In this document: one piece after another, positions 1-64,000 of the stretch
How the letters are laid out: every line of letters begins with the position of its first letter
Position numbering within the stretch: the first letter of the stretch is position 1
Source of the DNA: a phage
Sequence record: OZ335964.1
Strand: one strand, 5' to 3'
DNA length: 64,000 nucleotides
The notes under the pieces: generated by a model
The model's database searches: none
Told to the model about the DNA's origin: nothing
The model's input: only the letters and a program-made list of their open reading frames with translations
Program-made: the position numbers and the translations under genes

Positions 1-530
1 CCCACATATTCTAGCATCATTTCTCGGATAATGTCAAGTGCTTTTTCATCACCTGATTTTAACTCGAACTCAAGTTCATAATGAGCAGTGTCGCCAATTC
101 CTTCGCCTACTTTGCCATAATAGAAAGTGTCTTTGCACATTTCCACTATACCACAATCCATATCTAGAGTCAATGACTTGCGATATGTCATTACTTGCAT
201 TATTGTAGTGATATAGTCGGAGTTTACCCCTAGACTATCAATAAAATGGACGAACTCATCCCAATTTGAAAATGTAATTTCCTCGCGGTTGAATAGTCCA
301 GATTCATTATCACCAATTTTGACCATGATCTCTGATTTTCTACAGTCAAGTCGTGCATAAATTCCTTTTTGACGTAGAGCATGATCTTCGGTATCATAAT
401 AAAATTCGTGTTTTAGAATGTTATCTCGGTCTAAGAGATTGTACCCGTCATACATTGCCACCCACAAATCACAGATGGTTTCGACGCCAATTTGTGAGTG
501 TGCATAGTATTTTAATTCAAGTTCTTTCAT
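1..530 (-). CDS. CYTH-like (triphosphate tunnel) protein, 5' part only; continues past window start
   Basis: ATG at 528-530 (minus) 10 nt after rnh stop; open frame to position 1 (at least 176 codons); N-terminal MKELELK (ExExK) and later GIGDTAHYELEFELK acidic strand resemble CYTH domains; absent from ORF track because truncated. Confidence 0.4.
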   Translation of the reverse strand, partial: MKELELKYYAHSQIGVETICDLWVAMYDGYNLLDRDNILKHEFYYDTEDHALRQKGIYARLDCRKSEIMVKIGDNESGLFNREEITFSNWDEFVHFIDSLGVNSDYITTIMQVMTYRKSLTLDMDCGIVEMCKDTFYYGKVGEGIGDTAHYELEFELKSGDEKALDIIREMMLEYV

Positions 531-540
531 GTGTCAACCC

Positions 541-1488
541 TTAGAACTCACCAATTTTCTGCAACATTTTAACTAACGCATTTGTTACAAAATAGTTATA
601 AATTTTACCGCGTGGTGCTGGTTTAGATTTTTCCCATGACTCCAGAATCTGGTTCTGAATATCATCTGGGATGTAATCAAAATCAATAAGTTCGCGGTTT
701 TCGTCAAAGCGTCGTGCTTCTTCCTCTGTCATCAAAGACTTTGGATCTTCGGCATCGAAAATTTGCTCTAACCATTTGGTCGCAACTGGTTTAGCTCGCT
801 CCCCTTCCAGTCGAGAGATAATAAAATCACTACGACATTTGACAGAAGCTACACCGTCTTTTGCGTCACCCTTAACACATTTTACCATAAGGTCTTTGTA
901 AGGACTACCATATTTGCATTTCTTCCATGCTTTCTGTACTGGCGCCCACTGTTTCACGTTTTTGTATTTGTGCAACTGTGTGTAGTCACCATCACCGGAG
1001 TTGATCAGCACCTGACGACCTTCTACAGAAAACTTTTTAGTTAACACAGCGATTATATCATCCGCTTCAACTTTGTCAACCTTAATAACGTGATAAGGCA
1101 TGTTCTCTTTAAACTCTTCTGTGATCTTATTGATCGCAGCAAAGATCATCTCCCAATCACGCGGGTCTGCGTCTCGCTTTTCCTTGCGGTTACGCTTGTA
1201 ATAAGGTGCGATATCACGTCGCCAGTAACCTTTGCTTGAATCAAAAGCAAGTACCGTAATCGGGTATTGCTCTTTGAATTTTGTCATATTATAACGCATG
1301 GTGTCAAGAATAAGATGACGGATCATGCCTTCACTAATAGGATCTTCCGGTTTAAAGGTATGCGAGATAGTAGCAATCATAAGCTGCGACATATCAATCA
1401 AATGCACACCTTCCGGCAGTTTATCTTCTGGATCATCGAAGAAATCATTAAGTGTAGCGGTAGTTTTTGTAAACGGGTTATACGTCAT
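541..1488 (-). CDS. rnh: RNase H / 5'-3' flap exonuclease
   Basis: 315-aa ORF with T4 RNase H-like blocks (GYWRRD, VDKVEADD, SGDGDYTQLHKY, PRGKIYNYF C-terminus); divergent from gene 34 as in T4. Confidence 0.85.
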   Translation of the reverse strand: MTYNPFTKTTATLNDFFDDPEDKLPEGVHLIDMSQLMIATISHTFKPEDPISEGMIRHLILDTMRYNMTKFKEQYPITVLAFDSSKGYWRRDIAPYYKRNRKEKRDADPRDWEMIFAAINKITEEFKENMPYHVIKVDKVEADDIIAVLTKKFSVEGRQVLINSGDGDYTQLHKYKNVKQWAPVQKAWKKCKYGSPYKDLMVKCVKGDAKDGVASVKCRSDFIISRLEGERAKPVATKWLEQIFDAEDPKSLMTEEEARRFDENRELIDFDYIPDDIQNQILESWEKSKPAPRGKIYNYFVTNALVKMLQKIGEF

Positions 1489-1490
1489 AA

Positions 1491-1676
1491 TTAAGTTCTC
1501 TCCACTCTCACAACAACAGACTCATCAAACGAGCTAGATACTTCACGATCATACCCGTATTTCTCCATAACTCGCAGAATTGCATTGTTTAATTCGGCAC
1601 GGAAATAATTGTAATCCTTATCTGGGATTCTGTCAACTATCCATTTTGCACCGTCTGACAAATCAACTTTAACCAT
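1491..1676 (-). CDS. hypothetical protein (61 aa)
   Basis: Track ORF immediately upstream of rnh on the same strand; no recognisable motif. Confidence 0.4.
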   Translation of the reverse strand: MVKVDLSDGAKWIVDRIPDKDYNYFRAELNNAILRVMEKYGYDREVSSSFDESVVVRVERT

Positions 1677-1712
1677 AATAACATCCTCTCTTTATTTGTC
1701 AAGCCTTCATTT

Positions 1713-1720
1713 TATAAATA
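1713..1720 (+). promoter_or_regulatory. T4-type late promoter (TATAAATA) for gene 34
   Basis: Exact TATAAATA 29 nt upstream of gene 34 ATG, followed by AGGAG SD. Confidence 0.6.
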
Positions 1721-1748
1721 ATCTCATACTATAACAGGAGATCATATA

Positions 1749-4700
1749 ATGGCAGATTTATTAAATCAACATTTTAAAGCCACATTTGGCTTTGATGCTG
1801 GTAACGAAAAAGTCGTTAATGTAGCACTTGCAGATAAGAACACTCTCACTGATGCCGTTAACGTCGAATTTTTCAATTACCATAACGGTATTACGCAGTA
1901 TGACACAACTCGCGGTTATGATCAATACGGTACTGCAATCTATCAAAACCGTCCTTACTATGCAAAAGAAGATATCGCAAAACCAGCCGGAGAATTTGAT
2001 CCGACTAAATGGCAAGCACTGCGTACTGATCCACGTTGGGATTACATTGCAGCGACGTCCGGCGATACTCCCTTAAAGTCCGGTGATTATATCGCGGCGG
2101 ATTGCCAATTTGCAAACTTGACTTTCTCTATGCCTAACAAACCAGCCGAGGGAGATACTATAACAGTAAAAGATATCGGTGGCAAGTGTGGCGTAAACGA
2201 ATTATCGTTCCTTAGTTCCGGTCATGAGTTCTATCATAACGGAAACGTGTATAATCGCAAGTGGTATTGCACTACCCCTTATTCTATGGTGTATTTCATC
2301 TTTGCTCGTAACCGTTGGCATGTCTATCAGACTGGAACGGAGCCGCGCGGGGTATATGCACAACCAGCGATCGATCCTATCCAGATGCAGAACGGCGATC
2401 AGATATTCCGTCGCAGTGCGTTAGGTGAAATCAGTCTCGTGTTGCCTAAATTCGCTAATAATGGTGATGTGGTTTATACCACGGATCTGGATGGTCTGAC
2501 AGCAACCAACCACGTTACGATCAAGACTCATGAAGGAGCGCCGGATCATTCAATTGGCGCGGCTGGCGTGAAAGAGATTGTTGGTAAACGTAGCGGTCAT
2601 GGTGCATTCATCTTTGATATTGCAGAAAACTTATGGCGTGTCTGGGATGGCGACCAGTCTGTTCGTTTAAATCCGATTGTATCGGATACCCGTTTATCTC
2701 CGAATAGCTATGTTGCTGTATTTGGTGACAAAGATGTTACTCTGACTCTTCCTAGCAATGTAGAAATTGGTGACCGTATTCAGGTATCTATGCAGTATAT
2801 GCACGGAAACCAGAATTGCAAAATCGTAACTGCTGACGCAGATACAAAAATTCTTATGCAAAAGAATATGTTACAATTCCCTAAACGCAGTGAATACCCA
2901 TTCAACGGCGTTAATACATGGGGCGAAGTAACAGAATTATCATTCAATGCAGAGAAAGATTATGTTCCTTATCTGGAGTTCTCTTATACAGAAGGTGATG
3001 ACGGTAAGAAACACTGGTTGATTGCACATGCTCACCCGATGGTTGAACGCGTCGATCCTAAGCGTAAAGCGCGTGTAGGTGTTATTGCACTGGCTACTCA
3101 GGAAGAAACCAATAAAAACCATGAAGATAATCCTAACGATGAAGTAGCAGTTACCCCAAAAATGCTGGCTAACAAAACCGCAACCGAAACACGACGCGGT
3201 ATTGCTCGCATTGCTACTCAGGCGGAAACTCATCAAAATACTGGTTCCAACTTCCTCGATGATGTTATTGTTACGCCTAAAAAGCTGAATAACTGCGTTG
3301 CTACCGAAGAACGACGCGGGGTACTGGAAATCGCTACCCAGAATGAAACTAACGAAGGCTTAGACGATACCCGCGCTATTACTCCTAAGAAATTAGAAGA
3401 ACGTCGCGCTAGCGAAACTCTGGCAGGGATCGCGGAAATTGTAACTAATGGCGGTAAAGCTGCAACCGTTCGCGGTCAAACTGGCACTGGCATTTATGAT
3501 ATTAATGACCATGCTAAGATTGTTACCCCGCATAACCTGAATGAAGTTAAAGCTACCGAAACGTCTCGCGGTGTGGGTTATCTGGCAACTGATGCAGAAG
3601 TGCAAGGAGCAACGGAAACAACGCCACAAGATGCATTATTCATCACTACCCGTACTTTAACTAAGCGCACAGCAACAGAAACACGCACCGGGATCGCGGA
3701 GATTGCAACTCAGGAAGAAACCAACTTAGGGCAAAGTGATAACCATATTGTTACGCCTAAAAAGCTGCATACTCGCCGTGCTACTGAAACACTTCACGGT
3801 TTGGCTGAAATTGCCACACAAGACGAGTTTGACGCAGGACGCGATGATGCTCGCATTTCTACCCCGTTGAAGATTAAAACTTTCTTTGAACGTGCACAAC
3901 GTCTGAAAGTAGATCCGACTCAAGGGCTTAATCTTGAGGGTAATTTGTGGGATGGTATCACGATTCGCGGTTTGGATGCAAATGAAACCACTAAAGGTGT
4001 TGCTAAAGTTGCTACCCAGCAATTAACCGATGAAGGTCAAGATGATACTACCATTATCACGCCGAAAAAGCTACATGCTAAAAAGGCAACAGAAGATAAA
4101 GAAGGTATTATTCGAGTTGCTACAGAAGAAGAGGCTAAAGGTGGTGATTTAGGTAATGTTGCAATCACTCCTAAAACCTTTAAACTGGTTGTTCAGGATG
4201 CAGAAGACTGGAAAGCTACCGAAGGACGACGCGGATTCCTGAAAGTATCAACCAAAGAAAACTGTTTCGTTGGTGACAATTTACAGGGTTCTACTCAAGC
4301 ACTTGAACAATACCAGCATGAAGGGATTGCCGTAACTCCACGCGGTTTAAACTATGCTCTTGATAATTTCTTACCGAAAATGGCAACCGCTCAGAATAGT
4401 TTGAAATTAGGCAACGTAGAGGCCGCTAAATGGGCGCGTAGAGACGTAGATCAGGTTATTGAGTCCAACTATACCTTTAATAAAAAAGTCACTGTAAAAG
4501 GCGAATTAGAGGGATTAAAATCTGGATCGTTTGAAACTCTTTATATAACCAAAAATTCAACAGAAGAGGCGAGTACAGGGAATCTTGTTTTAGGTCTTCG
4601 TGGACAGAATGGTCATACCGGAATTGCACTGCATGGAACAACCGGAGACGTTGAGAACTCATGGGCTATGCTGGTAGGTGGCACTGGAACGAATCAAATC

Positions 4701-5480
4701 ACCAGTCCAACGGCAATTGCTTTTGGTGGAATTAATGATGTTGGTTATATTGACCATTATGCTTTTGCAATTGAACGTAATGGTGATGTTGCAGCATATC
4801 AGGATTTTATCGCAGGTCGTAACCTGATGGCTAAATCAGGTGGTCTTTACATCGGTGATCATGAAAATGCGGCAATGACTTACGCTTCCGGTGTTCTTAA
4901 TATTGGACACGGTAAAGTAAACTTTAAGGCTGGTTATCAGGAATTGACCACAGAGATCGCAGGACAGAAATATCAAATTGTTCATGCAGGAAACGCTGAC
5001 GAAGTTCTTAACCGTCAATTTGTTAAGAATGCTGGTGATACGATGACCGGAAAGCTGATTATGGACAATGCCGCAATTGTTTCTGTTAAACATGAAGCAA
5101 CGGCAGCAACCGCACCAGCCATCGGTAATATCGGCTTCTGGAATATGCGCGTGGCAACACAGAATATTGCAGACACCTACCCAGAAAAGAAAAATGGTAC
5201 ATTGATGCAATGGGGTACTGATGAAAACGGCCTTACCCAAATCTGGTCGCCTGATGGTACTCATAAGCATTATATCCGTTCCGGTACAGATGGTCAATGG
5301 ACCGCATGGGGCGAAATTTACACCAAACAGAACAAGCCTACTGCTCAGGAAATCGGGGCAGTGGTTGCCGAAGGTGGTTTGATGAACTCTATGACGGTGC
5401 GTGACTGGATCAAGGTTGGTAATGTTAAAATCATCGCCAATAATCTGACTCGTACCGTAGATTTTATCTGGGAAGACTAA
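1749..5480 (+). CDS. 34: long tail fibre proximal subunit gp34
   Basis: 1243 aa; N-terminal block and repeated GIAxIATQxETN...TPKKL motifs typical of T4 gp34; late promoter and SD upstream. Confidence 0.85.
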   Translation: MADLLNQHFKATFGFDAGNEKVVNVALADKNTLTDAVNVEFFNYHNGITQYDTTRGYDQYGTAIYQNRPYYAKEDIAKPAGEFDPTKWQALRTDPRWDYIAATSGDTPLKSGDYIAADCQFANLTFSMPNKPAEGDTITVKDIGGKCGVNELSFLSSGHEFYHNGNVYNRKWYCTTPYSMVYFIFARNRWHVYQTGTEPRGVYAQPAIDPIQMQNGDQIFRRSALGEISLVLPKFANNGDVVYTTDLDGLTATNHVTIKTHEGAPDHSIGAAGVKEIVGKRSGHGAFIFDIAENLWRVWDGDQSVRLNPIVSDTRLSPNSYVAVFGDKDVTLTLPSNVEIGDRIQVSMQYMHGNQNCKIVTADADTKILMQKNMLQFPKRSEYPFNGVNTWGEVTELSFNAEKDYVPYLEFSYTEGDDGKKHWLIAHAHPMVERVDPKRKARVGVIALATQEETNKNHEDNPNDEVAVTPKMLANKTATETRRGIARIATQAETHQNTGSNFLDDVIVTPKKLNNCVATEERRGVLEIATQNETNEGLDDTRAITPKKLEERRASETLAGIAEIVTNGGKAATVRGQTGTGIYDINDHAKIVTPHNLNEVKATETSRGVGYLATDAEVQGATETTPQDALFITTRTLTKRTATETRTGIAEIATQEETNLGQSDNHIVTPKKLHTRRATETLHGLAEIATQDEFDAGRDDARISTPLKIKTFFERAQRLKVDPTQGLNLEGNLWDGITIRGLDANETTKGVAKVATQQLTDEGQDDTTIITPKKLHAKKATEDKEGIIRVATEEEAKGGDLGNVAITPKTFKLVVQDAEDWKATEGRRGFLKVSTKENCFVGDNLQGSTQALEQYQHEGIAVTPRGLNYALDNFLPKMATAQNSLKLGNVEAAKWARRDVDQVIESNYTFNKKVTVKGELEGLKSGSFETLYITKNSTEEASTGNLVLGLRGQNGHTGIALHGTTGDVENSWAMLVGGTGTNQITSPTAIAFGGINDVGYIDHYAFAIERNGDVAAYQDFIAGRNLMAKSGGLYIGDHENAAMTYASGVLNIGHGKVNFKAGYQELTTEIAGQKYQIVHAGNADEVLNRQFVKNAGDTMTGKLIMDNAAIVSVKHEATAATAPAIGNIGFWNMRVATQNIADTYPEKKNGTLMQWGTDENGLTQIWSPDGTHKHYIRSGTDGQWTAWGEIYTKQNKPTAQEIGAVVAEGGLMNSMTVRDWIKVGNVKIIANNLTRTVDFIWED

Positions 5481-5486
5481 TTAAAA

Positions 5487-5502
5487 GGGGGCGAAAGCCC
5501 CC
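5487..5502 (+). terminator. GC stem-loop between genes 34 and 35 (possible attenuator)
   Basis: GGGGGCGAAAGCCCCC hairpin; downstream tract only weakly U-rich, gene 35 starts 14 nt later. Confidence 0.35.
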
Positions 5503-5515
5503 CTATGGGGTTATT

Positions 5516-6655
5516 ATGACACAAGAGATAGAATTACGCAATACTGGAATTAAGTTTGCGCATTTCGACGAAGACTCCGCGACATTTACAAGCATTTCAG
5601 AAAACAACTCTGTGATGTATAAGCTGGAAGTGCGCGGATCTAATGCGGATTCTTCCAAACCAGCAAGGATTAGATTTAATGGAGTGGAGATCGTCGGGAC
5701 TGGCTATGAGACTGGCCTAAACTTTAAAGTTCTTACTCCAACTGGACAATTGCACGAAGAAAAGGTATTCTATGGTCGTGGTGCTGTATTGGCAATGCGT
5801 GATTATCTTTCTTTACTGAAAGGGGATTATATTATCGCAATGGCATCACATGGAGAACTATTTGCAGATGTTGTAAGTGATGGCATATTTGCTAAGTTAG
5901 GATCTGTATCATTCCCAAATCACATTTTGTTACAGCAAATGCCTCGTGTGTCCTATGCTGCAATTTATTCTACTAAAATGGGTAAAATTGTGTGCGAAGG
6001 GATGCAAGCAACGCACGGAGAAGGTCAAGATTCGTCTATACAAATTGAGAAAGTTTATGATACTATAGACGATCTTGCAATTACAGGAACACCACAACGA
6101 TTTTTAGATTATCCGGTCGAGTATGTTAGCGAAGATGCCGAACATTTCGAGCTAATACAATGGCCTCATGATGAGATCAGCGCACCACTTGAAGATTTTA
6201 ACATCAAGACAGGTGACAAACTATCAATATCTTTTGAATTGTTCCGTGATAGTGCCGCAGCCGCAGCCAACGTAACAGCGCGATTCTTCCATAACTATTT
6301 TATGGAGGGTCAATATAAAACTGGCGTTCGTTATAATGCCAGCCAGAAAGATCAATGGGAAAAGTTCGAAGCTGTTTATACTGTACCGGAAGGTGTCGAT
6401 AGTGTAGTAACTGGTTGTATCAGATATCCAACCAACTCCAATGAAGGTGTTGTTAAGGTTAGAAACATCCTGATCACTCCTATAAGTGGTGTCGTCAAAA
6501 CTACCGGACCTACTTCCTTTGGTGTTAACGGTATTAGAACAACTCACATTCAGGATAACGGTGATTTTACTAACCCTGTTATGAGTCTTCTTAAACTACC
6601 TAGAGACAATAAACATATCACATCCAACAACTTTAAAGAGTTCGATGTTGATTAA
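5516..6655 (+). CDS. 35: long tail fibre hinge protein gp35 (by synteny and size)
   Basis: 379 aa ORF between 34 and 36; size close to T4 gp35; no motif-level confirmation. Confidence 0.55.
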   Translation: MTQEIELRNTGIKFAHFDEDSATFTSISENNSVMYKLEVRGSNADSSKPARIRFNGVEIVGTGYETGLNFKVLTPTGQLHEEKVFYGRGAVLAMRDYLSLLKGDYIIAMASHGELFADVVSDGIFAKLGSVSFPNHILLQQMPRVSYAAIYSTKMGKIVCEGMQATHGEGQDSSIQIEKVYDTIDDLAITGTPQRFLDYPVEYVSEDAEHFELIQWPHDEISAPLEDFNIKTGDKLSISFELFRDSAAAAANVTARFFHNYFMEGQYKTGVRYNASQKDQWEKFEAVYTVPEGVDSVVTGCIRYPTNSNEGVVKVRNILITPISGVVKTTGPTSFGVNGIRTTHIQDNGDFTNPVMSLLKLPRDNKHITSNNFKEFDVD

Positions 6656-6665
6656 CATTTTTAAC

Positions 6666-6697
6666 AAGCCGATCCTCGTGGTCGGCTTTATTTTTAT
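6666..6697 (+). terminator. rho-independent terminator after gene 35
   Basis: AAGCCGATC..GGTCGGCTT hairpin followed by TTATTTTTATA. Confidence 0.6.
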
Positions 6698-6816
6698 ACA
6701 GTTGGTTAAAACATAACCAAAACGAAGAAAGATCTTTAGAATAATAGAAAATTTGTTTCGGCTAAAAAATAGTCAGTGCCTACGGCACGTCGCGAAGCGA
6801 TATTTTGTTAACATTC

Positions 6817-6824
6817 TATAAATA
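6817..6824 (+). promoter_or_regulatory. T4-type late promoter (TATAAATA) for genes 36-37
   Basis: Exact TATAAATA 34 nt upstream of gene 36 ATG. Confidence 0.55.
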
Positions 6825-6857
6825 CTCGGAACTATAACTAATTTTTGAGGTTACTTT

Positions 6858-8348
6858 ATGGCAGATTTGAAACATGGATCTACTGTAGGTGGATCTCCCA
6901 TTTGGACGCAAGGAAACTTGACGATCCAGCCAGCGGGTGATCAGCTTTTCTACAAAGGTCATAAAATCTATACCGCTTTTGATAAACCTTCGGCTGCCGA
7001 TTTTGATGCTGTTAGTGCATCCGAAGGTGGTACATTTCAGAAACTGGTCCATTTTGAGGAAGGTTTAAGCGTAGGTAGCGCATCGGCGGGTGAAACCAAA
7101 AAGAATGGTATCTTTAAAGGCCAGAGTGATGCTGCTAATTTTGACGGTGTAAGCTGGGGTTTGCATTCATGGAAGTCAATCGGCTTTGTTAATGCCCGTG
7201 ATGGCGTTATCATGGCGTATATTGACACCACAACGGGCGAATTTAAGTCTAAAGGGACTATCGAAGGGACAACCATTAAAGACACAGGTCAACGCGTCTA
7301 TAGCCCTGTTAATAAACCAACGAATAATGATTTAGATTTGGTGTCTCGTCGCGGTGATACCCTCACAGGAACATATAATTTAAACACTGTCACTGTTAAA
7401 CTATCGGTTGATTCGAAATTAATTGCAAGGGAACGTGATTTAATTAATTTTGATGCGACTAAGATCTATTATGGTAACGTTCTTGATACGTTGGTCTTCC
7501 GAAGTAAAGATGAGCCTACCATTTTTGTTAATGGCAAAGAAGGTCGTTTTTATCACACCAACAATAAACCAACTAAAGCCGATGTTGGACTAGGCAATGT
7601 CACCAATGATGCACAGGTTAAACGTGCTGGTGATATTATGGAAGGCAACTTGCAAGCGCCTAGAATGCTGGCGACAAACGATCCTGCTGGTCCTAATGAA
7701 TTGGTTCGTTTGAGCTACTTTGAGAAAAAATCAATGGTAGCAAATCCAACCATCATTGGAAACGTTGATTGGAACACTCTTATTAATCGCGGTATCTATC
7801 GTGTGGAAAATGCTGGATCAGGTACTAATAAACCGTCTGATAGCTATTATAACGGCGTTTTGATGGTATATCGCCCAGAAGATGCGGTCGGTACTCGTCG
7901 AATTGTTCAGGTGTATTATCCTGAATCTATTGACCATCCGATGTGCTGGCGTTCTTGTTCTAATGAATCGTGGACTGCATGGAACTATGTAGATCACCGT
8001 AAATTAGCCGATATTCGCTATGTTAACGTAACTGGCGATACCATGACAGGACCGTTAACTGTTCCGGCTGCAAATGGAGTTAGAACGGCTAAAACTAACT
8101 ATAATGGGGATAATTGCTATGCGGCTTTAAGTGGTGCTGATGGCACTGCTATGATTCACCGTATTAGTGATATTAAAGGGACCGAAAAGCTGGGGATCAC
8201 CCACGACTCAAAGGTCGTGTTTTTCCGTTCTAGAAACAATACTCAAACCGTAGACCGCTATCAGCTTTATCATGAAGGTAATAAACCAACTCCGGCTGAT
8301 GTTGGCGCAGTTCCACTTAATGCGGTGATTGATTTTGGTACTTTCTAA
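6858..8348 (+). CDS. 36: long tail fibre distal hinge subunit gp36
   Basis: 496 aa; N-terminal MADLKHGSTVGGSPIWTQGN block shared by T-even gp36/gp37 N-termini; larger than T4 gp36. Confidence 0.7.
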   Translation: MADLKHGSTVGGSPIWTQGNLTIQPAGDQLFYKGHKIYTAFDKPSAADFDAVSASEGGTFQKLVHFEEGLSVGSASAGETKKNGIFKGQSDAANFDGVSWGLHSWKSIGFVNARDGVIMAYIDTTTGEFKSKGTIEGTTIKDTGQRVYSPVNKPTNNDLDLVSRRGDTLTGTYNLNTVTVKLSVDSKLIARERDLINFDATKIYYGNVLDTLVFRSKDEPTIFVNGKEGRFYHTNNKPTKADVGLGNVTNDAQVKRAGDIMEGNLQAPRMLATNDPAGPNELVRLSYFEKKSMVANPTIIGNVDWNTLINRGIYRVENAGSGTNKPSDSYYNGVLMVYRPEDAVGTRRIVQVYYPESIDHPMCWRSCSNESWTAWNYVDHRKLADIRYVNVTGDTMTGPLTVPAANGVRTAKTNYNGDNCYAALSGADGTAMIHRISDIKGTEKLGITHDSKVVFFRSRNNTQTVDRYQLYHEGNKPTPADVGAVPLNAVIDFGTF

Positions 8349-8352
8349 TTTT

Positions 8353-8380
8353 AGCGGGGATTATCTCCCCGCTTTTCTAA
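8353..8380 (+). terminator. stem-loop / partial terminator after gene 36
   Basis: AGCGGGGATTATCTCCCCGCT hairpin followed by TTTTCT. Confidence 0.5.
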
Positions 8381-8418
8381 ATAATATTATTCTAATAACC
8401 GTTTAAGGATTTTATAAA

Positions 8419-11049
8419 ATGGCAGATTTAAGCAGAATCCAATTTAAACGCACTAGCACTAAAGGCCGTCGACCTGATGCTGGTACGATGAATCCGGGGG
8501 AATTGGCAATCAATCTTGCGGATCAATATCTTCTTACTAAAAATGATTCCGGTGCTATTATCAATTTAAGTTGTCCTCCGGTTTATGACCGTGATGTTAC
8601 AATGGCGGGTAAAGTTAAAGGAAATAATTATATTTTAAGTAAAACCGCTAACTATCTGGAAGATCAGACAGCGCGAGATCTTAACTACTTTGGTGCTTTC
8701 CGTACCAATGGTCTTGATGGTTTTCTCGAACTCACGCTAAACGTTCCTCATTCTTCTGGTGTTCAGCATGGTCGAGGATTTACTTTCCAGTATGGACACA
8801 CAGGAAACCGTGTAGAAACTTATGGTTATAATAAAGAAGGACAAAAAGCATTTAGTTATAAAATGTATCACGAAGGTGATAAACCAACTCCAGGAGAATT
8901 GAACGTCTATAGCAAACAAGAAATTGACCGTATGTTTGTGAAAAACGTTAAAATGTCTGTTCCTTCCGGTGACGCAACTCGTGGTTACTTTAAGATCGCG
9001 ACCGCAATGATTCCGCAGAATGGTCGAATGGCATTTTTACGAATTTACGGCGGAAACGGATATAATGTTAACTCCTACGACCAGGTTGATTTCCTTGAAA
9101 TTGTGATTCGCGGTGGTAATAATAACCCTAAAGGTGTTAGTATTGCTGCATATCGTCGAAATTCTTTGAACGTACATGAGGTATTTGCAATTAATACTTC
9201 CGGTGATAACTATGACATTTATGTTAACTATGGTCGTTACACCGATAACGTTATTGTCGAGTTTGGAAAAACTGTTGATGTTGCATTGACTGTTCATGAT
9301 GTTCCTGAATTTTCTGCGACTAAACCAGCAACCGGAACTAAATTTGATGCTCGTGTTATTACGATGTTCAACACCGAAAACAAAGCCGGAACGTTGATGT
9401 TTGATAATAACTCACAAGCAACCTATGATATTGTGAGCCTTAATAACGTACCAGACAACAATAAAAAATATATGCGTAAATTCCGCAGTCGTGCGGCGGA
9501 AACAATATGGCATGAAACTGTTCAAGGTGATGTGTATCGTTTGGCTACTGGTTCTACCGACCAAAAAGAAGTATTAAAAATTGTTGGTAGTGATGGTTTA
9601 TTTGTCGATAGACTTCATCTGCAAGGCAATAACGCGATTCGTATGTGGCGTCCTACTGGTCGTAGTAACTATTTTGAATATATGGATCAGCGAGATGGTG
9701 CTAATAAGCGTCAAGGTTGGTTTGGCTTTGGTTCTATAGATACTAACGATTTTCAATGGTATAGTGACGAAGGTAAAAACTTTGTTAAGCTAGAAGCAAG
9801 TGGTCAAGTATCTTTAAGTACTGGTGCGACCAAAATTGTATACACTAATGGTCAATATGTAGCTGCCAATTCTGATGCATACCGTATGATCTTTGGTAAT
9901 TACGGTGCATTCTGGCGTAATGACGGCACTAAAGTTTATCTTCTTTCTACGGCTGAAAATGATAAATTTGGTGGCTGGAATACCTACCGACCGTTTATCT
10001 ATAATTTAGTATCTGGAAACGTTGATTTGGGTGGTGATACCACAGCCTCCGCATTGACCTTAGAAGGTGCAAGCAAAACCGCTCGATTTGGTGGTCATGT
10101 TTATACAGGCGGTAACTTACATAATACAGGTCAGTATATAACTATGGAGGCCGGACTTGCTGGTCAATCAATGGATTATATTCGTTTTAACCATTGGGGT
10201 AGTAGCAGCACCGGACGAAATAACATCTTGTATGTTGAAGACAGCAAAGGTCGTCATTTTTCTACCGAACGTTCTTCCACAGGAGCACTTAAAGCTGACT
10301 TTTTAGGTGAACTCGAAGTTGGTGGTAAGCTGACATGGGGTAAGGGTACAGCTAAATCCTCGTTTAACTTACGAGTGTGGGGCAATGATTCCCGTAAACA
10401 AGTGTTTGAATGTGCGGACGAAAGCGGTTGGCATTTCTATACCCAGCGTGCGGGTGGTCCTGGAACTAATGTAATTGAGTTTAACGTAAACGGTAGGATT
10501 ACTGTTCCTGAATTATATGTTGGTACTGCTGCATCAATATCTAAAATCAATGGTGCTTTTGGTGTCGGTACTACTAATGGATTAGGTGGTAGTTCAATTA
10601 CTCTGGGTGATAGTGATACTGGCTTTAAGCAAAATGGCGATGGCAACCTTGATGTTTATGCTAACAACGTTGCAGTAATGCGTTTTACTTCTGGTGCGAT
10701 TACCGCAAACAAACAATTGAACGTATCTGGTCGTGTTAACCCGTCTGATTATGGAAACTTTGATGGTCGTTATATCAAAAAGACCAGAGGATGGACTAGA
10801 ATATGGACGGGTACACTAGGTGGGAATACTCAGACCGGAACATTGCCTCAAGACCTTCGCTACCGTAACGTGTGGATCGTAATGGCTGATGGATTTAAAA
10901 ACTTCTTCCGTTTTGGTGATGACGGTACTTATTATCTGTCTGGTTATGGAGGTTGGATTAAAATGCAACTTCACTCTAGTGGTAAGATCTTTAAAAATAT
11001 TCAAGACCATTATTGCGTTCCTCGCGAAATTTGGGTTGAAAACGAATAA
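8419..11049 (+). CDS. 37: long tail fibre distal subunit gp37 (receptor-binding fibre)
   Basis: 876 aa; conserved N-terminal MADLSRIQFKRTSTKGRRP..GELAINLADQ block; C-terminal ~150 aa divergent, no His-rich T4-type tip. Confidence 0.8.
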   Translation: MADLSRIQFKRTSTKGRRPDAGTMNPGELAINLADQYLLTKNDSGAIINLSCPPVYDRDVTMAGKVKGNNYILSKTANYLEDQTARDLNYFGAFRTNGLDGFLELTLNVPHSSGVQHGRGFTFQYGHTGNRVETYGYNKEGQKAFSYKMYHEGDKPTPGELNVYSKQEIDRMFVKNVKMSVPSGDATRGYFKIATAMIPQNGRMAFLRIYGGNGYNVNSYDQVDFLEIVIRGGNNNPKGVSIAAYRRNSLNVHEVFAINTSGDNYDIYVNYGRYTDNVIVEFGKTVDVALTVHDVPEFSATKPATGTKFDARVITMFNTENKAGTLMFDNNSQATYDIVSLNNVPDNNKKYMRKFRSRAAETIWHETVQGDVYRLATGSTDQKEVLKIVGSDGLFVDRLHLQGNNAIRMWRPTGRSNYFEYMDQRDGANKRQGWFGFGSIDTNDFQWYSDEGKNFVKLEASGQVSLSTGATKIVYTNGQYVAANSDAYRMIFGNYGAFWRNDGTKVYLLSTAENDKFGGWNTYRPFIYNLVSGNVDLGGDTTASALTLEGASKTARFGGHVYTGGNLHNTGQYITMEAGLAGQSMDYIRFNHWGSSSTGRNNILYVEDSKGRHFSTERSSTGALKADFLGELEVGGKLTWGKGTAKSSFNLRVWGNDSRKQVFECADESGWHFYTQRAGGPGTNVIEFNVNGRITVPELYVGTAASISKINGAFGVGTTNGLGGSSITLGDSDTGFKQNGDGNLDVYANNVAVMRFTSGAITANKQLNVSGRVNPSDYGNFDGRYIKKTRGWTRIWTGTLGGNTQTGTLPQDLRYRNVWIVMADGFKNFFRFGDDGTYYLSGYGGWIKMQLHSSGKIFKNIQDHYCVPREIWVENE

Positions 11050-11091
11050 GGAAAACTCCCAGGGAAGGGAAACTACTAAGGAGAAACGGCT

Positions 11092-11331
11092 ATGGTCTAT
11101 AATATCGTCATTGGTGCTTTGTCTAATTTCGGAATGAAATTATTGTCAAAGTTAATTAGTGAAAAGATGCTCACTAAAATTTTCTTCTACTGCGCTCGTC
11201 GTCTTGCGGCGTATACCAATACGCCAATTGATGATCGTTTTGTGGAAGAACTTTATAAGGAGTTTAATAAAGATCAGTCAGAAGATAGCAACGAGCAAAA
11301 TAAAAATAGTGATAGTCAAGTACCTAAATAA
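11092..11331 (+). CDS. hypothetical small protein (79 aa) between gp37 and holin
   Basis: AAGGAG SD 8 nt upstream; hydrophobic/amphipathic N-terminal half, acidic C-terminus; occupies the slot where gp38 sits in T4. Confidence 0.45.
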   Translation: MVYNIVIGALSNFGMKLLSKLISEKMLTKIFFYCARRLAAYTNTPIDDRFVEELYKEFNKDQSEDSNEQNKNSDSQVPK

Positions 11332-11364
11332 GAGTACACTGTCATAGTTATTTTAGGGCATTAT

Positions 11365-12021
11365 ATGCAAGTTTCTGAAAAAGAGAAAGACTTTGCTATC
11401 TCAAATGTCCTGCGCGCTATTTTCACAACTAAAAGCACGGAGTTGCTCGTACTTCGTGTTTTTGCTGCCGTCGTGTTGTCCATATTAGCATTTGTCGTTT
11501 ATAGCAAAAACGAGTTATTTGCCTTGTATAAAGAGACTCGTTATGAGACTTATGCTCACGTTCTCCAGGTAGAGAAAGACCGCAATTTTGATAATGCAGC
11601 ACAGGAGCAGTTACAGATAGTTCATGTGTCGGCTGATGCCGATTTTTCTGCTGTTTTTAGTTTTCGTCCGAAAAACCTAAATTATTTTGTTGATTTGGTG
11701 GCATATGAAGGAAAGCTACCGCATACAATCGATGAAAAAAATTTAGGCGGATTTCCTATCAATAAAACGAGTGAAGAATATCGTAGGCATCTTTTAGGTA
11801 AATCCTATTTTACCGATAAAGATTTCCAGTATATTCCGTCGAGGGAGAAAAAATTAGAGAATATCGATATAGGGTTTATGTATTCTTGTCCTATATTCAA
11901 TCTCGATAATGTCTATTCTGGTAGTATCGCCATTGCATGGAAGAATAAACCGGATATTGACATTGAGAATTTAGATACTCTTTGCAATCAATCTGCCAGA
12001 ATCCTCGGAAGGATTAGATAA
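11365..12021 (+). CDS. t: holin (T4 t-type)
   Basis: 218 aa; single N-proximal TM (LLVLRVFAAVVLSILAFVVY) plus large C-terminal domain; conserved T-holin blocks (LQIVHVSADADFSAVFSFRPKNLNYFVDLVAYEGKLP, ARILGR end). Confidence 0.75.
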   Translation: MQVSEKEKDFAISNVLRAIFTTKSTELLVLRVFAAVVLSILAFVVYSKNELFALYKETRYETYAHVLQVEKDRNFDNAAQEQLQIVHVSADADFSAVFSFRPKNLNYFVDLVAYEGKLPHTIDEKNLGGFPINKTSEEYRRHLLGKSYFTDKDFQYIPSREKKLENIDIGFMYSCPIFNLDNVYSGSIAIAWKNKPDIDIENLDTLCNQSARILGRIR

Positions 12022-12025
12022 CTTA

Positions 12026-12058
12026 AAGGGGAAGCCTTTCGGCCTCCCCTTCTTTTTT
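12026..12058 (+). terminator. rho-independent terminator ending the plus-strand late unit
   Basis: AGGGGAAGCC-TTTC-GGCCTCCCCT hairpin followed by TCTTTTTTAT. Confidence 0.65.
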
Positions 12059-12305
12059 ATTGGCGCATAGAAGCCCCTGAATCACATTTTGACGCTGTAT
12101 GATGAAAACATGTAGCGTACCAGTCATCGGCTTGTTTGTCTTCGTCAGAGAACGCATAGTTTCGTTGTATGCCGTTTTCTACTTTGACCAGTACAATAGC
12201 TGTTTCTGGAAGATCAATCAATCGGACAAAATCACCATCTTCCCACTCTACACGAGCAATATCATAACCCATCTCAAAATAAACAATCGCTTGCTCTAAT
12301 CTCAT
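12057..12305 (-). CDS. hypothetical protein (82 aa), possible DUF2829/Tad2-like fold
   Basis: ATGA overlap with upstream ORF; LEQAIVYFEMGYDIARVEW ... DKQADDWYA pattern loosely resembles DUF2829; unverified. Confidence 0.4.
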   Translation of the reverse strand: MRLEQAIVYFEMGYDIARVEWEDGDFVRLIDLPETAIVLVKVENGIQRNYAFSDEDKQADDWYATCFHHTASKCDSGASMRQ

Positions 12306-12613
12306 TCTGGAAACTTCCCGTAAATGTTTTCTGCCAACATACGCGCATCGCTAATGATATCTTTCATGCTATGACCGTAGTGTTCAGCCATTGAGTTGAC
12401 ACAATCAACAAAGAAATTATAACGTCGACGGTTTAAGATTTCTTCTCTGTTATAGTTTTCATATTTGACGGTCGAGTGTGCTTTCTCTATTGCCTTGATC
12501 GCTATATTGACTTCATTGATAATGGTTTTAGCATTGTATGCGCCACGACGGATCAGGATATTTGTCAATTCTCTTGCAATATCTTGCAATTCTTCATATT
12601 CATGTTCAAACAT
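12302..12613 (-). CDS. hypothetical protein (103 aa)
   Basis: Track ORF 12302..12634 begins at a TTG; first ATG (M8) has GAGAGG SD. Confidence 0.45.
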   Translation of the reverse strand: MFEHEYEELQDIARELTNILIRRGAYNAKTIINEVNIAIKAIEKAHSTVKYENYNREEILNRRRYNFFVDCVNSMAEHYGHSMKDIISDARMLAENIYGKFPE

Positions 12614-12637
12614 AATCAACCTCTCAAAATACAATCC

Positions 12638-12970
12638 TTACAGATGAAAACCTGTTACAATTACCGCATCGATCATACCGCTAGGGATAAACGGTTCACC
12701 CTCTTTTATCTCAACTTTGAATTGATGCCATTTCGCTAATACTTCTTCCGGTACACCCAGAGATTCGGCATCTGCTTTAGTTTCATCCATAATCCAACTA
12801 GGCTGCATGAGAGCATAGTTTACATAGTCCATTTCTGGGGTCATGTCATCAATGTTAATATATTTGCAGTTGACGCGTTTCAGAATTTCAAATTCTTTAT
12901 TGTCAACCTGTACCATGTATAATTCAGTAGTTTCTGGAATCAGTTCCCACACAATCAGTACATTTTTCAT
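12638..12970 (-). CDS. hypothetical protein (110 aa)
   Basis: ATG with GAGGTGA SD; tightly packed in early cluster. Confidence 0.5.
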   Translation of the reverse strand: MKNVLIVWELIPETTELYMVQVDNKEFEILKRVNCKYINIDDMTPEMDYVNYALMQPSWIMDETKADAESLGVPEEVLAKWHQFKVEIKEGEPFIPSGMIDAVIVTGFHL

Positions 12971-12978
12971 AGTTCACC

Positions 12979-13347
12979 TCACTTAACAAAGATTTTCTTT
13001 AATGCTTTCAGGATCGTTGCTTCCGGCGCTTCTTCCGGTGGAGGAAGCAATTCTACCACTTCCTCTTCCAACTCGATATAGTCTACCAGATATTCTACAT
13101 AGAATGCAAGTGCTTCCATGAAATTAAATGCTACATCCGATTCACCACAAGCGCCTACATGCATTGTATAAACATCACTGCGATCAAGTTTGTGGATGCT
13201 CCCCAGATAGTTCCGGTTATACCAGACTTCCCACACTTTCAGCTTTCCAGTTTTGGTTGCTGTTTTATAATCGGTTTCGTAGTGGTGCAATTGACGTTGC
13301 AGATCATTGATAATAACACATTTTTCGTAATTGTTTTGAATTTCCAT
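12979..13347 (-). CDS. hypothetical protein (122 aa), acidic C-terminus
   Basis: ATG with GAGGATT SD. Confidence 0.5.
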   Translation of the reverse strand: MEIQNNYEKCVIINDLQRQLHHYETDYKTATKTGKLKVWEVWYNRNYLGSIHKLDRSDVYTMHVGACGESDVAFNFMEALAFYVEYLVDYIELEEEVVELLPPPEEAPEATILKALKKIFVK

Positions 13348-13357
13348 GATGTAATCC

Positions 13358-13549
13358 TCACTTATCGTTAAGAAGTTCTAAAACTTTCTGTCGTACTTTG
13401 TCAATATTAGTTGATTCAAAAACTGTACGGTATCCCCAGCTTTGACCGTATGAGCGCGAGCAATCCCCATATCCCCATTGTTCAACCTGATAGTATTCAA
13501 GGAATGGATGTTGCCGAACTATGATACCATCACGATTAAAAATTACCAT
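13358..13549 (-). CDS. hypothetical protein (63 aa)
   Basis: ATG with GAGGATT SD. Confidence 0.45.
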   Translation of the reverse strand: MVIFNRDGIIVRQHPFLEYYQVEQWGYGDCSRSYGQSWGYRTVFESTNIDKVRQKVLELLNDK

Positions 13550-13572
13550 AATATAATCCTCAAGTCAACAAC

Positions 13573-13854
13573 TTATTTTCGGTTGTACTTCTGCCACTTT
13601 CGGTAATACTGCTTGTAAACCTGTTTTGCGTTTTCACCATCTTTACTATACATGTTATCTACCATCAAGTCAATAAGACCTTCCGGTGTCTGGTAGTTCC
13701 CCGCTCGAATAAGTTCTTTAATTAAAGTGTCCTGATGATCTTTGTATACTACGTTAATGATGGTCTTTTCTGCTTTCTTCGTCCCGATCATCCGGTGATT
13801 AGCTTTCATCGCATCCCACCAATCTTTTGTGATCTTCATGTTATTGAATTGCAT
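13573..13854 (-). CDS. hypothetical protein (93 aa)
   Basis: ATG with AGAGGT SD. Confidence 0.5.
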   Translation of the reverse strand: MQFNNMKITKDWWDAMKANHRMIGTKKAEKTIINVVYKDHQDTLIKELIRAGNYQTPEGLIDLMVDNMYSKDGENAKQVYKQYYRKWQKYNRK

Positions 13855-13865
13855 AATTTAACCTC

Positions 13866-14624
13866 TTACTTGCACACGTATTGATCTACATCAATTGCGC
13901 CACCGAATGTAGGATGACGTTTTTCAAATCGAATAGTTCCGTCGTTTGGTTCGAAAACGGAGTATTCATATAGATCTTTCTTGCCAACATTCTTATAAAA
14001 CCCGCCTTTAGTCATAACGGTTTCTTGTACGTTTGCTTTGTGTACGTTGTATTCGTCAATGTATACAAAATCAACCATCTTCCCATTTTTAATGGTTACT
14101 TTAAGATCTCCTGGTTGGTTTCCATATTTTGCATACAGTGGAGCTTCTTTAATTTTGGTGGAAATTCCATCTTTCATACTCCACTCATAACGAACGGTGC
14201 ATTGATAGGTAAAAGTTTCGACCTTCGGTTCTTCCACCACTTTTTCTTCCTGTTTCGGTTGTTCTTCGTCAACCTTCACGGAAGTCTCTGAATCGCTTTC
14301 TGACGCGGTTTCTTCTTTAGGTAATACATTCATCAAGTTTTGGATTTGAGCGTTGTATACAGCCTCCAGTGGCTGAATCTGCCCGATATTGATCATTGTA
14401 TCACGAACAGTTTTATTCCAGTTGCGTTGCTCTTGTTTCAGAGACGGATCAATCTTAACAGCCTTAACATATACTTCATGAAGTTTCGAATCCAGTGCGG
14501 AGATTGACTCATTAGCACAAATAAACTTCTCTGATTTGGTAGTGGCTTTAGCGCAATCAAAGGACGCAGCATTAGCACCGAAAGCAGTAGCAGAAAGAAC
14601 GATAGCAGCGATAATGTTTTTCAT
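13866..14624 (-). CDS. secreted LprI-like protein (signal peptide + DUF1311-like domain + Cys-bracketed C-terminal domain)
   Basis: Track ORF 13866..14687 trimmed to M22 with GAGGA SD; MKNIIAAIVLSATAFGANA signal peptide; FDCAKATTKSEKFICANESISALDSKLHEVY..QRNWNK matches DUF1311 pattern; C-terminal domain bracketed by YQC and YVCK cysteines. Confidence 0.6.
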   Translation of the reverse strand: MKNIIAAIVLSATAFGANAASFDCAKATTKSEKFICANESISALDSKLHEVYVKAVKIDPSLKQEQRNWNKTVRDTMINIGQIQPLEAVYNAQIQNLMNVLPKEETASESDSETSVKVDEEQPKQEEKVVEEPKVETFTYQCTVRYEWSMKDGISTKIKEAPLYAKYGNQPGDLKVTIKNGKMVDFVYIDEYNVHKANVQETVMTKGGFYKNVGKKDLYEYSVFEPNDGTIRFEKRHPTFGGAIDVDQYVCK

Positions 14625-14652
14625 AATATATTCCTCAGTGTTTTGTCTTGAT

Positions 14653-14687
14653 GGGAGTATCTTACTACTCCCCTGTTCTGGTGTCAA
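14653..14687 (-). promoter_or_regulatory. early promoter/stem-loop cassette (PeSL-like)
   Basis: Minus strand reads TTGACA-N9-GGGAGTAGTAAGATACTCCC; -10-like TAAGAT inside a 7-bp inverted repeat; upstream of LprI-like gene. Confidence 0.55.
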
Positions 14688-14694
14688 CTACTTT

Positions 14695-14850
14695 TTAAAT
14701 TTCTTCTACAGTAAAGTCTTCAATGTTGTTGTGCTCGGCGAACGTTGCCAGACCAGCATCCCATGCATCATCCTCAGAGAAGAATACACCGTAACGTTCA
14801 TATCCTTTAGCGCCTTCAAATTTAACCATTAATTTATGAGTATGTTTCAT
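14695..14850 (-). CDS. hypothetical small protein (51 aa)
   Basis: Not in ORF track (under 60 aa); ATG with AAGGAG SD; translated by hand as MKHTHKLMVKFEGAKGYERYGVFFSEDDAWDAGLATFAEHNNIEDFTVEEI. Confidence 0.4.
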   Translation of the reverse strand: MKHTHKLMVKFEGAKGYERYGVFFSEDDAWDAGLATFAEHNNIEDFTVEEI

Positions 14851-14882
14851 TTTTGATTCTCCTTCGTTGTCTTGATGAGTTT

Positions 14883-14911
14883 AGTATAGGGGATCGCCGA
14901 TCCCCTGTCAA
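14883..14911 (-). promoter_or_regulatory. early promoter/stem-loop cassette (variant)
   Basis: Minus strand reads TTGACA + 17-nt palindrome GGGGATCGGCGATCCCC + TATACT. Confidence 0.5.
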
Positions 14912-14920
14912 CCGCTATTT

Positions 14921-15133
14921 TTAATTTTTACCCGCTCGTGCATTAATACGCATTTTCTGCATAGCCATGATCTGGGTTATTGCTTCTTCTTTACGTTCTT
15001 GTGTGATAACGTGACCAGATTCCGCAAACTCTCCAGCGACTTCTTCCACGATCTCGCGAATTTGAGAACGTCCAAAGATGCGGTTTCCTTCGTAGCTCAT
15101 AAACTCGGTTACTACTTGCTCGATAGATTTCAT
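14921..15133 (-). CDS. hypothetical protein (70 aa)
   Basis: Track ORF 14921..15178 trimmed to M16, which has AAGGAG SD; the promoter cassette lies inside the track's N-terminal extension. Confidence 0.45.
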   Translation of the reverse strand: MKSIEQVVTEFMSYEGNRIFGRSQIREIVEEVAGEFAESGHVITQERKEEAITQIMAMQKMRINARAGKN

Positions 15134-15156
15134 GTGATTCTCCTTTCGTTTGGTAT

Positions 15157-15191
15157 GGGAGTATGTTACTACTCCCATTTCTTTACGTCAA
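15157..15191 (-). promoter_or_regulatory. early promoter/stem-loop cassette (PeSL-like)
   Basis: TTGACG-N9-GGGAGTAGTAACATACTCCC on minus strand. Confidence 0.55.
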
Positions 15192-15194
15192 CAA

Positions 15195-15356
15195 CTATTT
15201 TAAATTATTTTCGACCTTCATCCATTCCGCGTATTCTTGCGCGGCTACTTTCGGATTTAGTCCGTCTTCGTACATTGCTTCAAGTAATTCTTCGTCGGTG
15301 GGCTTATACCCTAGATAAGCCTCCACCTGATTTTTCCAAATTTTATACCAGTTCAT
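15195..15356 (-). CDS. hypothetical small protein (53 aa)
   Basis: Track ORF trimmed to M24 (MNWYKIWKNQ...) so it does not overlap the upstream gene. Confidence 0.4.
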   Translation of the reverse strand: MNWYKIWKNQVEAYLGYKPTDEELLEAMYEDGLNPKVAAQEYAEWMKVENNLK

Positions 15357-15360
15357 ATTA

Positions 15361-15633
15361 TCACCAGTCAAGAGCGCGTGTCTCTGCGTCTTCCCATGCT
15401 TGGTCCATAACAGCCTTGAAAACATATTCTAAAGTATCATCTTTAGAGAATCCGAAGACCTTAGACGGAATATCTTCAATTGCTACTCCCGCAACTTCTG
15501 CATTACGCGCTTGGCAATAATGCAACTCTAAGTTATCGAGATAGCGACCGCCTAATTTCTCCATATCATCCCAGCATTTCCAGTAACCTACTTTATCTGC
15601 AATTGCCAACACTTTGCTGTTTTTGTTGCTCAT
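15361..15633 (-). CDS. hypothetical protein (90 aa)
   Basis: Track ORF trimmed to M21 with AGGAG SD. Confidence 0.5.
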   Translation of the reverse strand: MSNKNSKVLAIADKVGYWKCWDDMEKLGGRYLDNLELHYCQARNAEVAGVAIEDIPSKVFGFSKDDTLEYVFKAVMDQAWEDAETRALDW

Positions 15634-15658
15634 CTTTGATTCTCCTTTTGTTTGATAT

Positions 15659-15693
15659 GGGAGTATATTACTACTCCCATTATTCACTGTCAA
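15659..15693 (-). promoter_or_regulatory. early promoter/stem-loop cassette (PeSL-like)
   Basis: TTGACA-N9-GGGAGTAGTAATATACTCCC on minus strand. Confidence 0.55.
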
Positions 15694-15699
15694 TAGATT

Positions 15700-15906
15700 T
15701 TATTCGATTATTTCAAATTTTGCTACCGGATCACCGTTTCGTTTGGTTGCAGTAAGTTTCTGTTTGTCAAAGTAAAACCAAATATAGTCACCATGAACTA
15801 CATCAAATGTGTTTCCGCTATTGTCCGTGAATACATCAACATCATAATCACACCCAACACTAAAGCTATAATTGATGTGATCGGTTTCAATGCAACGTAC
15901 TTTCAT
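15700..15906 (-). CDS. hypothetical protein (68 aa)
   Basis: Track ORF trimmed to M25 with AAGGAG SD. Confidence 0.45.
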   Translation of the reverse strand: MKVRCIETDHINYSFSVGCDYDVDVFTDNSGNTFDVVHGDYIWFYFDKQKLTATKRNGDPVAKFEIIE

Positions 15907-15977
15907 TTTTGAATCTCCTTTTTGTTTCACTGTGTGTATTATGCAATGCTGGATTATGGAAGTCAAACAACTTTTCA

Positions 15978-16007
15978 AATAAAAAAGCCGACCACAAGGA
16001 TCGGCTT
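15978..16007 (-). terminator. rho-independent terminator (minus strand)
   Basis: Minus-strand hairpin GCCGATCC-TTGT-GGTCGGC followed by TTTTTTATTTG. Confidence 0.5.
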
Positions 16008-16016
16008 AATAGTCAG

Positions 16017-16412
16017 TTACTTACTAAATTTCTTTTTGGCTTCGTCTACTGCATGAGATGCCAGCACCGCTGCCGCATGTGCACTTTTATCTGTGTTGCA
16101 TAGAACACCCAGATAAACATCACGCCAAAGTTTAATCATCTCGTAGATCATATCAATATCATTTTCTTGTTTGTTGGCGATGCTATTCGTCGTTATCTGG
16201 TAAGGCAACGGTTTGATCTGTACTGGTTCCGCCATCGGGCTAATCGGTTTCGGATCGGTCATAATAGGTGCTGTTGTTGGTGATGTTTTCCATACGTCAT
16301 TATTCCACGGTTTAACGGTTGTACCGTATATTTTATAAGGATTTTTGTCTGGATCAACCATCCATGTATGATGGATACCTAAACCATTTGAAGTGATGCG
16401 TCGTTCAGTCAT
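16017..16412 (-). CDS. hypothetical protein (131 aa)
   Basis: ATG with GAGGGGG SD. Confidence 0.5.
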   Translation of the reverse strand: MTERRITSNGLGIHHTWMVDPDKNPYKIYGTTVKPWNNDVWKTSPTTAPIMTDPKPISPMAEPVQIKPLPYQITTNSIANKQENDIDMIYEMIKLWRDVYLGVLCNTDKSAHAAAVLASHAVDEAKKKFSK

Positions 16413-16611
16413 GTTTTACCCCCTCTGATAATTCTTTCATCAAGCTGTCGATCTTTGCTCTGTGTTCTGGCGTGTTTGTCATCTCTGCTAATTTGCTCAG
16501 AGATTCACCGGTGATCCGGTTGGATTCTTCCAGTGTTTCAACGACAATTGGCACAATCTTTTTATTGTTGTACAGAAATGCAATATAACCGCCTTCTGGA
16601 TATTCTTTCAT
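16405..16611 (-). CDS. hypothetical protein (68 aa)
   Basis: Track ORF starts at TTG; ATG (M3) lies 2 nt after the gp52 stop. Confidence 0.45.
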   Translation of the reverse strand: MKEYPEGGYIAFLYNNKKIVPIVVETLEESNRITGESLSKLAEMTNTPEHRAKIDSLMKELSEGVKHD

Positions 16612-16613
16612 AA

Positions 16614-17978
16614 TCAACCCTTCTTAAGTTCTTTAAGATCTTTCTTATATTCCTTCATTGCGGTCGTCTTTGTCCAATACTCATATTCACTATGATGTTT
16701 ATCGGCATCTTTGACCAGTCGATCATACTCTTCTTGAGTAACGCTATACAATGGCATAGAAACGAGCTTATCGGCATATGGACGCAGTTTTTCATGTTCA
16801 TTGATGGATTGCATTACCTCGGCCTTTTTCTTGCCCTGTAGCTCGATTTCGCCCTTAATTACGCGGTCGATAAATTCGGCTTTAGCCATTGCATAATTGT
16901 ATGCTTCCAGTGTTTCGGCTTGCATCAATTCAATGCGTTTATCGACATACCCTAAGCGGATTTCGACGAATCGACGAATCAGGTCGCTAGCTTTCTCGAA
17001 TACTTCAACTAAACCACGTTCATTAACCACTACGATATTCTGGGCTACTAACTGCGTTAGTTTAAAATCCTTCATGATTTGCTCATGTCGAGCGGATTCA
17101 TCTTCGCTTTTGAAATAATCTCGTTTCAGTGTTACTTCAAATCTGAAACCATCCTTAGAGCAACGGTCATTATACGATACAATCAGATCTTTTTCTTCCA
17201 GTGCATCCAGCACCGCTACATATTCTTCACGGTCGAACTTATAAGGAACTTCCGTTATTGTCAGCTTAGTCTTGCCATTTAATTCATATGTACCCTCAAG
17301 AATCACGCCATCGCGATCATCTCGCGGGATAACTTTACCCGTGAATTTCGGGAATTGAACACTAGGTTCTTTATCCAGTTTTCCGGCAAGTGCTAGCTCT
17401 GTGCATTCAATGAGGCTTTCCAGTGAATGCGGTAAAATGTCAGTTTTATACCCTGTAGCAATACCACTAATACCATTAGCCAATACCATTGGCACAACTG
17501 GCAAGTAGAAGGCTGGCGGGATGTGTTCCAGATCTTCGTGCTTAGGTGCGCAATTCATATCTTTATAGATTTTAAAGAAGTTTTCATGCACACGAGCAAA
17601 GATATAACGTGCCGCACCTGCTTTCTGGACTAAACGCGATCCGAAGTTACCTTGACCGTCAAGCAGTGGAGTATTATTGCTCCATGTATTCGCCATGAGT
17701 GATCCGGCTTCTACGGCATTAGTTTCCCCGTGGTGATAACCCAACTCAGCAACACCAGATCCAATATCTGCCATCTTACGGAATTTCTTACGGTCGCCTT
17801 TACTCTTTTGAAGTGCACATTCCATAACAAAGCGTTGCACTGGTTTAAGCCCATCTACCAATTGAGGAATCCCGCGTTCCTCGGCAGAATAGATCGCATA
17901 TTCCTTAGCTTCATTATGTACAATGCTTTCAAGGCTGCGGTAAGTAAATGTGTTTACAATTTGACTAATTTTATCCAT
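16614..17978 (-). CDS. 52: DNA topoisomerase II medium subunit gp52 (GyrA-like)
   Basis: Conserved blocks KPVQRF, GYHHGE, LLDGQGNFGS, HIPPAFYLP, GIATGY; start set to M6 ATG with GAGGTGA SD (track start is GTG). Confidence 0.85.
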   Translation of the reverse strand: MDKISQIVNTFTYRSLESIVHNEAKEYAIYSAEERGIPQLVDGLKPVQRFVMECALQKSKGDRKKFRKMADIGSGVAELGYHHGETNAVEAGSLMANTWSNNTPLLDGQGNFGSRLVQKAGAARYIFARVHENFFKIYKDMNCAPKHEDLEHIPPAFYLPVVPMVLANGISGIATGYKTDILPHSLESLIECTELALAGKLDKEPSVQFPKFTGKVIPRDDRDGVILEGTYELNGKTKLTITEVPYKFDREEYVAVLDALEEKDLIVSYNDRCSKDGFRFEVTLKRDYFKSEDESARHEQIMKDFKLTQLVAQNIVVVNERGLVEVFEKASDLIRRFVEIRLGYVDKRIELMQAETLEAYNYAMAKAEFIDRVIKGEIELQGKKKAEVMQSINEHEKLRPYADKLVSMPLYSVTQEEYDRLVKDADKHHSEYEYWTKTTAMKEYKKDLKELKKG

Positions 17979-17985
17979 CTTCACC

Positions 17986-18348
17986 TCATACACGCTTACA
18001 AATCACATTCTTTACTTTATCAGATTTATCAGCCCAATCCAATAGCCATTTTAACGGAAGGATTGAAACAATAAACGGGGCAGCAATCAAAGCAAACATG
18101 ATACACCGGATAATCAGGAAAACGCAAGTGACAAAACTAGCGATAGTGATCCCGACAAAACAAAATACCATAGAAAACAGAGTAATGATATAGAAAGGCC
18201 AGAATACCCACTCCCGCATCTTAACGCCTTTGTATTCTCTGAATTGCTTAAAATCTACAAACAACTCTCGGATAGACGCGTACAGGACCGAAAAATCATC
18301 TTTCATTGCTCTGAATGAGCAATCTTCTATTTTAGAATGACCTAACAT
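17986..18348 (-). CDS. hypothetical membrane protein (120 aa, at least 2 TM)
   Basis: Long hydrophobic segments (WVFWPFYIITLFSMVFCFVGITIASFVTCVFLII...). Confidence 0.5.
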   Translation of the reverse strand: MLGHSKIEDCSFRAMKDDFSVLYASIRELFVDFKQFREYKGVKMREWVFWPFYIITLFSMVFCFVGITIASFVTCVFLIIRCIMFALIAAPFIVSILPLKWLLDWADKSDKVKNVICKRV

Positions 18349-18350
18349 TA

Positions 18351-18644
18351 TTAACCGCCTTTCATCATTGATACTGGAATTGTTTTCTGATTTGTGTATA
18401 ATTGGCCTACTTCAATTTTTTCTTGAATCACCACAACGTTACAATATCCACTGTCTTTAAGTTTTCTGATAATGACTCGCTTTTGTTCGTCGGTGATAGG
18501 ATTGACTGTTCTCACCAATTCACCGCAAATAATAGCACCATCTTTACAATTACCAGTAACTTTCATGCTACGACCGTGAACAACAACCACATCACCGTAA
18601 ATCACATTTTCGTCGTCGTATTTGGTAATAACCGTGACCGTCAT
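18351..18644 (-). CDS. hypothetical protein (97 aa)
   Basis: ATG with AGAGGGA SD. Confidence 0.5.
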   Translation of the reverse strand: MTVTVITKYDDENVIYGDVVVVHGRSMKVTGNCKDGAIICGELVRTVNPITDEQKRVIIRKLKDSGYCNVVVIQEKIEVGQLYTNQKTIPVSMMKGG

Positions 18645-18659
18645 AATGTATTCCCTCTA

Positions 18660-18682
18660 AGAAAGGCCGCGCAAAGCGGCCT
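18660..18682 (-). terminator. stem-loop / terminator (minus strand)
   Basis: GGCCGC-TTTGC-GCGGCC hairpin followed by TTTCTTAG on minus strand. Confidence 0.45.
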
Positions 18683-18689
18683 ATGTTGA

Positions 18690-19016
18690 TTATTGTTCTA
18701 CAGTATAACCGTTGTTTTCAAGCCATGCAATAACAATCTTTTCACCAATTTCATCGAGCATTTCATCAGAACCATATTCTTTGATGAAAGTCGATGGATC
18801 ATTATTGCTTACTACGTGCTGGATCACAACATGTTCAGGAATTGCGTCTAGCAGTTCGCTATGATCATACTCATTAACGATATCTTCAACACTAACATTA
18901 TTAACCAAATCAACATCATCCATAGTCACAGTAACGCGACCGGACGGACGCAGTGAATATTGGCTACTTTCAACTTCAACATGTGCACTTTCGCAAGTAA
19001 CTTTCATATCAACCAT
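18690..19016 (-). CDS. hypothetical acidic protein (108 aa)
   Basis: ATG with AGAGGA SD. Confidence 0.5.
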   Translation of the reverse strand: MVDMKVTCESAHVEVESSQYSLRPSGRVTVTMDDVDLVNNVSVEDIVNEYDHSELLDAIPEHVVIQHVVSNNDPSTFIKEYGSDEMLDEIGEKIVIAWLENNGYTVEQ

Positions 19017-19030
19017 AATTAATTCCTCTG

Positions 19031-20023
19031 TTAGTAATGGCTAAAACCTTCGGTTACATCTTCAACCACATAGTAACGATGACAGCGCATTTTGGCATTC
19101 GCATAATCTTTCGGGATACTTACAACGTGACGCGGATCAACTTTACATTTAATGATTCTGCCTCGTCCACCGCCATAGTGCGGAATATAGTGTTTCGCTG
19201 CAACATGGAGGCCATTAGAGCAAGTACGGTCATCATCTGGGTCCACGTCTTTACGCTTCATTTTAACCGTGCGCCCTGGGCTATTATCAAACGTATGCGT
19301 AAAGAAATCTTTATAATCAACATCAACACGTTTCCATGCATAGAAACAACCATCTTCCCCGATCTCAATGTCGTTGTGCTCTAAGAAGTCAAACAGACGA
19401 TCTACGGCCTTACGGCTAGGGTTTTTCTTGCACTTCTCAAAGAAGTTCAGATAGTGCGTATATGGCTTATTCTCTTTAATCGACTCCACAACTCGACGAG
19501 TCAGATTATTATCAAGAACAATATTATGATAATACACAATACCATTTTCGATACGGAAAGCGCCGTGATAATATACTTCAACCGCTTTCTTAATGTCAAT
19601 CAGCGTAATTGCTTTAATGAAATCATTCTGCTTAACTGCTTCCAGTGCTTCATTAAAGTTAACATGTGATGGATCAGCAGTATAAACAATGTCACCACAT
19701 GTAATAGTAATAAACTTAGTTGAGGCTATGGCTACGATTTTTGAGGAAGTAGTCACGGGCTTTTTTGCGCGTTCACCGCCTTTTCCTTTACTGGTTTTAC
19801 GGCGTGCTTTACGTTTTTCTAGTGCCTTGCGACCTTCCGCTACTGCGTCTTTCTGAATCAGTAATACACGGGAGGCAGTGCGACGAGATACACCAAATGC
19901 TGCCGCAAGTGCTTCGCGGGTAGTAAACTTACCTTCGCCCCACTGTTTAGCCAGTTTGATTTGTTTTGCAGAGTCCAGACATTGAACGTTACGGTCAGAG
20001 ACGGTGATTTTTGCTTTAGTCAT
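19031..20023 (-). CDS. rIIB: rIIB protein
   Basis: N-terminal HTH plus conserved C-terminal blocks (NPSRKAVDRLFDFL, FYAWK, FDNSPG, DDDRTCSNGLHV, HVVSIPKDYANAKMR, YVVEDVTE); directly downstream of rIIA; start set to M4 (AGAGGA SD abuts M1). Confidence 0.75.
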   Translation of the reverse strand: MTKAKITVSDRNVQCLDSAKQIKLAKQWGEGKFTTREALAAAFGVSRRTASRVLLIQKDAVAEGRKALEKRKARRKTSKGKGGERAKKPVTTSSKIVAIASTKFITITCGDIVYTADPSHVNFNEALEAVKQNDFIKAITLIDIKKAVEVYYHGAFRIENGIVYYHNIVLDNNLTRRVVESIKENKPYTHYLNFFEKCKKNPSRKAVDRLFDFLEHNDIEIGEDGCFYAWKRVDVDYKDFFTHTFDNSPGRTVKMKRKDVDPDDDRTCSNGLHVAAKHYIPHYGGGRGRIIKCKVDPRHVVSIPKDYANAKMRCHRYYVVEDVTEGFSHY

Positions 20024-20039
20024 AGTATTCATTCCTCTA

Positions 20040-20084
20040 TTAGTGGGCGACTCTCGCCGCCCGATTCACATCATTATACCAGAA
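20040..20084 (-). promoter_or_regulatory. candidate rIIB promoter (extended -10 TGgTATAAT) with stem-loop in the leader
   Basis: Minus strand reads TGGTATAAT just after the mini-ORF stop, then GGGCGGCGAGAGTCGCCC hairpin, then AGAGGA SD. Confidence 0.4.
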
Positions 20085-20216
20085 TTATTTTGCTTCTACA
20101 ACCTTGCGGATTGTGCGGTCTGATACATTATAGATTCGTGCCAGTTCGCCTTTAGTCAAGCCGCGAGCGTATTGTTTACGGATGGTTTCTTTCTGGATAG
20201 CGGTCAGTTTAGTCAT
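20085..20216 (-). CDS. small HTH protein (43 aa) between rIIA and rIIB
   Basis: Not in ORF track; ATG with GAGGTGA SD directly after rIIA stop; MTKLTAIQKETIRKQYARGLTKGELARIYNVSDRTIRKVVEAK is a classic HTH resembling the rIIB N-terminal module. Confidence 0.5.
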   Translation of the reverse strand: MTKLTAIQKETIRKQYARGLTKGELARIYNVSDRTIRKVVEAK

Positions 20217-20227
20217 AATATCACCTC

Positions 20228-22336
20228 TTAAAATTTAACATTCTTAACCAGTTTCATAAAGTCTTGTGCTCGTTTGTCGTTGTGCAGAATACGATACCAG
20301 TTATCTACAATATCATACAGTAACGGGCTATTCTCTTTAAACTTCGCACAAACTGCTTTAATTCGTTCGTTTGCTGCCGTGAATTTTTCATCACAAATCT
20401 TTTTAGTTTCTTCGTCCATAATCCAACGGGTGTGAAGGAGTAACTTGGAAACCACTTTATTATAATGACGACCGTACAGTCTGTCAATAAATTCTGGAAC
20501 ACAGCGTTCTAATTCATCGTCATGATACAACATAGTGATCACACCCAGATATTCGCCATACCCCAGATGATTGGTCTTAACCTTCTTAGCCAGACCAGCC
20601 AGCTTACCGCGAACAAATTCTAGCGCACATTCCAGTTGTTCGTCAACGAGATATTTTTGTGTCTCATTACGGGTAATAATATACTTTGTTACCCCGAAGT
20701 AGTCAAGCGCCGTGTGTAATGTATTTTCATTATAGATCGATTGACGGCTACGGCTTTCGAATGCATCACCCACGCGGAACATGTGCAAGCCTGATAACTC
20801 GCGAATCTCTGCCGCTTTCATGTGATGGCTGGTTTTATGCCAACTGTCACCGATCTTTTCCACAATATACACGTTAGGCAGCTTAGGAGTCGCTTCACGC
20901 TGTACACGTTCTGTCTTCTCCGGCTTAACTGCTTTAGCACGCAGGTCGTCGGCCTCGGATACCTTAATCACGGTCATTTCAGATTCATCATAATACTGTT
21001 TGATGTACTCGAAAGTCTCCATATGTTTTTCGTTGTTCTGACGGAACACCAGTACCTTTTTATTGATGCCGTATTCCTGGACCATGCCGTTAAGAGTCAG
21101 TGCACGCAGTTTCGGTTTATCGGTATCATCAATAAGACATGTAATATCTTCTTTATGCATCCATACAAAATGCGTAATGTTGTATTGACTGCTAACGAAA
21201 GCAGGGCGCAATTTACTGATTGTATGTCGAGTACGATACAGAGTATACACTTGACCTTCTACGTCATTAGGCGAATCTTTACCAGCATTAACAAACTTAT
21301 TATAGATTTCTACCGGATCATCCCATTGTCCGATCTTACCCATCTTGCTAATAATATTGCGTTGAGTCGATGAATACTCGCTCATAAATTGCGCAAGTTT
21401 GCGCTCTGTTTTAATGTTGGCGATCTTTTCTTTAACCTTTTCCAACATCATTTCATTGATTTCTGCAATGCGTTTTTCGATGTTCGCTTTAGTCTCAATT
21501 GACAAGTGAACTTCTTCACGCGATGGCATCAGGTCCAGATCACCCAACTCAAAATTAATGTAAATGGTCTGGTGCTGGCGGTTTACAGCTTCTAACCATG
21601 TTCCGCGAACATATTCATACGGGATCGGATACTGGATCTTACCCATGATTGCATATACCACATAGGAATCGTTATCACGTCCATTACACACATAATAATT
21701 ATCAAAGCTAGGGAAATAATTAATTTCGATGGCATTGATATTAGGTTTGTGTTCCCCAAAATGACGCAGTACAAATTGTGCTTCTCGATGCCATGTCTGA
21801 ATATCTTTTTCCTTCACCGGAATAGTGATTTTCAGACCGTTGTCTTCATAGGTCGGTTCGTCGAAAATCTGCACCATTTTCGGCATAGAGTTTTGCACGA
21901 ATGCAGTAAAGCCATAAGCACGACCATTGTAGTAGTTTACGATTGTAAAGGTGTCGGTGTAGCTATAAGCAGATTTCGCACCTAAACCAAAAGATCCGAT
22001 ATAATCATTAGTCTGGTCTTTGGTTGATTCAAAGTAAACAGTAAACAGTTGTTCTAATTCTTTCTTAGACGGAATACCAGTACCATAATCACGCACAGAA
22101 AAATACGGTTCGATTGCAGTCGGTAAATGAATATCAAACGGACGATCTAAGGTTCCGGCTTCTTTGTGAGTGTCGGTAGCATTACATGAATACTCACGGA
22201 CGCAAGCACGCTCACAATATTGATAAGTGTTCTTAGAAAGCACCATAAAAGCCTTGCTACTTGCTTTCAGTGAAAAATCAACCGCACCGCTCAAGTCACT
22301 GCCAAATACTTCTTCATTATCAATATGCATTTTCAT
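20228..22336 (-). CDS. rIIA: rIIA protein (GHKL ATPase-like N-terminal domain)
   Basis: 702 aa; N-box VREYSCNATD and G1-box VRDYGTGIP of a GHKL fold; GAGGATT SD; adjacent to rIIB. Confidence 0.8.
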   Translation of the reverse strand: MKMHIDNEEVFGSDLSGAVDFSLKASSKAFMVLSKNTYQYCERACVREYSCNATDTHKEAGTLDRPFDIHLPTAIEPYFSVRDYGTGIPSKKELEQLFTVYFESTKDQTNDYIGSFGLGAKSAYSYTDTFTIVNYYNGRAYGFTAFVQNSMPKMVQIFDEPTYEDNGLKITIPVKEKDIQTWHREAQFVLRHFGEHKPNINAIEINYFPSFDNYYVCNGRDNDSYVVYAIMGKIQYPIPYEYVRGTWLEAVNRQHQTIYINFELGDLDLMPSREEVHLSIETKANIEKRIAEINEMMLEKVKEKIANIKTERKLAQFMSEYSSTQRNIISKMGKIGQWDDPVEIYNKFVNAGKDSPNDVEGQVYTLYRTRHTISKLRPAFVSSQYNITHFVWMHKEDITCLIDDTDKPKLRALTLNGMVQEYGINKKVLVFRQNNEKHMETFEYIKQYYDESEMTVIKVSEADDLRAKAVKPEKTERVQREATPKLPNVYIVEKIGDSWHKTSHHMKAAEIRELSGLHMFRVGDAFESRSRQSIYNENTLHTALDYFGVTKYIITRNETQKYLVDEQLECALEFVRGKLAGLAKKVKTNHLGYGEYLGVITMLYHDDELERCVPEFIDRLYGRHYNKVVSKLLLHTRWIMDEETKKICDEKFTAANERIKAVCAKFKENSPLLYDIVDNWYRILHNDKRAQDFMKLVKNVKF

Positions 22337-22350
22337 AATATAATCCTCAC

Positions 22351-22608
22351 TTAATTAAAATCTTCTTTGTCCATCTCTGCGTAGATTGCATCCCACGCCC
22401 ATAAATCAATAAACGCATTATATGTCACGGTGCAATCGTTGTCAATCACTTCTTTCGCATATTTCTTGATGTTTTCGTAGGAAACTTGCGGATTAATTTT
22501 GTTCTTCCGAAGGTGCGCATATTCATACCTCAAACATTTCATAAACAGGTCCATCGATTTCTTTTCTCGATGACACTTGGCGATCATAAAATCAAAACTT
22601 CGACTCAT
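22351..22608 (-). CDS. hypothetical protein (85 aa)
   Basis: ATG with AAGGAG SD. Confidence 0.5.
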   Translation of the reverse strand: MSRSFDFMIAKCHREKKSMDLFMKCLRYEYAHLRKNKINPQVSYENIKKYAKEVIDNDCTVTYNAFIDLWAWDAIYAEMDKEDFN

Positions 22609-22619
22609 TTTTCTACTCC

Positions 22620-22814
22620 TTACACATTTTCAATCACCCATTGCAGATGGGCTTCTTCGGCAACCAGTTCAGCGCGGCTTTTCTCTAAGCACTTGCTGTA
22701 TTCTTTACGTTCCCACTCGGCAATTTCGTTTTTCAGGACTTCTTCATAGTAAGCAATTACTCCTTTCAGGTCTGAAACTTTACGGTTTGCCAATTCGATG
22801 TAATGGTTACGCAT
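22620..22814 (-). CDS. hypothetical protein (64 aa)
   Basis: ATG with AAGGAG SD. Confidence 0.45.
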   Translation of the reverse strand: MRNHYIELANRKVSDLKGVIAYYEEVLKNEIAEWERKEYSKCLEKSRAELVAEEAHLQWVIENV

Positions 22815-23001
22815 TTTGATTCTCCTTTGTTACTAGATAACGAATTTGGTCTTGCATTGCGATCAGTTCCCAGCGTGCTACTTTCATCATGGAAACTGAC
22901 TCTTTGAACATAATATTAGCTTTTTCCTTCTCCCCTGTCAAGTAGATTTCTGCAATTTTTTCACAAAATTTTTGAGTTTCTTCATTCTTAAACGGTTTCA
23001 T
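22807..23001 (-). CDS. hypothetical protein (64 aa)
   Basis: Track ORF starts at TTG; first ATG is M4. Confidence 0.45.
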   Translation of the reverse strand: MKPFKNEETQKFCEKIAEIYLTGEKEKANIMFKESVSMMKVARWELIAMQDQIRYLVTKENQNA

Positions 23002-23025
23002 ATAAGTCAACCTTTTGTTTTCGAT

Positions 23026-23060
23026 GGGGACATTATGATATATCCCCGATCCAGTGACAA
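23026..23060 (-). promoter_or_regulatory. early promoter/stem-loop cassette (variant)
   Basis: Minus strand reads TTGTCA-N7-GGGGATATATCATAATGTCCCC, with CATAAT as -10 inside the palindrome. Confidence 0.4.
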
Positions 23061-23067
23061 CAGATTT

Positions 23068-23367
23068 TTAATCTTTTTTCAGTGCATCCATTACTCGCTC
23101 TGCGATCAGTTCTCGTAAGCACTGATAACCATGATATTTGATGGCAATGTCACGCAGATCATTAACCAGTTCCCGTACTTCATGGTCTTTCAGATCGTCT
23201 CTGTATTTCGATTTAATCGTATCTTTAGGTGGATTGCGGATAACCTGAAAACCTTGTTCTGCAATCACTGCGGCTTCTCGCTGGCGTTCATGCTGTACTG
23301 TATTTTTGATCAGGTCTGCTTCCATGAACTTTGCCATACTCATCATCATGTTATTCTTTTTGCTCAT
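23068..23367 (-). CDS. hypothetical protein (99 aa)
   Basis: Track ORF trimmed to M13 with GAGGA SD. Confidence 0.5.
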   Translation of the reverse strand: MSKKNNMMMSMAKFMEADLIKNTVQHERQREAAVIAEQGFQVIRNPPKDTIKSKYRDDLKDHEVRELVNDLRDIAIKYHGYQCLRELIAERVMDALKKD

Positions 23368-23390
23368 TATTAAATCCTCATAAAAGAAAA

Positions 23391-23429
23391 GGGAGACTCC
23401 CATTATAGAGAATCTCCCTTGTATGTCAA
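23391..23429 (-). promoter_or_regulatory. early promoter/stem-loop cassette (variant)
   Basis: Minus strand reads TTGACA-tacaa-GGGAGATTCTC-TATAAT-GGGAGTCTCCC. Confidence 0.5.
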
Positions 23430-23989
23430 CTAAAATTTAAAGATGCAAACTCCCCGTGATGAATTTTTGCATATTCATCATATGCTCTAGCGGCTTCCTC
23501 CTGAGTAGCAAACGATCCTATGTATTTTCTGTATCCGTTTATCCTTATTTGTGCTTGCCACGGTCTTTTGCTAGATCCTTTGCGATGAGTAACACCATTA
23601 TATATGCTCGTGCACCCGTCCATTTTCTTTTTATTGTACATGTTTTGTTGTTGTGTTGCCTCCCGTAAATTTGGTGGATTGTTGTTTTCTGGATTCCCGT
23701 CTATGTGGTCTATTACCTTAACCTGTGTTCCATATTCAAGAAACCAGACAATTCTATGTACAAGATATGTAGATGTTCTCTTTTTAACCTTATTGTAAAC
23801 ATCTATTGCCAAATGACCGTAATTTAACTTTTTTGTTTTTACTTTATCACCGACTCGGTAGAAATATCCCTCTGGTAGACCATTAAAAGACGGACTATTT
23901 GTTTTGTGATATAGAACACCTTCCGTGTGTTCAAATCTGCGTTTTAATTCCTCTTGAATTTCAGTATTCCAAAATTTCGCACTTTTCAT
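23426..23989 (-). CDS. HNH homing endonuclease (HNH_3 + AP2 domain)
   Basis: IDHIDGNPENNNPPNLREATQQQN HNH motif; C-terminal AP2-like GVTHRKGSSKRPWQAQIRINGYRKYIGSFATQEEAARAYDEYA; ATG 1 nt after the topo II large-subunit stop. Confidence 0.8.
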   Translation of the reverse strand: MKSAKFWNTEIQEELKRRFEHTEGVLYHKTNSPSFNGLPEGYFYRVGDKVKTKKLNYGHLAIDVYNKVKKRTSTYLVHRIVWFLEYGTQVKVIDHIDGNPENNNPPNLREATQQQNMYNKKKMDGCTSIYNGVTHRKGSSKRPWQAQIRINGYRKYIGSFATQEEAARAYDEYAKIHHGEFASLNFS

Positions 23990-23990
23990 A

Positions 23991-25814
23991 TTATGACGCC
24001 ATCCATGCCTTCCTCATGTCTGAATCTTCACTATAGAGCAAATCGAATAGCTCTTTATAGTTTTCCGGTAACGTGATGATTTCCATTACAGGATCGTTGA
24101 TCACGCGATGATAATCTGATTCTGTAAGCGATGCTAACCCTTTGATATATCGAATGTTGTAACCTTTGATATTATCGCGATCGTTCTCGAAATCTTCTAG
24201 GTCATAATACCATCGAACATCATCACCTTTCTTTGGTTCCGCAATGATAATAGGTGTTTTGATAAACCGGATTCGTCCATCTTCGAACAATTCAGGCCAA
24301 CGAGCAAAGAAAGAGATCAGACTAGGTTTAATAGACCCGATGCCGTCAGTATCAGCGTCAGTCATAATCGCAATATTTTTGTATTGCATAACTTCCAGCG
24401 CATCAACACCAAATTGCAAACCAGTGATCGCCATGATGTTAAAAATTTCGGCGTTCTTAACGATCTTTGCCTCCGGTTGTTCCCACGTTGTAAGAGTTTT
24501 GCCTCGCAACGGGAAACCGCCATGTAAATCTTGATCACGTACAGAGATCAGATAGTTGATCGCGGAATCACCTTCCGTCAAAAACAGGGTAGTTTCTGCG
24601 TCAGTTCCAATAAGGTTAGCTTTAACGTGTTTTGCTACCTTAGCCCGTTTTGCTGCCTTTGCTGCCTTAGTCGCTGCCGCTTTATCTGCTGCCTCTTTGC
24701 GTGCCAAAACTACAGCAATAATAGGCATGATAATGTTTTCTTTCTTCGCAATGACTTTAGCCAGTTTTTTAAAATCCAGATCAATGTGTCGCTTGATATC
24801 ACCAGTTGGATTAGTCAAGCGTTCTTTTGTCTGTGAATCAAAACGAAGGTTAGGCAATTCACGAACAATAAGAATACAGGTCAATCCAGACTTAACCGCA
24901 GCTTTAGTAACATCAACCTTATATTCTTTCTTGATTCGTTTTACAATCTCTTCACAAAGATCATCTGTCACGTAGTCTACGTGTGTTCCCCCGTTTTTGG
25001 TAAACAGACCATTAGCAAATGATACTGATTTAAAACCTTCACCTTCAACCGCAGGAACTAGGGCAAGTGAAAAGTTTTTATCTTCAATGACAAACGGATC
25101 ATCATTGTATAGTTTAGCATAATCCTTGAACTTACTAACAATACGTTTACCATTAAACTTAAACGTGATCTTAGGAAAGATTACGCTCAATGATTGCAGA
25201 CGATCATGAACAATATCTAAAACAGAGTTGTCCATCATATAACCTTCGAAGTGGTCGAAGTCTGGGCAAAATGTAACCTTTGTTCCCTTCAATTTTGATG
25301 GTTTTGATGACCATGTGATATTTTCAGCACCGTTTGTGCACTGTACGGTCATTTCTGTTTCGCCGTCACAGGTCACACCAGTAAACCAATCGCTAAAGAA
25401 ATTTGACAACGACGATCCTACGCCGTTCATCCCTTGCGTGAGTCGATTTGTATCATCAAAGTTAGACCCTGCTTTTGTTCGTGTCCAAGCGGCTACAGGT
25501 TGCGGAATCTGCGTGCCCTCTGGGGTAGTAACCATATGTTGAGGAATACCGCGACCATTGTCTGTTACCGTAACAATATTGTTTTGGATATCGACGCTAA
25601 TCACATTGGCAAATTCAAAGTTAGTGCGGATCGCCTCGTCTACAGAGTTGTCGATGATCTCATCAATGATTTTAACCAGTCCAGGAACGTATGAAATTTT
25701 TGTCCACTTACCGAACAGGAAACGTTGATGTTCTTCGTATGTAGTTGACCCTATGTACATCCCAGCACGCTTAAGGACATGTTCACGATCAGATAAAATG
25801 CGGAACTCACTCAT
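23991..25814 (-). CDS. 39: DNA topoisomerase II large subunit (GyrB-like; gp39 and gp60 fused)
   Basis: 607 aa; GHKL N-box IIDNSVDEA, G1 DNGRGIP, C-terminal TOPRIM (LFLTEGDSA, IMTDADTDG); contiguous frame, so no gene-60-type split or bypass. Confidence 0.85.
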   Translation of the reverse strand: MSEFRILSDREHVLKRAGMYIGSTTYEEHQRFLFGKWTKISYVPGLVKIIDEIIDNSVDEAIRTNFEFANVISVDIQNNIVTVTDNGRGIPQHMVTTPEGTQIPQPVAAWTRTKAGSNFDDTNRLTQGMNGVGSSLSNFFSDWFTGVTCDGETEMTVQCTNGAENITWSSKPSKLKGTKVTFCPDFDHFEGYMMDNSVLDIVHDRLQSLSVIFPKITFKFNGKRIVSKFKDYAKLYNDDPFVIEDKNFSLALVPAVEGEGFKSVSFANGLFTKNGGTHVDYVTDDLCEEIVKRIKKEYKVDVTKAAVKSGLTCILIVRELPNLRFDSQTKERLTNPTGDIKRHIDLDFKKLAKVIAKKENIIMPIIAVVLARKEAADKAAATKAAKAAKRAKVAKHVKANLIGTDAETTLFLTEGDSAINYLISVRDQDLHGGFPLRGKTLTTWEQPEAKIVKNAEIFNIMAITGLQFGVDALEVMQYKNIAIMTDADTDGIGSIKPSLISFFARWPELFEDGRIRFIKTPIIIAEPKKGDDVRWYYDLEDFENDRDNIKGYNIRYIKGLASLTESDYHRVINDPVMEIITLPENYKELFDLLYSEDSDMRKAWMAS

Positions 25815-25913
25815 TATTAAACCTCTTCATAACATAACCATAACTTACTGCAACCGCCACAAAGACGGCTGCAACAATCATATTAAAAATTGAGTGATTG
25901 TCAAGTATATGAC

Positions 25914-26087
25914 TCATGACACGCGCACATTTTTATCGTAATACCCGCCATTAATCCCGCGCGGGGCAGTCAATCCCTGTTTGCATTCTTTACCGCATTC
26001 AGGGCATTCTGCCTTTTCACGCTCGGAAATTTTGCGGATTTTCTGAAATTGACCGTGTTCTTCACAAGAATAATCGTATAATGGCAT
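25914..26087 (-). CDS. small zinc-ribbon protein (FmdB-like, 57 aa)
   Basis: Track ORF trimmed to M28; YSCEEHGQF...CPECGK pairs of cysteines. Confidence 0.5.
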   Translation of the reverse strand: MPLYDYSCEEHGQFQKIRKISEREKAECPECGKECKQGLTAPRGINGGYYDKNVRVS

Positions 26088-26088
26088 A

Positions 26089-26757
26089 TTATCCCCTTTG
26101 TTTCTTAACTGAATTTGGATCTGGATTTTCTGGTAGGTCTTCCAGACCCATAGCATAACGTTGTGCATAGATTAGCATAAGAATATCGCGAGCGCAATCA
26201 TGAATTGCATCATGTGCGATAAAACCATCTAGCGTACCCATTGGTAACGGACACTCACACATCCCGCGATGCATCAATGTACGCTCAATGGCGGTGCGAA
26301 CATCTCGGATGTTCCAGAATCGCACAGGTTCAAGATTGAACGTCTCTCGTGTATTGTGTGCATCGCGGATCATATCAACTAGTAACGGAATATCAAACGC
26401 ATTACCGCGTGACCACATTACGGATTTAACCGGATCTATTCCTACGGATTCACAGAATGCGTTAAAACGCGCTAAACCTTCTTTAGTTGATACTTCCGTA
26501 CCATTTGTGATTAATTGCTTTCTCATGCCTTCTGAGGCGGTATTCTTCCACCATTCAACCACACCATGATCAAACACCCTTACACCTTTCTGGGAAGGAA
26601 TATCAAATTTTACCAGAAAGGAGTTGTCAACCAGTTCTTTAAATGTAGGTGGATTGTGCGGATCTTCTTTAAATCCGATTGCCGCCATATTGATCACCGC
26701 CCCATCAGGTGGATAACCTAAACTTTCAAAGTCAATCATTAAATCCACTGGAAGCAT
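26089..26757 (-). CDS. dexA: exonuclease A (DexA, DEDD-type)
   Basis: Track ORF trimmed to M25 (MLPVDLMIDFESLG); DEDD-type exonuclease blocks (IDFE, WWKN, TLDGFIAHDAIHDCARD). Confidence 0.8.
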   Translation of the reverse strand: MLPVDLMIDFESLGYPPDGAVINMAAIGFKEDPHNPPTFKELVDNSFLVKFDIPSQKGVRVFDHGVVEWWKNTASEGMRKQLITNGTEVSTKEGLARFNAFCESVGIDPVKSVMWSRGNAFDIPLLVDMIRDAHNTRETFNLEPVRFWNIRDVRTAIERTLMHRGMCECPLPMGTLDGFIAHDAIHDCARDILMLIYAQRYAMGLEDLPENPDPNSVKKQRG

Positions 26758-26758
26758 T

Positions 26759-27001
26759 TTAAATATCCTCCGCGATGTGCCGGAATAACTCCAGATCATT
26801 TTTATCAAGAATGAAACCGCTACAATCAATAATTCCTTTACCGTAATTATCGGTTAATAGTCGGTCCGTTGCCATGTATGCGCGTACTTTGTTGTTAAAA
26901 TTCATTACATGTTGTGCATAGTCACAATGAATCTTTTGACGGTTCCACGCGACAATTGATTCAAGATGAATTACCTTAGAGATATCGTTAATAACAACCA
27001 T
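26759..27001 (-). CDS. hypothetical protein (80 aa)
   Basis: ATG with GAGGT SD. Confidence 0.5.
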   Translation of the reverse strand: MVVINDISKVIHLESIVAWNRQKIHCDYAQHVMNFNNKVRAYMATDRLLTDNYGKGIIDCSGFILDKNDLELFRHIAEDI

Positions 27002-27002
27002 A

Positions 27003-27170
27003 TCAAAAACCTCGCTTAGTGAAATGTTCGATCATTTTATTGATACATGCAGCTTCACTATCGCCGGACACATTCCAGCCATATAGACCCCATCTAAAAC
27101 ACATGGTAACAGTTCCATTGTGACGGCTTACCGTCACATCATTAAATTCTGGGATACTTCGCATAATCAT
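27003..27170 (-). CDS. hypothetical small protein (55 aa)
   Basis: Not in ORF track; ATG with GAGGAA SD overlapping the dda stop; MIMRSIPEFNDVTVSRHNGTVTMCFRWGLYGWNVSGDSEAACINKMIEHFTKRGF. Confidence 0.4.
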   Translation of the reverse strand: MIMRSIPEFNDVTVSRHNGTVTMCFRWGLYGWNVSGDSEAACINKMIEHFTKRGF

Positions 27171-27180
27171 AATAATTTCC

Positions 27181-28572
27181 TCAAATATAGTCTACTCGAT
27201 ACCGCGCACGGGTAACACCCACATATAATAACTGCATTGCCAATTCAAAGTCAACATTGTCTGTACACATGCAAGGAGTATACAGGAACACGCGGTCTAC
27301 GCTTATCCCTTGTGACTTATGAATGGTGCAAGCTGGTAATGCTTTTACATTCAAGAACATACGTTTCATCGTCCAGAAGGAATCCCAATCTGGTTTAAAT
27401 TTTGGATTCTCTTTCTTCATTTCGCGATATTGTCCGGCGACCGTATTCAGATAGATAGAGAAAATGTTCTTCTGACGTTGTTCTGTCAGAATGTTGATTT
27501 CTACTAAATCCGGTTTATCTGTAGTGATTCCGACTGCATCTAAACCGACTTTCTGATTTAGGATTTCTTTGTCTTCGTCATCATCGACGCTTTCCACTTT
27601 CAGAGTATAGCCTAAAACTGGTTGCGGATCTACCCCTGTGCAACGTAATGTAAATTCGCGCGGGATAACCTCTTTAACTCGGATCATCTCACCATTGTTA
27701 AAAATAACATTGGGAATCTTCTTCCCGCGTTCATCTCGCAGATATTCGATCAACGGTTCCTGAGTAACCAGAATTTCATCTACAATCACTGGTTCATCGG
27801 TGTTATAAACGCGCTTACGCACAATTTCATTGAGTTTTTCGACGCTCTTGTTAGTGTAGGCCAGAATACGGTTTTCCAACAAGTCTTCCGGCGTTTTAAC
27901 AGCTTCAAAATAATGTTTCATGAACTCTGGCAGCGTTGAGCTATGGAATACACCCTCGTTGTCGCACTGCTTTTCGAATACCCATTTACCGTTACGGACA
28001 GCAGTCGCCACATCAATTATTGGCGCATTAGATCGTTTAATCTCTGTAAGTTCTACATTCTGGAACCTTTCATCTGTGAAGAAAGGAGAGATCGACGTTG
28101 CACCGCTCGGATCAACTGGTCGTAACTGGTACAGATCACCCACGGCAATAATAACAATTCGACCGTTGATACTCTTCATGAGAATATCAAATAGTTTCTT
28201 ATCGACCATACTCGCTTCATCAACAATGATGATCTGAACATCATCTAGCTTAGGAGTATCTTTTTGTTCAAATACTTGAGTATCTTCATAGTTGGTTGGA
28301 TTTAGTCGCAGTAGTGCATGTAAAGTAAATGCTTGACGACCTACCGCCTTACTCAAAACTTTTTTAGCCTGGTGGGTAGGCGTTGCCAAAACCACACCAG
28401 TTACACCACGGCGGACCATTTCCTGGACAATGAATTTCATCATTGCGGTTTTACCAGTACCCGCCGCACCACGGACAGTTGTATGCTTCTTTTGTTCAAT
28501 GCGTTTCATTAGAACATCAAAAGCATGTTTTTGTCCGTCTGTCAACATATCGAAAGTTAATACTCTGCTCAT
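27181..28572 (-). CDS. dda: Dda DNA helicase (SF1)
   Basis: Walker A GAAGTGKT, Walker B IIIVDEASM, and C-terminal block LYVGVTRAR. Confidence 0.85.
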   Translation of the reverse strand: MSRVLTFDMLTDGQKHAFDVLMKRIEQKKHTTVRGAAGTGKTAMMKFIVQEMVRRGVTGVVLATPTHQAKKVLSKAVGRQAFTLHALLRLNPTNYEDTQVFEQKDTPKLDDVQIIIVDEASMVDKKLFDILMKSINGRIVIIAVGDLYQLRPVDPSGATSISPFFTDERFQNVELTEIKRSNAPIIDVATAVRNGKWVFEKQCDNEGVFHSSTLPEFMKHYFEAVKTPEDLLENRILAYTNKSVEKLNEIVRKRVYNTDEPVIVDEILVTQEPLIEYLRDERGKKIPNVIFNNGEMIRVKEVIPREFTLRCTGVDPQPVLGYTLKVESVDDDEDKEILNQKVGLDAVGITTDKPDLVEINILTEQRQKNIFSIYLNTVAGQYREMKKENPKFKPDWDSFWTMKRMFLNVKALPACTIHKSQGISVDRVFLYTPCMCTDNVDFELAMQLLYVGVTRARYRVDYI

Positions 28573-28886
28573 TATCCTAAAATCCTCACCTTGCGAACAC
28601 AGATAGTATTGAGTTCTCGCCGTACCCGTTCTTTTTCATATTCAGGAATTTTGTATTCTATACCATCCCGAACAATTTCAGAAGACCGGATTATACCAAA
28701 TTTTCGTTTAGGCACAACCTTGTATTTCGGTTCACCTGCCAATAGACTCTCACAATAATCTATCTGATCACACATTGACGCTAAAGCTGCATCATGTGTT
28801 TCGCAAGTTAGGACGCGACCTTTCGCGTCCACTGAGTATTGAAAGAATCCGTCTTTATCACGATAACATACAGCAAATACATGCAT
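28572..28886 (-). CDS. hypothetical protein (104 aa)
   Basis: TAATG overlap with dda start (translational coupling). Confidence 0.5.
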   Translation of the reverse strand: MHVFAVCYRDKDGFFQYSVDAKGRVLTCETHDAALASMCDQIDYCESLLAGEPKYKVVPKRKFGIIRSSEIVRDGIEYKIPEYEKERVRRELNTICVRKVRILG

Positions 28887-29641
28887 TATAAACCTACCTT
28901 CGCTTTCATCAATTCAATCCACGACGCATCAATCGGAAGCCCGTATTTCACGCGTTCTTTTTGTGCTGGCGTTAAGTTCTCATACTTAGAAAGAGATTCA
29001 ATCAAAACGCTGGTATATTTTAGCACGATTTCGGTATTGTTTGCAATAGCCTTAAGTTTTTCCTCTTTCTTGTTGATTTCGCTAAGGGCTTGCTTGAGAT
29101 CTGCAATTTTCTGATAACGTTCTTCCATACGGAAGAGAGTATTTTTAATCGCTCGCTCGGCTGCCTCTGCTTTCTCCGGTTCGTTGTGCTTTTTGTGGCG
29201 CTCGATTGCTAATTTCTTTTCTTCGATTGCCATTTCCTGATTTTTGATGCGATTCTCGTTAAGTTCGATCCACTCTATGTACTTCGCACGTAGGGCAATT
29301 TCATCATCAGAAAGTTTACCGTTAGTTCCTAGTTCTTGGATCTCTTTAAGAGATTCGATAGTGTGATTACCACGGAAAGAATTGTATTTCAGTTTAACCG
29401 GAATCACATTTCCATCAACATAGCCCAGATTGCAATCAATGCGCTCTAAGGAGAGTCCATCATCACCTTCACCAAACTCCTCACCTGAATATGCGCAATG
29501 AGTCTGGCGATAGATGTTACGCACAGTGACTAAGCTCATAGAGAAGTCTTTGTTACGACGAGAAGCGCCAGCCATGATAGAGTTCAAACGGAAAACAACC
29601 AGCGCCAATTCTTCGTTAGATTTAAAAGCAAACAGTTTCAT
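28886..29641 (-). CDS. hypothetical protein (251 aa) with long coiled-coil and degenerate HNH-like motif
   Basis: AAGGAG SD; CAYSGEEFG...LERIDCNLGYVDGNVIPV..NSFRGN resembles an HNH core lacking the catalytic His; E/K-rich helical C-terminal half. Confidence 0.5.
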   Translation of the reverse strand: MKLFAFKSNEELALVVFRLNSIMAGASRRNKDFSMSLVTVRNIYRQTHCAYSGEEFGEGDDGLSLERIDCNLGYVDGNVIPVKLKYNSFRGNHTIESLKEIQELGTNGKLSDDEIALRAKYIEWIELNENRIKNQEMAIEEKKLAIERHKKHNEPEKAEAAERAIKNTLFRMEERYQKIADLKQALSEINKKEEKLKAIANNTEIVLKYTSVLIESLSKYENLTPAQKERVKYGLPIDASWIELMKAKVGL

Positions 29642-29702
29642 AATTGATTCTCCTTAGTTGGTATGTGTGTATTATTGTCTATCTGGTTTGTGCTGTCAAC
29701 AC

Positions 29703-30206
29703 TTAAATTAAAGAAAATTTGTAAATCTCTATCAGGTCGCCATTGCACGCGTAAACTTCCTCGATCTCATCAAGGATCATGGTCGTCCCTGTCTTGTATA
29801 TGCACTCGCGCTCATCCGCCAACATAGCATACAAAGACAGTCGAGTAGTCGGATTGTCATACTCTTTAGACACCACTCGGTCTATAGCATGTTCGTAATA
29901 ATTCATGCAAGGCTTGGTAGGTTTTATTGCAATAATCTTTCCTGTTGCATAAACATCGGTTGCAAAGTCCTCTGCTGTTGATTGTAGTGGCGTAAAGCTC
30001 ATAGGACGCTCTACAACGAAAGAATCACCTACAATTAAGGTATCCAGCTTACGGCCTTCTCTTTTGCTCACACCGCGATACAAGGCTTCGTGATGCACTA
30101 ACCGTTCAGTCTTTTCAATCAATCCATTAAGGATCGACATATCGATATTTTCTTTAGAGTTCATCACTTCATCAATGATGTTAAGTTCTTCTGGTGTGAA
30201 TTGCAT
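29703..30206 (-). CDS. hypothetical protein; possible ADP-ribosyltransferase (ModA/ModB-like)
   Basis: Y-R-G (R44), S-T near 70-77, E-R-E (132-134) spaced like an R-S-ExE ART triad; sits where modA/modB lie in T4 (upstream of dda); unverified. Confidence 0.35.
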   Translation of the reverse strand: MQFTPEELNIIDEVMNSKENIDMSILNGLIEKTERLVHHEALYRGVSKREGRKLDTLIVGDSFVVERPMSFTPLQSTAEDFATDVYATGKIIAIKPTKPCMNYYEHAIDRVVSKEYDNPTTRLSLYAMLADERECIYKTGTTMILDEIEEVYACNGDLIEIYKFSLI

Positions 30207-30239
30207 AATAAAAAAGCCTCCAATCTTTCGACGGGAGGC
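30207..30239 (-). terminator. rho-independent terminator whose stem supplies the SD of the next gene
   Basis: Minus-strand hairpin GCCTCC..GGAGGC followed by TTTTTTATT then ATG. Confidence 0.45.
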
Positions 30240-30324
30240 ATAATAAAACCATTATAGAGTAGTGTCAATCACAAAGTGTATGTGATCTATAAATAAGTTT
30301 GCTAGAACTAAAGGAGACCACAAA

Positions 30325-31254
30325 ATGAACTATAAACGTATTTATGATAACCTGATTGAACGTGCTAAGACTAGAACTATCGACGGATATACAGAAAAGC
30401 ATCACATCATACCACGTTGTATGAATGGAAGCGATGATGATAGCAATCTAGTTAGACTCACCCCAGAGGAACATTACATTGCTCACCTTCTGTTAGTTAA
30501 GATTTACCCAGATAACAGTAAATTGGTTTATGCTGCAAATATGATGTGCGTTTCTTCTGATTCACATAATGGAGAAAGACAGTCAAATAAACGTCATGGT
30601 TGGTTGCGTAGAAAAATGGCAGAGGCACATAGTAAAAGAATCCGCGATAGAATGGAGAACGATCCTGAATATAGAGCTAAGGTTTCGGAATGGGCTAGAA
30701 AAATGGGTAAAGCCATGAAAGGAGTTAAGCGAGGACCGGAATTTAGCAGAAAGTTGGCAGAAAGAAACAGAAATACCGTGATGAAAGAAGAAACTAAACG
30801 TAAAATCGGGGAAGCCAACAAAGGAAGGAAACGTACAGAAGAATATAAAAGAAAACATAGTGAGCGGTATAAGGGTGAAGGTAATCCGATGTATGGTAAA
30901 CGAGGAAAGGAACATCCGGCATATGGTACTAAACCGTGGAACAACCAAACATCATTTGTTGAGCAGAAAGCATGGTGGCGGTTCGCTGGCATGTTCTATG
31001 ACTGGTATCAGATGGATATTGACCGTGGGAAACATAAACGCCACGGTCATAAAAGAATGCTTGATGAATTGGGTTTTGTTGGTTGGCGAGAAAAAGAGCC
31101 AGCCGCAGCAAGACGATCAATTGAAATGTTTGCTAAAGGCTGGAATCCTTATGAAGACCAAGAATGGTTAGATTATATTAATACCCGCTTTCCAAACGAC
31201 GATAGTTTTCCGCGTTCTTCAACATATACAAAACAAACAAATCCTTTGCAGTAA
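30325..31254 (+). CDS. HNH homing endonuclease with NUMOD3-like repeats (opposite strand)
   Basis: EKHHIIPRCMNGSDDDSNLVRLTPEEHYIAH HNH motif; repeated GxxNxxYGK motifs; AAGGAG SD; only plus-strand gene in the early region. Confidence 0.8.
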   Translation: MNYKRIYDNLIERAKTRTIDGYTEKHHIIPRCMNGSDDDSNLVRLTPEEHYIAHLLLVKIYPDNSKLVYAANMMCVSSDSHNGERQSNKRHGWLRRKMAEAHSKRIRDRMENDPEYRAKVSEWARKMGKAMKGVKRGPEFSRKLAERNRNTVMKEETKRKIGEANKGRKRTEEYKRKHSERYKGEGNPMYGKRGKEHPAYGTKPWNNQTSFVEQKAWWRFAGMFYDWYQMDIDRGKHKRHGHKRMLDELGFVGWREKEPAAARRSIEMFAKGWNPYEDQEWLDYINTRFPNDDSFPRSSTYTKQTNPLQ

Positions 31255-31696
31255 GACCTAATGCTAGGAATTTACACATAATAAAATGGAGTTGGTCCAC
31301 CGCCTCTAGGTATGTTTCGAGACGATCCGCCTCTGGCAAATCACTAAAGAGGCGGTTTCGTGCTTCCATGTGATTTGCTTTCCAGTGTTTCCATACCGCG
31401 CTCGCGTCCTTCCCGTTAGACATTCCACCTAATGCAGTATACAATTCTCGTGTTTCGTCGTCAAGAGCATTATCATTCGCTCGAATAAAATCTAAAATTT
31501 CTCCACACGTTTTCAATTCGTCAATTTTTGCTACCCACGGACGGTCCTTAGACACCTGATCCTGTAACGCTTTTTGCATATTCATCATGTGTTGGAACGG
31601 GTTATCACCGTTGGCGATGATTTCTTTATATTTTTCTTCTGCAAAATTCAGAGTTTCCGCATTTACTAAGTGTGCACAAGAATTAAATTCTGACAT
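31178..31696 (-). CDS. 56: dCTP/dUTP pyrophosphatase gp56 (MazG-type all-alpha NTP-PPase)
   Basis: Track ORF trimmed to M3 with GAGGTGA SD; conserved blocks CAHL, ASAVWKHWKA, YMLKNAENY...GY. Confidence 0.7.
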   Translation of the reverse strand: MSEFNSCAHLVNAETLNFAEEKYKEIIANGDNPFQHMMNMQKALQDQVSKDRPWVAKIDELKTCGEILDFIRANDNALDDETRELYTALGGMSNGKDASAVWKHWKANHMEARNRLFSDLPEADRLETYLEAVDQLHFIMCKFLALGLTAKDLFVLYMLKNAENYRRLESGY

Positions 31697-31710
31697 ATTC
31701 ACCTCATTAA

Positions 31711-32739
31711 TTAAAATTTACAATATTTCATAAACCGCATTTTAGCCATCAGACCTTGTACGGTGTTCTCTTTGATATATTCCATGATCTGGTCGCGTGT
31801 AGCGCCCTCGTCCTGAATCATGGCGTTAACGTCTTTAGAATGCCACGGGCAACGGTCCCACAATACAATCTTTTCCCCTGCATTGATAAACTTTTCCAGT
31901 CGGTGCATTGTATCGGCTGACCGTGGTTCCGCATCAAGTACAAACACTCGCTGGTCTGGGAAAGGTATTTCATCTAATCCCAAAGTACCGCCAGTAATTG
32001 CACACCCGTTATCAATAAACAATGAATCGATCGGACCTTCTAAGAAATACACTGGTTTGCTCGGATCGGCGCGTTCAAGACCATAGACCTTACTCGCTAA
32101 CTCATGAGTTTTAATCGTCATATATTTGGTCTTTCCGTAATCCTTTCTCAATGCTCGCCCCTGAATGGATTCTATCTTGTTCTCACGGTTAAAGATAGGA
32201 ATCACTAAACGCGGTTCAGGTTGTGGATTCTTGAAAGTATCAGCTTTAATGTGATTTGCTACCTTTTGCCATTCTCTCGTGAAATACAGAAGATCCCATT
32301 TATCGTGAGGAATACAGCGATCACTAACATACTTTACTATAGGATGATTAGCCGGAAGAGTATCTAATCTCTCGCAGAAAGGCAATGTTTGCACTTTCTT
32401 AATCTCCGGCTTTTCTACCTTTTTCAGTGGCTTGAACGTGGTGTTCTTGTGGTCGCCTTGTTCCTTCCGTCTCTCCATAAGCCATTCCCTGAATAGGTCC
32501 GGCTTATACTGTTTGAGAAATTCACCTAACGGCTGATTGTAGTTACAGTTGAAACAACCACAACGCAAACTATCCTTATAGGTATAGATACGGAATCGCG
32601 CCATTGTGCTATTCTTTTTGGAATCTCCGCAGATCGGACAACTTGCTACTAACGTAAATGAGTTAGTATGTAACCGCTTGAAATTTCGTTCGCCGTATAA
32701 TGCTTTTTCGGCTATTTCATAATCTGCGTAGTAAATCAT
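31711..32739 (-). CDS. 61: DNA primase gp61
   Basis: Zinc ribbon CPICGDS...CFNCNY; TOPRIM blocks (EGPIDSLF, VLDAEPR); GAGGAT SD. Confidence 0.85.
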   Translation of the reverse strand: MIYYADYEIAEKALYGERNFKRLHTNSFTLVASCPICGDSKKNSTMARFRIYTYKDSLRCGCFNCNYNQPLGEFLKQYKPDLFREWLMERRKEQGDHKNTTFKPLKKVEKPEIKKVQTLPFCERLDTLPANHPIVKYVSDRCIPHDKWDLLYFTREWQKVANHIKADTFKNPQPEPRLVIPIFNRENKIESIQGRALRKDYGKTKYMTIKTHELASKVYGLERADPSKPVYFLEGPIDSLFIDNGCAITGGTLGLDEIPFPDQRVFVLDAEPRSADTMHRLEKFINAGEKIVLWDRCPWHSKDVNAMIQDEGATRDQIMEYIKENTVQGLMAKMRFMKYCKF

Positions 32740-32746
32740 AAGATCC

Positions 32747-33310
32747 TCACTGTATATTTTTACTTCTTTGCTTTCCTATCCAGATCCGTCTAACTGTTTC
32801 CGCATTAACATCATATATTTTTGCGATCTTTGCCGCAGATCCGGTTCCTTTTAGAGTTTTGATTTCTTCAATCTGATCTTTGGTTAATTTAGCCCAATGG
32901 TGTGCATCACCATAACACGAACTCAGACCGTGTGTCAATGCATGAATCTGATTTTCTGATTGTGTAACCCATTCAAGATTATATAGGTCATGGTTTCTTT
33001 TGTTTCCATCGATATGATTAACAAACGGCAAATTGTTTACGTTTGGTATAAACGCTTCTGCTTTTGCTCTGTGTATGTATATCGATAGAGATTTAACCCT
33101 AGACCCTGAACTAGTTTTATTACCGTAAGGATCTCTGATTCTTGCTACGGCGTATCCACCGCTTCTTCCGGCTACAGATTCTCTATAAATCTTTCCTGTT
33201 TTCTTGTTTCTAATGCGTCCATATGAGCTAACCTCGTAGCCTGGCATTTCGACGCCCATATAAACAAGGTCTTTCCATTCTTCTGGATGTTCGTCACAAT
33301 ACCGTTTCAT
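32747..33310 (-). CDS. HNH homing endonuclease (NUMOD4 + HNH_3 + C-terminal HTH)
   Basis: GYEVSSYGRIRN NUMOD4 motif; VNHIDGNKRNHDLYNLEWVTQSEN HNH; C-terminal HTH AAKIAKIYDVNAETVRRI. Confidence 0.8.
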   Translation of the reverse strand: MKRYCDEHPEEWKDLVYMGVEMPGYEVSSYGRIRNKKTGKIYRESVAGRSGGYAVARIRDPYGNKTSSGSRVKSLSIYIHRAKAEAFIPNVNNLPFVNHIDGNKRNHDLYNLEWVTQSENQIHALTHGLSSCYGDAHHWAKLTKDQIEEIKTLKGTGSAAKIAKIYDVNAETVRRIWIGKQRSKNIQ

Positions 33311-33325
33311 GATGTTATTAACCTC

Positions 33326-33529
33326 TTATAGCTCAAATTTCATGAAAGTTCCTACACTTTCATTTTCATTCTCTCCGTTCTCATCTAAGCCAAATTTGTA
33401 GACACTACCATCTGGCGATGTGTAAGAGAATACACGAAAACGGCCTACCGGATCAAGTTCCATGAACTCATATTCTTTTCCGGCTTCAAACAGTGCATAT
33501 GTGCTCTTAAGACATTTCATCGTAATCAT
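33326..33529 (-). CDS. hypothetical protein (67 aa)
   Basis: ATGA overlap with the upstream ORF stop. Confidence 0.45.
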   Translation of the reverse strand: MITMKCLKSTYALFEAGKEYEFMELDPVGRFRVFSYTSPDGSVYKFGLDENGENENESVGTFMKFEL

Positions 33530-33717
33530 TTAAGTGCCACCGACAACAGAATGAGAACTACACCAACATACATTGTGATCTCGGATAACTTTTCTGTTTT
33601 TGTTTTGTGTCCAGATAATCCGAAAACAACAACACCGATAATAGCGGACAGCAAGCCAACGATAAACATGATGATACTAAGCACCGTCTTTCTCCTTCTT
33701 GCGTTTTTCTTTACCAA
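33526..33717 (-). CDS. small membrane protein (63 aa, 2 predicted TM)
   Basis: Basic N-terminus then two hydrophobic helices (LSIIMFIVGLLSAIIGVVVFGL, ITMYVGVVLILLSVAL). Confidence 0.45.
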   Translation of the reverse strand: MVKKNARRRKTVLSIIMFIVGLLSAIIGVVVFGLSGHKTKTEKLSEITMYVGVVLILLSVALK

Positions 33718-33853
33718 CTACACTAGGTCCACGATTGGTAATAGATCCGCTCGTTTCCCCCGCTGCGATCTTCTCAGGATTGCCGCCAGCATCGCCAGCG
33801 GTCATATCTTCTTTGAGTTTATTTTCTTCAACAAACTGTTTAAAGCCAATCAT
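33677..33853 (-). CDS. possible small protein (58 aa); overlaps the membrane-protein ORF
   Basis: Not in ORF track; ATGA overlap with upstream stop; Gly/Lys-rich, low complexity; could be a shadow frame. Confidence 0.25.
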   Translation of the reverse strand: MIGFKQFVEENKLKEDMTAGDAGGNPEKIAAGETSGSITNRGPSVVGKEKRKKEKDGA

Positions 33854-34224
33854 AGAATAATCTCTTTCAGTAAGTCAACAATCTGGTCTTTCGTCAGTTT
33901 ATCCTGATTCTCTACAATCTTGATGACACAAGCGTTAACATCTTTGCGAGTCACGCGGGAGATCGTTTTAATACGATGAAACGGTTCGTAGAAATATACT
34001 GCTTCATTATAGAGCGCAGCAATTTTTCGACGCATTTGATCTTTATCAGCCAGAAAAACAATTGCAGTTTTCGGATCTACGCCAGCCACATCATAAAGTT
34101 CGGCGACTCCCCAGCGTCCTTCCGGTTCAATCATTCCGGCGTGTTTACCGTCGATAAAAATAAGAATATCTCCGTTGAATGCGGTTTTGAATGCTACATC
34201 TTCCGGCGTAATCATATTTTTCAT
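33850..34224 (-). CDS. hypothetical protein (124 aa)
   Basis: ATG with AAGGAG SD. Confidence 0.5.
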   Translation of the reverse strand: MKNMITPEDVAFKTAFNGDILIFIDGKHAGMIEPEGRWGVAELYDVAGVDPKTAIVFLADKDQMRRKIAALYNEAVYFYEPFHRIKTISRVTRKDVNACVIKIVENQDKLTKDQIVDLLKEIIL

Positions 34225-34254
34225 AATATAGTCTCCTTAGAGTTTCATTATAGA

Positions 34255-34890
34255 TCAAGCGAATGTAGAAAGCAAATGTTTTGTTTCTTTCAGTTGTCGT
34301 TCAAGATCTTTGCGTTTCTCTTTAAGTTGCATTTTAGCATTGTTTCGCTGTTTTTCAACATCTTTATCGATGTGCTTAGTCCAATTATCAATATCAGAAT
34401 AAGTTGGCATACCCAATTCTAAGCCTAATGCGGTTGGATACAGGGTAACAGTCCATAAACCGCTAATCTTCTTAAATAGGTCGGGATGTAGTGTACTACC
34501 TACATCTTCCGGTGTCAACTCTTTTTCTTCTTTCAGTGGTGGGATCTCGTCATATGGTTCCAGCGCATTTACTTTAATATCAGATACCTCATCAAAGAAT
34601 CCGCGTACATCCGCAGGAAATACACAGGCAATTTCCCAACCGTGATCACGCAGAGAAGTAATATTTTTCACTCCCCCACCATGCGTGATGATTGATGTGA
34701 CATTGCCATCAAGGTCCACCGAATTTACGAGAAATGGCTTATCGTCTGTCAGATCATTATAAAACTGTGCTTCGGCTGTAGTCATCTCCAGAAACAGATC
34801 TCGGATCGGACGACCATCAGGTGCGTTACCTTCCTTGAGAGTATAAAAGCGACTTACGATCCATTTTGGCGGTAAAGCATTAGCGATCAT
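34255..34890 (-). CDS. hypothetical protein (211 aa)
   Basis: ATG with AGGAG SD; no recognised motif. Confidence 0.55.
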   Translation of the reverse strand: MIANALPPKWIVSRFYTLKEGNAPDGRPIRDLFLEMTTAEAQFYNDLTDDKPFLVNSVDLDGNVTSIITHGGGVKNITSLRDHGWEIACVFPADVRGFFDEVSDIKVNALEPYDEIPPLKEEKELTPEDVGSTLHPDLFKKISGLWTVTLYPTALGLELGMPTYSDIDNWTKHIDKDVEKQRNNAKMQLKEKRKDLERQLKETKHLLSTFA

Positions 34891-34918
34891 GTTATATCTC
34901 CTATCAAATCATTCACCA

Positions 34919-34934
34919 GCGCCCCGTAGGGCGC
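34919..34934 (-). other. intercistronic GC stem-loop downstream of gene 41
   Basis: GCGCCC-CGTA-GGGCGC hairpin between gp41 stop and the next SD. Confidence 0.35.
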
Positions 34935-34940
34935 ATTTTA

Positions 34941-36353
34941 TTAGAAAGTCATGTTATTTGCTAGCTCGTCGAGTTTTTCTCGTTTCTCGGCTTGCTGTGC
35001 GCTTTGTGGTTTAACTTGTGCATTCTCCTGATCTGCGATCTGGTTTGGAACTTCATACCAACGCTGATTTCCTTTTTTCACACCAACGTTAAACCGTGAA
35101 TAGTAGTTCTTATCGCCGTAACGAGACTTGATCTGCTTCATGAGTTGAACGCCCATTTTAGCAAGGTCTTCGGTTTCGATAACACCCAACATAAAATCGG
35201 CTGTAGCCGGAAGACCTGCTGATTCAGCGGTATCACTCATGTTAAGGTCTGACGCATCCCAACCCGCGCGGGTAGTCTGTGCCGCAGTCCAACCAACAAC
35301 ATCCCACTTAACAAAAAAACCTCGCAGTTCTTCCGCAATCGCCTTAACTAGTGTGTAACTATTTTCAGAGTATACACGCAAGCGAGACGATGCGCAAATC
35401 CCCAGATAGTCAACAATCACAACATCAGGTTTAAACTGTTTCTTGAGTCGCAATTCATTCATTAACGCCTCAAAGTGATTGGAGTTCGCGCCACCAGTCG
35501 GATACTGCTTGATCATCAATTTTCCAACCGGACGATCTCCGATCTTCTTATTCTTAACACGCTTCATACGTGCGGAATATTCCGCAAAAGAAACATTACC
35601 ATTATCCAATTCATCTAATGTAATGTCAAGCAAGTTTGCGTCAATACGTTTGGCTACGACATGCTCTGCCATCTCCATTGAGATATACAATACATCATAA
35701 CCACATTCCATATAATCCGCAGCAAGAGAACACAATCCAAGCGATTTACCAACATTTACACCAGCAAGCAACACATTTAGCGTTTTTCTTTCCGCCCCTC
35801 CTTTCGTGATTTTATTCAACATCGGCAGCTTAAACGGGATCTTATTCGCTTTAGTCTGATATAGCAAGAATCGTTTTTCAAAGTCATTAAACCAGTCATG
35901 ACCTACATCAGAATCAAACGTAATGGATAGTGCTTCCTGCATGATCTCAGGAATAGCTCCCTCACCCGGCAATTTCTTATTCTGTTTCTCTTTTGGTAGT
36001 TGTGCGTTCGCTTGAATCTCTAGCGCCCGTGACATTGCATTGTACATAGCGCGGTCGCGGATAAATTTTTCGGTTTCCTTCATTAACCAATCAAGGTCTT
36101 CCGGTGTATTCTCCAGCGAATCGAGAAGAGTTTTAGCCCCTTCATATGTTGTCTGATTGCCTCTCTCCTTGTCTAAAGCAATCTGTAATGCAGTTGGCGT
36201 AGGAATGTTGGAATATTCGTCTACGTGCTTTTTAATCAGCTTATAAATCAGTTTTTCTTCGTCTTCGGTGAAGTAGTCCGCTTTAAGATGAGGCCATACA
36301 TTCGTAAAGAATGCGCCATTGTAAATCAACTGTGAAAAGATAGTTTTAATCAT
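34941..36353 (-). CDS. 41: replicative DNA helicase gp41 (DnaB family)
   Basis: 470 aa; Walker A GVNVGKS and DnaB-like blocks; located between uvsX and primase as in T4. Confidence 0.9.
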   Translation of the reverse strand: MIKTIFSQLIYNGAFFTNVWPHLKADYFTEDEEKLIYKLIKKHVDEYSNIPTPTALQIALDKERGNQTTYEGAKTLLDSLENTPEDLDWLMKETEKFIRDRAMYNAMSRALEIQANAQLPKEKQNKKLPGEGAIPEIMQEALSITFDSDVGHDWFNDFEKRFLLYQTKANKIPFKLPMLNKITKGGAERKTLNVLLAGVNVGKSLGLCSLAADYMECGYDVLYISMEMAEHVVAKRIDANLLDITLDELDNGNVSFAEYSARMKRVKNKKIGDRPVGKLMIKQYPTGGANSNHFEALMNELRLKKQFKPDVVIVDYLGICASSRLRVYSENSYTLVKAIAEELRGFFVKWDVVGWTAAQTTRAGWDASDLNMSDTAESAGLPATADFMLGVIETEDLAKMGVQLMKQIKSRYGDKNYYSRFNVGVKKGNQRWYEVPNQIADQENAQVKPQSAQQAEKREKLDELANNMTF

Positions 36354-36667
36354 ACATAGCCCCCAACTACACGCATAACAAAGGTCTTGAGTTTATACCA
36401 GAAAGTTTCTTTTTTCAACTTTTCTTCTGCTTCTTTGATTTGCGCTGTTAACGCCTTAATGACGTGAGGATATACCACATCACGATCTGACGGCGTGGAG
36501 TAGTCGACCACAATACCTTTAGTGTCTGGATCGTATTCAACATTATGAATATAGACAATATGATGTTCTCCCTCTTCATCAACAATTATCAATTCCTGAA
36601 TAACTGTCTTCATTGCTTCTTGAATCAAGCCGTGTGCTTCTTCTAAACTGGTTGGTTTCTTATCCAT
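36350..36667 (-). CDS. hypothetical protein (105 aa) at the gene-40 position
   Basis: ATGA overlap with gene 41 start; GAGAGG SD; identity with gp40 not verified. Confidence 0.5.
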   Translation of the reverse strand: MDKKPTSLEEAHGLIQEAMKTVIQELIIVDEEGEHHIVYIHNVEYDPDTKGIVVDYSTPSDRDVVYPHVIKALTAQIKEAEEKLKKETFWYKLKTFVMRVVGGYV

Positions 36668-36688
36668 AATATAATCCTCTCTAGATAT

Positions 36689-36710
36689 GAAAAAGGGGCA
36701 CGTAGCCCCT
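36689..36710 (-). terminator. rho-independent terminator after uvsX
   Basis: Minus-strand hairpin AGGGGC-TACGT-GCCCCT followed by TTTTTC. Confidence 0.55.
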
Positions 36711-36722
36711 TTACTACCATTG

Positions 36723-37793
36723 TTATGCTAACATATCTTCGATTTCTTTGTCAACTGCTTCGTCGCTGATCACTTGCCCCAGCTTATAATGATCGTTGAT
36801 TGCTTCGTTAAACTTATCGTTTGTCAGAAGTGGTTTCCAGAACTCAATGCTATTGGTTTCTTTAGCACGGAACTTGCGTTCTTCGGTTTCCATCTCTCCG
36901 GTCTCCGTATTCAGGATTGAACGAGAATACCAGCCGTTTGACGGTTTCACTACCCAACCTAACTCTACAGCCAACTCCAGCAAACCGGAATAAGGATCGA
37001 TGCCACCGCTAAACGTTACGCTAATCGGGAACTTAGATTTTTCTTTAACGGTTCGTGATTTTTCCGCATTCAGGATAAAATCATAGCCAGTAATTTCGGT
37101 TCCTTCTTTCTGCTGACGACGACCAATAATGAAAACTTCATTGGCTGAATACATCGCGCCCGTACCGCCGGACATAACGGTCTTACTAAACATTTCTTGC
37201 GTTTCGTAAGTGTGGTTAATAGCGATGCACGGGATATCATTCATAGTCAGATATGGCGTCACCATACGGAACAAGCCTTTAAGTGCTTTAGCTCGCGTCA
37301 TATCCTGTGCGGATTTCTCATTAATCGCGTCTTCAACTTCTTTTTTACTTGCTAAGTTACCGATTGAGTCAATAAAGATGATCACTTTATCTTCACGGGT
37401 AATTTGCTCAAGCTGGTTCATGATTTCAAATTTAAGTTCTTCGATGTTCTTGATTGGAACATGCACCACGCGATCAGGATCTACACCCATAGATTCAAGA
37501 TAAGCGGATGTAATACCGAACTCAGAATCAAAGAACAAACACGCCGCATCAGGATTCTGTTTCATGTATGCACTAACGCAAGTTAATCCCATGTTTGATT
37601 TAAAGTGCTTAGACGGACCAGCAAAGAAAATCAGACCAGATTGAAAGCCTTTTTTAAGATCACCGGAAAACGCAATATTCAGCATCGGGATCTTAGTGCG
37701 AGTATTTGTTTTTTCGTTAAAGAAGCTGGATTTAGACAGTACCGCAGTAGTTTTCAGGGTAGAGTTCTTTTTCAGTTTTTCCAGTACAGACAT
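36723..37793 (-). CDS. uvsX: UvsX recombinase (RecA-like)
   Basis: 356 aa; Walker A GPSKHFKS and RecA-fold blocks; AGAGGT SD. Confidence 0.9.
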   Translation of the reverse strand: MSVLEKLKKNSTLKTTAVLSKSSFFNEKTNTRTKIPMLNIAFSGDLKKGFQSGLIFFAGPSKHFKSNMGLTCVSAYMKQNPDAACLFFDSEFGITSAYLESMGVDPDRVVHVPIKNIEELKFEIMNQLEQITREDKVIIFIDSIGNLASKKEVEDAINEKSAQDMTRAKALKGLFRMVTPYLTMNDIPCIAINHTYETQEMFSKTVMSGGTGAMYSANEVFIIGRRQQKEGTEITGYDFILNAEKSRTVKEKSKFPISVTFSGGIDPYSGLLELAVELGWVVKPSNGWYSRSILNTETGEMETEERKFRAKETNSIEFWKPLLTNDKFNEAINDHYKLGQVISDEAVDKEIEDMLA

Positions 37794-37804
37794 TATTAAT
37801 ACCT

Positions 37805-37993
37805 CTATTCAGTTAATCCGTAATACTTTAATTGCTTCATTGTTATTCGATCTTTGTAGTGCTCTTGAATTAACTTTTTCATCGCATCAACATCGATCGT
37901 CACAAATACTTCGTTGCTGTGATTTCCGTGAACTTTCTTGAAATGCTCTATGCCTTCCTCACGTTCACGTTTAATCTTTTCAATGTCTCTCAT
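37805..37993 (-). CDS. hypothetical protein (62 aa)
   Basis: Track ORF starts at GTG; first ATG is M14; only gene in the uvsX-43 gap. Confidence 0.4.
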   Translation of the reverse strand: MRDIEKIKREREEGIEHFKKVHGNHSNEVFVTIDVDAMKKLIQEHYKDRITMKQLKYYGLTE

Positions 37994-38054
37994 AGTATAT
38001 TTCTCACGTTGGCGGGTATCGTCACCCAACACCCGCCATTATACACACTTTATC

Positions 38055-39239
38055 TTAAATGTCAAACAGGTCAGTCAGAGAAGCAACTTTTTCATATTGC
38101 AGCTTTGCAGCCGTGGTAATGTTCTCCAGTGGTTTGACGAAAGTCTTATTAAACAACAAAGGCCAGTCTAACCACTTTAACACCTCGCTTTCAATTTCTG
38201 GAGGAATACGAGTACCGGACAACCAACCAAAACAGATTTCTCCAAACGGATTTCGATCTTTAAGCGGTACGATCATAACCTTCTCGCCTTCACGAATCGG
38301 ATCTAGTCCGAATTTTCGAGCATTACGATTATAACACAATACACTCTTAACCGCATACGGACAACCCTTAATCGGATACCCGTTTGAATCGCTGTATTTC
38401 TGTAGGTTGTTTGCAGATGATACCGCAGCAACCTCAAGATAGTCAAGTTTTCTAAACTCTTGCTCAAAAATACCGTAGTATTCCTGTAGCGATTCTTCCC
38501 CTTCCTGCAACATACGGCGAATACATTCTTTCAGTGATTTCTGACATGCTTTAGGGGTGGAGCTACGTTGCGTTTCCAAGCCCATGATTTTTAGCTTAGG
38601 TTCAGCAAAGCGCGTTCCTTCCATATCCCAAACATTAAGAGCATAACGCTTTTTGCCAGTCCAGAATCCACCGATACCCGCAGATTTCAACGGAGGACCA
38701 GCAATTGCCTCACGGTCCATAAACATCAAGTGCTCATAGTTATTCATGTACTCGCATAACTCGCGATATCCCTTGTCGATAATAGGTTCCATCCGATGTT
38801 TACCGAAATTATCAAGGAAGTCAACAAGTTTTTCGGTATCGTCGAAACGGTCTTCCCCGCCAACCTTATCAACAACATTGTTAACCAGCACATAAACGGA
38901 GTCAGTATCACAATAACGAACATATGCAAAATCAGTTGTTCCGCAAAGCTCGTTTAAGTATTCGTTAATCTTACGCTCAATCCATCTAATAGCGACCTGT
39001 CCAAATAGCGTAATCGCACTAGCATTACGCAGATCGTATAGGCGGAAACGTGGATTCCCAAGCGCGCCATAAAGGCTATTAATCAATACCTTACGAGAAA
39101 GCTGGTTTGTATTACATAAAACCGATTCGTTTTGACAATAGGTTAATAACTGCTTTAACTCATCTACAGACATTGACTCGAATTGTTCTAGCTGTTCGTC
39201 GGTGAAGTCTGAACGAACATCAATATTTTTAATATCCAA
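38055..39239 (-). CDS. 43: DNA polymerase gp43, C-terminal fragment (palm motifs B and C, thumb)
   Basis: Contains KILINSLYGALG (motif B) and YCDTDSVYV (motif C); begins at a TTG preceded by strong GGGGGTGA SD; no in-frame ATG nearby. Confidence 0.85.
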   Translation of the reverse strand: MDIKNIDVRSDFTDEQLEQFESMSVDELKQLLTYCQNESVLCNTNQLSRKVLINSLYGALGNPRFRLYDLRNASAITLFGQVAIRWIERKINEYLNELCGTTDFAYVRYCDTDSVYVLVNNVVDKVGGEDRFDDTEKLVDFLDNFGKHRMEPIIDKGYRELCEYMNNYEHLMFMDREAIAGPPLKSAGIGGFWTGKKRYALNVWDMEGTRFAEPKLKIMGLETQRSSTPKACQKSLKECIRRMLQEGEESLQEYYGIFEQEFRKLDYLEVAAVSSANNLQKYSDSNGYPIKGCPYAVKSVLCYNRNARKFGLDPIREGEKVMIVPLKDRNPFGEICFGWLSGTRIPPEIESEVLKWLDWPLLFNKTFVKPLENITTAAKLQYEKVASLTDLFDI

Positions 39240-39816
39240 TATTTCACCCCCATCAACGATTAATGTATAATTGCATATTCGCCATGATATTGTACTATAT
39301 GCCTATTATACGCGTCAATAGCTTCTTCTTCCGAATCAAAGTATCCTATATGATGCGTCTCGTGGTTTACTGTTATTCGAACACGCCATTTATCATAACC
39401 TCTCACCTTTGAGATTCCTTTGTATTTTGAAGTCCTTCCCTCAATAGAAATTGATCCATTGCTATTAATCTGATTTTCGTTATGAGAAGCCGCCCTTAAA
39501 TTTTCAATTCTATTATTGGTTCGAACTCTATCAACATGATCTATTTGAGTTTTTCCATTAATAGGTCTTTCCTTGCTAGGACAATGACCATGAAACATAT
39601 GGTATATCACACGATGAATTTTTCTAGCTTTGCCATCTATCCAAACTTTGCAATATCCTTGCTTGTCAGGAAACCTCCCGATCACCTGACCTTTTTGTGC
39701 TTGACTGCTGGTAGATATCTTTCTAATCAATATTCCATCGTCATATTGAAATAATCTGTGATAGAGTTCATAAAGTCTCTTATCTTCGTCATTGTAATGA
39801 ATAACTTGATACATCA
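39240..39816 (-). mobile_element. HNH endonuclease cassette interrupting gene 43
   Basis: Free-standing HNH ORF lies exactly between the two halves of an otherwise collinear B-family polymerase. Confidence 0.7.
39260..39814 (-). CDS. HNH homing endonuclease (HNH_3 + AP2 domain) inside gene 43
   Basis: QIDHVDRVRTNNRIENLRAASHNEN HNH motif; AP2-like KYKGISKVRGYDKWRVRI; ATG overlaps the stop of the polymerase N-fragment (TGATG). Confidence 0.85.
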   Translation of the reverse strand: MYQVIHYNDEDKRLYELYHRLFQYDDGILIRKISTSSQAQKGQVIGRFPDKQGYCKVWIDGKARKIHRVIYHMFHGHCPSKERPINGKTQIDHVDRVRTNNRIENLRAASHNENQINSNGSISIEGRTSKYKGISKVRGYDKWRVRITVNHETHHIGYFDSEEEAIDAYNRHIVQYHGEYAIIH

Positions 39817-41301
39817 CAACTCACCTCGCTTCTTCAATATTTCTTTTATTCGTTCAGCATTACGGTCACACGCCAACATCATGTTTTTGTACTGCTTACG
39901 CTGATCGAATACTTTCTTGATCTCAATCGGTATAATTCCATGAATATCTTTACGATACATCCAACCGTTAGGAGAACACGAGTATTCATCGCTAGGTCGT
40001 GGTGCTGTCTTATTAACATAATCATCAATTGGCGCGGCTTCAAACGATCCAGCGATTGTTTCCGGCGAAATGTTAACCTGTCGAATAATAGATGGGTACA
40101 GACTTGTTAAGTCAAAGCTCATCATCCAACGGTAAGCATTAGGTACTGGCTCTTTTACGAATGCGCCCGGATAAGTCTGCTTAGGCTGTATCTTATTTTC
40201 CGGTACTACTTTACCCTCAGCTTTCAGAGATCCGAAGATAATAGCATCCCATACTTTCATCGGGTTATAAACATGGTTAAATTTAATCTTTGCATAGAAA
40301 CATAGACTATACACAAGATCGATAAATCCACGCTTTTTATCAATCGCCAGCACACGATCAACGTCGCCGATGTTATAATCGATGTAAAGTTGATGGTTAT
40401 CATCACGCAATTTCTTTAACGGACCATCATAATCAACCTTACCGATTCCTGTCTCATATTCAGCAACATAATCTAATGCATATGTTGGTTGAGTCGTAAA
40501 GCTAAATTTCTTGTATAAGTCAATGTAGTCAAGGCTTTCGATCCCCATGATCGTAAATGCTTCACGCTCGTTGCCAAAATCATCCTGTGAGATTCGGGAT
40601 TTAATCTTACCGCACGGGCTTAGACGGTTAGCGGTTCTACTTCCGAACTTATTACTGATACGTTTAATGATATATGGAATATCGAATGTTTCTGTGTTCC
40701 AGCCAGTGAAACCAACGGGTCGGTTTTCCTCAAAGAATCGGATGTATTCTAACAGCAATTCATCTTCTGTATCATAGACGTTATAAACAACGCGCTCTAC
40801 AATATCAGGTCGAAGAATAGACTTTCTTGCTTCCCAGATTTCACCGTTTTTTCCTTTCAAATCAAACACAAAGAAACGATCATGTACGGAATCATAATGC
40901 GTAATTGCATCGATAGGATATTTCGCTTCTTCTGGTTTAGGAAATTCCGGTGCAGTGACCTCGATATCAACCCATGCTACACGGATTTTATTTCGGTCAT
41001 ATCGAATCTCGCCTTTATATGTATCGGACAGATAGGAGATGATAAAATCATCCATCCCTAGCGCCTCTTGCCCCATTTCCCCCATCTTTTTACGCCATTT
41101 GTTGGCCTCGTTCATAGATGGGAATTTTTTAGCAATGCAAGGCTTGCCATAGATATCTTTATAATTTGTAACCATACCAGGCGCGGCATGATGAAATAAA
41201 GTTGGCGTATATTCAACGTAACGCTCTTGTTCTTGTCCAGCATCATCAATATAACGCTCGTAGATCTTATCACCTACTCGCTCACATGACAGAAAATACA
41301 T
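39814..41301 (-). CDS. 43: DNA polymerase gp43, N-terminal fragment (3'-5' exonuclease + motif A)
   Basis: Exo I AWVDIEVT and polymerase motif A DLTSLYPSII; start set to M11 with GAAGGAG SD (track start is GTG). Confidence 0.85.
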   Translation of the reverse strand: MYFLSCERVGDKIYERYIDDAGQEQERYVEYTPTLFHHAAPGMVTNYKDIYGKPCIAKKFPSMNEANKWRKKMGEMGQEALGMDDFIISYLSDTYKGEIRYDRNKIRVAWVDIEVTAPEFPKPEEAKYPIDAITHYDSVHDRFFVFDLKGKNGEIWEARKSILRPDIVERVVYNVYDTEDELLLEYIRFFEENRPVGFTGWNTETFDIPYIIKRISNKFGSRTANRLSPCGKIKSRISQDDFGNEREAFTIMGIESLDYIDLYKKFSFTTQPTYALDYVAEYETGIGKVDYDGPLKKLRDDNHQLYIDYNIGDVDRVLAIDKKRGFIDLVYSLCFYAKIKFNHVYNPMKVWDAIIFGSLKAEGKVVPENKIQPKQTYPGAFVKEPVPNAYRWMMSFDLTSLYPSIIRQVNISPETIAGSFEAAPIDDYVNKTAPRPSDEYSCSPNGWMYRKDIHGIIPIEIKKVFDQRKQYKNMMLACDRNAERIKEILKKRGEL

Positions 41302-41383
41302 AATATAAACTCCTTCACTTACGAAAGACACTCATTATAGGGGAATCGACTTAGTTTGTCAATACCCCTATCCCATCAGTATC

Positions 41384-41746
41384 TTATCGCCCGATCTGAT
41401 ATTTCTCGATCAGCGTCCACTCTTCTTTCTGTTTAAAAGACAGTACACGGAAATTATTAACTTCTGTAGTTTCAAAATCACTATCAATCAGGGTGCATAG
41501 ATTCCACTGCGCAAGAAGTTTTGCAATATTATTACGGCGCAATTCATCTTCCCACGTCATCTTAACACTACGACCATCTAATTTCAACAACTCCTTGAAA
41601 TGAACGATGTAATAGCGCCCCTTCTTCTGGAGAATATGACAAGACTGATACAGTGTCTTGTCTCGATTGTTGGCAATGCCGCAGCGGGTTAAAGTCTCCT
41701 TAATTTTAAGGAAGTTTTCAGGATTAATCAAATTAATTTCAATCAT
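41384..41746 (-). CDS. regA: RegA translational repressor
   Basis: 120 aa; near-identical blocks to T4 RegA (CHILQKKG, YYIVHFKE, NNFRVISFKQK); AAGGTGG SD. Confidence 0.85.
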   Translation of the reverse strand: MIEINLINPENFLKIKETLTRCGIANNRDKTLYQSCHILQKKGRYYIVHFKELLKLDGRSVKMTWEDELRRNNIAKLLAQWNLCTLIDSDFETTEVNNFRVLSFKQKEEWTLIEKYQIGR

Positions 41747-41747
41747 T

Positions 41748-42326
41748 TTACCACCTTTCTATAATCTTTTTAAGTCGTTTCCTTTCTGTCTGATTCTTAG
41801 TAACACCCGCCAAAAGTTCATCGGTCGCATACGGTTTAATGTGCTTCAATAACTTGTCCATATATCCCTTTTCATTAGCCAAATCGAGATAAAATCGGGC
41901 GTCATCCATATTTACACAATATGCTTTCGCCACTGCCATTAAAACCAATTTTTGGTCTAATTCTTCTGTTAGTTTAGCCCATTTACCGTATCGTTTCCCC
42001 TTAGAAATACTCTGTAAGAGATAATCAAAATGCATTTGATCTGGGAGGCCATGACCGATTAAATTCATCACATACGCGCTATATAGGCAATCTGCGTGCT
42101 GGGAAAGAGCGGTATTAATCCATCTCTGATTGTATGCAGAATTATTCCCAACATTAACGCGCTGTTTATCTAAGGTGATATGATCCATCAGAGCAAATAA
42201 TGCATTGTCGGTTTTCTCGGTGAATGTGTCCGCTAGTTCAGACACTTTTTCCCAATCACGAGAGCGCCATGCAATTTCATGCTCGTTTAATTGTGTATCA
42301 TCTTCACCGAAAAATTGACCTAACAT
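41748..42326 (-). CDS. 62: clamp loader small subunit gp62 (by synteny and size)
   Basis: 192 aa between gp44 and regA; TAATG overlap with the gp44 stop. Confidence 0.65.
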   Translation of the reverse strand: MLGQFFGEDDTQLNEHEIAWRSRDWEKVSELADTFTEKTDNALFALMDHITLDKQRVNVGNNSAYNQRWINTALSQHADCLYSAYVMNLIGHGLPDQMHFDYLLQSISKGKRYGKWAKLTEELDQKLVLMAVAKAYCVNMDDARFYLDLANEKGYMDKLLKHIKPYATDELLAGVTKNQTERKRLKKIIERW

Positions 42327-43300
42327 TATACGAACTCCAATTCAACCATTAATTGCATTAACAAAAAGACAATGTGAATCTCTTTATCAGCCGCGTGCGC
42401 AAACATCTGATTATTTTCACCGATAATCTCGGTCAGTCGGATAATCGACGCTGGCTTAACTTGAGTATACAACTCATTATAAAGTTTCTTGACAAATTGA
42501 GCGTATGTGTTGGTATATCGCGGTGCTAGTTTACGCACATTAGCAAACTGTTTAGTTTTAAGTGCTTCCACCACATCGGTTACTTCGGTATTGCTACTTT
42601 CGATAACCATGCTCAATACGCCAGCATCAATTTTACCATGTTTAGCGTAGCGGTCCAAAAGTTTCATTACGCGCCGGAAGTCTGGGAAGTTCTGCTTAAC
42701 CAGTTCCGCCAATACGCGCATTTCTTCTACTGGCACACCTTCTTTATCAAGAATTGCTTTACACCGGACGATCATTTCTTTCATCATGCGAAGCTGATCA
42801 TCTTTGGTCGGAGATCCAAACGTGATTGGGTCAAATCGAGATCGCAACGCTGGGATAATACCTTCTAGATCATTTGCTGTAATGATGAATGTCACATTGT
42901 TTGAGTATGCCTCAGAGAAACTACGCAAGTGTCTTTGAGCATCAGCCAGCCCCGCTCGGTCATACTCATCGATAATAACAACTTTGCCTTTTTCTCGTTT
43001 TTCTTCATCGAGTGATACACTCTGCGCAAAGCGTGTAATCTCATCGCGGATAAAATCAATCTTACAATCTGCGCCGTTAACAAACAGATAATCAACACCC
43101 ACATCTTCGCAAAGCGCCTTAGCAACGGTTGTTTTACCAGTACCCGGCGATGGGCTATGCAGAATCATTGAAGGGATTCGGCCTTGCTTAACAATCTGCG
43201 CGAAGATCTTTTTATCTGCTTCCGGCAGAATACATTCAGAAATTGATTTCGGACGGTATTTCTGTTCCCACTGAAACTCATTTTCATTAACACTCAGCAT
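42326..43300 (-). CDS. 44: clamp loader large subunit gp44 (AAA+)
   Basis: Walker A SPGTGKTT, Walker B IIDEYD; start set to M6 with GAGAGGTGA SD (324 aa). Confidence 0.85.
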   Translation of the reverse strand: MLSVNENEFQWEQKYRPKSISECILPEADKKIFAQIVKQGRIPSMILHSPSPGTGKTTVAKALCEDVGVDYLFVNGADCKIDFIRDEITRFAQSVSLDEEKREKGKVVIIDEYDRAGLADAQRHLRSFSEAYSNNVTFIITANDLEGIIPALRSRFDPITFGSPTKDDQLRMMKEMIVRCKAILDKEGVPVEEMRVLAELVKQNFPDFRRVMKLLDRYAKHGKIDAGVLSMVIESSNTEVTDVVEALKTKQFANVRKLAPRYTNTYAQFVKKLYNELYTQVKPASIIRLTEIIGENNQMFAHAADKEIHIVFLLMQLMVELEFV

Positions 43301-43333
43301 ATAATCACCTCTCACAAATTACATCATTAAAAC

Positions 43334-43353
43334 GGGGAGTATTTACACTCCCC
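43334..43353 (-). other. intercistronic stem-loop between genes 45 and 44
   Basis: GGGGAGT-GTAAAT-ACTCCCC hairpin just after the gp45 stop; same stem sequence family as the promoter cassettes. Confidence 0.4.
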
Positions 43354-43365
43354 ACAAACATTATA

Positions 43366-44052
43366 TTAGTCGGTGTAGCTGGAGTCAAGGTCACACGCGA
43401 TCATATAAGATACGGTTTCACTTGCCAGCCATACAGCCTTACGGCGAGTGAAGCTCAGTTTGTAATCGCCGAAGTCAGTAGCAACCAGTTTCATGTTATC
43501 TTTACGAATAAAGAAATGGAAGTCTGCGGTTCCGGCATATTCGCCCATATCAAGACAAAACATCTCATTAGGATTATTTTTGTCAATCTCTTCCCAACCT
43601 TTGATCATCAGACGACCATCAATCGGTAGAAACTCAAGTCGATCCACTTTAAGCTGATTGCTCATTTTCATAAGCTGTTTCAGATCGTCGTTGCTCAGTT
43701 CGTAATCTACATCGCTTGCAGGTGGAGTAACTCTGCCTTTCGGTGATACGATAGCGGCAGCACTAGCACCAGGATAATTAATTTTCAGACGATCGTTAGA
43801 CACACGAATGTTACCAGTGCGGTTATCAACCGTAATATCTGCTTCATCACCTACCAGATTCAGAATACCCAGGAAAGAGTTAAGATCATAGATCCCGATT
43901 TCGTGTTCCAGTTCTTGATTCAGAGTCGCTTCACCATATACAACGTTTGTCATGTTTTTGGTGATCAGGACGTTTCCTTTTTTCAGGATGATACCTGGGT
44001 TAATAGCGGAAAAGTTTTTCAGGGTAGCAATGGTTTCTTTAGTCAGTTTCAT
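43366..44052 (-). CDS. 45: sliding clamp gp45
   Basis: 228 aa from the first ATG with AAGGTGA SD (track start is TTG); size and position match T4 gp45. Confidence 0.75.
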   Translation of the reverse strand: MKLTKETIATLKNFSAINPGIILKKGNVLITKNMTNVVYGEATLNQELEHEIGIYDLNSFLGILNLVGDEADITVDNRTGNIRVSNDRLKINYPGASAAAIVSPKGRVTPPASDVDYELSNDDLKQLMKMSNQLKVDRLEFLPIDGRLMIKGWEEIDKNNPNEMFCLDMGEYAGTADFHFFIRKDNMKLVATDFGDYKLSFTRRKAVWLASETVSYMIACDLDSSYTD

Positions 44053-44082
44053 CAAATCACCTTTATCATGTTAATCAATTAA

Positions 44083-44460
44083 TTACGGGTTTACTTCGTG
44101 CTCGTTTTGAATCTTTAGCATTCTTTCGATAAATTTTTTCTCGGCTTCCTTGTCGGAAGAGTGAGTATACTTCAATCCAATGTAAGCTGTCAAGTATTGT
44201 TGCAGAGCATAGACAGTAACAGGATTCTTTGCGGTCTTTTTGCCGTCGAGATATACCAGATCACCACGAACATCAAACGCAAGTTTACGACGAATTACAT
44301 CATCAACAAATTTATCTAGGACAAAATACCACTCAATACATTCTATCCCGTGACGGTAGTTCATTACATCATTATCTTTGATATAGTCAAACGGAATATG
44401 ACATAATTTACGATTTTGTAGGATGAATAGCATTTGTTCTTTTAAGCCCATACGTTTCAT
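44083..44460 (-). CDS. hypothetical protein at the rpbA position (possible RNA polymerase-binding protein)
   Basis: Immediately upstream of gene 45; start placed at M8 after the upstream stop; identity by synteny only. Confidence 0.4.
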   Translation of the reverse strand: MKRMGLKEQMLFILQNRKLCHIPFDYIKDNDVMNYRHGIECIEWYFVLDKFVDDVIRRKLAFDVRGDLVYLDGKKTAKNPVTVYALQQYLTAYIGLKYTHSSDKEAEKKFIERMLKIQNEHEVNP

Positions 44461-44464
44461 TCTA

Positions 44465-44842
44465 TCACTTCCCATCAGCAATTGCGATCAGACGAGTTAC
44501 TACTACGCTAGCGGCTTCAATCAGCAGTTCATCGGTGTCAATCTGATAACCCTTTTCGAGAATATCTTTACCACGAATAGTTTTAGCGCCTTTAGCAATT
44601 GAATCATCGTAATACTTGCGCATTGCCGCGATCCATTCTTTTTGCACCATATCATCAATATGCGCATACAGTTCAAAGCGTGCTTGCTGCGGGATAACCT
44701 TCATTTTAGCTTTCTCACTTTCCGGCATTTGCAGTACCCACGCTTTACGGATCTTGTTCATTGCTCGGTCAAATTCGAGGCTGGTTTTCTTGTTCTGAAT
44801 GTCTGCTACAGTAATTTTAGCCAGGTTTGCGGAAGTAGTCAT
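44465..44842 (-). CDS. hypothetical protein (125 aa)
   Basis: Track ORF starts at TTG; M6 ATG has GGAGA SD. Confidence 0.45.
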   Translation of the reverse strand: MTTSANLAKITVADIQNKKTSLEFDRAMNKIRKAWVLQMPESEKAKMKVIPQQARFELYAHIDDMVQKEWIAAMRKYYDDSIAKGAKTIRGKDILEKGYQIDTDELLIEAASVVVTRLIAIADGK

Positions 44843-44872
44843 AATATTAATCTCCAAAATAAAATCAGTATA

Positions 44873-45103
44873 TCACGTTCTAAAGTTTGTTGCAACCCCA
44901 GCATCAGGGTAATCAAGTTTATCAAAGTTGGGGACCAGCATAAACTCATGATGACGACAAGACAACATTTTTGTTATGTCTTCATCGCTGTATATGCTGT
45001 TTTTCATATCCCCCATACTAACTACATATTCTTCACCGGAATATAGATTGATTAATGTATACAATTCTAACTCCGGCTGCGTTACTCTGTCAAATGTTAA
45101 CAT
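44873..45103 (-). CDS. hypothetical protein (76 aa)
   Basis: Track ORF; weak SD; overlaps the gp46 3' end by 14 nt. Confidence 0.4.
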   Translation of the reverse strand: MLTFDRVTQPELELYTLINLYSGEEYVVSMGDMKNSIYSDEDITKMLSCRHHEFMLVPNFDKLDYPDAGVATNFRT

Positions 45104-46772
45104 TCATTTCAGTGAATCGCCCACGTTTAACCATCTTGAGATGACGGCTAAAATCATCAGGGTTATGGTCACGATGGCTGATAATATACACGTTATCATC
45201 TAACTTGTCAATGATGGAATCAAGTGCTTTTACGCCTTGAACGTCGGTCGCTCCATCATAAATTTCGTCGAGTACCAACAAAGAAATATTAGTACCAGAT
45301 ACCTTACCAGCAACATCACGCCATGTAAAGAGCATCGCAAGATCAATACGTGCTTTTTCGCCTTGACTGAATGATGTATACGAAAACGATTCACGCCCCC
45401 GTGATTTGATTGTTTCGTTAAACTCTTCATCTAGCGTAAAGATATAATCTGCTTCCATGATATCAAGATAATACGCAATCCGATCATTGAAATATGGAAT
45501 ATATTTCTTGACGATAGACGCCTTAACACCGGAATCCTTCAACATTTCTGTTACAAATCCACGATGATATTTTTCAAGAACTAGCTTTGATTTTTCATTA
45601 GTAATCTCTACCAGTTCGTGTTCCAGTTTAGCAAGTTCTTCGGAATTGTCAACCCTTTCTTTTTGTAATTCCTGAATTGCTTTCTGGATCTGTTTAGCAC
45701 GACCTACAGATGCCGTTAAATTCGCTCTCTGTGACTCTATAGCGCGTTTAATTTCCAAGACCTTAGTTTGTGCTGTCTGGAAAGAATTGGCTTTCTCTGC
45801 GTATTCTACGCGTTTCTCGTCAATAAGAGACAGTTTATGTTCCGCTTGTGCTTTTTGTTCGCGTACAGCCTGATCATTACCCTGAATGATCGGTTGTGTG
45901 CACGTCGGGCAGACCCCGCCTTTCTCGTGCATATGGATAACACGATCAAAGTTCTGGATCTGTGCACCAATCTGTGCGATAGCCGTATTAATTTTAGCCA
46001 ATGCCGCGCTAGGATCTTCCGGCATAACAACAGCCAATAGCTCATCGGTCAAGCGCGTTTCTTCGGCTTTGAATGCTTTAGCCGATTCTACCTCTTTATC
46101 ATACATATTCTGCAAACGCTGTAGATTCTCGGCACTCGCCTTGCTAGCGTCTTCTATGTACTTTTTATGAGTGTTGATTTGTTGCTGAACGTGATTAGCT
46201 TTCATTTCCTGCATTTGGATATTCTGGGTAATCTCGCGCACATACGCTTTATTCAGTTTATCCATTTCGCCTAGCGTAGCAATATCAAGCAAATCCTCGA
46301 CCAGTTTACGGCGACCCGCTGCCGGAAGACTCATAAACGGAACATAACCAGCAGTACCTAAAACAACGATCTGTTTAAAGCTGGCTAGGTTCATGCCTAT
46401 GATACCTTCAAAATATTCCTGAAAGTCTTTGGTGCTTGCGCTCTCGTCGATCTTTTGACCGTCGCGATGCACTTCGAATACTTCCGGTTTTTGACCACGT
46501 TTGATATAAAACTCTTTCCCGTCCAGTTCAAACCAGACTTCGACTAACAGTTTCTTTTTGTTGACGCTGTTAATCAATTGGCCTTTCTTGATACTACGAA
46601 ACGGTTTACCGAACAACACAAAGCAAAGAGCCTCGATCATGGTCGATTTACCAGCACCGTTAACACCAGTGATTAGTGTCTTTTTGAATCCGTCTAGCTG
46701 AATCTCAACAGGTTCAGCACCCACGCTCATTATATTTTGATAGCGCAAGGTTTTAAAATTTAACTTTGCCAT
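45090..46772 (-). CDS. 46: recombination endonuclease subunit gp46 (SbcC/Rad50-like ATPase)
   Basis: Walker A GVNGAGKST, long coiled-coil middle, C-terminal Walker B LLVLDE; start set to M6 with GGAGTGG SD (560 aa). Confidence 0.85.
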   Translation of the reverse strand: MAKLNFKTLRYQNIMSVGAEPVEIQLDGFKKTLITGVNGAGKSTMIEALCFVLFGKPFRSIKKGQLINSVNKKKLLVEVWFELDGKEFYIKRGQKPEVFEVHRDGQKIDESASTKDFQEYFEGIIGMNLASFKQIVVLGTAGYVPFMSLPAAGRRKLVEDLLDIATLGEMDKLNKAYVREITQNIQMQEMKANHVQQQINTHKKYIEDASKASAENLQRLQNMYDKEVESAKAFKAEETRLTDELLAVVMPEDPSAALAKINTAIAQIGAQIQNFDRVIHMHEKGGVCPTCTQPIIQGNDQAVREQKAQAEHKLSLIDEKRVEYAEKANSFQTAQTKVLEIKRAIESQRANLTASVGRAKQIQKAIQELQKERVDNSEELAKLEHELVEITNEKSKLVLEKYHRGFVTEMLKDSGVKASIVKKYIPYFNDRIAYYLDIMEADYIFTLDEEFNETIKSRGRESFSYTSFSQGEKARIDLAMLFTWRDVAGKVSGTNISLLVLDEIYDGATDVQGVKALDSIIDKLDDNVYIISHRDHNPDDFSRHLKMVKRGRFTEMNVNI

Positions 46773-47016
46773 TAATCCACTCCGCAATCACACATTCCAT
46801 AATATTAAATGCTAACACATCTTCATCAATGTTGTAAACACTTGCTGCCTTCACTTTAACTAATGTGTCTCTGCGATCTGGCAGCATGATCACATAATCC
46901 AGTGTCGCCGGATCATATGTCATAAAGGGATCAATGTAAATCCCTTTATTCAATGCCAGATATTCGCGAAGACCTTCTATAACCCTGTGTCTAAGGTAGG
47001 TCATCGATAGAATCAT
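46753..47016 (-). CDS. hypothetical protein (87 aa)
   Basis: ATGA overlap with upstream ORF; lies between genes 47 and 46. Confidence 0.45.
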   Translation of the reverse strand: MILSMTYLRHRVIEGLREYLALNKGIYIDPFMTYDPATLDYVIMLPDRRDTLVKVKAASVYNIDEDVLAFNIMECVIAEWINGKVKF

Positions 47017-47609
47017 TTTAGTTTATGTTCCTCTAAAAATTCTTCAATTTCACCTTGCAGGTCTTCCGCTTGTTGTTCCAGAATATCGCGAAATTCACCT
47101 ACAGTCAAGCGATAATCACACTTCACCAGTCGATGTGGGAGAATATACCCTTTATACATCGTCTCTGACGCTTCCAGGAATACCCCACTATGCATGACAG
47201 AGATCCAACCTGTTAGCGTCAATGGAGTATTCGGAAAATAATACTTGCTGGATTGTTTCCACTGGACGAAAGCACCATATACAATCGGATTATATTCACC
47301 AACCACACTCTTAATAATGGCTTCTACTTTGTCTTTTACAAATACGCCAATGTCCATAGTTACCATCAAATCCTGTGGATGAATCACTTTAAGGTAACGA
47401 CGATAACCGTCATCATACCACATCTTAACCACTGGCTGACCCCACATTTTAGCAATACGCGCTTTCAGATAGCCATAGATCGGATTCTTGCAATGTGATT
47501 GTTTTAGTGTGTATGTGTGCACCAATTCAATAAAATGTTCCATTACCAGCGAATCAGAATCAGCCGCGACCATAGTCGTATTCATAATATGTTCCTCGTT
47601 CAATTTCAT
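47013..47609 (-). CDS. hypothetical protein (198 aa)
   Basis: Track ORF; no recognised motif. Confidence 0.5.
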   Translation of the reverse strand: MKLNEEHIMNTTMVAADSDSLVMEHFIELVHTYTLKQSHCKNPIYGYLKARIAKMWGQPVVKMWYDDGYRRYLKVIHPQDLMVTMDIGVFVKDKVEAIIKSVVGEYNPIVYGAFVQWKQSSKYYFPNTPLTLTGWISVMHSGVFLEASETMYKGYILPHRLVKCDYRLTVGEFRDILEQQAEDLQGEIEEFLEEHKLK

Positions 47610-47877
47610 ATTGTTTCAGGTCTTCTAAAAGCTCATCCATTGCTTGTTTCAGCGTATGACGTAGCGTAAAGTAATAGCTTTCATCAAATTCTATTTCTGC
47701 GCGAGGGATAGAGCGAAACTTACACTTAACGGTAGTATCAGTGAGTCGCTTTTCGACCATCATCCGAACTTCTTCATGCTCTTTGGAATACCATACATCA
47801 ACGGAGATCCCCTTACGTCGAGCAAACATAGGCAAAGCTGCATTAAATTCTACTACTTTTTGTGCAAGTGTTTTCAT
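47560..47877 (-). CDS. hypothetical protein (105 aa)
   Basis: Track ORF trimmed to M10. Confidence 0.45.
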   Translation of the reverse strand: MKTLAQKVVEFNAALPMFARRKGISVDVWYSKEHEEVRMMVEKRLTDTTVKCKFRSIPRAEIEFDESYYFTLRHTLKQAMDELLEDLKQYEIERGTYYEYDYGRG

Positions 47878-47878
47878 T

Positions 47879-48124
47879 TTACATACTCCACGATTCACGG
47901 GCAATCACATTCTGGGTAATATCAGCAATCTTACGGGATACGATGTTTGTTAGCCCCTCTTTGGTGATATTTTCACGATCAAATGGGATTTCGTCATGAG
48001 TCCATAACCCAGAGTTAGACCGAAATGATAGCATATACTGACCATCTCGCACAACCTCAAATACATGGATCTTTGTGAACTTCGCTAAACCTTCGTTGAT
48101 TTCTTTCAGTGCATTAGTAATCAT
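47879..48124 (-). CDS. hypothetical protein (81 aa)
   Basis: Track ORF starts at TTG; M5 ATG has GGAGG SD. Confidence 0.45.
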   Translation of the reverse strand: MITNALKEINEGLAKFTKIHVFEVVRDGQYMLSFRSNSGLWTHDEIPFDRENITKEGLTNIVSRKIADITQNVIARESWSM

Positions 48125-48150
48125 AACAACCTCCAATCAATTTTTTAGAG

Positions 48151-48179
48151 AGTATAACGGGGATTTCTCCCCGCGTCAA
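48151..48179 (-). promoter_or_regulatory. early promoter/stem-loop cassette (variant)
   Basis: Minus strand reads TTGACG + CGGGGAGAAATCCCCG hairpin + TATACT, directly after the gp47 stop. Confidence 0.5.
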
Positions 48180-49205
48180 CTAACTTTTTGCGCTATTTAC
48201 TTCGGCTAAAAGTTCATCAGAAATACGCTTGACCGCCGCAAGTTCTTCTGGTTCTAGGTTTTGTTCTTCCAGATATTCATAGACCATCTGAATAGTGCTT
48301 TTAACTTCAATAACACCTGTTTCCTGTGATGCGCTACTCTCCAGCTTATGGACCACTTTTAGCTTGTGCACAACGGCCTCTAACGCGCTTTCTAACTTAG
48401 TTAACCCATTATCAGCGACCGTTGCGATAAGACGCACACTAAGCCCCTTAAAGCGTTCTACATCGATTTTATCATCTGACGGGTAAGTAATACGCACATG
48501 ATAAGTTTTGTCATTCTGAATAAACTCTTTTTTGTGTGTATCGGTATCGAATACCCAAAAACCACGCGGATCGTTTTCGTCACCCGCCGTTAGTGTGTAT
48601 GGTGTACCAATATATGTTACGTTACCGCCATCGCTGATAGTATGAAAGTGACCGGAAAACACTTCACGGTATTTCTTGAGGAAGTCCGCGCTATAACCTT
48701 CGGATTTTAGCCCTTTATAGAAATAGTAACCGGACAATTCCCAATGGCCTACACAATATTCGCTGAATGAGTTTTGAATAAACTCTAAAATCTCTGATTT
48801 ATTGTCATCACAAAACCACGGGAACAGATCAAATGATACACCATCAAAGGTAACTGTTTCCGGCTTATCAATGACCTTAATGCAATCATACTGGCTTAAC
48901 ACTTCACGCGGTGCGTTAGGCTGGATCTTATTGCGCTTAAACATATCATGATTCCCGACCGTGATATAACAAGTAATACCAGCCTCTTCCAGTAACGGGA
49001 TGACCTTAGTACGGTTAAATTTCATGGTTTCATGAGTAATTGCTTTTCGGCAATCAAACCAATCCCCTGTTTGAATCCATGTCTTAATATTATGCTCTTT
49101 GGAGTATTCAACCGCTTTCTTGATGGTATCAAGAATATACTCATGCACCCACGGATCATCGCCACCGATACCAGTATGCAGATCACCTAAAAGCAAAATT
49201 TTCAT
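48180..49205 (-). CDS. 47: recombination endonuclease subunit gp47 (Mre11-like phosphoesterase)
   Basis: Calcineurin-like phosphoesterase motifs LLLGDLH, GNHD, GHWE, GHFH; strong collinearity with T4 gp47. Confidence 0.85.
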   Translation of the reverse strand: MKILLLGDLHTGIGGDDPWVHEYILDTIKKAVEYSKEHNIKTWIQTGDWFDCRKAITHETMKFNRTKVIPLLEEAGITCYITVGNHDMFKRNKIQPNAPREVLSQYDCIKVIDKPETVTFDGVSFDLFPWFCDDNKSEILEFIQNSFSEYCVGHWELSGYYFYKGLKSEGYSADFLKKYREVFSGHFHTISDGGNVTYIGTPYTLTAGDENDPRGFWVFDTDTHKKEFIQNDKTYHVRITYPSDDKIDVERFKGLSVRLIATVADNGLTKLESALEAVVHKLKVVHKLESSASQETGVIEVKSTIQMVYEYLEEQNLEPEELAAVKRISDELLAEVNSAKS

Positions 49206-49255
49206 AGTCTCTTCCTCTCTTCGTTTTCGATGCTCTCACTATATCACAGAAAAAT

Positions 49256-49290
49256 AAAAAGGGAAACCCCTTTCGGAGTCTCCCTTATAA
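49256..49290 (-). terminator. possible terminator (weak stem, strong U-tract)
   Basis: Minus-strand short GC stems followed by TTTTTATTTTT. Confidence 0.35.
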
Positions 49291-49295
49291 AGCCA

Positions 49296-49583
49296 TTACA
49301 GCATACTTAATACCGTTTGCCGTGTACTGACCCACATAGCAGAAAGCAGTTCTGGCGTGTGTGGCTGTTTGTAGATATCACGTAACTTTCCGATAGCGTA
49401 GATATACGCATCACGGTTATCATCGATGATAGCTTGTTCAGCCCACCGCTTAAGGCGTGCAATCTCTCGCGAGTTCTTACGCAAGATCTTTTCCGCTTTC
49501 TTAGCGGCTTTCGCCTCTAGTTCTGCTTGAACTTTGTCTACTTCATTCACTACAATCTGGTCATGTTGTTCATCGTAAGTCAT
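49296..49583 (-). CDS. hypothetical protein (95 aa)
   Basis: ATG with AAGGAA SD. Confidence 0.45.
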   Translation of the reverse strand: MTYDEQHDQIVVNEVDKVQAELEAKAAKKAEKILRKNSREIARLKRWAEQAIIDDNRDAYIYAIGKLRDIYKQPHTPELLSAMWVSTRQTVLSML

Positions 49584-49584
49584 A

Positions 49585-49818
49585 TTATTTTCCTTCTGGG
49601 ATATAGTCGATGATTAAAGAAAATTCATCTTCTGATACATTATAGCTATGTGAGATTGTACCCGTAAAGACCTCAAGATCCGGTGACTTGATATTACACG
49701 GATCGATAATCACCGGAACGCCGCAATCTCTCAAAAATAATTTGGCGAAATACGGCACAAGGTCAGTTTCAAACTCTGCTTCTTCCAGCAAACGGGAAAT
49801 GTTAATTTTCAATCTCAT
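49585..49818 (-). CDS. hypothetical protein (77 aa)
   Basis: Track ORF; overlaps the gp55 3' end by 17 nt. Confidence 0.45.
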
Positions 49819-50335
49819 AAAATTGGTCCAGGCTAGGCAATTCCTCGGTCAATACATCTTCAACCTTTGGCGCTTTCGGTTTATTGACCGATTCCTCGTA
49901 GTTGTTGATTTTATCGTAAATGTCCTGTATGAATGCCTCATCCGCAATCTGGCACATATCAGCGTCGCGTTCGTCATATACATGATGCACAAAATATTTG
50001 TATTTTGCGGCTGTCGCTGTTCTTTCTTTTTTAATGCGCTGCACAAAAGCATTAAAGCACGCTTGCGTAATGTAAGCATGAGGATTTTTATACTTTGTCT
50101 CGTCAAAATTAATCAAACCCTTGACCGCCGCTTCGATTCCGTCGTCGATCATTTCTTCGCGCCATGTTTGACTATAGCCAGAAAAGTTAAAACGCCGTGA
50201 TAGATTTTTAGAGATTTGCATAATTGCTAGACCGATTTGGTCGCTCATTGGCACTTGCCGACCTTCTGCTGCAATTCGTTGTTTCCAACGGCAAATTTCT
50301 TCGTAAAGCTCTTTATTGTTTACATAATCAGACAC
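49802..50335 (-). CDS. 55: late-transcription sigma factor gp55
   Basis: Conserved blocks [50 protein letters not shown]; initiates at GTG with GAGGGTG SD, no in-frame ATG upstream. Confidence 0.8.
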
Positions 50336-50346
50336 TTCGCACCCTC

Positions 50347-50370
50347 GCTATTATTTAGGAAATAACCCTT
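50347..50370 (-). other. stem-loop with GAAA tetraloop in the gene 55 leader
   Basis: Minus-strand AAUAGCCC-GAAA-GGGUUAUU just upstream of the gp55 SD. Confidence 0.3.
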
Positions 50371-50375
50371 TCGGG

Positions 50376-51845
50376 CTATTCCCCATTACCATTATACTTT
50401 CTTTGCTTAGTTATCCACACTCTAACCATTTCTACTGATTCGCCGTCAGACGGATCAAGAGTTTTTCCTTTTTTCTTCATGCGGTACTTAAATCCGTTAA
50501 ATCTTGCATTCTCTTGCTCGTTAAAGTCGAACATCTTTTTAAATGATTTTCGCCCTTTACGCTCACCACATTCTAGCGGAATCATTCGGTCTGTTATTAC
50601 ATTGGCATTAGGTAGAAACGTTTTTAGATAATCCACCAACGCCCAATCAGGAACATATAGATTAACATTCTCCTTGCTCTCGTTGTCTCTCAGGTTACAA
50701 CGCAAACATAATTGAAATGCTGGTTCCAGATAATCAGACACATGACGCGCTTTCAAAAACTCGTTTGTCGGGAGATCACAACTATTAGCAAGACCTTTTA
50801 AAATATCAATCTCCCATCGTTGAGGGTTAAAGCTGAACATCACAGCAACATTTTTATGATGAATGTAAGAGTTAAGACCATAAGATCCGTAAGGTATCCG
50901 CTCACCAATACCATTTGTGCACGCTTCTCGGTCCCGATTCACGGTATAAATGAAGTCATCACCACATTCATTTTTAACCATATCAACAAGACGTTCAAAG
51001 GTATTGTTTGTTTCTGACTGGTGACGCGACCATCGTTCAGAGTCCGTCATAAGGATGATGTTAACTCTATCTGTATTTTTATACTCTTTGAAATATAGTC
51101 TGGATTCTAGCGCACTCGGAACAAAATCGCAATTTGCATAGTATCGTAGATACTTCCCACTATATGTATCAAAGAGATTTGCACATGCTATCGTAACCTT
51201 TTTAAAGTCTCCCCACGTACCGTGTTTGTTATCGTTCAAGAAAACAATTTTCGACCCATTCTTCCGGTGTCCTTCGTTATGTTTTACCATAACGTTGATT
51301 TTCTTCTCTAATAACGCCTCATAAAGCCCTCTAAGCGAAGAATCGATCATATCAGTACCATCCTTCGCACTTTCTATCTTTTCTTTGATAGCGGACTTCT
51401 CAGAGTCTTTTAGAACTAAGTTCTGTAGGCATTCCGATTCGTCGGCGATTGGTTCGCAATGCTTCGTGATAAGTTCAAGATTAGACTTAAACGGATACTC
51501 ATTAAATTCAACCAGTTGAGGAACTTCATCAATGTAAAGAGCATAATCACCAAACATTTTTGAACGTTCCATATTAGATAACGCTGTATGTGTAATGAAT
51601 ATCACATCAGCACCGTCTTTAACTGATTGCATTATCGACGCTTGCACTGTCTTAAGGCTTCTTAGTCGTGTGCTATCAATCAAGACAGCACGACCGCCCA
51701 TTCTTTTAAACTTATTGTAAGATTGTTCACTTAAAACACGAGATGGCGAAGCAATAACCGCTTTTTCTTTTGTCTCTAGGACGTGGGAAAGTATAGCATC
51801 AGTTTTCCCCGCCGCTGGCAATGCGATTAATGTTTCAATCTTCAT
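50376..51845 (-). CDS. P-loop NTPase of unknown function (489 aa)
   Basis: N-terminal Walker A ALPAAGKTDA (residues 9-18) and Walker B ALYIDEV (~110); Cys-rich C-terminal half; no T4 counterpart recognised at this position. Confidence 0.6.
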   Translation of the reverse strand: MKIETLIALPAAGKTDAILSHVLETKEKAVIASPSRVLSEQSYNKFKRMGGRAVLIDSTRLRSLKTVQASIMQSVKDGADVIFITHTALSNMERSKMFGDYALYIDEVPQLVEFNEYPFKSNLELITKHCEPIADESECLQNLVLKDSEKSAIKEKIESAKDGTDMIDSSLRGLYEALLEKKINVMVKHNEGHRKNGSKIVFLNDNKHGTWGDFKKVTIACANLFDTYSGKYLRYYANCDFVPSALESRLYFKEYKNTDRVNIILMTDSERWSRHQSETNNTFERLVDMVKNECGDDFIYTVNRDREACTNGIGERIPYGSYGLNSYIHHKNVAVMFSFNPQRWEIDILKGLANSCDLPTNEFLKARHVSDYLEPAFQLCLRCNLRDNESKENVNLYVPDWALVDYLKTFLPNANVITDRMIPLECGERKGRKSFKKMFDFNEQENARFNGFKYRMKKKGKTLDPSDGESVEMVRVWITKQRKYNGNGE

Positions 51846-52132
51846 TAGAAACCCTTACGTCGTGCTTTCTGGCATTTCTTGATCATTTTATCAGAAATTT
51901 CGCGCTTAGGTGCAATCTCTTTCACACCGAAAGCACTAATGCCAAATTCAGAGAGAATATATTCAACCAACAATTCACGCACACGCGCTTTACCGATATT
52001 CACGCCGTTATTTTTCAGATATGTCTGGCCTTCGACTTGCATCAGATCTAAATCTGCGTCGGTAATATTGATTTCTTCCATGCGCCCAAATCGAGAATAA
52101 ACCATGTGTGCGATTGCATTGTGTACTAACAT
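51845..52132 (-). CDS. hypothetical protein (95 aa)
   Basis: Track ORF starts at TTG; M7 ATG has GAGGAA SD. Confidence 0.45.
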   Translation of the reverse strand: MLVHNAIAHMVYSRFGRMEEINITDADLDLMQVEGQTYLKNNGVNIGKARVRELLVEYILSEFGISAFGVKEIAPKREISDKMIKKCQKARRKGF

Positions 52133-52153
52133 AATATATTCCTCACTCAAGAA

Positions 52154-52312
52154 TTACTTAATGATACTTACTTTACCAGATCCATGACAATGAGCGCAAC
52201 ACCCATCACCACGCAATCCTGTTCCGTTACAGTGTTTACACTTCTTCAACGGTAAAGCCATTATAGCAAATAAAGCAATAATGAATACCGAAACTAAATT
52301 CTCAATAATCAT
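52154..52312 (-). CDS. small membrane-anchored zinc-finger protein (52 aa, 2x CxxCxGxG)
   Basis: Not in ORF track; GAGGG SD; MIIENLVSVFIIALFAIMALPLKKCKHCNGTGLRGDGCCAHCHGSGKVSIIK = TM helix + two DnaJ-type CxxCxGxG repeats. Confidence 0.4.
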   Translation of the reverse strand: MIIENLVSVFIIALFAIMALPLKKCKHCNGTGLRGDGCCAHCHGSGKVSIIK

Positions 52313-52571
52313 AAATCGCCCTCAGTTCTTTATAGCCTCCAATGTGCTCGTTGTCAATGAATATCTGGGGGTATACAAACCGGAGGCTCTTTGAGTTCAG
52401 CCTCCCCGCCAGTTCTTCAATCATATCACGGTCGGGAATAATGTCAACCCCGACCTGCTTGAATACTGGTTTAAGTGTATACGGAATACCCAGATCATCC
52501 AGTAGCTTCATTGCACTAATACAACCATAACAATGATAAGCCTCTTTCGGTATACCGTATATCTCGATCAT
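52302..52571 (-). CDS. nrdH: glutaredoxin-like protein (NrdH-like)
   Basis: 89 aa; CYGC active site and glutaredoxin C-terminal block PQIFIDNEHIGGY. Confidence 0.7.
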   Translation of the reverse strand: MIEIYGIPKEAYHCYGCISAMKLLDDLGIPYTLKPVFKQVGVDIIPDRDMIEELAGRLNSKSLRFVYPQIFIDNEHIGGYKELRAIYDY

Positions 52572-53044
52572 TTCTCAGCCTTTAATCTTTCTAGTTCTTC
52601 TTCCAGTTCCTTGATCCGTTGGTCACGTTCAAAGTCACGCTGTAACTTAGTGGCGAATACTCGTTTAAACTGATTGTAATCATCGATTTTAAACACTTCT
52701 TCTTCGCCATAGCGACGCACAGAAACTTCGTAGTTATTGAAGAATTGTTGCATCATTGCTTCGGATGATAGCTCTGCTGATACCACTTTAAAATATTGAT
52801 CTTCTGTAGGCGAAAACCAATTACAAGCATAAAGATAAACCTTTTCATTGTCTGGACACTGGTAAGCCTTACCATCGATTTCAATCACAGAAACATATTC
52901 AGGTATACTAGATGAATCAATAGCTAAGACTTTAAACGCACGGTCCCCGATAAACTCGGAGATCACACGATTCGCATCACTGGTTGCAAATGCTTTACGC
53001 GCTTGTTCGTTTTTCCACTGATAGGTCATACCAACAACAAACAT
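52568..53044 (-). CDS. paralogous family protein (158 aa), N-terminal beta-domain + helical tail
   Basis: Track ORF trimmed to M9 with GAGGATGG SD; GMTYQWKNEQARKAF...IEIDGKAY domain shared with neighbours. Confidence 0.5.
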   Translation of the reverse strand: MFVVGMTYQWKNEQARKAFATSDANRVISEFIGDRAFKVLAIDSSSIPEYVSVIEIDGKAYQCPDNEKVYLYACNWFSPTEDQYFKVVSAELSSEAMMQQFFNNYEVSVRRYGEEEVFKIDDYNQFKRVFATKLQRDFERDQRIKELEEELERLKAEK

Positions 53045-53045
53045 A

Positions 53046-53870
53046 TTACCATCCTCGCTCTTTACCAATCAAAAATTCAACTTCACGACGTTTAATGTCT
53101 TCTTGAAGGTCTTTAATCTTCTGGCGATCTTGCATGATTTCATCCATCTTGTCAAGTGCCGCAATGAAATCATCGAAACGTTCAAAGGTTTTACCTTCAT
53201 TTGCTTCGCCAAATTTAACCATTGTCAGTCCGTAACGACTACTAAACAGACGTTTCAACTGTCCAACGATCTTAGAATCAGTGGTTATAACTTCCAATTC
53301 TTCTACTTCACGAAAGAATTTTCTATCAGAATCAATAAACCAGCTAGTTCCTTTATGGTCTCTATCTTCGGTTGCGCTCATTAGAGTATGGTCTTTACCA
53401 TCAATTTCAATTACATCAATTTGCCCACATGGACTAACATTTTTAACAGTAAAAGGTCTATAATTTATTGCTCGTGCAATAACATAATTAAGGTTAGATA
53501 CGTTTTCAGCATAATGGCAGAAGTCGGTCATAGCATTCGCATCTTTCCAAGTATAAGTTTTACCAACTTCCCATTTCTGGGGAACTTCTTCAACTTCACG
53601 AAAGAATTTTCGATCGAATGGACTAAAGAAATATGTTGCAGTCCAAATGTCTTTTCCTGTAGCAGTTTTCGCCGTATGATAAACACCGTCTAGCTCTATT
53701 GCATTAATCCAACCGTTACCCTCGATCTCGATGATGGTAAATGGCTTGTCACCAATAGCTGCACTAATATCGCTGTTAAGTGGAGAAAGAACACCTTCTC
53801 CGTTAGTAATAAACTCAGTTTTAGCGTTTTCATCTTTCCAAGTGTAAGTTTTACCAATTTCCCATTTCAT
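53046..53870 (-). CDS. paralogous family protein (274 aa), two tandem domain repeats
   Basis: Two copies of KWE(I/V)GKTYTWKD...IE(L/I)DG...DRKFFREVEE within one ORF; AAGGGGA SD. Confidence 0.55.
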   Translation of the reverse strand: MKWEIGKTYTWKDENAKTEFITNGEGVLSPLNSDISAAIGDKPFTIIEIEGNGWINAIELDGVYHTAKTATGKDIWTATYFFSPFDRKFFREVEEVPQKWEVGKTYTWKDANAMTDFCHYAENVSNLNYVIARAINYRPFTVKNVSPCGQIDVIEIDGKDHTLMSATEDRDHKGTSWFIDSDRKFFREVEELEVITTDSKIVGQLKRLFSSRYGLTMVKFGEANEGKTFERFDDFIAALDKMDEIMQDRQKIKDLQEDIKRREVEFLIGKERGW

Positions 53871-53882
53871 AATATATTCCCC

Positions 53883-54347
53883 TTAACCGATTTTATCAAG
53901 TTCGTTTAATGCTTTCTCTGCTTCCTGTATAGCTTGCACCCTTTCCGGCATTTTGTCAAGAAAATCTTTCAACTCTTCAAAACTGGAGATATGACGCAAG
54001 GCGTTAGCACCGATAGCCGCATGTGATTTGCATTCAAAGCGAATTTTATAATTATCCATCGCCAACTTGAGAAGATCAATTAGTTTAGATTCTTCTGGAA
54101 TACTAATTTCTTCAAATCTGCTACGGTCGTGATCCAGAAACCAACAAGATAGACCTACATCGGTTGAACTCATATAAGTTCCATCATGAAGATATACAGA
54201 TCGCACGTATCCTTTTTTCGCATCAACCGACGCAACTTTAAACGGTAATCGCAGATATTTCAAATAATCAACATCATACCATTTAAAAAATTGGTTTGCA
54301 TCTTTTACATCTTTCCACGCATAGGTCTTACCAACTTCCCATTTCAT
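53883..54347 (-). CDS. paralogous family protein (154 aa)
   Basis: Track ORF trimmed to M6 (MKWEVGKTYAWKD...). Confidence 0.5.
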   Translation of the reverse strand: MKWEVGKTYAWKDVKDANQFFKWYDVDYLKYLRLPFKVASVDAKKGYVRSVYLHDGTYMSSTDVGLSCWFLDHDRSRFEEISIPEESKLIDLLKLAMDNYKIRFECKSHAAIGANALRHISSFEELKDFLDKMPERVQAIQEAEKALNELDKIG

Positions 54348-54351
54348 AATA

Positions 54352-54876
54352 TCATCTCTCATTTTTGATACGTGATTCTAATTGGATCATACGGTCTCGC
54401 GTTTGCTTGTATTCACGGATATTGCCGATCCGGCTAGGCATACCATCAAGCACGCTCTTAATCCCTTCTAGGGTAGTGATTTTAGCAATGCTATTATGTA
54501 ACCCCATCTTATCGATCAACTGAATGTCGTAGGCTTCCATAAGCAGACCCAGACGTTCTAAAGTTAGGTCTTCTTTTTCTTCCGATTCTGGAATCTTAGG
54601 TTCAATAGTAACTTCGGTAAAGAAACGACGCTCACCAGCCCAAAACCACACACCGGAAAAGCCAATAGGGGATTCTTTTAACGTCATAGAGTCGTAACCA
54701 CTGCCGATAATAGTAATTTCTCTAACATCACCATCATCGTCAATGTCTTCTACCCTAAACGGGCGACCAGCCAACAAGTCCACAATACGTCTGTTAATAG
54801 ACGACGAAAATTTAGTCAGTTCGGCTTTCGACGCTTCGCATTCAATCTTGTAAGTTTTACCAACTTCCCATTCCAT
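54352..54876 (-). CDS. paralogous family protein (174 aa)
   Basis: Track ORF starts at GTG; M4 (MEWEVGKTY...) has GAGGTGA SD. Confidence 0.5.
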   Translation of the reverse strand: MEWEVGKTYKIECEASKAELTKFSSSINRRIVDLLAGRPFRVEDIDDDGDVREITIIGSGYDSMTLKESPIGFSGVWFWAGERRFFTEVTIEPKIPESEEKEDLTLERLGLLMEAYDIQLIDKMGLHNSIAKITTLEGIKSVLDGMPSRIGNIREYKQTRDRMIQLESRIKNER

Positions 54877-54886
54877 AATAATCACC

Positions 54887-55390
54887 TCAAATAATTTTCA
54901 CTGGAATACTATTAACAATCTTGTATTGTACTTGATTGTCAGACCCCCGCCACGGCTTCTTCGTTGGCATATCTTTAATATAACGCCCATCGATGAACAT
55001 GTCAACTGATTCTACAATTTTTCTTTGCTCATCATTCAATTGGTCAAGGGTATAACCGGACCATAGCCAAATATCTTTATTTGGCATCCATGATTTTACC
55101 TCATCGATGATCCGCTGTACACCCTTTAAATTGCGTTTATACAGTGGATCACCACCTAAGAATGTTAGCCCCTGAATAAAATCAGGTCTAAGCAGATCCA
55201 GAATCAATCCCATTGTATCATCGGTGAATGGTTCCCCGTTCTTAGGATTGAGTAGGCTAGCATTAAAGCAACCATCACATGCGTGTGAACATCCGGTAAC
55301 GTAAAGGGAGACTCTCACTCCCTCACCGTTAACCATATCACAATCTTTAATATCGGCATAGCGTAGTTTGCCGTATGTATCAGAACTCAT
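54887..55390 (-). CDS. nrdG: anaerobic ribonucleotide reductase activating protein NrdG (radical SAM)
   Basis: CxxxCxxC cluster (GCSHACDGCFN) and glycine-rich SAM region; start set to M3. Confidence 0.85.
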   Translation of the reverse strand: MSSDTYGKLRYADIKDCDMVNGEGVRVSLYVTGCSHACDGCFNASLLNPKNGEPFTDDTMGLILDLLRPDFIQGLTFLGGDPLYKRNLKGVQRIIDEVKSWMPNKDIWLWSGYTLDQLNDEQRKIVESVDMFIDGRYIKDMPTKKPWRGSDNQVQYKIVNSIPVKII

Positions 55391-55532
55391 ATTCAATTAC
55401 CCCGAACTCGTTTACAATCTGCGCTTTATAGTAACCACCGCGAGATGCCAATAGATAAGCTGGGCTTAGGTATTCGCATTCACGGATTTCTACTTGTGCG
55501 TTTTCAGTTTCCCAAATCAGTAAAGTCCACAT
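55380..55532 (-). CDS. hypothetical small protein (50 aa)
   Basis: Track ORF trimmed to M26 with AGGAG SD; lies between the promoter cassette and nrdG. Confidence 0.4.
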   Translation of the reverse strand: MWTLLIWETENAQVEIRECEYLSPAYLLASRGGYYKAQIVNEFGVIEYEF

Positions 55533-55574
55533 ATTTGATTCTCCTGTAAAGTTGTATCTCGTCTTGATGAATAT

Positions 55575-55603
55575 AGTATAGGGGATCTCGCGATCCCCGT
55601 CAA
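55575..55603 (-). promoter_or_regulatory. early promoter/stem-loop cassette (variant)
   Basis: Minus strand reads TTGACG + GGGGATCGCGAGATCCCC palindrome + TATACT. Confidence 0.5.
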
Positions 55604-55607
55604 GCAT

Positions 55608-56135
55608 TTATTTTAAATTTTTTCGAATGTATTCAGACCATTCTCTGCCAGTAAGTTCGGTCCCATTCTGGAAACTGAAATACTCATACGGCATCGAGTC
55701 AAGATAAAACAGGATCATACATCGCGCCATATAATACCAATCACGATTAAAGTAAACTACGTTATCACCAGTACCATCAACCCCTTTATCATAACCATCG
55801 CGGGTACGGGCGACCCATTGAATAGTATCATTTTTCTCACGGATCGTAACAGGTTCCCAATATCCAGCACATCCAGCATGACCACACGAACAAGTAAGGA
55901 AATATTGACCTTTTGCTTTGTTGTCATCCCATTCACGATGGATTGGTTCGATCTCGTGAAACAGTGCTAAGCAATCATGATTATGCAACACTGGCTTACC
56001 ATCAATCAATGCATGGAATGTATACAAACGACCAGTAGACAAATAGCTATCCTCACGCTCAACCAGTTCAATAGCAATCTTTTTAGCTCGTTCTTTGTGT
56101 CGTTGTGCTTTACGCTTACGGTTTAATGATTTCAT
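55608..56135 (-). CDS. hypothetical Cys/His-rich protein (175 aa)
   Basis: Track ORF trimmed to M8 with GAGGTGA SD; HNHDC...CSCGHAGCAGYW cluster. Confidence 0.5.
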   Translation of the reverse strand: MKSLNRKRKAQRHKERAKKIAIELVEREDSYLSTGRLYTFHALIDGKPVLHNHDCLALFHEIEPIHREWDDNKAKGQYFLTCSCGHAGCAGYWEPVTIREKNDTIQWVARTRDGYDKGVDGTGDNVVYFNRDWYYMARCMILFYLDSMPYEYFSFQNGTELTGREWSEYIRKNLK

Positions 56136-56152
56136 ATTCACCTCACACATTA

Positions 56153-56695
56153 TCAAAGGTCGCGATATAGTACATTATGAAAATGAGAACTTGCATTACC
56201 AATATTGTAGATAATAAATTCTTCATCCGGCGCTTGCGCTACAAATTGAGTATGAGCAACCGCCACAACCTTAAAAATACGATCCGTGATCTTGTGTTTA
56301 ATTTCGGCTCCTACTTCCATAGGAACATATTCATGTGTTTCTGTTTCAGTCGCAAAACAGCCATCTTCTTCATAAGCACGAACAAATCGATCGCAATCAG
56401 TACGCTTAACAAATTCAAGAGTATACAATTCTCGTGAATTGTCGGTATAGACCAATACAGAATTATTATGATAGCGAATCACATACAGGTTATTATCATC
56501 GTCAATTACGCAAAAGCTACGGATTCCTTCGCCTATACTCCAGCAGATATTAACCACCGTTCCTCTAATAAAAAAACTTTCCTTTAAATTAAAACTAGTC
56601 AATGTGCTAGCGTGCATTTTAACAACAACACCATCGCCAATTTCCAGTTTACGAAGTTTAACTTCTTTGCTCAGTACACAAAACATCATCATCAT
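56153..56695 (-). CDS. hypothetical protein (180 aa)
   Basis: AGAGGA SD; begins with four ATG codons. Confidence 0.5.
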   Translation of the reverse strand: MMMMFCVLSKEVKLRKLEIGDGVVVKMHASTLTSFNLKESFFIRGTVVNICWSIGEGIRSFCVIDDDNNLYVIRYHNNSVLVYTDNSRELYTLEFVKRTDCDRFVRAYEEDGCFATETETHEYVPMEVGAEIKHKITDRIFKVVAVAHTQFVAQAPDEEFIIYNIGNASSHFHNVLYRDL

Positions 56696-56724
56696 GTTGT
56701 CCTCTCGTTGTTTTCGATGTGAGC

Positions 56725-56752
56725 ATTATACATTAGCTAATCATGTTGTCAA
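56725..56752 (-). promoter_or_regulatory. sigma70-type early promoter (TTGACA-N16-TATAAT)
   Basis: Consensus hexamers on minus strand, just after the nrdD terminator. Confidence 0.5.
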
Positions 56753-56764
56753 CACCCCAAAACG

Positions 56765-56790
56765 AAAAAGCCGACCCTTTCGGATCGGCT
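56765..56790 (-). terminator. rho-independent terminator after nrdD
   Basis: Minus-strand hairpin AGCCGAUCC-GAAA-GGGUCGGCU followed by UUUUUCGUUUU. Confidence 0.6.
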
Positions 56791-56795
56791 AAAAA

Positions 56796-58658
56796 TTACA
56801 TGTGCTTAACGCGGTTTACCATCTCGGAGTGTTTCCCGTGGTTAAATGGACGCAGATCAACAGATCCAAGATATCCACTAACGCGCCGGATAACATTCAT
56901 CTTTTCCAGATTGTCATTGCCGCAATCAGGACAAACAAAACCAGACTCGGTCGCTCTCATTTCCTTAGTAGATCCGCATACATGACATACATCAGAAGGA
57001 GTATTAACACCGAAGTAATGCAATTTATCCATTGCATAGTCTACTACAGTTTCAAGACCTTTCAGGTTGTTTTTCATGTCTGGGAACTCAACATAAGAGA
57101 TCATGCCACCGGACGCCAGCCAGTGATAATCTTTCTCAAAGTCGATTTTCTCAAACGGTGTGACTTTCCGGTCTACGTCAAGATGGAATGAGTTGGTGTA
57201 CCAGTCTTTATCGGTAGCACCCTTAACAATACCAAATTGCTCTCGATCCAGTCGATTAAATCGATAGCAAAGGCTCTCGGCTGGCGTACCGTAAAGACTA
57301 AACCCAAGTCCGGTTTCGTCCTTCCATTTTTCAGTATAATGACGCAAGATCTTAAGAATATGTTTACCGTATCGCTGCGCATCTTCCGAATCAAACGGAT
57401 GAACACCAAACAGGACGCTCAATACCTCATGTAAACCAATATATCCAAGAGAGATACTAGCGCGACCATCTTTCAACACTTCCAAAATTTCATCGTTTTG
57501 ATGAATACGGAAAAATGCACCTTCTGTATACAGCACAGGAGCAACATTGGCTTTAGCCCCTTTTAAAGCGTCTACGCGACTCATCAGCGCATCAAAGCAA
57601 ATAGGCATACGATTAGCTAGCTCTTGTTCGAATAGCTCAATTCTGCGCATTACAGACGCTTTACCAGCACGACGCGCGGCAATAAGAGCAATACGCGGAA
57701 GATTCAGAGTCACAACACCTAAGTTATTACGTCCGTCTAATACTTCTTCGCCTTTCTCATTATGCCACACACCCAGGAAGCTACGACAACCCATCGGGCT
57801 AACCGGAACACTAGATCCAGTGATACTACGGTTATTCTTCGCAGAGATATAATCAGGGTAAAGACGCTTACTAGAACATTCCAATGCAAGTTGCTTAATG
57901 TCGTAGTTCGGATCTTCCGGTTTAAGGTTTAATCCTTCTTCTAAGAACATCACCAGCTTAGGAAACACCGGAGTGATACCATCTTTACCTAAACCTTTAG
58001 TTCGAACGTTCAGGATCGCTTTCTGAATCAGTTTTTCTTCCCAGCTAGTACCCATACCAAAGGTTAAAGTCACAAAAGGCGTTTGACCGTTGGTAGAGAA
58101 CAAAGTGTTGATCTCATATTCCAACGCCTGATATCCGTCTAACGTTTCTTTTTCTGTCTTCTCTTGTGCATAGAGAGTATCAGCTTTGATTCCGTAGGTT
58201 TCGGCATCAGCAAGGTGTTTATGATATGTTTTCTCAACATACGGTGCTAACACCTGATCGATGTTTGCAATTGTGGTCCCGCCATATTGATGACTTGCCA
58301 CCTGTGCGATAATTTGAGCGGTTACAGCACAAGCAACGCCGATTGATTTCGGACTTTCGATTTGTGCACTACCCAATTTAAAACCATTCTCTAACATGTC
58401 TTTGAGATTAACAAGACAGCAGTTAGTAAACGGCATAGCGGGTGCATAATCCATATCATGATAATGAATATCACCGTCTACATGCGCTTTATAGATGTGC
58501 TCAGGTAACACGGTTTTAGCAATCTGTTTAGACACAGCACCAGCAATCAGATCTCGACGTGTCGGGAATGTTCGCGCGTCTTTGTTCGCGTTCTCTTTGC
58601 TTACTTCGTTTTCTTTACCCGTTGCGATCTCTGTAATGTCTTTGATTAGTTTTTCCAT
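56796..58658 (-). CDS. nrdD: anaerobic ribonucleoside-triphosphate reductase NrdD
   Basis: 620 aa; C-terminal glycyl-radical motif RRVSGYLGS and zinc ribbon CHVCGS..CPDCG; contiguous frame, no intron. Confidence 0.9.
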   Translation of the reverse strand: MEKLIKDITEIATGKENEVSKENANKDARTFPTRRDLIAGAVSKQIAKTVLPEHIYKAHVDGDIHYHDMDYAPAMPFTNCCLVNLKDMLENGFKLGSAQIESPKSIGVACAVTAQIIAQVASHQYGGTTIANIDQVLAPYVEKTYHKHLADAETYGIKADTLYAQEKTEKETLDGYQALEYEINTLFSTNGQTPFVTLTFGMGTSWEEKLIQKAILNVRTKGLGKDGITPVFPKLVMFLEEGLNLKPEDPNYDIKQLALECSSKRLYPDYISAKNNRSITGSSVPVSPMGCRSFLGVWHNEKGEEVLDGRNNLGVVTLNLPRIALIAARRAGKASVMRRIELFEQELANRMPICFDALMSRVDALKGAKANVAPVLYTEGAFFRIHQNDEILEVLKDGRASISLGYIGLHEVLSVLFGVHPFDSEDAQRYGKHILKILRHYTEKWKDETGLGFSLYGTPAESLCYRFNRLDREQFGIVKGATDKDWYTNSFHLDVDRKVTPFEKIDFEKDYHWLASGGMISYVEFPDMKNNLKGLETVVDYAMDKLHYFGVNTPSDVCHVCGSTKEMRATESGFVCPDCGNDNLEKMNVIRRVSGYLGSVDLRPFNHGKHSEMVNRVKHM

Positions 58659-58671
58659 TGTATCACCTATG

Positions 58672-58693
58672 AAAAAGCGGGATTTCTCCCGCT
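58672..58693 (-). terminator. stem-loop / terminator just upstream of nrdD
   Basis: Minus-strand hairpin AGCGGGA-GAAA-TCCCGCT followed by TTTTTC, then the nrdD SD. Confidence 0.5.
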
Positions 58694-58702
58694 CGTTGAT
58701 AG

Positions 58703-59197
58703 TTATTTTACCAGTTCTGCTAATTCTTTTTCCGCCGCTTCCAGTTCAGCTTTCAGTTGTTTGATCTCTTGTCGCTTCTTATTAGCGGCTTCCTGCTTAC
58801 TATTTCGGATAACCTGATCTAGATACAACTCCCAATCCTGAATATTTTTGATAATGTAGCCGTCAACGTTCAGAGCTTTAATATTAAGAACTTCTTCCAG
58901 CTTACTTAAAGAACGTTGTGTTTCTGGGAAGAAATAGTCATATTCACCTCGGTCAAACCAGTAGCTTATGCCAGCTTTATCTAAACGACGATGCAATTCA
59001 TAAAAATCTCTACCATCTTCGACGATGAGTTTGTCTACATCGCCATTACAGTTAACAGAGACTTTGAATCTAATATTATCAACCCCACCAAAAACATCAA
59101 TAAGGATAGTTCCGATCGTGTTATCCGCGCTTCCAGTATCCATAAAAGATTCTAGTTTTTCTTGATTAGTAACGTACCAAACATCTTGTTTCCACAT
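58703..59197 (-). CDS. hypothetical protein (164 aa) with coiled-coil C-terminus
   Basis: GAGAGGATTATATT-ATG leader identical to neighbouring paralogs; E/K-rich helical tail. Confidence 0.5.
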   Translation of the reverse strand: MWKQDVWYVTNQEKLESFMDTGSADNTIGTILIDVFGGVDNIRFKVSVNCNGDVDKLIVEDGRDFYELHRRLDKAGISYWFDRGEYDYFFPETQRSLSKLEEVLNIKALNVDGYIIKNIQDWELYLDQVIRNSKQEAANKKRQEIKQLKAELEAAEKELAELVK

Positions 59198-59221
59198 AAT
59201 ATAATCCTCTCGTTGTTAAGT

Positions 59222-59255
59222 GGGAGTATTATAGCATACTCCCTTCGCATGTCAA
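59222..59255 (-). promoter_or_regulatory. early promoter/stem-loop cassette (PeSL-like)
   Basis: Minus strand reads TTGACA-N6-GGGAGTATGCTATAATACTCCC; the -35 overlaps the upstream gene stop. Confidence 0.55.
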
Positions 59256-60430
59256 GCACTAACTTTTTTCTTTACTGCTTTCACCTTCTGGCGAATTGCT
59301 CGAATCTCTTCGATCTCTTTTTCAGTCTCTTTAACAATTTCTTTGCGATTCTGAATATCTGTATCGAGATTATCATCAAGTTTAGGCAGCATGTCAATCA
59401 AGAACTTTTTAAAGTCTTTCAGGTTTCTGATAACAGCACCTTCACCCATTACCGCCACCCCTACACCATCCGGCAGATCGCCAAACAGTTTAACCAGTTC
59501 AGACAGATGATCATGATCTTCTAGTGCTTCTTCCGGTTCAGATGGCAGTTCAACAAAGTTATAACGTTCATCATTGCTGATGATGTGATACCAGCAAAGC
59601 CCGAATGATTTCGGTGTATATTCTACACCATCAATTTCAACCGAGTCAACACTTCCATAATCATCTACTTTAGTTACCTTAAATCCTTGTCCCAGCTTTT
59701 GAACAATTTCAACAACATGACTTGATACAGTTTCAGCGGTAAACCAATATGGCAAATTATGCTGATTTGGCTTGTAGCGTTCACCTACTTTAAATCTCTG
59801 ACCAGCCGCTTGCATAGCATGAAATTGTTGTTTCGTGATTTCCGCGAAGTATTCAAATTCGCTACCATCAAACAAGCAATTCCATTGATCACAAAAACGA
59901 TCCGCCTTGACGGTTTCACCTTTCGCGGTGATCACGGTAGCTGATCCGTGCAATTCTTCTTCAACTAAAAAGCCATATTCGACAAAATCGACAAGTTTCA
60001 TGGCTTCTTTGTGCTCTGGATCATTCTCTCCCCAGAATCGCTTAAATTCTTGCAAACCTTCCGGGGTAAACGAATAACATTTACCTTTTTCAAAGTAAGT
60101 CGGCATTGCATCCTCTTTCTTGTTCATAGCTTCGTATGCCTCTTTTGAGATACGTTTAAAGTATTTGCGCTCATTGTGCATAATCATAGTAGCCCAATAA
60201 TAAACGATATCCTCAGCGGAATAAACTACATCTCCAGCTTCAATAGTAATAACATGACCGTGGTCATCTTTTTCTAATACTTTAAAGCCCTTTTCTACGA
60301 TTTCAGCAACCCGAATATGACCACGGCGCGAAGCATCGGTCAGAATAATTGAATAGCGAGAAAAGTCTAGAAACTCATCTTTACCGCCTTCACGGAATGC
60401 ATAGTAATGACCTTCAAAGAATTTAGCCAT
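59252..60430 (-). CDS. paralogous family protein (392 aa), three tandem domain repeats
   Basis: Three copies of the G..Y.F...GF.V...D..G.V domain, with NERKYFKRIS shared with the next paralog; helical tail. Confidence 0.55.
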   Translation of the reverse strand: MAKFFEGHYYAFREGGKDEFLDFSRYSIILTDASRRGHIRVAEIVEKGFKVLEKDDHGHVITIEAGDVVYSAEDIVYYWATMIMHNERKYFKRISKEAYEAMNKKEDAMPTYFEKGKCYSFTPEGLQEFKRFWGENDPEHKEAMKLVDFVEYGFLVEEELHGSATVITAKGETVKADRFCDQWNCLFDGSEFEYFAEITKQQFHAMQAAGQRFKVGERYKPNQHNLPYWFTAETVSSHVVEIVQKLGQGFKVTKVDDYGSVDSVEIDGVEYTPKSFGLCWYHIISNDERYNFVELPSEPEEALEDHDHLSELVKLFGDLPDGVGVAVMGEGAVIRNLKDFKKFLIDMLPKLDDNLDTDIQNRKEIVKETEKEIEEIRAIRQKVKAVKKKVSA

Positions 60431-60454
60431 AATATAATCCTCTCGTTGTTTAGA

Positions 60455-60490
60455 CGGGAGTATCTTACTACTCCCGTTTCATCATGTCAA
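60455..60490 (-). promoter_or_regulatory. early promoter/stem-loop cassette (PeSL-like)
   Basis: Minus strand reads TTGACA-N9-(C)GGGAGTAGTAAGATACTCCC(G). Confidence 0.55.
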
Positions 60491-61053
60491 GCGTTAAATG
60501 ACTTTTGGATCTCTTTCAGTTCAGCTACTTTATCGGCGCTGAATTTAGCGTAGGTATCATGTCGAATAATTTCACTTTCAAGAAAGGTTTCCAGCCGAGA
60601 TCTATTTTCAATAAGGAACTCTTTCAGGTCTTCCGCGTTCTTGATAAAGATTTTATTGTCGGTAATGTCATCTTCAATCGCAAAGGAGATAGAGCGAACT
60701 TTACCAAACAAGTTAATCAGATCTTCCAGAGATTCTTCTTTCTTAACTGGTTTCATTTCTTCAAACTGCTTTTTAGTGATGCGTTTAAAGTATTTGCGCT
60801 CGTTTGCAGCAATCAGAACAGATGCACCTTCATACTCATGAGTTTCTACCAGATACACACGACCCATCGCATCAACAGTGAGAACTTTAAAGCCGTTACA
60901 AAGCACGTCATACAAGAACTTATTATGTTGCGGACATCGTTTGATAAATTCCTCTGCGGACTCAGCATTACGGAAAGTGTAATAACGACCTCGTTCAAAA
61001 ACAGCATCAGTTGAAGACTTAGCCGGATACAATTTATACGTTTTCTGTACCAT
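60487..61053 (-). CDS. paralogous family protein (188 aa)
   Basis: Track ORF trimmed to M7 with GAGGATT SD; NERKYFKRITK block shared with the three-repeat paralog. Confidence 0.5.
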   Translation of the reverse strand: MVQKTYKLYPAKSSTDAVFERGRYYTFRNAESAEEFIKRCPQHNKFLYDVLCNGFKVLTVDAMGRVYLVETHEYEGASVLIAANERKYFKRITKKQFEEMKPVKKEESLEDLINLFGKVRSISFAIEDDITDNKIFIKNAEDLKEFLIENRSRLETFLESEIIRHDTYAKFSADKVAELKEIQKSFNA

Positions 61054-61067
61054 AATATAATCCTCTA

Positions 61068-61340
61068 TCATTTCACTAATTGAACAGCACGAAACAGAAT
61101 GCGGTCACACGGAAGAAGCATAAATTCCCAACGCGGATCAAAGTCTTTAGCGGTATATGTTTTCCCATCAACCGAGATTTCACTTACATAACCAATAGGT
61201 GACACTTTAAGAATAGTAAATCCATTCTTGATGACTTCGTAGGTATCTTTCAATCCTTCGTAGTCATCCTCTAGGAAGTCTTTACGTGCTTGCTCAGATT
61301 TAAAAACATAGGCCACACCGGATTTAAACATCTTACGCAT
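61068..61340 (-). CDS. paralogous family protein (90 aa), single domain
   Basis: EQARKDF ... FTILKV..YVSEISVDGKTY matches the family core; AAGGAG SD. Confidence 0.5.
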   Translation of the reverse strand: MRKMFKSGVAYVFKSEQARKDFLEDDYEGLKDTYEVIKNGFTILKVSPIGYVSEISVDGKTYTAKDFDPRWEFMLLPCDRILFRAVQLVK

Positions 61341-61365
61341 TGTTGATTCTCCTTCTTGATTAGAT

Positions 61366-61400
61366 GGGAGTATTTTACTACTCCCATTTCATGCTGTCAA
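61366..61400 (-). promoter_or_regulatory. early promoter/stem-loop cassette (PeSL-like)
   Basis: Minus strand reads TTGACA-N9-GGGAGTAGTAAAATACTCCC. Confidence 0.55.
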
Positions 61401-61403
61401 CTA

Positions 61404-61877
61404 CTATCTTAATCTTTGTATAAATTGTTTCTTATACTTCTTCGTGATCTCTTCTCTTGTATCCGCGTCACAATAATCGAAACCTTCTGCGTCCATAATA
61501 GCAACCATCTCCGCGCGTGTCAAGCGTGAAAATCGTTTTACTTTATCAACAGCATATTGAGGATGTAAATGATTGTTGGTGTAGTCTCCTTTGATGTAAT
61601 TAACATAGTTTGTAGCCCAAACAACGAAATCAGCACCTAAAGCACCAACACCAAACCGTTTAAAGTCTCCGGTCAACGATCCTTCTAGGCGGTTGCAACA
61701 CGAATGAAGCAATCCCCTTACGCGGCCTTGCCCTTTCCCATCTAGATCGTGGTCGTGGTCAAGATGGTTTTTGCTCATATCCTCAAAAAGTGGCAATTGA
61801 CAAAGGGGGCAAATGCCCCCCTGTTTTTCGAATAGTTCTTGTTTGTACTCTTTAGCACTCTTAGCAGTCAGTAACAT
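61404..61877 (-). CDS. 49: endonuclease VII (Holliday junction resolvase, gp49-like)
   Basis: Track ORF trimmed to M6 with GGAGGGTGA SD; zinc-binding CPLCQ and HLDHDHDLDG..GRVRGLLH core. Confidence 0.75.
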   Translation of the reverse strand: MLLTAKSAKEYKQELFEKQGGICPLCQLPLFEDMSKNHLDHDHDLDGKGQGRVRGLLHSCCNRLEGSLTGDFKRFGVGALGADFVVWATNYVNYIKGDYTNNHLHPQYAVDKVKRFSRLTRAEMVAIMDAEGFDYCDADTREEITKKYKKQFIQRLR

Positions 61878-61901
61878 AAATTCACCCTCCAAAGAAGGTA
61901 T

Positions 61902-62183
61902 TTAACCATTAATCTTGTTTTTGACTACAAAGGATCGGAACTCATCAAAGCCACCAATATAATCACCATTATAGAAAATCTGCGGCATGGTGGCAATAAC
62001 TTCTACCCCTGCGCGATCCTGAATATCGGCAATGATAGAATCAATCTTTACAGGGCGACCGTTTTCGTCAACACCATCATTAACCGGAATGTAGATGTAA
62101 GGGATCTTACGCGATTCACAAAGGCGCTTTGCATTCTGGCAATACTTACAGTTGTAACCTTCAAAACCAAAAATTTCTACCAT
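61902..62183 (-). CDS. nrdC: glutaredoxin/thioredoxin NrdC
   Basis: Track ORF trimmed to M5; CKYC active site and MPQIFYNGDYIGGFDEF C-terminal block. Confidence 0.7.
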   Translation of the reverse strand: MVEIFGFEGYNCKYCQNAKRLCESRKIPYIYIPVNDGVDENGRPVKIDSIIADIQDRAGVEVIATMPQIFYNGDYIGGFDEFRSFVVKNKING

Positions 62184-62191
62184 ATTATACC

Positions 62192-63004
62192 TCAATCTAC
62201 GTTAGTTACATAAACTTCTTGTGTATCAGAAGACTTGCCTCCTGAACGATCTAGGCAATAGGTCTTATTCAACAGGACGCAGTTTAGATCATTCCTCTTG
62301 ATAAAGTCAAGAAGATGATCATTTACCTTTCCCTTATGATGCGTGACATTACTGATACCAAACTGAAAACCACGCACCATAATAGATTCCACCCACTGAT
62401 AGAATTTAATCTCTTCCTCGTCACTCCAGAACTTATTATATTCCGCAGAAGTGATAAGGTACGGCGGGTCCAAATAAACGAAATCGCCTGGCAAGATCTC
62501 GATCTCGTCATATCGTCCAGAAGTAAAATTGATTCGACCGTCTTTGTTTTCTTCTTTAAAATTCAGGACACGCTCTACCGCGTTTTCGTTAAAAGTCCGG
62601 CGACCAAAATTAGCATTAAATTCGCCCTTCCGGTTATGTCGGTTAATGTTGCTAAAACTATGCTGAATCAACACAAACAGCGATAGCGGATCTGGATTCT
62701 CGTTATACTTCTTACGGAATGTCATGTAAGCGTCTTTATCTTCGCGAGACAAACCATTCTCGGCAATAATCCGCTTGATCGTAGAAACCGGATCAGGACA
62801 CTCGTCAATGGCCTTGTAAGCGTCAATTAAACGATGGTCGTAGTCATTAGCCAGCACATCACCTTCGACGTACAGAGACACGCTCAAGCCACCACAAAAG
62901 GCATCGACAAAGCGGTTATAGTGCTTAGGGAAATACTTACTAACACCAGGCAATAACTTTTCCTTATTGCCCGTATAGGGAATTAAACCTAATGCTTTCT
63001 TCAT
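62192..63004 (-). CDS. dam: DNA adenine methyltransferase (Dam-like, N6-A MTase)
   Basis: SAM motif FVDAFCGGLSV and catalytic DPPY (VYLDPPYL); 270 aa. Confidence 0.85.
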   Translation of the reverse strand: MKKALGLIPYTGNKEKLLPGVSKYFPKHYNRFVDAFCGGLSVSLYVEGDVLANDYDHRLIDAYKAIDECPDPVSTIKRIIAENGLSREDKDAYMTFRKKYNENPDPLSLFVLIQHSFSNINRHNRKGEFNANFGRRTFNENAVERVLNFKEENKDGRINFTSGRYDEIEILPGDFVYLDPPYLITSAEYNKFWSDEEEIKFYQWVESIMVRGFQFGISNVTHHKGKVNDHLLDFIKRNDLNCVLLNKTYCLDRSGGKSSDTQEVYVTNVD

Positions 63005-63435
63005 TATCCCTTCCTCAAATACGTTCGCTCAATCTCTACCAGTTCGAAAAATTCTTGCCAACCGCAAGGAAAATTGCAGTTTCCAAAATGATCCTCTTTG
63101 TAAAGTTCTTTACCGGATGGCAGCTTAATATCTGTTACGCTGTAGTATCCGCAACAATCGCAATCACCCTCTGTATATTCTGTTTTAGTCGGAATATCCA
63201 TCATTGCCAGATACAAAGGTACATCGTCTTGCTCAAAGTTCATGTAACCTTCATGGTCAAACGAAACAAAATTGTCATCACCGCCGAAAGGGATATAATG
63301 GTCATAATCGGTTACAGGTTGACCGTGTAATTCCCATTCTACAATTTTAACATTACCGCTAAAATTGATACCCATAATTTCAACAAGAAAATGAGTATCG
63401 TCAATGTAAATCTTACTAGGAGTTGGATAAACCAT
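63004..63435 (-). CDS. hypothetical Cys-rich protein (143 aa)
   Basis: GAGGATT SD; EGDCDCCGYY ... GNCNFPCGW cysteine clusters. Confidence 0.5.
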   Translation of the reverse strand: MVYPTPSKIYIDDTHFLVEIMGINFSGNVKIVEWELHGQPVTDYDHYIPFGGDDNFVSFDHEGYMNFEQDDVPLYLAMMDIPTKTEYTEGDCDCCGYYSVTDIKLPSGKELYKEDHFGNCNFPCGWQEFFELVEIERTYLRKG

Positions 63436-63445
63436 TATATAATCC

Positions 63446-63739
63446 TCATATCTCAGAGAATAGAATCTCTGTTAATCGCACTGACTGCTCTCTGAATGTT
63501 AGCGTATACTCGAAAGGAAAGTCAACACCTAATTTCAGAAGAGAATAGCCTACCGCCTCTTTATGCTTATCTGTTAGGGCAATCCTAACCAATTCCCGTT
63601 GAATCTCTTTAGGCGGTGAATGGATAGTAACACGGGTATCATGTAATGTCCAGTCACCATTTCGAATTAAGATTAACGGTTTATCATCATTGAAGATCAC
63701 CGACCCCTTTCCGGTCGGTGAGTGTTTTATACTAATCAT
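63446..63739 (-). CDS. hypothetical protein (97 aa)
   Basis: Track ORF starts at TTG; ATG is M2. Confidence 0.45.
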   Translation of the reverse strand: MISIKHSPTGKGSVIFNDDKPLILIRNGDWTLHDTRVTIHSPPKEIQRELVRIALTDKHKEAVGYSLLKLGVDFPFEYTLTFREQSVRLTEILFSEI

Positions 63740-63953
63740 CAAATTCTAAGAAATATTCTGGAACGATATAACCGTTAAAGTCATTGCACTTATAAAAATG
63801 TGGTGCATTTAATGCTGGATGAGCATTAGTAAAGAGTTTACCCTCTAGAAACAGAATGTAATTAATAGGTCTAATACCGACAGAATCAGGATCTAATCCC
63901 TTTTCTCTCAGTTCAGCCAGCGTTAAAACTCGTCCAGATCGTAACTTAGCCAT
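63732..63953 (-). CDS. hypothetical protein (73 aa)
   Basis: Track ORF; the stop of a further upstream minus-strand gene lies at about 63957, suggesting continued tight packing to the window end. Confidence 0.45.
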   Translation of the reverse strand: MAKLRSGRVLTLAELREKGLDPDSVGIRPINYILFLEGKLFTNAHPALNAPHFYKCNDFNGYIVPEYFLEFDD

Positions 63954-64000
63954 GATTTACCCCAAATTCATCAAGATTGTGTCGCAGCATTTCAGAGTAT

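What the first reader, a model, noticed from the sequence alone, without database searches (positions are those of the whole stretch)
10600..11331. Divergent gp37 tip, no gp38-type gene, and a small ORF ahead of the holin
gp37 keeps the conserved N-terminus, but its last ~150 residues lack the His-rich T4-type tip. No gp38-sized adhesin or chaperone gene follows; instead a 79-aa ORF with a strong SD sits between gene 37 and holin t. The receptor-binding determinant is therefore probably the gp37 C-terminus itself, and the small ORF could be a fibre chaperone or a lysis-cassette component.
Basis: partly seen in the sequence, partly recalled or inferred. Interest (0 to 1): 0.5.

Follow-up and report, generated by a model that had tools for sequence, protein, structure and literature searches.

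The report
T4-like tail fibre with T7-type tip
In this RB49-like coliphage the long tail fibre protein gp37 ends in a receptor-binding knob of the kind phage T7 uses, instead of the genus's usual self-cleaving chaperone domain plus separate gp38 adhesin, and the small gene behind it belongs to a known family of lysis accessory genes (PM2 P18), so it is not a fibre chaperone.

Summary
The window is a Krischvirus (RB49-like T4-type phage) with g34-g35-g36-g37, a 79-aa ORF, then holin t. gp37 residues 1-693 are 75-81% identical to RB49 and kaaroe gp37. From residue 694 the RB49-type end, including the Peptidase_S74 self-cleaving chaperone, is replaced. Residues 641-876 align collinearly with the T7/T3 gp17 C-terminus, and residues 784-876 match the solved T7 tip domain (4A0T; E 1e-25, about 48% identity). 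None of 59 Krischvirus genomes, and no other large phage in 50,697 records, has this tip. The same fibre body plus tip occurs in two siphovirus-like contigs, with no chaperone or adhesin gene downstream. The distal locus falls about 3.6 kb beyond the window, so g38 presence is undetermined. The conclusion that gp37's own C-terminus binds the receptor is nevertheless well supported. The 79-aa ORF (RB49 "Dc5") belongs to Pfam PF26925 Phage_PM2_Gpl, the family of the PM2 P18 outer-membrane-disruption factor. That homology to RB49 was published in 2007. The ORF is 94-100% conserved across three fibre-tip architectures and is linked to lysis genes.

The parts
6817..6824 (+). T4-type late promoter TATAAATA upstream of g36. 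It is the only such motif before g36-g37-ORF79-t, so it probably drives the operon.
   Evidence: matches at 1713, 6817 and 30288 only; that it drives the operon is inferred
8419..11049 (+). gene 37, long tail fibre distal subunit, 876 aa
   Evidence: phrog_1699, E 4.7e-100; Gp34_trimer at residues 419-528
8419..10497 (+). Krischvirus-type gp37 shaft, residues 1-693, 75-81% identical to RB49 and kaaroe
10378..10449 (+). Motif WGNDSRKQVFECADESGWHFYTQR (residues 654-677), shared by Krischvirus gp37, the siphovirus fibre and T7/T3 gp17. It lies just upstream of the point where RB49 homology ends and is the likely left recombination linker.
   Evidence: (T7 residues 312-355)
10339..11046 (+). T7/T3 gp17-like C-terminal module, residues 641-876, aligning collinearly with the last ~260 residues of gp17 (region of the pyramid domain plus the tip)
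   Evidence: T3 33.5% identity over 221 aa, E 5e-20; alignment A2, 34-36% identity
10606..10686 (+). GDSDTGFKQNGDGNLDVYANNVAVMRF motif (residues 730-756), common to P2/Mu/lambda-type prophage fibres and S16 gp37
   Evidence: 6F45, E 2e-4; invariant columns
10768..11046 (+). T7 gp17-type globular tip domain, residues 784-876; proposed receptor-binding domain
   Evidence: 7BOZ/4A0T residues 462-553, E 1e-25; 47-53% identity to T7/T3-like phages
11050..11091 (+). Conserved intergenic segment with Shine-Dalgarno AAGGAG at 11078-11083. Krischvirus homology resumes exactly at the gp37 stop codon, marking the right recombination boundary.
11092..11331 (+). 79-aa ORF (RB49 'Dc5'), PM2 P18/gp l family (PF26925); proposed accessory lysis factor
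   Evidence: PMC1950889; PMC6356626
11365..12021 (+). holin t (218 aa)
   Evidence: PF11031, E 4.9e-61; phrog_860
12028..12059 (.). Hairpin GGGGAAGCC-TTTC-GGCCTCCCC followed by a T-run, between convergent genes; probable terminator ending the g36-g37-ORF79-t unit
   Evidence: read directly from the sequence (8 of 9 stem pairs); not listed by the scan

Best explanation
This is an RB49-like (Krischvirus) phage whose distal long-tail-fibre tip has been swapped by recombination.

Fibre: the gp37 shaft (residues 1-693) is the genus type. From residue 694 the usual end is replaced by a module homologous to the C-terminus of the T7/T3 fibre gp17. The usual end consists of a tip that docks the gp38 adhesin plus a self-cleaving S74 chaperone domain. 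The replacement finishes in the T7-type globular tip domain (residues 784-876). The left crossover lies at a motif shared by all these fibres (WGNDSRKQ..ESGWHFYTQR). The right crossover lies at the stop codon, ahead of a conserved intergenic segment. I infer that gp37 is not C-terminally processed, carries no gp38, and binds the receptor directly through the loops of its tip domain. The receptor is most likely an LPS-core or other outer-membrane structure, as for T7. Whether a now redundant g38 survives at the genus's distal locus cannot be seen in this window.

Small ORF: the 79-aa gene is not part of the fibre. It is a homologue of PM2 P18 (gp l), a small helical protein without a transmembrane domain that helps disrupt the outer membrane at lysis. 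It is probably co-transcribed late with holin t and most likely acts as an accessory lysis factor.
For: Fibre tip:
- The last 93 residues match solved T7 gp17 tip structures 7BOZ/4A0T at E 4e-26 to 1.5e-25, ending in the same VENE.
- Residues 641-876 align collinearly with T7/T3 gp17.
- The window gp37 has no Peptidase_S74 hit, whereas RB49, kaaroe and FL04 gp37 do, each paired with a PF05268 gp38.
- The window contains no remnant of the RB49 tip or of gp38.
- The same shaft plus tip (73% identity over 806 residues) is a single-gene side fibre on two siphovirus-like contigs. The next gene there is a tail-tube protein, so the module works without a dedicated downstream partner.
- The T7 tip domain interacts with LPS (PMC11821841).
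- Both junctions sit at conserved sequences.

Small ORF:
- Its cluster relatives (64-96% identical) carry PF26925 Phage_PM2_Gpl.
- hhalign of the family profile against PM2 gp l gives probability 88%, E 2.7e-6.
- P18 homologues in RB49 and Felix O1 were reported in PMC1950889. P18 helps disintegrate the outer membrane (PMC6356626).
- Homologues sit directly after an endolysin gene in three phage or prophage contexts, before holin t in Krischvirus, and before a TM-plus-coiled-coil Rz-like gene in Ounavirinae.
- It has no transmembrane segment (maximum Kyte-Doolittle 19-residue average 1.31, against 2.86 for holin t) and is predicted as three helices.
- It is 94-100% identical in phages with three different tip architectures.
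Against: - No receptor or adsorption data exist for this phage.
- The AlphaFold2 monomer model of the tip was unusable (pLDDT 48.9), so the fold rests on sequence homology alone.
- The tip is only about 47-53% identical to T7/T3 and its loops differ, so the receptor cannot be named.
- About 75% of Krischvirus genomes (44 of 59) keep g38 at a locus outside the window, so a gp38 may still be encoded.
- For the ORF: RB49, and by inference the genus, already has canonical spanin genes (pseT.2/pseT.3), so an outer-membrane disruptor would be redundant.
- In 7-11-like phages the homologue sits in the structural module, away from recognisable lysis genes.
- P18 function has been tested only in PM2.
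Confidence: 0.65

Rival explanations
1. The phage still uses a gp38 adhesin, encoded at the distal Krischvirus locus beyond the window. The T7-like end of gp37 would be only a scaffold or a secondary binder.
For: 44 of 59 Krischvirus genomes carry g38 at that locus. The window's gp37 shaft is closest to kaaroe, which has the distal g38. RB49 gp38 is a proven host-range determinant (PMC9569957).
Against: The three Krischvirus gp37 examined that are paired with gp38 (RB49, kaaroe, FL04) end in Peptidase_S74, whose removal precedes attachment of gp38 (PMC9569957). The window gp37 has neither that domain nor the RB49-type tip. It is capped by a globular T7 tip that is itself a receptor-binding domain. 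The same fibre works without gp38 in siphovirus contexts.
Confidence: 0.12
2. The 79-aa ORF is a tail-fibre assembly chaperone for gp37, functionally replacing gp38 at its old position.
For: It occupies the slot just after the fibre gene in Krischvirus and Ounavirinae. In 7-11-like phages it lies in the structural module near fibre genes.
Against: In FL04, MIZ4 and KMB43 it coexists with an adjacent g38, so it does not replace g38. It stays 94-100% identical while the fibre tip changes completely. In other phages it follows an endolysin gene with no fibre gene nearby on the same strand. It belongs to the PM2 P18 lysis-factor family, and PM2 has no tail fibres. The siphovirus copies of this fibre have no such gene downstream.
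Confidence: 0.07
3. The 79-aa ORF is a lysis-timing regulator acting on holin T (antiholin-like or holin cofactor), not an outer-membrane disruptor.
For: It sits immediately upstream of t, with no late promoter or terminator motif found between them. In PM2 it overlaps the holin-like gene k. Krischvirus already has spanins for the outer-membrane step.
Against: The only experimental assignment for the family is outer-membrane disruption (PMC6356626). Homologues accompany unrelated lysis partners (endolysin, Rz-like protein, T holin), which argues against a specific interaction with holin T.
Confidence: 0.15
4. The chimeric gp37 is an assembly artefact that joins a Krischvirus to a co-occurring siphovirus.
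For: The two fibre genes share 73% identity over 806 residues, which could confuse an assembler. The exact protein is not on record anywhere.
Against: An artefact would need a second crossover exactly at the stop codon, where the two genomes share only about 6 nt. The tip is only 74-78% identical to the known siphovirus copies, so no donor read set is evident. The reading frame, stop codon, intergenic segment and Shine-Dalgarno sequence are all intact.
Confidence: 0.04

Closest known systems
T7/T3 gp17 tail fibre C-terminal domain (pyramid plus tip; PDB 4A0T, 4A0U, 7BOZ)
   Same: There is a collinear alignment over about 235 residues. The tip domain is about 47-53% identical and sits at the extreme C-terminus with the same ...VENE end. 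There is no chaperone domain and no adhesin partner.
   Different: Here it is mounted on a T4-type long tail fibre of a contractile-tailed phage rather than on a podovirus fibre. The region equivalent to the pyramid domain carries the GDSDTGF...YANN motif typical of P2/Mu/lambda-type fibres. The loop sequences differ, so the receptor may differ.
RB49/T2/S16-type distal fibre: gp37 with C-terminal S74 self-cleaving chaperone plus a gp38 adhesin (PDB 6F45)
   Same: Same genus, same shaft (75-81% identity over residues 1-693), same operon position, and the same downstream Dc5 and t genes.
   Different: No Peptidase_S74 domain, no RB49-type tip and no adjacent g38. The adhesin function is predicted to reside in gp37 itself.
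T4 gp37 needle tip (HxH iron-binding; folded with the gp38 chaperone)
   Same: The receptor-binding site lies within gp37 itself.
   Different: No HxH motifs, no sequence similarity to the T4 tip, and no gp38-type chaperone gene in the window.
Side fibre of uncultured siphovirus-like phages (ENA ERZ781272 NODE-77; E. coli assembly GCA_029285975 contig)
   Same: 73% identity and collinear over gp37 residues 71-876, including the T7-type tip (74-78% identical). No chaperone or adhesin gene downstream.
   Different: Those fibres have a long coiled-coil N-terminus instead of the gp36-binding N-terminus, and they sit between tail-tube genes of a non-contractile tail module.
PM2 P18 (gp l), Pfam PF26925 Phage_PM2_Gpl
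   Same: A small helical protein with no transmembrane domain. It keeps the conserved pattern E..(I/L)..FF..A..(L/I)A..T.T..DD, though PM2 gp l itself departs from it at several positions. It is encoded next to lysis genes. The RB49 and Felix O1 homologues have already been noted in the literature (PMC1950889).
   Different: 79 aa with an acidic, disordered C-terminal tail, against 51 aa in PM2. It is paired with a T4-type holin in a phage that also has spanins. Its function in tailed coliphages is untested.

Membership tests
T7 gp17-type tail-fibre tip domain | Significant sequence homology to the solved tip domain (T7 gp17 residues ~465-553) | tested here: met
   phmmer against PDB: 7BOZ and 4A0T, E 4e-26 and 1.4e-25, query residues 784-876 aligned to 462-553. 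tblastn gives 47-53% identity to T7/T3-like phages.
T7 gp17-type tail-fibre tip domain | The domain forms the extreme C-terminus of the fibre and is preceded by a region collinear with the gp17 pyramid domain | tested here: met
   Alignment A2 is collinear from residue 641 to the C-terminal VENE, 34-36% identity overall. The pyramid-equivalent region is much more divergent than the tip.
T7 gp17-type tail-fibre tip domain | Trimeric beta-sandwich fold | tested here: inconclusive
   The AlphaFold2 monomer built on a 13-sequence alignment gave pLDDT 48.9, below 50 across the tip. No fold search was run on it.
T7 gp17-type tail-fibre tip domain | Binds the host receptor (LPS) directly | not testable with these tools
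   Literature on T7 only (PMC11821841).
RB49/T2/S16-type gp37 plus gp38 adhesin system | C-terminal Peptidase_S74 self-cleaving chaperone domain on gp37 | tested here: not met
   No PF13884 hit at E <= 0.1 in the window gp37. RB49, kaaroe and FL04 gp37 hit it at E ~1e-11. No remnant by tblastn.
RB49/T2/S16-type gp37 plus gp38 adhesin system | A PF05268 gp38 gene in the genome | tested here: inconclusive
   None in the 64-kb window. The genus's distal locus (RB49 45367-46143, about 4.6 kb past dam) would lie at about 67.6 kb, outside the window.
T4-type gp37 needle tip | Repeated HxH motifs near the C-terminus | tested here: not met
   Zero HxH motifs in the whole protein and 2 His in the last 200 residues.
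PM2 P18 / gp l (PF26925 Phage_PM2_Gpl) | Match to the family profile | tested here: met
   Cluster representatives 64-96% identical to the ORF carry PF26925 as a precomputed hit. hhalign of family alignment A1 against PM2 gp l gives probability 88.5%, E 2.7e-6. The local Pfam copy lacks this model, so the ORF itself could not be scored directly.
PM2 P18 / gp l (PF26925 Phage_PM2_Gpl) | Small protein with no transmembrane domain | tested here: met
   Maximum Kyte-Doolittle 19-residue average is 1.31, against 1.10 for PM2 gp l, 2.19 for PM2 gp k and 2.86 for holin t. Predicted as three helices.
PM2 P18 / gp l (PF26925 Phage_PM2_Gpl) | Encoded within or next to the lysis genes | tested here: met
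   Upstream of holin t here. After an endolysin gene in L008, L095 and L097. Before an Rz-like gene in Ounavirinae. After gp k in PM2. Exception: 7-11-like phages.
PM2 P18 / gp l (PF26925 Phage_PM2_Gpl) | Required for outer-membrane disruption at lysis | not testable with these tools
   Shown only for PM2 (PMC6356626, citing Krupovic et al. 2007).
Tail-fibre chaperone (gp38 of T4, Tfa, gp57A type) | Co-varies with, or is specific to, the fibre tip it folds | tested here: not met
   The ORF is 93.7-100% identical in RB49, kaaroe, FL04, MIZ4, KMB43 and the window despite three tip architectures. It has no similarity to the gp38, Tfa or gp57A families.

The most novel reading that the evidence does not exclude
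This would be a natural T4-type myovirus that has given up the two-component gp37/gp38 adhesin for a one-piece T7-type tip shared with siphoviruses. That would show the same receptor-binding module being traded among all three tail morphotypes. The phage might be left with an orphan g38 at the distal locus. In addition, the P18-like gene upstream of holin t may represent a third, spanin-independent class of outer-membrane lysis factor. It is widespread in model enterobacterial phages (RB49-like, Felix O1-like), where it could be tested genetically in E. coli.
Probability: 0.3. Interest if true: 0.55.

Novelty: new variant of a known kind. Interest (0 to 1): 0.4.

Why it matters
- Host-range prediction and engineering for T4-like therapeutic phages assume either a T4-type gp37 tip or a gp38 adhesin. 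This phage shows a third solution in the genus. A genome-based receptor predictor that looks for gp38 would get it wrong.
- It gives a natural precedent for grafting a chaperone-free T7-type tip onto a T4-type long fibre, and both junctions are defined at the sequence level.
- The 79-aa ORF is still annotated as 'hypothetical' or 'Dc5' in the Krischvirus and Ounavirinae records examined, although it belongs to the PM2 P18 lysis-factor family. E. coli phages would be a tractable system for working out what that family does alongside spanins.

Tried and rejected
- AlphaFold2 on gp37 residues 641-876 with a 13-sequence alignment gave an unusable model (pLDDT 48.9). I ran no fold search and rely on sequence homology to 4A0T.
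- An exact look-up of gp37 in the gene-position index found nothing.
- Exact DNA strings from the tip found nothing in IMG/VR or in the GTDB genomes.
- An IMG/VR protein-pattern scan found only partial matches to the shaft or the GDSDTGF motif.
- The metagenome scan gave one siphovirus-like contig.
- NCBIfam gave no hits for the ORF or the tip.
- The local Pfam copy lacks PF26925, so its hits to the ORF were only noise.
- I tried to guess g38 presence from which genomes best match the window's last 3 kb. The top hits mix g38-distal and g38-adjacent types, so this was uninformative.
- GC content shows no clear break at the tip.
- Rejected: the ORF as a membrane-spanning holin or antiholin, because it has no transmembrane segment.
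- Rejected: the ORF as a gp38 replacement, because it coexists with g38 in FL04, MIZ4 and KMB43.
- The RB49 genome paper (PMC135041) is not held.
Full report
**What the window is.** Megablast of 8400-12100 hits 59 Krischvirus (RB49-like Straboviridae) genomes at 88-96% identity, but only over parts of the query. The RB49 and kaaroe annotations give the same gene order as the window: g34 (1749-5480), g35 (5516-6655), g36 (6858-8348), g37 (8419-11049), a 79-aa ORF (11092-11331, RB49 'Dc5') and holin t (11365-12021). Pfam and PHROGs agree: Phage_holin_T at E 4.9e-61, and phrog_1699 'long tail fiber distal subunit' at E 4.7e-100.

**Checking the observation.**
- gp37 residues 1-693 are 75% identical to RB49 and 81% to kaaroe.
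- The C-terminus has no HxH motif.
- The gap to the next ORF is 42 nt, with AAGGAG 8 nt before the ATG.
- tblastn with two kinds of Krischvirus gp38, and with the RB49 gp37 C-terminus, finds nothing in the whole window (best E = 2.2).

**The gp38 argument is unsound for this genus.**
- Efimov et al. show that RB49 gp38 is the adhesin. [quoted passage not shown]
- RB49 g38 is at 45367-46143, about 4.6 kb beyond dam. In the window, dam is at 62192-63004, so the locus would fall near 67.6 kb, outside the window.
- Of the 59 Krischvirus genomes, 44 carry the distal locus intact. In 15 the match to the locus is incomplete; in most of these the gap is about 870 bp, the size of g38.
- Three of those 15 that I opened (FL04, MIZ4, KMB43) have g37-g38-Dc5-t instead.
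- RB49, kaaroe and FL04 gp37 all carry Peptidase_S74, and the RB49 and FL04 gp38 proteins are PF05268 plus Gp38_N.

**What the window's gp37 end really is.**
- Homology to RB49 stops after residue 693.
- tblastn of residues 620-876 finds T3/T7-like gp17 over residues ~655-875 at 31-35% identity (E 1e-17 to 2e-24).
- phmmer against PDB places residues 784-876 on the T7 gp17 tip domain (7BOZ, 4A0T, 4A0U; residues 462-553; E 4e-26 to 1.5e-25). The beta-strand positions are conserved and the C-terminus is identical (...VENE).
- A four-way alignment is collinear from residue 641 to the end.
- All 225 phage records that match the tip are 37-41 kb T7-like genomes or T7 gene-17 fragments; none is a Krischvirus. 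IMG/VR has no full-length match either.
- The motif WGNDSRKQ..ESGWHFYTQR is shared by Krischvirus gp37 and T7 gp17. It lies just before the breakpoint.
- On the right, Krischvirus DNA homology resumes exactly at the stop codon. The same intergenic segment follows g37 in RB49 and g38 in FL04.
- These two junctions argue for natural cassette exchange and against misassembly.

**The same module elsewhere.**
- The protein search found P0001 (74% identity over the last 257 residues), a partial fibre protein on an E. coli assembly contig. The next genes on that contig are tail tube, distal tail protein and J-like tip.
- The metagenome scan found a 143-kb contig whose 1092-aa fibre is 73% identical and collinear with window gp37 residues 71-876. 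It lies between two major-tail-protein genes and is followed by a tape-measure gene.
- In neither contig does a chaperone or adhesin gene follow the fibre gene.
- This shaft-plus-T7-tip combination is therefore an established one-gene fibre. I conclude that the window's gp37 is itself the receptor-binding protein, through its tip domain.
- That conclusion is an inference from homology. No structure could be modelled (pLDDT 48.9), and the receptor cannot be named.

**The 79-aa ORF.**
- PHROGs places it in phrog_402, function unknown.
- tblastn shows 94-100% identical copies in Krischvirus and 32-47% identical copies in Ounavirinae, 7-11-like phages and Vibrio phages.
- Database relatives all carry PF26925, whose name, 'Phage_PM2_Gpl', appears in the context tables.
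- I fetched PM2. gp l is 51 aa and overlaps the end of gp k. hhalign of the family alignment against gp l gives probability 88.5% and E 2.7e-6 over 40 columns.
- Krupovic and Bamford wrote that P18 homologues are encoded by 'PaP3, Felix 01, and RB49' (PMC1950889). [quoted passage not shown]
- Genomic contexts fit a lysis role. The gene lies directly after an endolysin in a Vibrio phage, a 39-kb ENA metagenome contig and a Shewanella prophage. It precedes holin t in Krischvirus. In Ounavirinae it precedes a coiled-coil protein annotated 'holin', one homologue of which hits Rz-like spanin profiles.
- The exception is the 7-11-like group, where it lies in the structural module.
- The protein has no transmembrane segment, a basic N-terminal half (+5) and an acidic C-terminal half (-5), and three predicted helices.
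- T44, D47 and D48 are invariant, and E24, F31, F32, A35 and T42 are at least 90% conserved, across 57 sequences. Conservation of the first helix supports the 79-aa start over the 65-aa alternative annotated in RB49.
- Because the ORF is unchanged while the tip architecture changes, and it coexists with g38 in FL04-type phages, a fibre-chaperone role is unlikely.

**Transcription.** The only TATAAATA motifs on the + strand near the locus are at 1713 (before g34) and 6817 (before g36). A hairpin with a T-run follows t at 12028-12059. So g36-g37-ORF79-t probably form one late unit. This is inferred, not shown.

**Verdict.**
- The T7-type tip on a T4-type fibre is a new variant of the well-known mosaicism of tail fibres.
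- The ORF's family assignment is already in the literature.
- Whether g38 persists in this genome remains open.

Noticed in passing
L094 7022-10300 (ENA ERZ781272 NODE-77, 143 kb) and L011 1-1334 (GCA_029285975 contig): A siphovirus-type tail module (two tail-tube paralogues, tape measure, distal tail protein, J-like tip) carries a side fibre 73% identical to Krischvirus gp37 residues 71-876. Nearly a whole T4-type distal fibre is therefore shared across tail morphotypes. This phage type is not in the 50,697-record phage collection.
   Followed up: partly
RB49 45367-46143 (L005 25367-26143) versus FL04 L093 3153-3935, MIZ4 L101 3654-4436, KMB43 L102 3655-4437: Within Krischvirus, g38 occupies one of two positions: a distal locus in 44 genomes, or beside g37 in at least 3 of the 15 genomes that lack the distal copy. 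The literature describes only the displaced arrangement.
   Followed up: partly
L007 3686-4060 (Moogle gp54), L006 3686-4060, L091 3701-4036, L096 5222-5566: The Ounavirinae gene annotated 'holin' after the P18-like ORF (phrog_4038) is mostly coiled coil, and one homologue hits Rz-like spanin PHROGs (E 2e-7). It may be an i-spanin rather than a holin. The apparent Sf14 counterpart (gp55, by gene order) was detected in virions by mass spectrometry (PMC11821841).
   Followed up: partly
window 11050-11091: The intergenic segment GGAAAACTCCCAGGGAAGGGAAACTACTAAGGAGAAACGGCT is conserved in Krischvirus whatever lies upstream (g37 in RB49 and kaaroe, g38 in FL04, the T7-type tip here). It looks like a fixed right-hand boundary for fibre-cassette exchange. 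FL04's g38 even ends with the RB49 gp37 codons AAAAAGAATTAA.
   Followed up: partly
window 30288-30295 and 30325-31254 (+): A third TATAAATA late-promoter motif sits 30 nt upstream of a lone + strand 309-aa ORF. The ORF begins MNYKRIYDNLIERAKTRTIDGYTEKHHIIP (an HNH-like motif) and lies inside a block of minus-strand genes. It is probably a late-expressed homing endonuclease.
   Followed up: no
L096 353-4947 (Logan SRR5149862 contig): An Ounavirinae-like contig has a 1355-aa fibre with Gp34_trimer and Peptidase_S74, then a 160-aa Gp38_N-domain protein, then the P18-like ORF and the Rz-like gene. This is the same order as Krischvirus FL04 (g37-g38-Dc5-t), in a different phage subfamily.
   Followed up: no
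window 13866-14624 (-): A 252-aa ORF with a typical N-terminal signal peptide (MKNIIAAIVLSATAFGANAAS...) is conserved as a hypothetical protein in RB49 (RB49p262). It may be a secreted or periplasmic phage protein; its function is unknown.
   Followed up: no

Follow-up and report, generated by a model that had tools for sequence, protein, structure and literature searches.

The locus considered here raises the question of what a virulent T4-type phage does with a secreted LprI-like protein, and in particular whether such a protein is a periplasmic lysozyme inhibitor or a superinfection-exclusion factor, the two roles put forward in the original prediction. The gene lies in a 64,000-nucleotide stretch of phage DNA (OZ335964.1; hereafter, the window), at 13866..14624 on the minus strand, stop codon included, and encodes a secreted protein of 252 aa of the RB49ORF260c family (PHROG 14799). 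The reading frame starts with the ATG at 14624 and ends with the TAA at 13868-13866; by direct reading, a ribosome-binding site, GAGGAA, was located at 14631..14636 (minus strand), 6 nt 5' of the ATG. The source phage is an RB49-like T4-type coliphage of the genus Krischvirus, and the 2.5 kb surrounding the gene share 98% identity with Shigella phage JK32 and 94% with RB49. The protein matches PHROG 14799 with E = 7e-156, for which PHROGs gives the function as unknown, is 99-100% identical to the RB49 and TB34 proteins, and is named "hypothetical" in all the records found; NCBIfam and PADLOC searches gave no match. A weak DUF1311 match of RB49ORF260c (E = 0.2) had already been recorded by Nolan et al. 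in 2006 (PMC1524935), and the BFVD entry of the RB49 protein is called "LprI-like N-terminal domain-containing protein". RB49ORF260c is a real gene under purifying selection, since codons 1-103 vary among five phage copies by synonymous changes alone (4-10 synonymous and 0 non-synonymous codon differences). The locus is a hyperplastic region, with gene 52 (topoisomerase) on one side and the holin gene t, about 2 kb away, on the other. Beside the holin gene, the same hyperplastic region carries a candidate anti-defence gene, an 82-aa ORF at 12057-12305 (minus strand) that matches the Pfam Tad2-like family (Thoeris anti-defence 2) with 27.7 bits against a cut-off of 25.

The gene had been predicted to be driven by a promoter/stem-loop cassette of its own, and such an element, a PeSL early promoter/stem-loop, was found at 14653..14687 on the minus strand. 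It consists of a -35 box TTGACA (14687-14682) and a -10 box TAAGAT (14664-14659) separated by a 17-nt spacer, matching 10 of 12 consensus positions in a consensus scan over 14687-14659, and of a hairpin with a 7-bp stem, GGGAGTA-GTAAGA-TACTCCC (14672-14653, minus strand; folding energy -11.8 kcal/mol), which overlaps the -10 element. All the features by which PeSLs are defined (PMC2839356) are present, namely the sigma-70 consensus promoter, the A+T-rich tract upstream of TTGACA (AAATTTAAAAAG), the hairpin with a G/C stem, an ORFan gene located 3' and the position in a hyperplastic region. PeSL elements of RB49 and phi1 have been shown to work both as early promoter and as terminator (Arbiol et al. 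2010, PMC2839356). The element belongs to a repeated set: promoters with the GGGAGTA...TACTCCC hairpin recur on the minus strand of the window at 14687, 15693, 59255, 60490 and 61400 (also at 14911 and 23429), with hairpins that overlap the -10 element and folding energies from -11 to -21 kcal/mol.

The protein begins with a predicted signal peptide (aa 1-19, 14568..14624, minus strand), in agreement with the export signal originally proposed. Direct reading of MKNIIAAIVLSATAFGANA, followed by ASFDC, revealed a basic n-region, a 14-residue hydrophobic core and A-N-A at positions -3 to -1, with a putative SPase I cut after ANA; the A-x-A/ASFDC junction is kept in homologues from Klebsiella and Aeromonas phages that are 40% identical. 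No lipobox (L-x-x-C, with Cys at +1) is present in RB49ORF260c, where the cleavage region reads FGANA/ASFDC. The following N-module (aa 20-103, 14316..14567, minus strand) is the DUF1311/LprI-N helical domain, recognised by Pfam PF07007 with 24.8 bits, above the gathering cut-off of 22 (E = 3e-5), over aa 24-76; the match spans profile positions 1-71 of 106, no more than the initial two-thirds of its length. Five homologues are matched by PF07007 as well, at 22-30 bits, so that the DUF1311-like N-terminal domain, claimed from the sequence, is borne out by the profile search. In an AF2 model based on a 13-sequence alignment, residues 30-100 of the N-module form four helices (pLDDT 63-79). Cys24 and Cys36 are invariant in the alignment of homologues, and this module lacks the second Cys pair that longer DUF1311 domains typically have; every family member has exactly four Cys, two per module. 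A comparison of the N-domain profile with PDB sequences gave nothing significant. The module is followed by the acidic linker that had been expected, a stretch of about 30 aa (104-133, 14226..14315, minus strand) predicted to be disordered (pLDDT below 50 at residues 104-132).

The C-module, aa 134-252 (13869..14225, minus strand), had been described as a beta domain bracketed by cysteines, and the model agrees with this description: when modelled alone, it is predicted to be all-beta, with eight antiparallel strands forming a barrel (pLDDT 91.4, pTM 0.83), and Cys142 and Cys251, invariant in all homologues and alleles, fall within the first strand of the predicted structure and at the end of the eighth, respectively. 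The MliC/PliC fold has been defined in the study of PhiA as a flattened eight-stranded barrel with an end-to-end disulfide and an SGxxY loop entering the lysozyme active site (PMC8334348). In PhiA, the disulfide Cys76-Cys154 ties the first and the last strands; PhiA is devoid of SGxxY, and neither bound nor inhibited SagA or HEWL in vitro (PMC8334348). The modelled C-module is likewise a flattened eight-stranded antiparallel barrel, and its best match among inhibitor-type barrels is PhiA.

On the other hand, no similarity to MliC was found at sequence level. PF09864 (MliC) matched neither the full protein nor any of seven C-domain variants at E <= 10, so that this proposed check turned out negative, and hhalign gave a probability of 2.8% for the C-domain alignment, and of 0.8% for the type-2 cassettes described below, against a profile built from the E. 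coli MG1655 MliC and its relatives. By direct reading of the sequences, no allele has the SGxxY lysozyme-binding motif: the loops at the equivalent place are KGGFY, NGAMQY, NGMIVF, KNMVVG, NKNFMKG, HGAKF, HGKTY and FGLKF, the first being the beta4-beta5 loop of the window allele, not conserved across alleles. A PDB sequence search with the full protein gave no match, and Foldseek against the PDB gave nothing at E <= 1e-3; the lone PDB match of the C-domain profile, a helical PhoU-like protein (E = 0.0012), was rejected as incompatible with the beta fold. The structural comparison with MliC/PliC that had been suggested thus returned the eight-stranded barrel but not a family relationship: in the models, the resemblance to the MliC/PliC/PhiA fold is real but non-specific; generic barrels score equally well. 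Because no allele has SGxxY and no sequence or profile match was obtained, we do not assign the RB49ORF260c barrel to the MliC/PliC family. The original claim of an LprI-type architecture holds, the order of the domains being that of Mycobacterium tuberculosis LprI. Overall, the earlier interpretation was partly supported, all the features it had observed being confirmed. In BFVD, the C-module model is also matched (TM 0.5-0.7, E from 1e-5 to 2e-3) by small secreted or lipoprotein-like barrels, all from large phages (a "lipoprotein" of Erwinia phage Kwan, Pectobacterium CBB, SEGD1, A0A482GC65); these models hint at a wider class of phage periplasmic barrels.

The comparison among relatives revealed that the C-domain is a precisely bounded, replaceable cassette with at least eight discrete alleles. 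When the window is aligned with GEC-3S, JSE and the E. coli copies, DNA identity is 95-100% from just 5' of the ATG to about position 405 of the gene, falls to background until the stop codon and recovers immediately downstream. The identity profile places the 5' recombination boundary at about nt +405 of the gene (about 14220 in the window, minus strand), at the end of the linker. In the protein alignment, variation is almost absent up to about residue 130 and is found in the C-domain, whose sequences fall into eight clusters at a 70% identity threshold, with 17-58% identity between clusters. Two superfamilies of cassettes, type 1 and type 2, have the first strand alone in common (hhalign probability 4.5% over 22 residues). 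PeSL plus ORFan cassettes of RB49 and phi1 also place an ORFan behind a canonical PeSL in a hyperplastic region, as observed for RB49ORF260c, but there whole genes are gained or lost between PeSLs (PMC2839356), whereas here it is the 3' third of a gene, from linker to stop codon, that is replaced.

Within the window allele, named T1a, 3-5 synonymous and 0 non-synonymous differences were counted. Comparison of related alleles gave saturated synonymous sites (pS 0.64-0.72) and a dN/dS of about 0.1-0.25, while the N-module dS in the same sequence pairs is 0.18-0.26. Judging from these rates, the alleles are ancient lines that have been kept under constraint, whereas the N-module either is far younger or has been homogenised by recombination. 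Positive selection on the C-domain was considered and rejected (dN/dS 0.12-0.25, no non-synonymous change within the window allele). The window allele occurs in 45 records of cultured Krischvirus phages, with 96-100% protein identity, and the allele of GEC-3S and phi1 (T1c) in 11 records from 9 cultured Krischvirus phages; UPWr_E1 and JSE have other alleles. A word-indexed search with the C-domain gave 2 matches, and an exhaustive profile search of 1.84 billion representative proteins found no relatives of the barrel outside the family, its sole non-family match, a PKD-repeat protein (P0023), being a repeat artefact. We also looked for a linked partner gene and discarded this possibility, as the upstream and downstream neighbours in the phages vary independently of the allele. 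The downstream 93-aa ORF (13573-13854, minus strand; RB49ORF259c family) is itself allelic: RB49 is strongly divergent from the window over most of this gene and JSE is nearly identical, independently of the barrel allele in RB49ORF260c upstream. In Klebsiella Marfavirus and Aeromonas T4-type phages, the same signal peptide, N-module and linker are fused to unrelated C-modules with two Cys, as in Klebsiella phage PWKp16 (L008, 2501-3253), where an annotated Spackle gene lies 2 kb away, and in Aeromonas phage AS-sw (L009, 2474-3193).

The gene is not restricted to virulent phages. Among 5426 complete E. coli genomes, 26 have a single chromosomal copy each, which at the DNA level is about 96% identical to the phage gene over a tract limited to the first 371-408 nt. 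Four of these loci were examined, and in each the gene lies outermost in a prophage, beside hicA-hicB; the truncation of hicB marked by RefSeq in the three annotated genomes of these loci suggests that the prophage is inserted in hicB. Three alleles are found at these loci between flanks that are about 100% identical, and the neighbouring gene is 90-98% conserved, with no co-variation. In two of the three alleles examined, those of the H2 and DEC5A prophages, the stop codon is followed by 68-80 nt left over from the 5' end of the gene that lies downstream in Krischvirus phages, window 13573-13854 (L005, 12770-12837; L011, 6776-6855; 88-90% identity), and this trailing sequence points to a transfer from a T4-type phage to a temperate phage. 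In IMG/VR, nine contigs of 23-36 kb end with the gene (alleles T1d, T2b and T1b), and two further contigs bearing it are of Krischvirus size; a 175-kb metagenomic contig with Krischvirus gene order has a T1d-type allele, 70% identical to the allele of the O55:H7 prophage. No effector-like gene was found next to RB49ORF260c in the phage or in the four prophage loci. Neither the cassette structure nor the prophage copies were part of the original prediction, and both argue for a polymorphic target over one conserved lysozyme.

As a best guess, which we hold tentatively and which falls short of being probable, we propose that RB49ORF260c binds or inhibits peptidoglycan glycosidases in the periplasm, in the manner of an immunity protein, and that its barrel sets the specificity. 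Transcribed from the sigma-70 PeSL early promoter from the first minutes of infection and exported by the Sec pathway, the product would be a soluble periplasmic protein, in which the one conserved Cys pair of each module could form a disulfide. A constant DUF1311/LprI-N helical module, a flexible acidic tether and an exchangeable eight-stranded beta-barrel would act on peptidoglycan glycosidases reaching the periplasm from outside, such as the tail lysozymes of superinfecting phages or lysozyme-like T6SS effectors, and may in this way protect the wall of the infected cell or, for the prophage copies, that of the lysogen; the allele of the barrel would decide which variant of the target is recognised. 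We favour this reading because of its literature links, together with early expression, export, a prophage position that suggests a benefit to the lysogen, and the fact that no Spackle was detected. In fact, the outermost position in the prophage is moron-like, as is typical of lysogen-benefiting genes, and at least eight discrete, maintained alleles are in line with specificity types.

In every case found in the literature, periplasmic DUF1311/LprI proteins are tied to peptidoglycan glycosidases (PMC7933661, PMC12981562, PMC9796082, PMC12135965). M. tuberculosis LprI, in which PF07007 and MliC PF09864 stand in the same domain order, inhibits lysozyme (PMC7933661); like RB49ORF260c, it is exported, and in both proteins an N-terminal DUF1311/LprI domain precedes a small barrel of eight strands whose Cys pair is positioned so that it could close the barrel. 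However, in LprI, a lipoprotein, the MliC domain is recognisable, whereas RB49ORF260c has an SPase I-type signal, a 30-aa acidic linker, no MliC signal or SGxxY and at least eight interchangeable barrel alleles. From the MliC, PliC, PhiA and ACP barrels it is set apart by the lack of profile similarity (2.8%), the absence of SGxxY and the equal scores of generic barrels; PhiA resembles it in lacking SGxxY, and gave no inhibition in vitro. EHEC Etsi4 (DUF1311) neutralises the periplasm-acting effector Etse4 (PMC12981562), and genes with LprI domains adjoin lysozyme-like T6SS effectors (PMC9796082, PMC12135965). With these T6SS immunity proteins (Etsi4 and the Pantoea LprI-domain orphan genes), proposed to neutralise periplasm-acting cell-wall effectors, RB49ORF260c shares the signal peptide and the DUF1311 domain, and "orphan" copies without an adjacent effector exist among them too. 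Their genes lie beside, or in arrays with, T6SS effectors, whereas RB49ORF260c is carried by phages and prophages, has an extra variable barrel and has no effector nearby.

The T4 protein Spackle (gp61.3) is a periplasmic inhibitor of the gp5 tail lysozyme and, like RB49ORF260c, an early, secreted, small periplasmic protein of a T4-type phage. It is helical and single-domain, and the two proteins have no sequence similarity. A Spackle-like role for RB49ORF260c is plausible, and lysozyme inhibition a candidate activity. A tblastn search with the T2 and Klebsiella-phage Spackle proteins against the window and two RB49 stretches (L001 and L013, about 43 kb in total) revealed no Spackle homologue, either in the window or at the corresponding site (61-41) of RB49. 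The weak matches fall inside the coordinates of genes 41 and 49; among them, that of T2 Spackle at 35088-35288 of the window (minus strand; L013, 12826-13026; 28% over 76 aa, E = 0.012), inside the helicase gene 41, was judged to be due to chance. Since the Klebsiella Marfavirus phages carry both an annotated Spackle and the DUF1311 protein, the two are not simple substitutes for each other.

Several results count against the proposal of a glycosidase binder. There is no sequence-level link to MliC/PliC and SGxxY is missing; PhiA is inactive in vitro (PMC8334348), and the LprI/DUF1311 domain alone, that of Salmonella ScwA, gave no lysozyme resistance (PMC7933661). Moreover, no adjacent effector or partner is present and the neighbours do not co-vary with the allele, no homology was detected between the type-2 and type-1 cassettes (hhalign 4.5%), and the deep divergence of the alleles is difficult to reconcile with one conserved enzyme as the target, for instance the gp5 lysozyme.

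This last consideration leads to a serious rival, because deep allelism suits a polymorphic target better than a single conserved lysozyme: RB49ORF260c could be a superinfection-exclusion or competitor-blocking factor whose target is not a peptidoglycan hydrolase. We rate this explanation as possible, though doubtful. The barrel would bind the incoming phage at a polymorphic component, whether tail tip, tape-measure or ejection proteins, or else a protein of the host envelope on which this phage depends, and the DUF1311 module would serve as the invariant anchor or scaffold. The early promoter, the periplasmic features and the moron-like prophage position are all in keeping with it, and ancient, discrete alleles swapped as cassettes in virulent and temperate lineages are what would be expected of specificity or immunity types; the unrelated C-modules that the same N-module carries in Klebsiella and Aeromonas phages also count in its favour. 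It finds no help, however, in homology to known exclusion proteins, and PADLOC was negative. A variant in which the protein masks the phage's own receptor was also considered and rejected, and on sequence grounds it is unlikely, because the barrel allele is independent of the receptor-binding tip of the phage's own gp37: T1a barrels are identical in phages with very different gp37 tips, the tip of the window is unique in the collection, yet its barrel is 100% identical to that of RB49, and the gp37 of phi1 (T1c) aligns to the query over the region that the gp37 of T1a phages also matches, with a similar identity.

The other explanations are less likely than the glycosidase-binder and exclusion readings. 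RB49ORF260c might modulate wall enzymes from within, either host lytic transglycosylases, as ScwA does with MltD, or the phage endolysin, and so stabilise the wall or time lysis; we consider this unlikely. ScwA, a periplasmic LprI-domain protein, does raise MltD levels and lyses the cells that overproduce it (PMC7933661), and the holin gene t lies about 2 kb off in the same hyperplastic region, but no T-type holin gene was seen in the annotated prophage stretches examined, eight deep alleles are not explained by conserved housekeeping enzymes, and expression is early rather than late. That the barrel binds a small ligand in the manner of lipocalins, YceI or Cap15, sequestering a periplasmic lipid, muropeptide or signal molecule, appears very unlikely: its resemblance to these proteins is at fold level, with 1-12% identity, and discrete, divergent alleles would be unusual for a small-molecule pocket. 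Least probable of all is the reading in which RB49ORF260c, as the phage counterpart of the mycobacterial LprI with which it shares the domain order, inhibits c-type (animal) lysozyme as a genuine member of the MliC/PliC family. It is contradicted by the missing PF09864 and PDB sequence matches, the hhalign value of 2.8% against MliC, the missing SGxxY and the absence of a lipobox; furthermore, blocking animal lysozyme is of no obvious use to a virulent phage, and MliC is already present in E. coli.

Beyond the choice of target, the data invite a more speculative reading, to which we give slightly less weight than to the exclusion factor. RB49ORF260c may be a polymorphic periplasmic specificity locus, in which a constant DUF1311 module is combined with at least eight ancient exchangeable cassettes and the allele determines which competitors are neutralised, a sort of "immunity group" system. 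The pool of cassettes would be common to virulent Krischvirus phages and a temperate coliphage integrating in hicB, and cassettes would be swapped by recombination on the approximately 400 bp of conserved 5' sequence and a short 3' flank; the competitors could be phages or the secreted muramidases of rival bacteria. To our knowledge, no periplasmic "immunity group" system has been described for T4-type phages.

If RB49ORF260c is indeed a periplasmic immunity or exclusion factor, T4-type phages would have a second route, unrelated to Spackle, to guard the envelope of an occupied cell, and the cassette alleles would be natural domain swaps for mapping exclusion among coliphages, of relevance to the design of phage cocktails. 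Whatever the function, one gene is common to a virulent phage and a prophage, near-identical over its 5' two-thirds and split into deep lineages in its 3' third, a pattern that gives direct evidence that genes pass between lytic and temperate phages within E. coli. An LprI-like architecture is thus found on a phage with an orphan, allelic barrel, and its interest lies mainly in the cassette polymorphism common to virulent and temperate phages. Regarding annotation, the name "lysozyme inhibitor LprI family protein" should be used with caution, as it derives from the N-domain alone, a domain without demonstrated lysozyme inhibition.

A minor observation concerns the long-tail-fibre subunit gene gp37 of the window (8419-11049, plus strand). 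The distal 220 aa of its product, especially those encoded at 10380-11046, are about 33% identical to the gp17 fibre tip of T3, T7 and Yersinia phages, and the last 299 aa are covered to at least 80% by no phage in the collection, which makes this an unusual mosaic receptor-binding tip.

Follow-up and report, generated by a model that had tools for sequence, protein, structure and literature searches.

Promoter-early stem-loop cassettes in a Krischvirus genome (OZ335964.1)

The 64,000-nt stretch of sequence record OZ335964.1 analysed here (the window) belongs to a Krischvirus, an RB49-like coliphage with about 97% identity to RB49, phi1, JSE and kvi. Its repeated promoter/hairpin cassettes are PeSLs (promoter-early stem-loops), composite regulatory cassettes as in RB49 and phi1, a reading to which we assign a probability of about 0.9. 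About 19 PeSL-type cassettes were counted, with all five published hairpin positions represented. According to Arbiol et al. (2010, PMC2839356) and Comeau et al. (2014, PMC4122927), a PeSL combines a sigma70 consensus promoter and an AT-rich region upstream with a G(n)-loop-C(n) stem-loop, which may take any of five positions, and closes at its 3' end with a Shine-Dalgarno sequence and ATG. The resemblance to RB49-group PeSLs suspected in the original prediction was borne out by the identity of the genome, the published anatomy and the orthologues and paralogues in RB49; the motif is the already published element of RB49-type T4-like phages, correctly recognized but not new. That element is described as a strong early promoter joined to a hairpin ahead of small early genes, doubling as a site of crossover by which genes are shuffled. 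Four features were observed directly here, namely the anatomy of the cassettes, their enrichment, their conservation in related phages and junctions running from cassette to cassette.

The core GGGAGTAGTAANATACTCCC was matched five times, always on the minus strand, at 14653-14687, 15157-15191, 15659-15693, 60456-60490 and 61366-61400, which are the five predicted sites with one start corrected by a single base (60456 instead of 60455). Four of them read TTGACA-N9-GGGAGTAGTAANATACTCCC; at 15157-15191 the −35 box is TTGACG. The core motif had no match in 100 dinucleotide-preserving shuffles of the window. On the minus strand, 91 promoter-like sites were found versus 38.4±6.0 in shuffles, and 20 promoters with a nearby GC-rich hairpin versus 0.71±0.85 (maximum 4), while the plus strand held 30 promoter-like sites, one of them with such a hairpin. 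Folding energies of the cassette hairpins ranged from −11.8 to −21.3 kcal/mol (z-scores −2.9 to −6.5). This enrichment and the near-consensus −35/−10 pairs support the proposal that the cassettes are putative sigma70-like promoters. The six predicted variant sites also read as described; at least eight further promoter-plus-hairpin cassettes had been missed (15907-16016, 20024-20084, 30207-30275, 37994-38075, 41302-41383, 49206-49295 and 56696-56795, plus two intragenic candidates).

The cassettes are intergenic and 55–110 bp long. Read in gene sense, the upstream gene ends in an AT-rich stretch that holds its stop codon, and then come a near-consensus sigma70 −35 box, a spacer, the −10 box, a conserved short leader, a Shine-Dalgarno sequence and ATG. 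The GGG…CCC hairpin occurs at five alternative places with respect to the promoter. At all 11 originally predicted sites the spacer is 16–17 nt, the distance from −10 to ATG 26–42 nt and the upstream stop codon −3 to +10 nt from the −35 box; AT content upstream is 64–84%, versus 59.6% window-wide. The −10 box was predicted to sit within the inverted repeat, which holds for eight cassettes overall, but at 14883, 48151 and 55575 the repeat occupies the −35/−10 spacer. Every stem starts with GGG and ends with CCC, and paralogues differ by compensatory changes (GGGAGTAT/ATACTCCC, GGGTGTAT/ATACACCC, GGGGATAT/ATATCCCC) at inner stem positions, pointing to selection for pairing rather than sequence. 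Covariation is not demonstrable from orthologues because the relatives are about 97% identical. Family-A and spacer-type hairpins carry no U-tract, and an independent scan of 13.0–24.5 kb returned canonical minus-strand terminators only at 23420-23389 and 16007-15985.

All cassettes described below are on the minus strand. Between 14.6 and 16.0 kb, A1 (14653..14687, TTGACA-17-TAAGAT, hairpin GGGAGTA/TACTCCC overlapping the −10 box, ΔG −11.8) is predicted to drive a 252-aa ORF (13866-14624), and S1 (14883..14911, TTGACA-17-TATACT, hairpin GGGGATC-GGC-GATCCCC within the spacer), of the type of RB49 PeSL211/210 and 206/205, a 51-aa ORF (14695-14850). A2 (15157..15191, TTGACG-17-TAACAT, 9-bp family-A hairpin, ΔG −14.1) and A3 (15659..15693, TTGACA-17-TAATAT, family-A hairpin) would drive ORFs of 70 aa (14921-15133) and 90 aa (15361-15633). 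In the cassette at 15907..16016, a canonical terminator hairpin (16007-15985) with T-run precedes TTGACT-17-CATAAT (15966-15938), predicted to drive ORF 15700-15906. A probable cassette of lower confidence, upstream of rIIB (20024..20084), has an extended −10 (TGGTATAAT) followed by the hairpin GGGCGGC-GAGA-GTCGCCC; promoter scans found no −35 match in it. T10a (23026..23060, TTGTCA-17-CATAAT, hairpin GGGGATAT/ATGTCCCC overlapping the −10 box) is the predicted promoter of a 64-aa ORF (22807-23001), and its −35 box is TTGTCA in the window versus TTGACA in 9/9 relatives. T10b (23389..23429) has a consensus TTGACA-16-TATAAT and a 13-bp hairpin (ΔG −21.3) whose loop contains the −10 box; since TTTTCTTTT follows the hairpin, it is also a canonical intrinsic terminator, and the independent scan scored it both as a 12/12 promoter and as a terminator. 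It abuts a window-specific HNH ORF (23426-23989).

Upstream of modB (30207..30275), TTGACA-17-TATTAT is followed by the hairpin GCCTCC…GGAGGC and a T-run; colinearity with all 7 relatives breaks at 30268, at the −35 box. Gene 43 has PeSLs on either side (Arbiol et al., PMC2839356). In the window, the downstream cassette (37994..38075) has TTGACA-16-TATAAT with a 12-bp hairpin beginning 2 nt past the −10 box, and the upstream one (41302..41383) has TTGACA-17-TATAAT inside an ATAGGGG…CCCCTAT stem, a promoter annotated as hypothetical early in RB49. Between genes 45 and 44 (43334..43388), the core stem had been thought to recur without a promoter. The stem at 43334-43353 is present but only similar (GGGGAGT-GTAAAT-ACTCCCC followed by GTTTT, ΔG −13.6), and TTGACT-17-TATAAT (43388-43360), which the RB49 record lists as a hypothetical early promoter, ends 6 nt upstream of it. 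This cassette is identical in 6/7 relatives; kvi differs by a single change in the loop of the hairpin.

Two intragenic candidates are of low confidence: 46890..46950, upstream of gene 46 and within ORF 46753-47016, where an 11-bp hairpin overlaps a TTTACA −35 box and a second hairpin follows, and 52400..52460 within nrdH, with the hairpin GGTCGGGG…TCCCGACC around the −35 box of TTGACA-16-TATGAT. S2 (48151..48179, TTGACG-17-TATACT, hairpin GCGGGGA-GAAA-TCCCCGT in the spacer) is predicted to drive an 81-aa ORF (47879-48124). Upstream of gene 47 (49206..49295), a 12-bp terminator hairpin with T-run precedes an extended −10 (TGATATAGT); an HNH ORF is inserted at 49202-49206 in RB49 and MIZ4. S3 (55575..55603, TTGACG-17-TATACT, hairpin GGGGATC-GCGA-GATCCCC in the spacer), which varies among relatives in the loop only, would drive a 50-aa ORF (55380-55532). 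Downstream of nrdD (56696..56795), the terminator hairpin AGCCGATCC-GAAA-GGGTCGGCT with T-run is followed by a consensus TTGACA-16-TATAAT. The remaining predicted drivers are A6 (59222..59255, consensus TTGACA-16-TATAAT, hairpin GGGAGTAT/ATACTCCC overlapping the −10 box, ΔG −13.3) for a 164-aa ORF (58703-59197), A4 (60454..60490, TTGACA-17-TAAGAT, 9-bp family-A hairpin, ΔG −15.2) for a 392-aa frd.2-like ORF (59252-60430) and A5 (61364..61400, TTGACA-17-TAAAAT, 9-bp family-A hairpin, ΔG −13.8) for a 90-aa ORF (61068-61340).

Sixteen of the 17 cassettes compared were found in relatives, with nearly invariant stems and changes mostly in loops and spacers; in this comparison A3 had no match. The motif is not absent from related genomes: the arms GGGAGTA/TACTCCC, the same seven bases at five window loci, occur at 1–5 loci in 16/17 related sequences fetched. 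Across 12 genomes, cassette-bounded small ORF modules of the variable 14.6–16.0 kb region are present or absent in differing combinations. Three relatives show a deletion (14702|14900) with its junction at A1, three an insertion of about 500 bp at A2 (overlap 15–16 nt) and four an indel (15666|15903) with junctions in A3 and the cassette at 15907..16016 (overlap 36–38 nt). The proposed check of cassettes against gene-content breakpoints came out positively, as 7/18 colinearity breaks versus 7 relatives touch a cassette (p = 4e-4) and rearrangements used 8/19 gene boundaries with a cassette versus 7/70 without (Fisher p = 0.003). Both junctions lie in cassettes in 3 indels sharing 15–38 nt (p = 5e-6); these clean cassette-to-cassette rearrangements are only three and all within 14.6–16.0 kb. 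The suggestion of a recombination hotspot is supported in that region, but rearrangements elsewhere are for the most part insertions of HNH homing endonucleases. Of the 7 events next to a cassette, three or four also involve such insertions, which may be unrelated to cassette recombination.

Among known systems, the PeSLs that Arbiol et al. described in RB49 and phi1 (Genome Biol Evol 2:140, 2010, PMC2839356) are the closest; these phages belong to the same genus, their genomes are about 97% identical, and the cassettes have the same architecture. Of the RB49 PeSLs, 205/204 and 193/192 resemble family A, and those matching S1/S3 of the window are 211/210, 206/205 and 192/191. Locations are the same, among them the two sides of gene 43 and the neighbourhood of nrdD, and small-ORF indels are associated in both. 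Nothing essential differs, although the set of cassettes and modules is particular to the window, including an extra module I, five exact family-A copies versus 1–5 in related sequences carrying family A, the −35 point change at 23060 and four HNH insertions adjoining or between cassettes. The PeSL-like elements of T4/PST and KVP40/nt-1 are also composite promoter-terminator cassettes flanking variable ORFs in hyperplastic regions, but their promoters follow TTTACW…TAYWAT and TTGYVH…TAWWAT instead of a sigma70 consensus of RB49 type, and their stems (A3-4G3…C3T3-4, AGNA…TCNT) are richer in AT than GGG…CCC (Comeau et al. 2014, PMC4122927). With canonical bacterial intrinsic terminators the window cassettes share a GC-rich RNA hairpin, and at 23389-23429, 15985-16007, 49206-49295, 56696-56795 and 43334-43353 also the T-run after it, which family-A and spacer-type hairpins lack. 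In lambdoid morons and integron gene cassettes, too, a single gene comes with a promoter and/or a terminator of its own and is acquired or lost as one unit, and integron attC sites likewise form imperfect palindromes at cassette boundaries. To our knowledge, moron gain does not depend on conserved flanking repeats. Integrons require an integrase and attC/attI sites. No recombinase dedicated to PeSLs is known, and they presumably rely on general homologous recombination of the T4 type (PMC2839356).

The palindrome had also been proposed as an operator for a dimeric regulator, in which case a phage-encoded DNA-binding protein would bind it, either a repressor that shuts off early promoters or a recombination factor that recognizes GGG…CCC hairpins or duplexes. 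Arbiol et al. (PMC2839356) speculate on a specific protein targeting a GGGG…CCCC motif, and both the identity of the GGGAGTA/TACTCCC arms among loci and the GGG and CCC ends shared by all stems agree with it. The compensatory substitutions at inner positions and the five hairpin positions, unlike one operator geometry, leave this proposal unsupported; no candidate regulator was identified, and the identity of the family-A copies is explained equally well if the repeats spread recently or underwent gene conversion. We regard an operator as very unlikely.

It is extremely improbable that there is no composite element at all, with ordinary early promoters and terminators or mRNA-stabilising hairpins sharing short intergenic regions and selection confining indels to gene boundaries. 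Minimal intergenic space would force promoter and hairpin to overlap, hairpins occur without promoters (18645-18689, 34891-34940, 36668-36722, 58659-58702), many strong promoters lack a hairpin (e.g. 22445, 20487, 29699) and rearrangements elsewhere are mostly homing-endonuclease insertions. Yet entire cassettes repeat as units (AT-rich leader, hairpin and 5' UTR), the junction overlaps fall within shared cassette sequence, rearrangements use cassette-bearing boundaries about 6.5 times as often as others, and the −10 box enclosed by the hairpin is a specific, repeated design.

For the homologous RB49/phi1 cassettes, the PeSL literature describes active promoters, one spacer-type hairpin that acts as a terminator, and mini-circles. 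RB49 PeSLs 193/192, 205/204, 206/205 and 211/210, which the window cassettes resemble, were tested experimentally; the only stem-loop tested as terminator is the spacer-type, not family-A, hairpin of PeSL211/210, in one reporter assay. We infer from these homologues that each cassette is active in the OZ335964.1 phage. As PeSLs, they would be read by unmodified host sigma70 RNA polymerase for early transcription of the small gene downstream. For family-A cassettes, transcription is predicted to begin at the A directly past the 3' arm, and the transcript of the cassette itself would therefore be free of the hairpin. Read-through RNA from upstream would form the entire hairpin and be attenuated or terminated, the documented role that the original prediction left unmentioned while correctly recognizing the promoter/hairpin unit; for family-A hairpins, without U-tract, attenuation is putative. 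The small gene would thus be insulated from its neighbours. Because the cassettes are dispersed repeats, the T4-type recombination machinery could cross over between them, and such crossovers would delete, insert or swap the flanked ORF modules.

The 20-nt core GGGAGTAGTAANATACTCCC was found in five copies in the window (at 14653, 15157, 15659, 60456 and 61366), all on the minus strand, and was matched in none of 100 dinucleotide-preserving shuffles. A search for TTGACA-N9-core with up to one mismatch recovered the same five sites. The original prediction had placed this motif correctly, apart from a start at 60455 that is one base off. The six variant sites that it listed (14883-14911, 23026-23060, 23391-23429, 48151-48179, 55575-55603 and 59222-59255) and the hairpin between genes 45 and 44 (43334-43353) are all present as written when read on the minus strand. 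Each of the 11 promoter sites has a near-consensus sigma70 promoter, with no more than one mismatch in the -35 and two in the -10, and a spacer of 16-17 nt. The proposed location of the -10 hexamer within an inverted repeat holds for eight sites, where it falls in the hairpin's loop and 3' arm (the five core copies, 59222-59255, 23026-23060 and 23391-23429). At the remaining three (14883-14911, 48151-48179 and 55575-55603), the hairpin, GGGGATC…GATCCCC or GCGGGGA…TCCCCGT, lies wholly in the spacer between TTGAC(A/G) and TATACT.

The combination of promoter and hairpin is far more frequent than in shuffled sequence. On the minus strand our scan located 91 promoter-like sites, and a GC-rich hairpin lies near 20 of these; shuffled sequence gave 38.4±6.0 sites, of which 0.71±0.85 had a hairpin (maximum 4). 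The plus strand contains 30 such sites, one with a hairpin. The cassette hairpins have folding energies between -11.8 and -21.3 kcal/mol (z-scores relative to shuffles, -2.9 to -6.5). No Rfam family reached its gathering score anywhere in the window.

The cassettes were placed with a curated gene list, verified by reference to the RB49 and kvi annotations, as automatic calls had chosen internal starts. All 11 promoter sites are situated in intergenic regions of 54-75 nt, with the upstream stop codon -3 to +10 nt from the -35. AT content in the 25 nt upstream is 64-84%, compared to 59.6% window-wide. The -10 is separated from the ATG by 26-42 nt at all 11 sites, and GGAG or GAGG precedes the ATG. 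The downstream ORFs encode 50-392 aa, mostly without a Pfam match. Cassettes are clustered at 14.6-16.0 kb and 59.2-61.4 kb.

The intergenic catalogue added further minus-strand cassettes to those originally listed. At 15907-16016, 49206-49295 and 56696-56795 the promoter is preceded by a canonical terminator hairpin; at 20024-20084 (a probable cassette), 30207-30275 and 37994-38075 the hairpin is just downstream of the -10; and at 41302-41383, upstream of gene 43, the stem encloses the whole promoter. Two additional minus-strand candidates, 46890-46950 and 52400-52460, are within genes. At 46890-46950, inside ORF 46753-47016 and just upstream of gene 46, two strong hairpins adjoin (-28.5 kcal/mol together over 61 nt), the first overlapping a TTTACA -35-like hexamer.

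The gene 45/44 hairpin had been described as lacking a promoter. This is incorrect: TTGACT-N17-TATAAT was found at 43388-43360, ending 6 nt upstream of the stem. With a 22,830-nt offset between the RB49 record and the window, these hexamers correspond to a hypothetical early promoter annotated in RB49, where a late-promoter-like element in the hairpin loop is also annotated. Six of seven relatives share the segment without change, and kvi differs once, in the loop.

Two cassettes showed individual peculiarities. In the cassette at 23389-23429, the longest downstream ORF starts at an ATG inside the -10/loop (23403), as annotated in kvi, SAP and others; should transcription start at this promoter, translation would more likely begin at the ATG at 23367, which follows GAGGA. 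The -35 of the 23026-23060 cassette (23055-23060) reads TTGTCA, compared to TTGACA in all nine relatives compared, and looks like a promoter-down point change particular to this phage.

The window belongs to a Krischvirus, an RB49-like T4-type coliphage, with about 97% identity to RB49, phi1, JSE, kvi, pEJ01 and some 55 others, without being identical to any of them. Between 12 and 64 kb almost every gene is on the minus strand, and the gene order is that of RB49, rIIA (20228-22336) corresponding to RB49 positions 1-2109. Promoter-early stem-loops (PeSLs) were named in RB49 and phi1, with about 51-52 per genome (Arbiol et al. 2010, PMC2839356). They consist of a sigma70-consensus promoter with an AT-rich region upstream, a stable stem-loop rich in polyG/polyC, which can take any of five positions relative to the promoter, and, at the 3' end, a Shine-Dalgarno sequence and ATG (PMC2839356). 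They favour hyperplastic regions, upstream of ORFs without a database match, flank gene 43 on both sides and adjoin nrdD (PMC2839356). The RB49 type has been summarised as TTGACA-N17-TATAAT plus a G(n)-loop-C(n) stem (Comeau et al. 2014, PMC4122927). The window cassettes are PeSLs, already known in the same phage genus. The original prediction had suggested this likeness correctly, and the cassettes agree with the published elements in every sequence-level feature, all five hairpin positions (upstream of the -35, over the -35, in the spacer, over the -10 and downstream) being represented.

For the RB49 elements that have been tested experimentally, the intergenic sequence was also read directly. 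PeSL211/210 and PeSL206/205 are of the spacer type, TTGACA-GGGGATC…ATCCCC-TATACT/TATAAT, like the sites at 14883 and 55575. PeSL193/192 (GGGAGTGT…ATACTCCC, TAAGAT) and PeSL205/204 (GGAGTA-GTAAGA-TACTCC) are of the same kind as family A, the cassettes whose GGGAGTA/TACTCCC hairpin overlaps the -10. Stems and leaders are common to the window cassettes and these four RB49 elements. In promoter assays PeSL206/205 gave about 13,000 Miller units, and PeSL193/192 clones were obtained only with mutated promoters (PMC2839356).

Short-query comparison gave orthologues among the fetched relatives for 16 of the 17 window cassettes that were compared; PeSL A3 (15634-15699), the third family-A copy, had no match among them. 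Identity between orthologous cassettes is 91-100% in RB49 and at least eight relatives, with almost invariant stems and the changes concentrated in loops and non-stem spacer. The motif is also present in related genomes: the exact family-A stem occurs in one to five copies in 16 of 17 related sequences, the exception being an RB49 stretch outside the region of the window. In IMG/VR, the exact stem was matched in three contigs only, all Krischvirus-like, so it is confined to the genus and does not define a wider family.

Colinearity was assessed by chained blastn against seven relatives (two RB49 records, LF73P4, kvi, pEJ01, SAP and MIZ4), with coverage of about 13-63.5 kb, and 18 distinct breaks were observed. 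In seven of these a junction lies within 15 nt of a cassette, where chance predicts about 8.5% per event (binomial p = 4e-4); as in the published PeSLs, cassettes are associated with indels that separate close relatives. Three breaks have both junctions in cassettes (p = 5e-6): 14702/14900-14915, with loss of ORF 14695-14850 in three genomes; 15198/15213, with an insertion of about 500 bp in three genomes; and 15666/15903, where ORF 15700-15906 is absent from four genomes. The flanking alignments at each of these overlap by 15-38 nt, which places the crossover within sequence common to both cassettes (the AT-rich/-35 or the leader/Shine-Dalgarno part), as predicted by the published PeSL model (PMC2839356). 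Mini-circles were detected by PCR in RB49 and phi1 (PMC2839356). In a gene-boundary control, rearrangement was seen at 8 of 19 boundaries with a cassette and at 7 of 70 without (Fisher p = 0.003). Many different combinations of modules I, B-C(-F), G, A(-J) and D occur in the 14.6-16.0 kb region across 12 genomes, and every module has a promoter cassette as its boundary.

The suggestion that the cassettes could be recombination hotspots is supported at 14.6-16.0 kb, but most gene-content differences elsewhere are due to homing endonucleases. Four ORFs absent from most relatives encode HNH-type homing endonucleases (Pfam HNH_3, NUMOD4, NUMOD3): 23426-23989, 32747-33310 and 39260-39817, the last inside gene 43, on the minus strand, and 30325-31254 on the plus strand. 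Further HNH insertions occur in relatives at window positions 36681, 40099, 49204 and 62194. HNH insertions account for most of the non-PeSL gene-content differences in the window. The breaks at 13586/13807, 54083/54317, 54571/54857 and 58867/59175 are divergent-allele replacements, not cassette exchanges.

Gene 43 (DNA polymerase, 38055-41301) is cut by its HNH ORF into ORFs 38055-39239 and 39814-41301. It is intact in RB49, SAP and pEJ01, and contains a different HNH ORF elsewhere (window 40099/40108) in kvi and MIZ4. The gp56 (dCTPase) region, 30268-31674, gave no nucleotide alignment to any of the seven relatives, and the gene is present at 31178-31696. As this divergent allele adjoins the plus-strand homing-endonuclease ORF, co-conversion from another lineage is suggested. 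At 26998-27055, kvi and pEJ01 have about 120 extra bases and the flanking alignments overlap by 58 nt, which suggests a tandem duplication or an additional small ORF, with no cassette involved.

The palindrome had further been proposed as an operator for a dimeric regulator. Such an operator implies one conserved palindrome at a fixed promoter position, and a cognate regulator; here both stems and positions vary, and this proposal is not supported. Paralogue stems overlapping the -10 were compared by eye: GGGAGTAT/ATACTCCC at 59222, GGGTGTAT/ATACACCC in RB49 186/185, GGGGATAT/ATATCCCC in RB49 199/198 and GGGGATAT/ATGTCCCC, with one G·T pair, at 23026. The inner pairs change on both sides and only the outer GGG/CCC pairs are constant. 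A MAFFT alignment of all hairpins overlapping the -10 offset the 7-bp group from the 8-bp group by two columns in the 5' arm, and no single structure line fits. Orthologues are uninformative for covariation, their stems being nearly invariant at about 3% divergence. Because of the compensatory stem changes and the variable hairpin position, selection for pairing is favoured over a single protein operator. The family-A hairpin, GGGAGTA-GTAANA-TACTCCC, has the -10 in its loop and the same sequence at five loci; recent spread or gene conversion could account for this identity. That it would be a recognition site for a phage protein, silencing early promoters or initiating cassette exchanges, seems very improbable; if so, PeSL shuffling would be a site-specific process and not a by-product of general recombination.

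A hairpin followed by a T-run, resembling a canonical intrinsic terminator, was found at 23389-23429, 15985-16007, 49206-49295, 56696-56795 and 43334-43353. With no U-tract (tails ATCAAGAC, ACCAAACG, TATACT and similar), the family-A and spacer-type hairpins were rejected as canonical intrinsic terminators. Terminator activity has been demonstrated for one stem-loop only, PeSL211/210, of the spacer type (PMC2839356). As family A has no U-tract, attenuation of read-through by its hairpins is proposed by extension from that reporter assay. In family A, ACTCCC and an A come directly after the -10 (TAANAT), so that a start 7 nt past the hexamer would fall just beyond the 3' arm. The cassette's own transcript would then be free of the hairpin, and read-through RNA from upstream would carry it and might be attenuated.

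On the plus strand, antisense to the cassettes, only the family-A copy at 15155-15178 passes the T-run criterion of the terminator scan, because its promoter spacer is A-rich; the remaining copies, read by eye, have four T in eight. The TB34 record annotates plus-strand terminator features at 3659-3687, 4206-4235 and 11591-11627, three intergenic sites of a type in which cassettes are found. GC-rich hairpins without an adjacent promoter were seen at 18645-18689, 34891-34940, 36668-36722 and 58659-58702. Three have T-runs, and all four resemble simple terminators separating early genes. In pEJ01 an HNH insertion lies directly beside the hairpin at 36668-36722.

The additions made here are the confirmation of PeSLs in newer genomes and a cleaner split between PeSL-mediated and homing-endonuclease rearrangements. 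For general understanding, which is unchanged, the window provides replication only, in one more genome of the genus Krischvirus and a dozen or so newer relatives; for annotation of the genome it yields early promoters and corrected start codons. The same module shuffling is seen at 14.6-16.0 kb, and outside this region homing endonucleases rather than PeSLs cause most gene-content differences. PeSLs represent a concrete mechanism of modular evolution in T4-like phages, insulating small accessory genes and also serving as crossover points.
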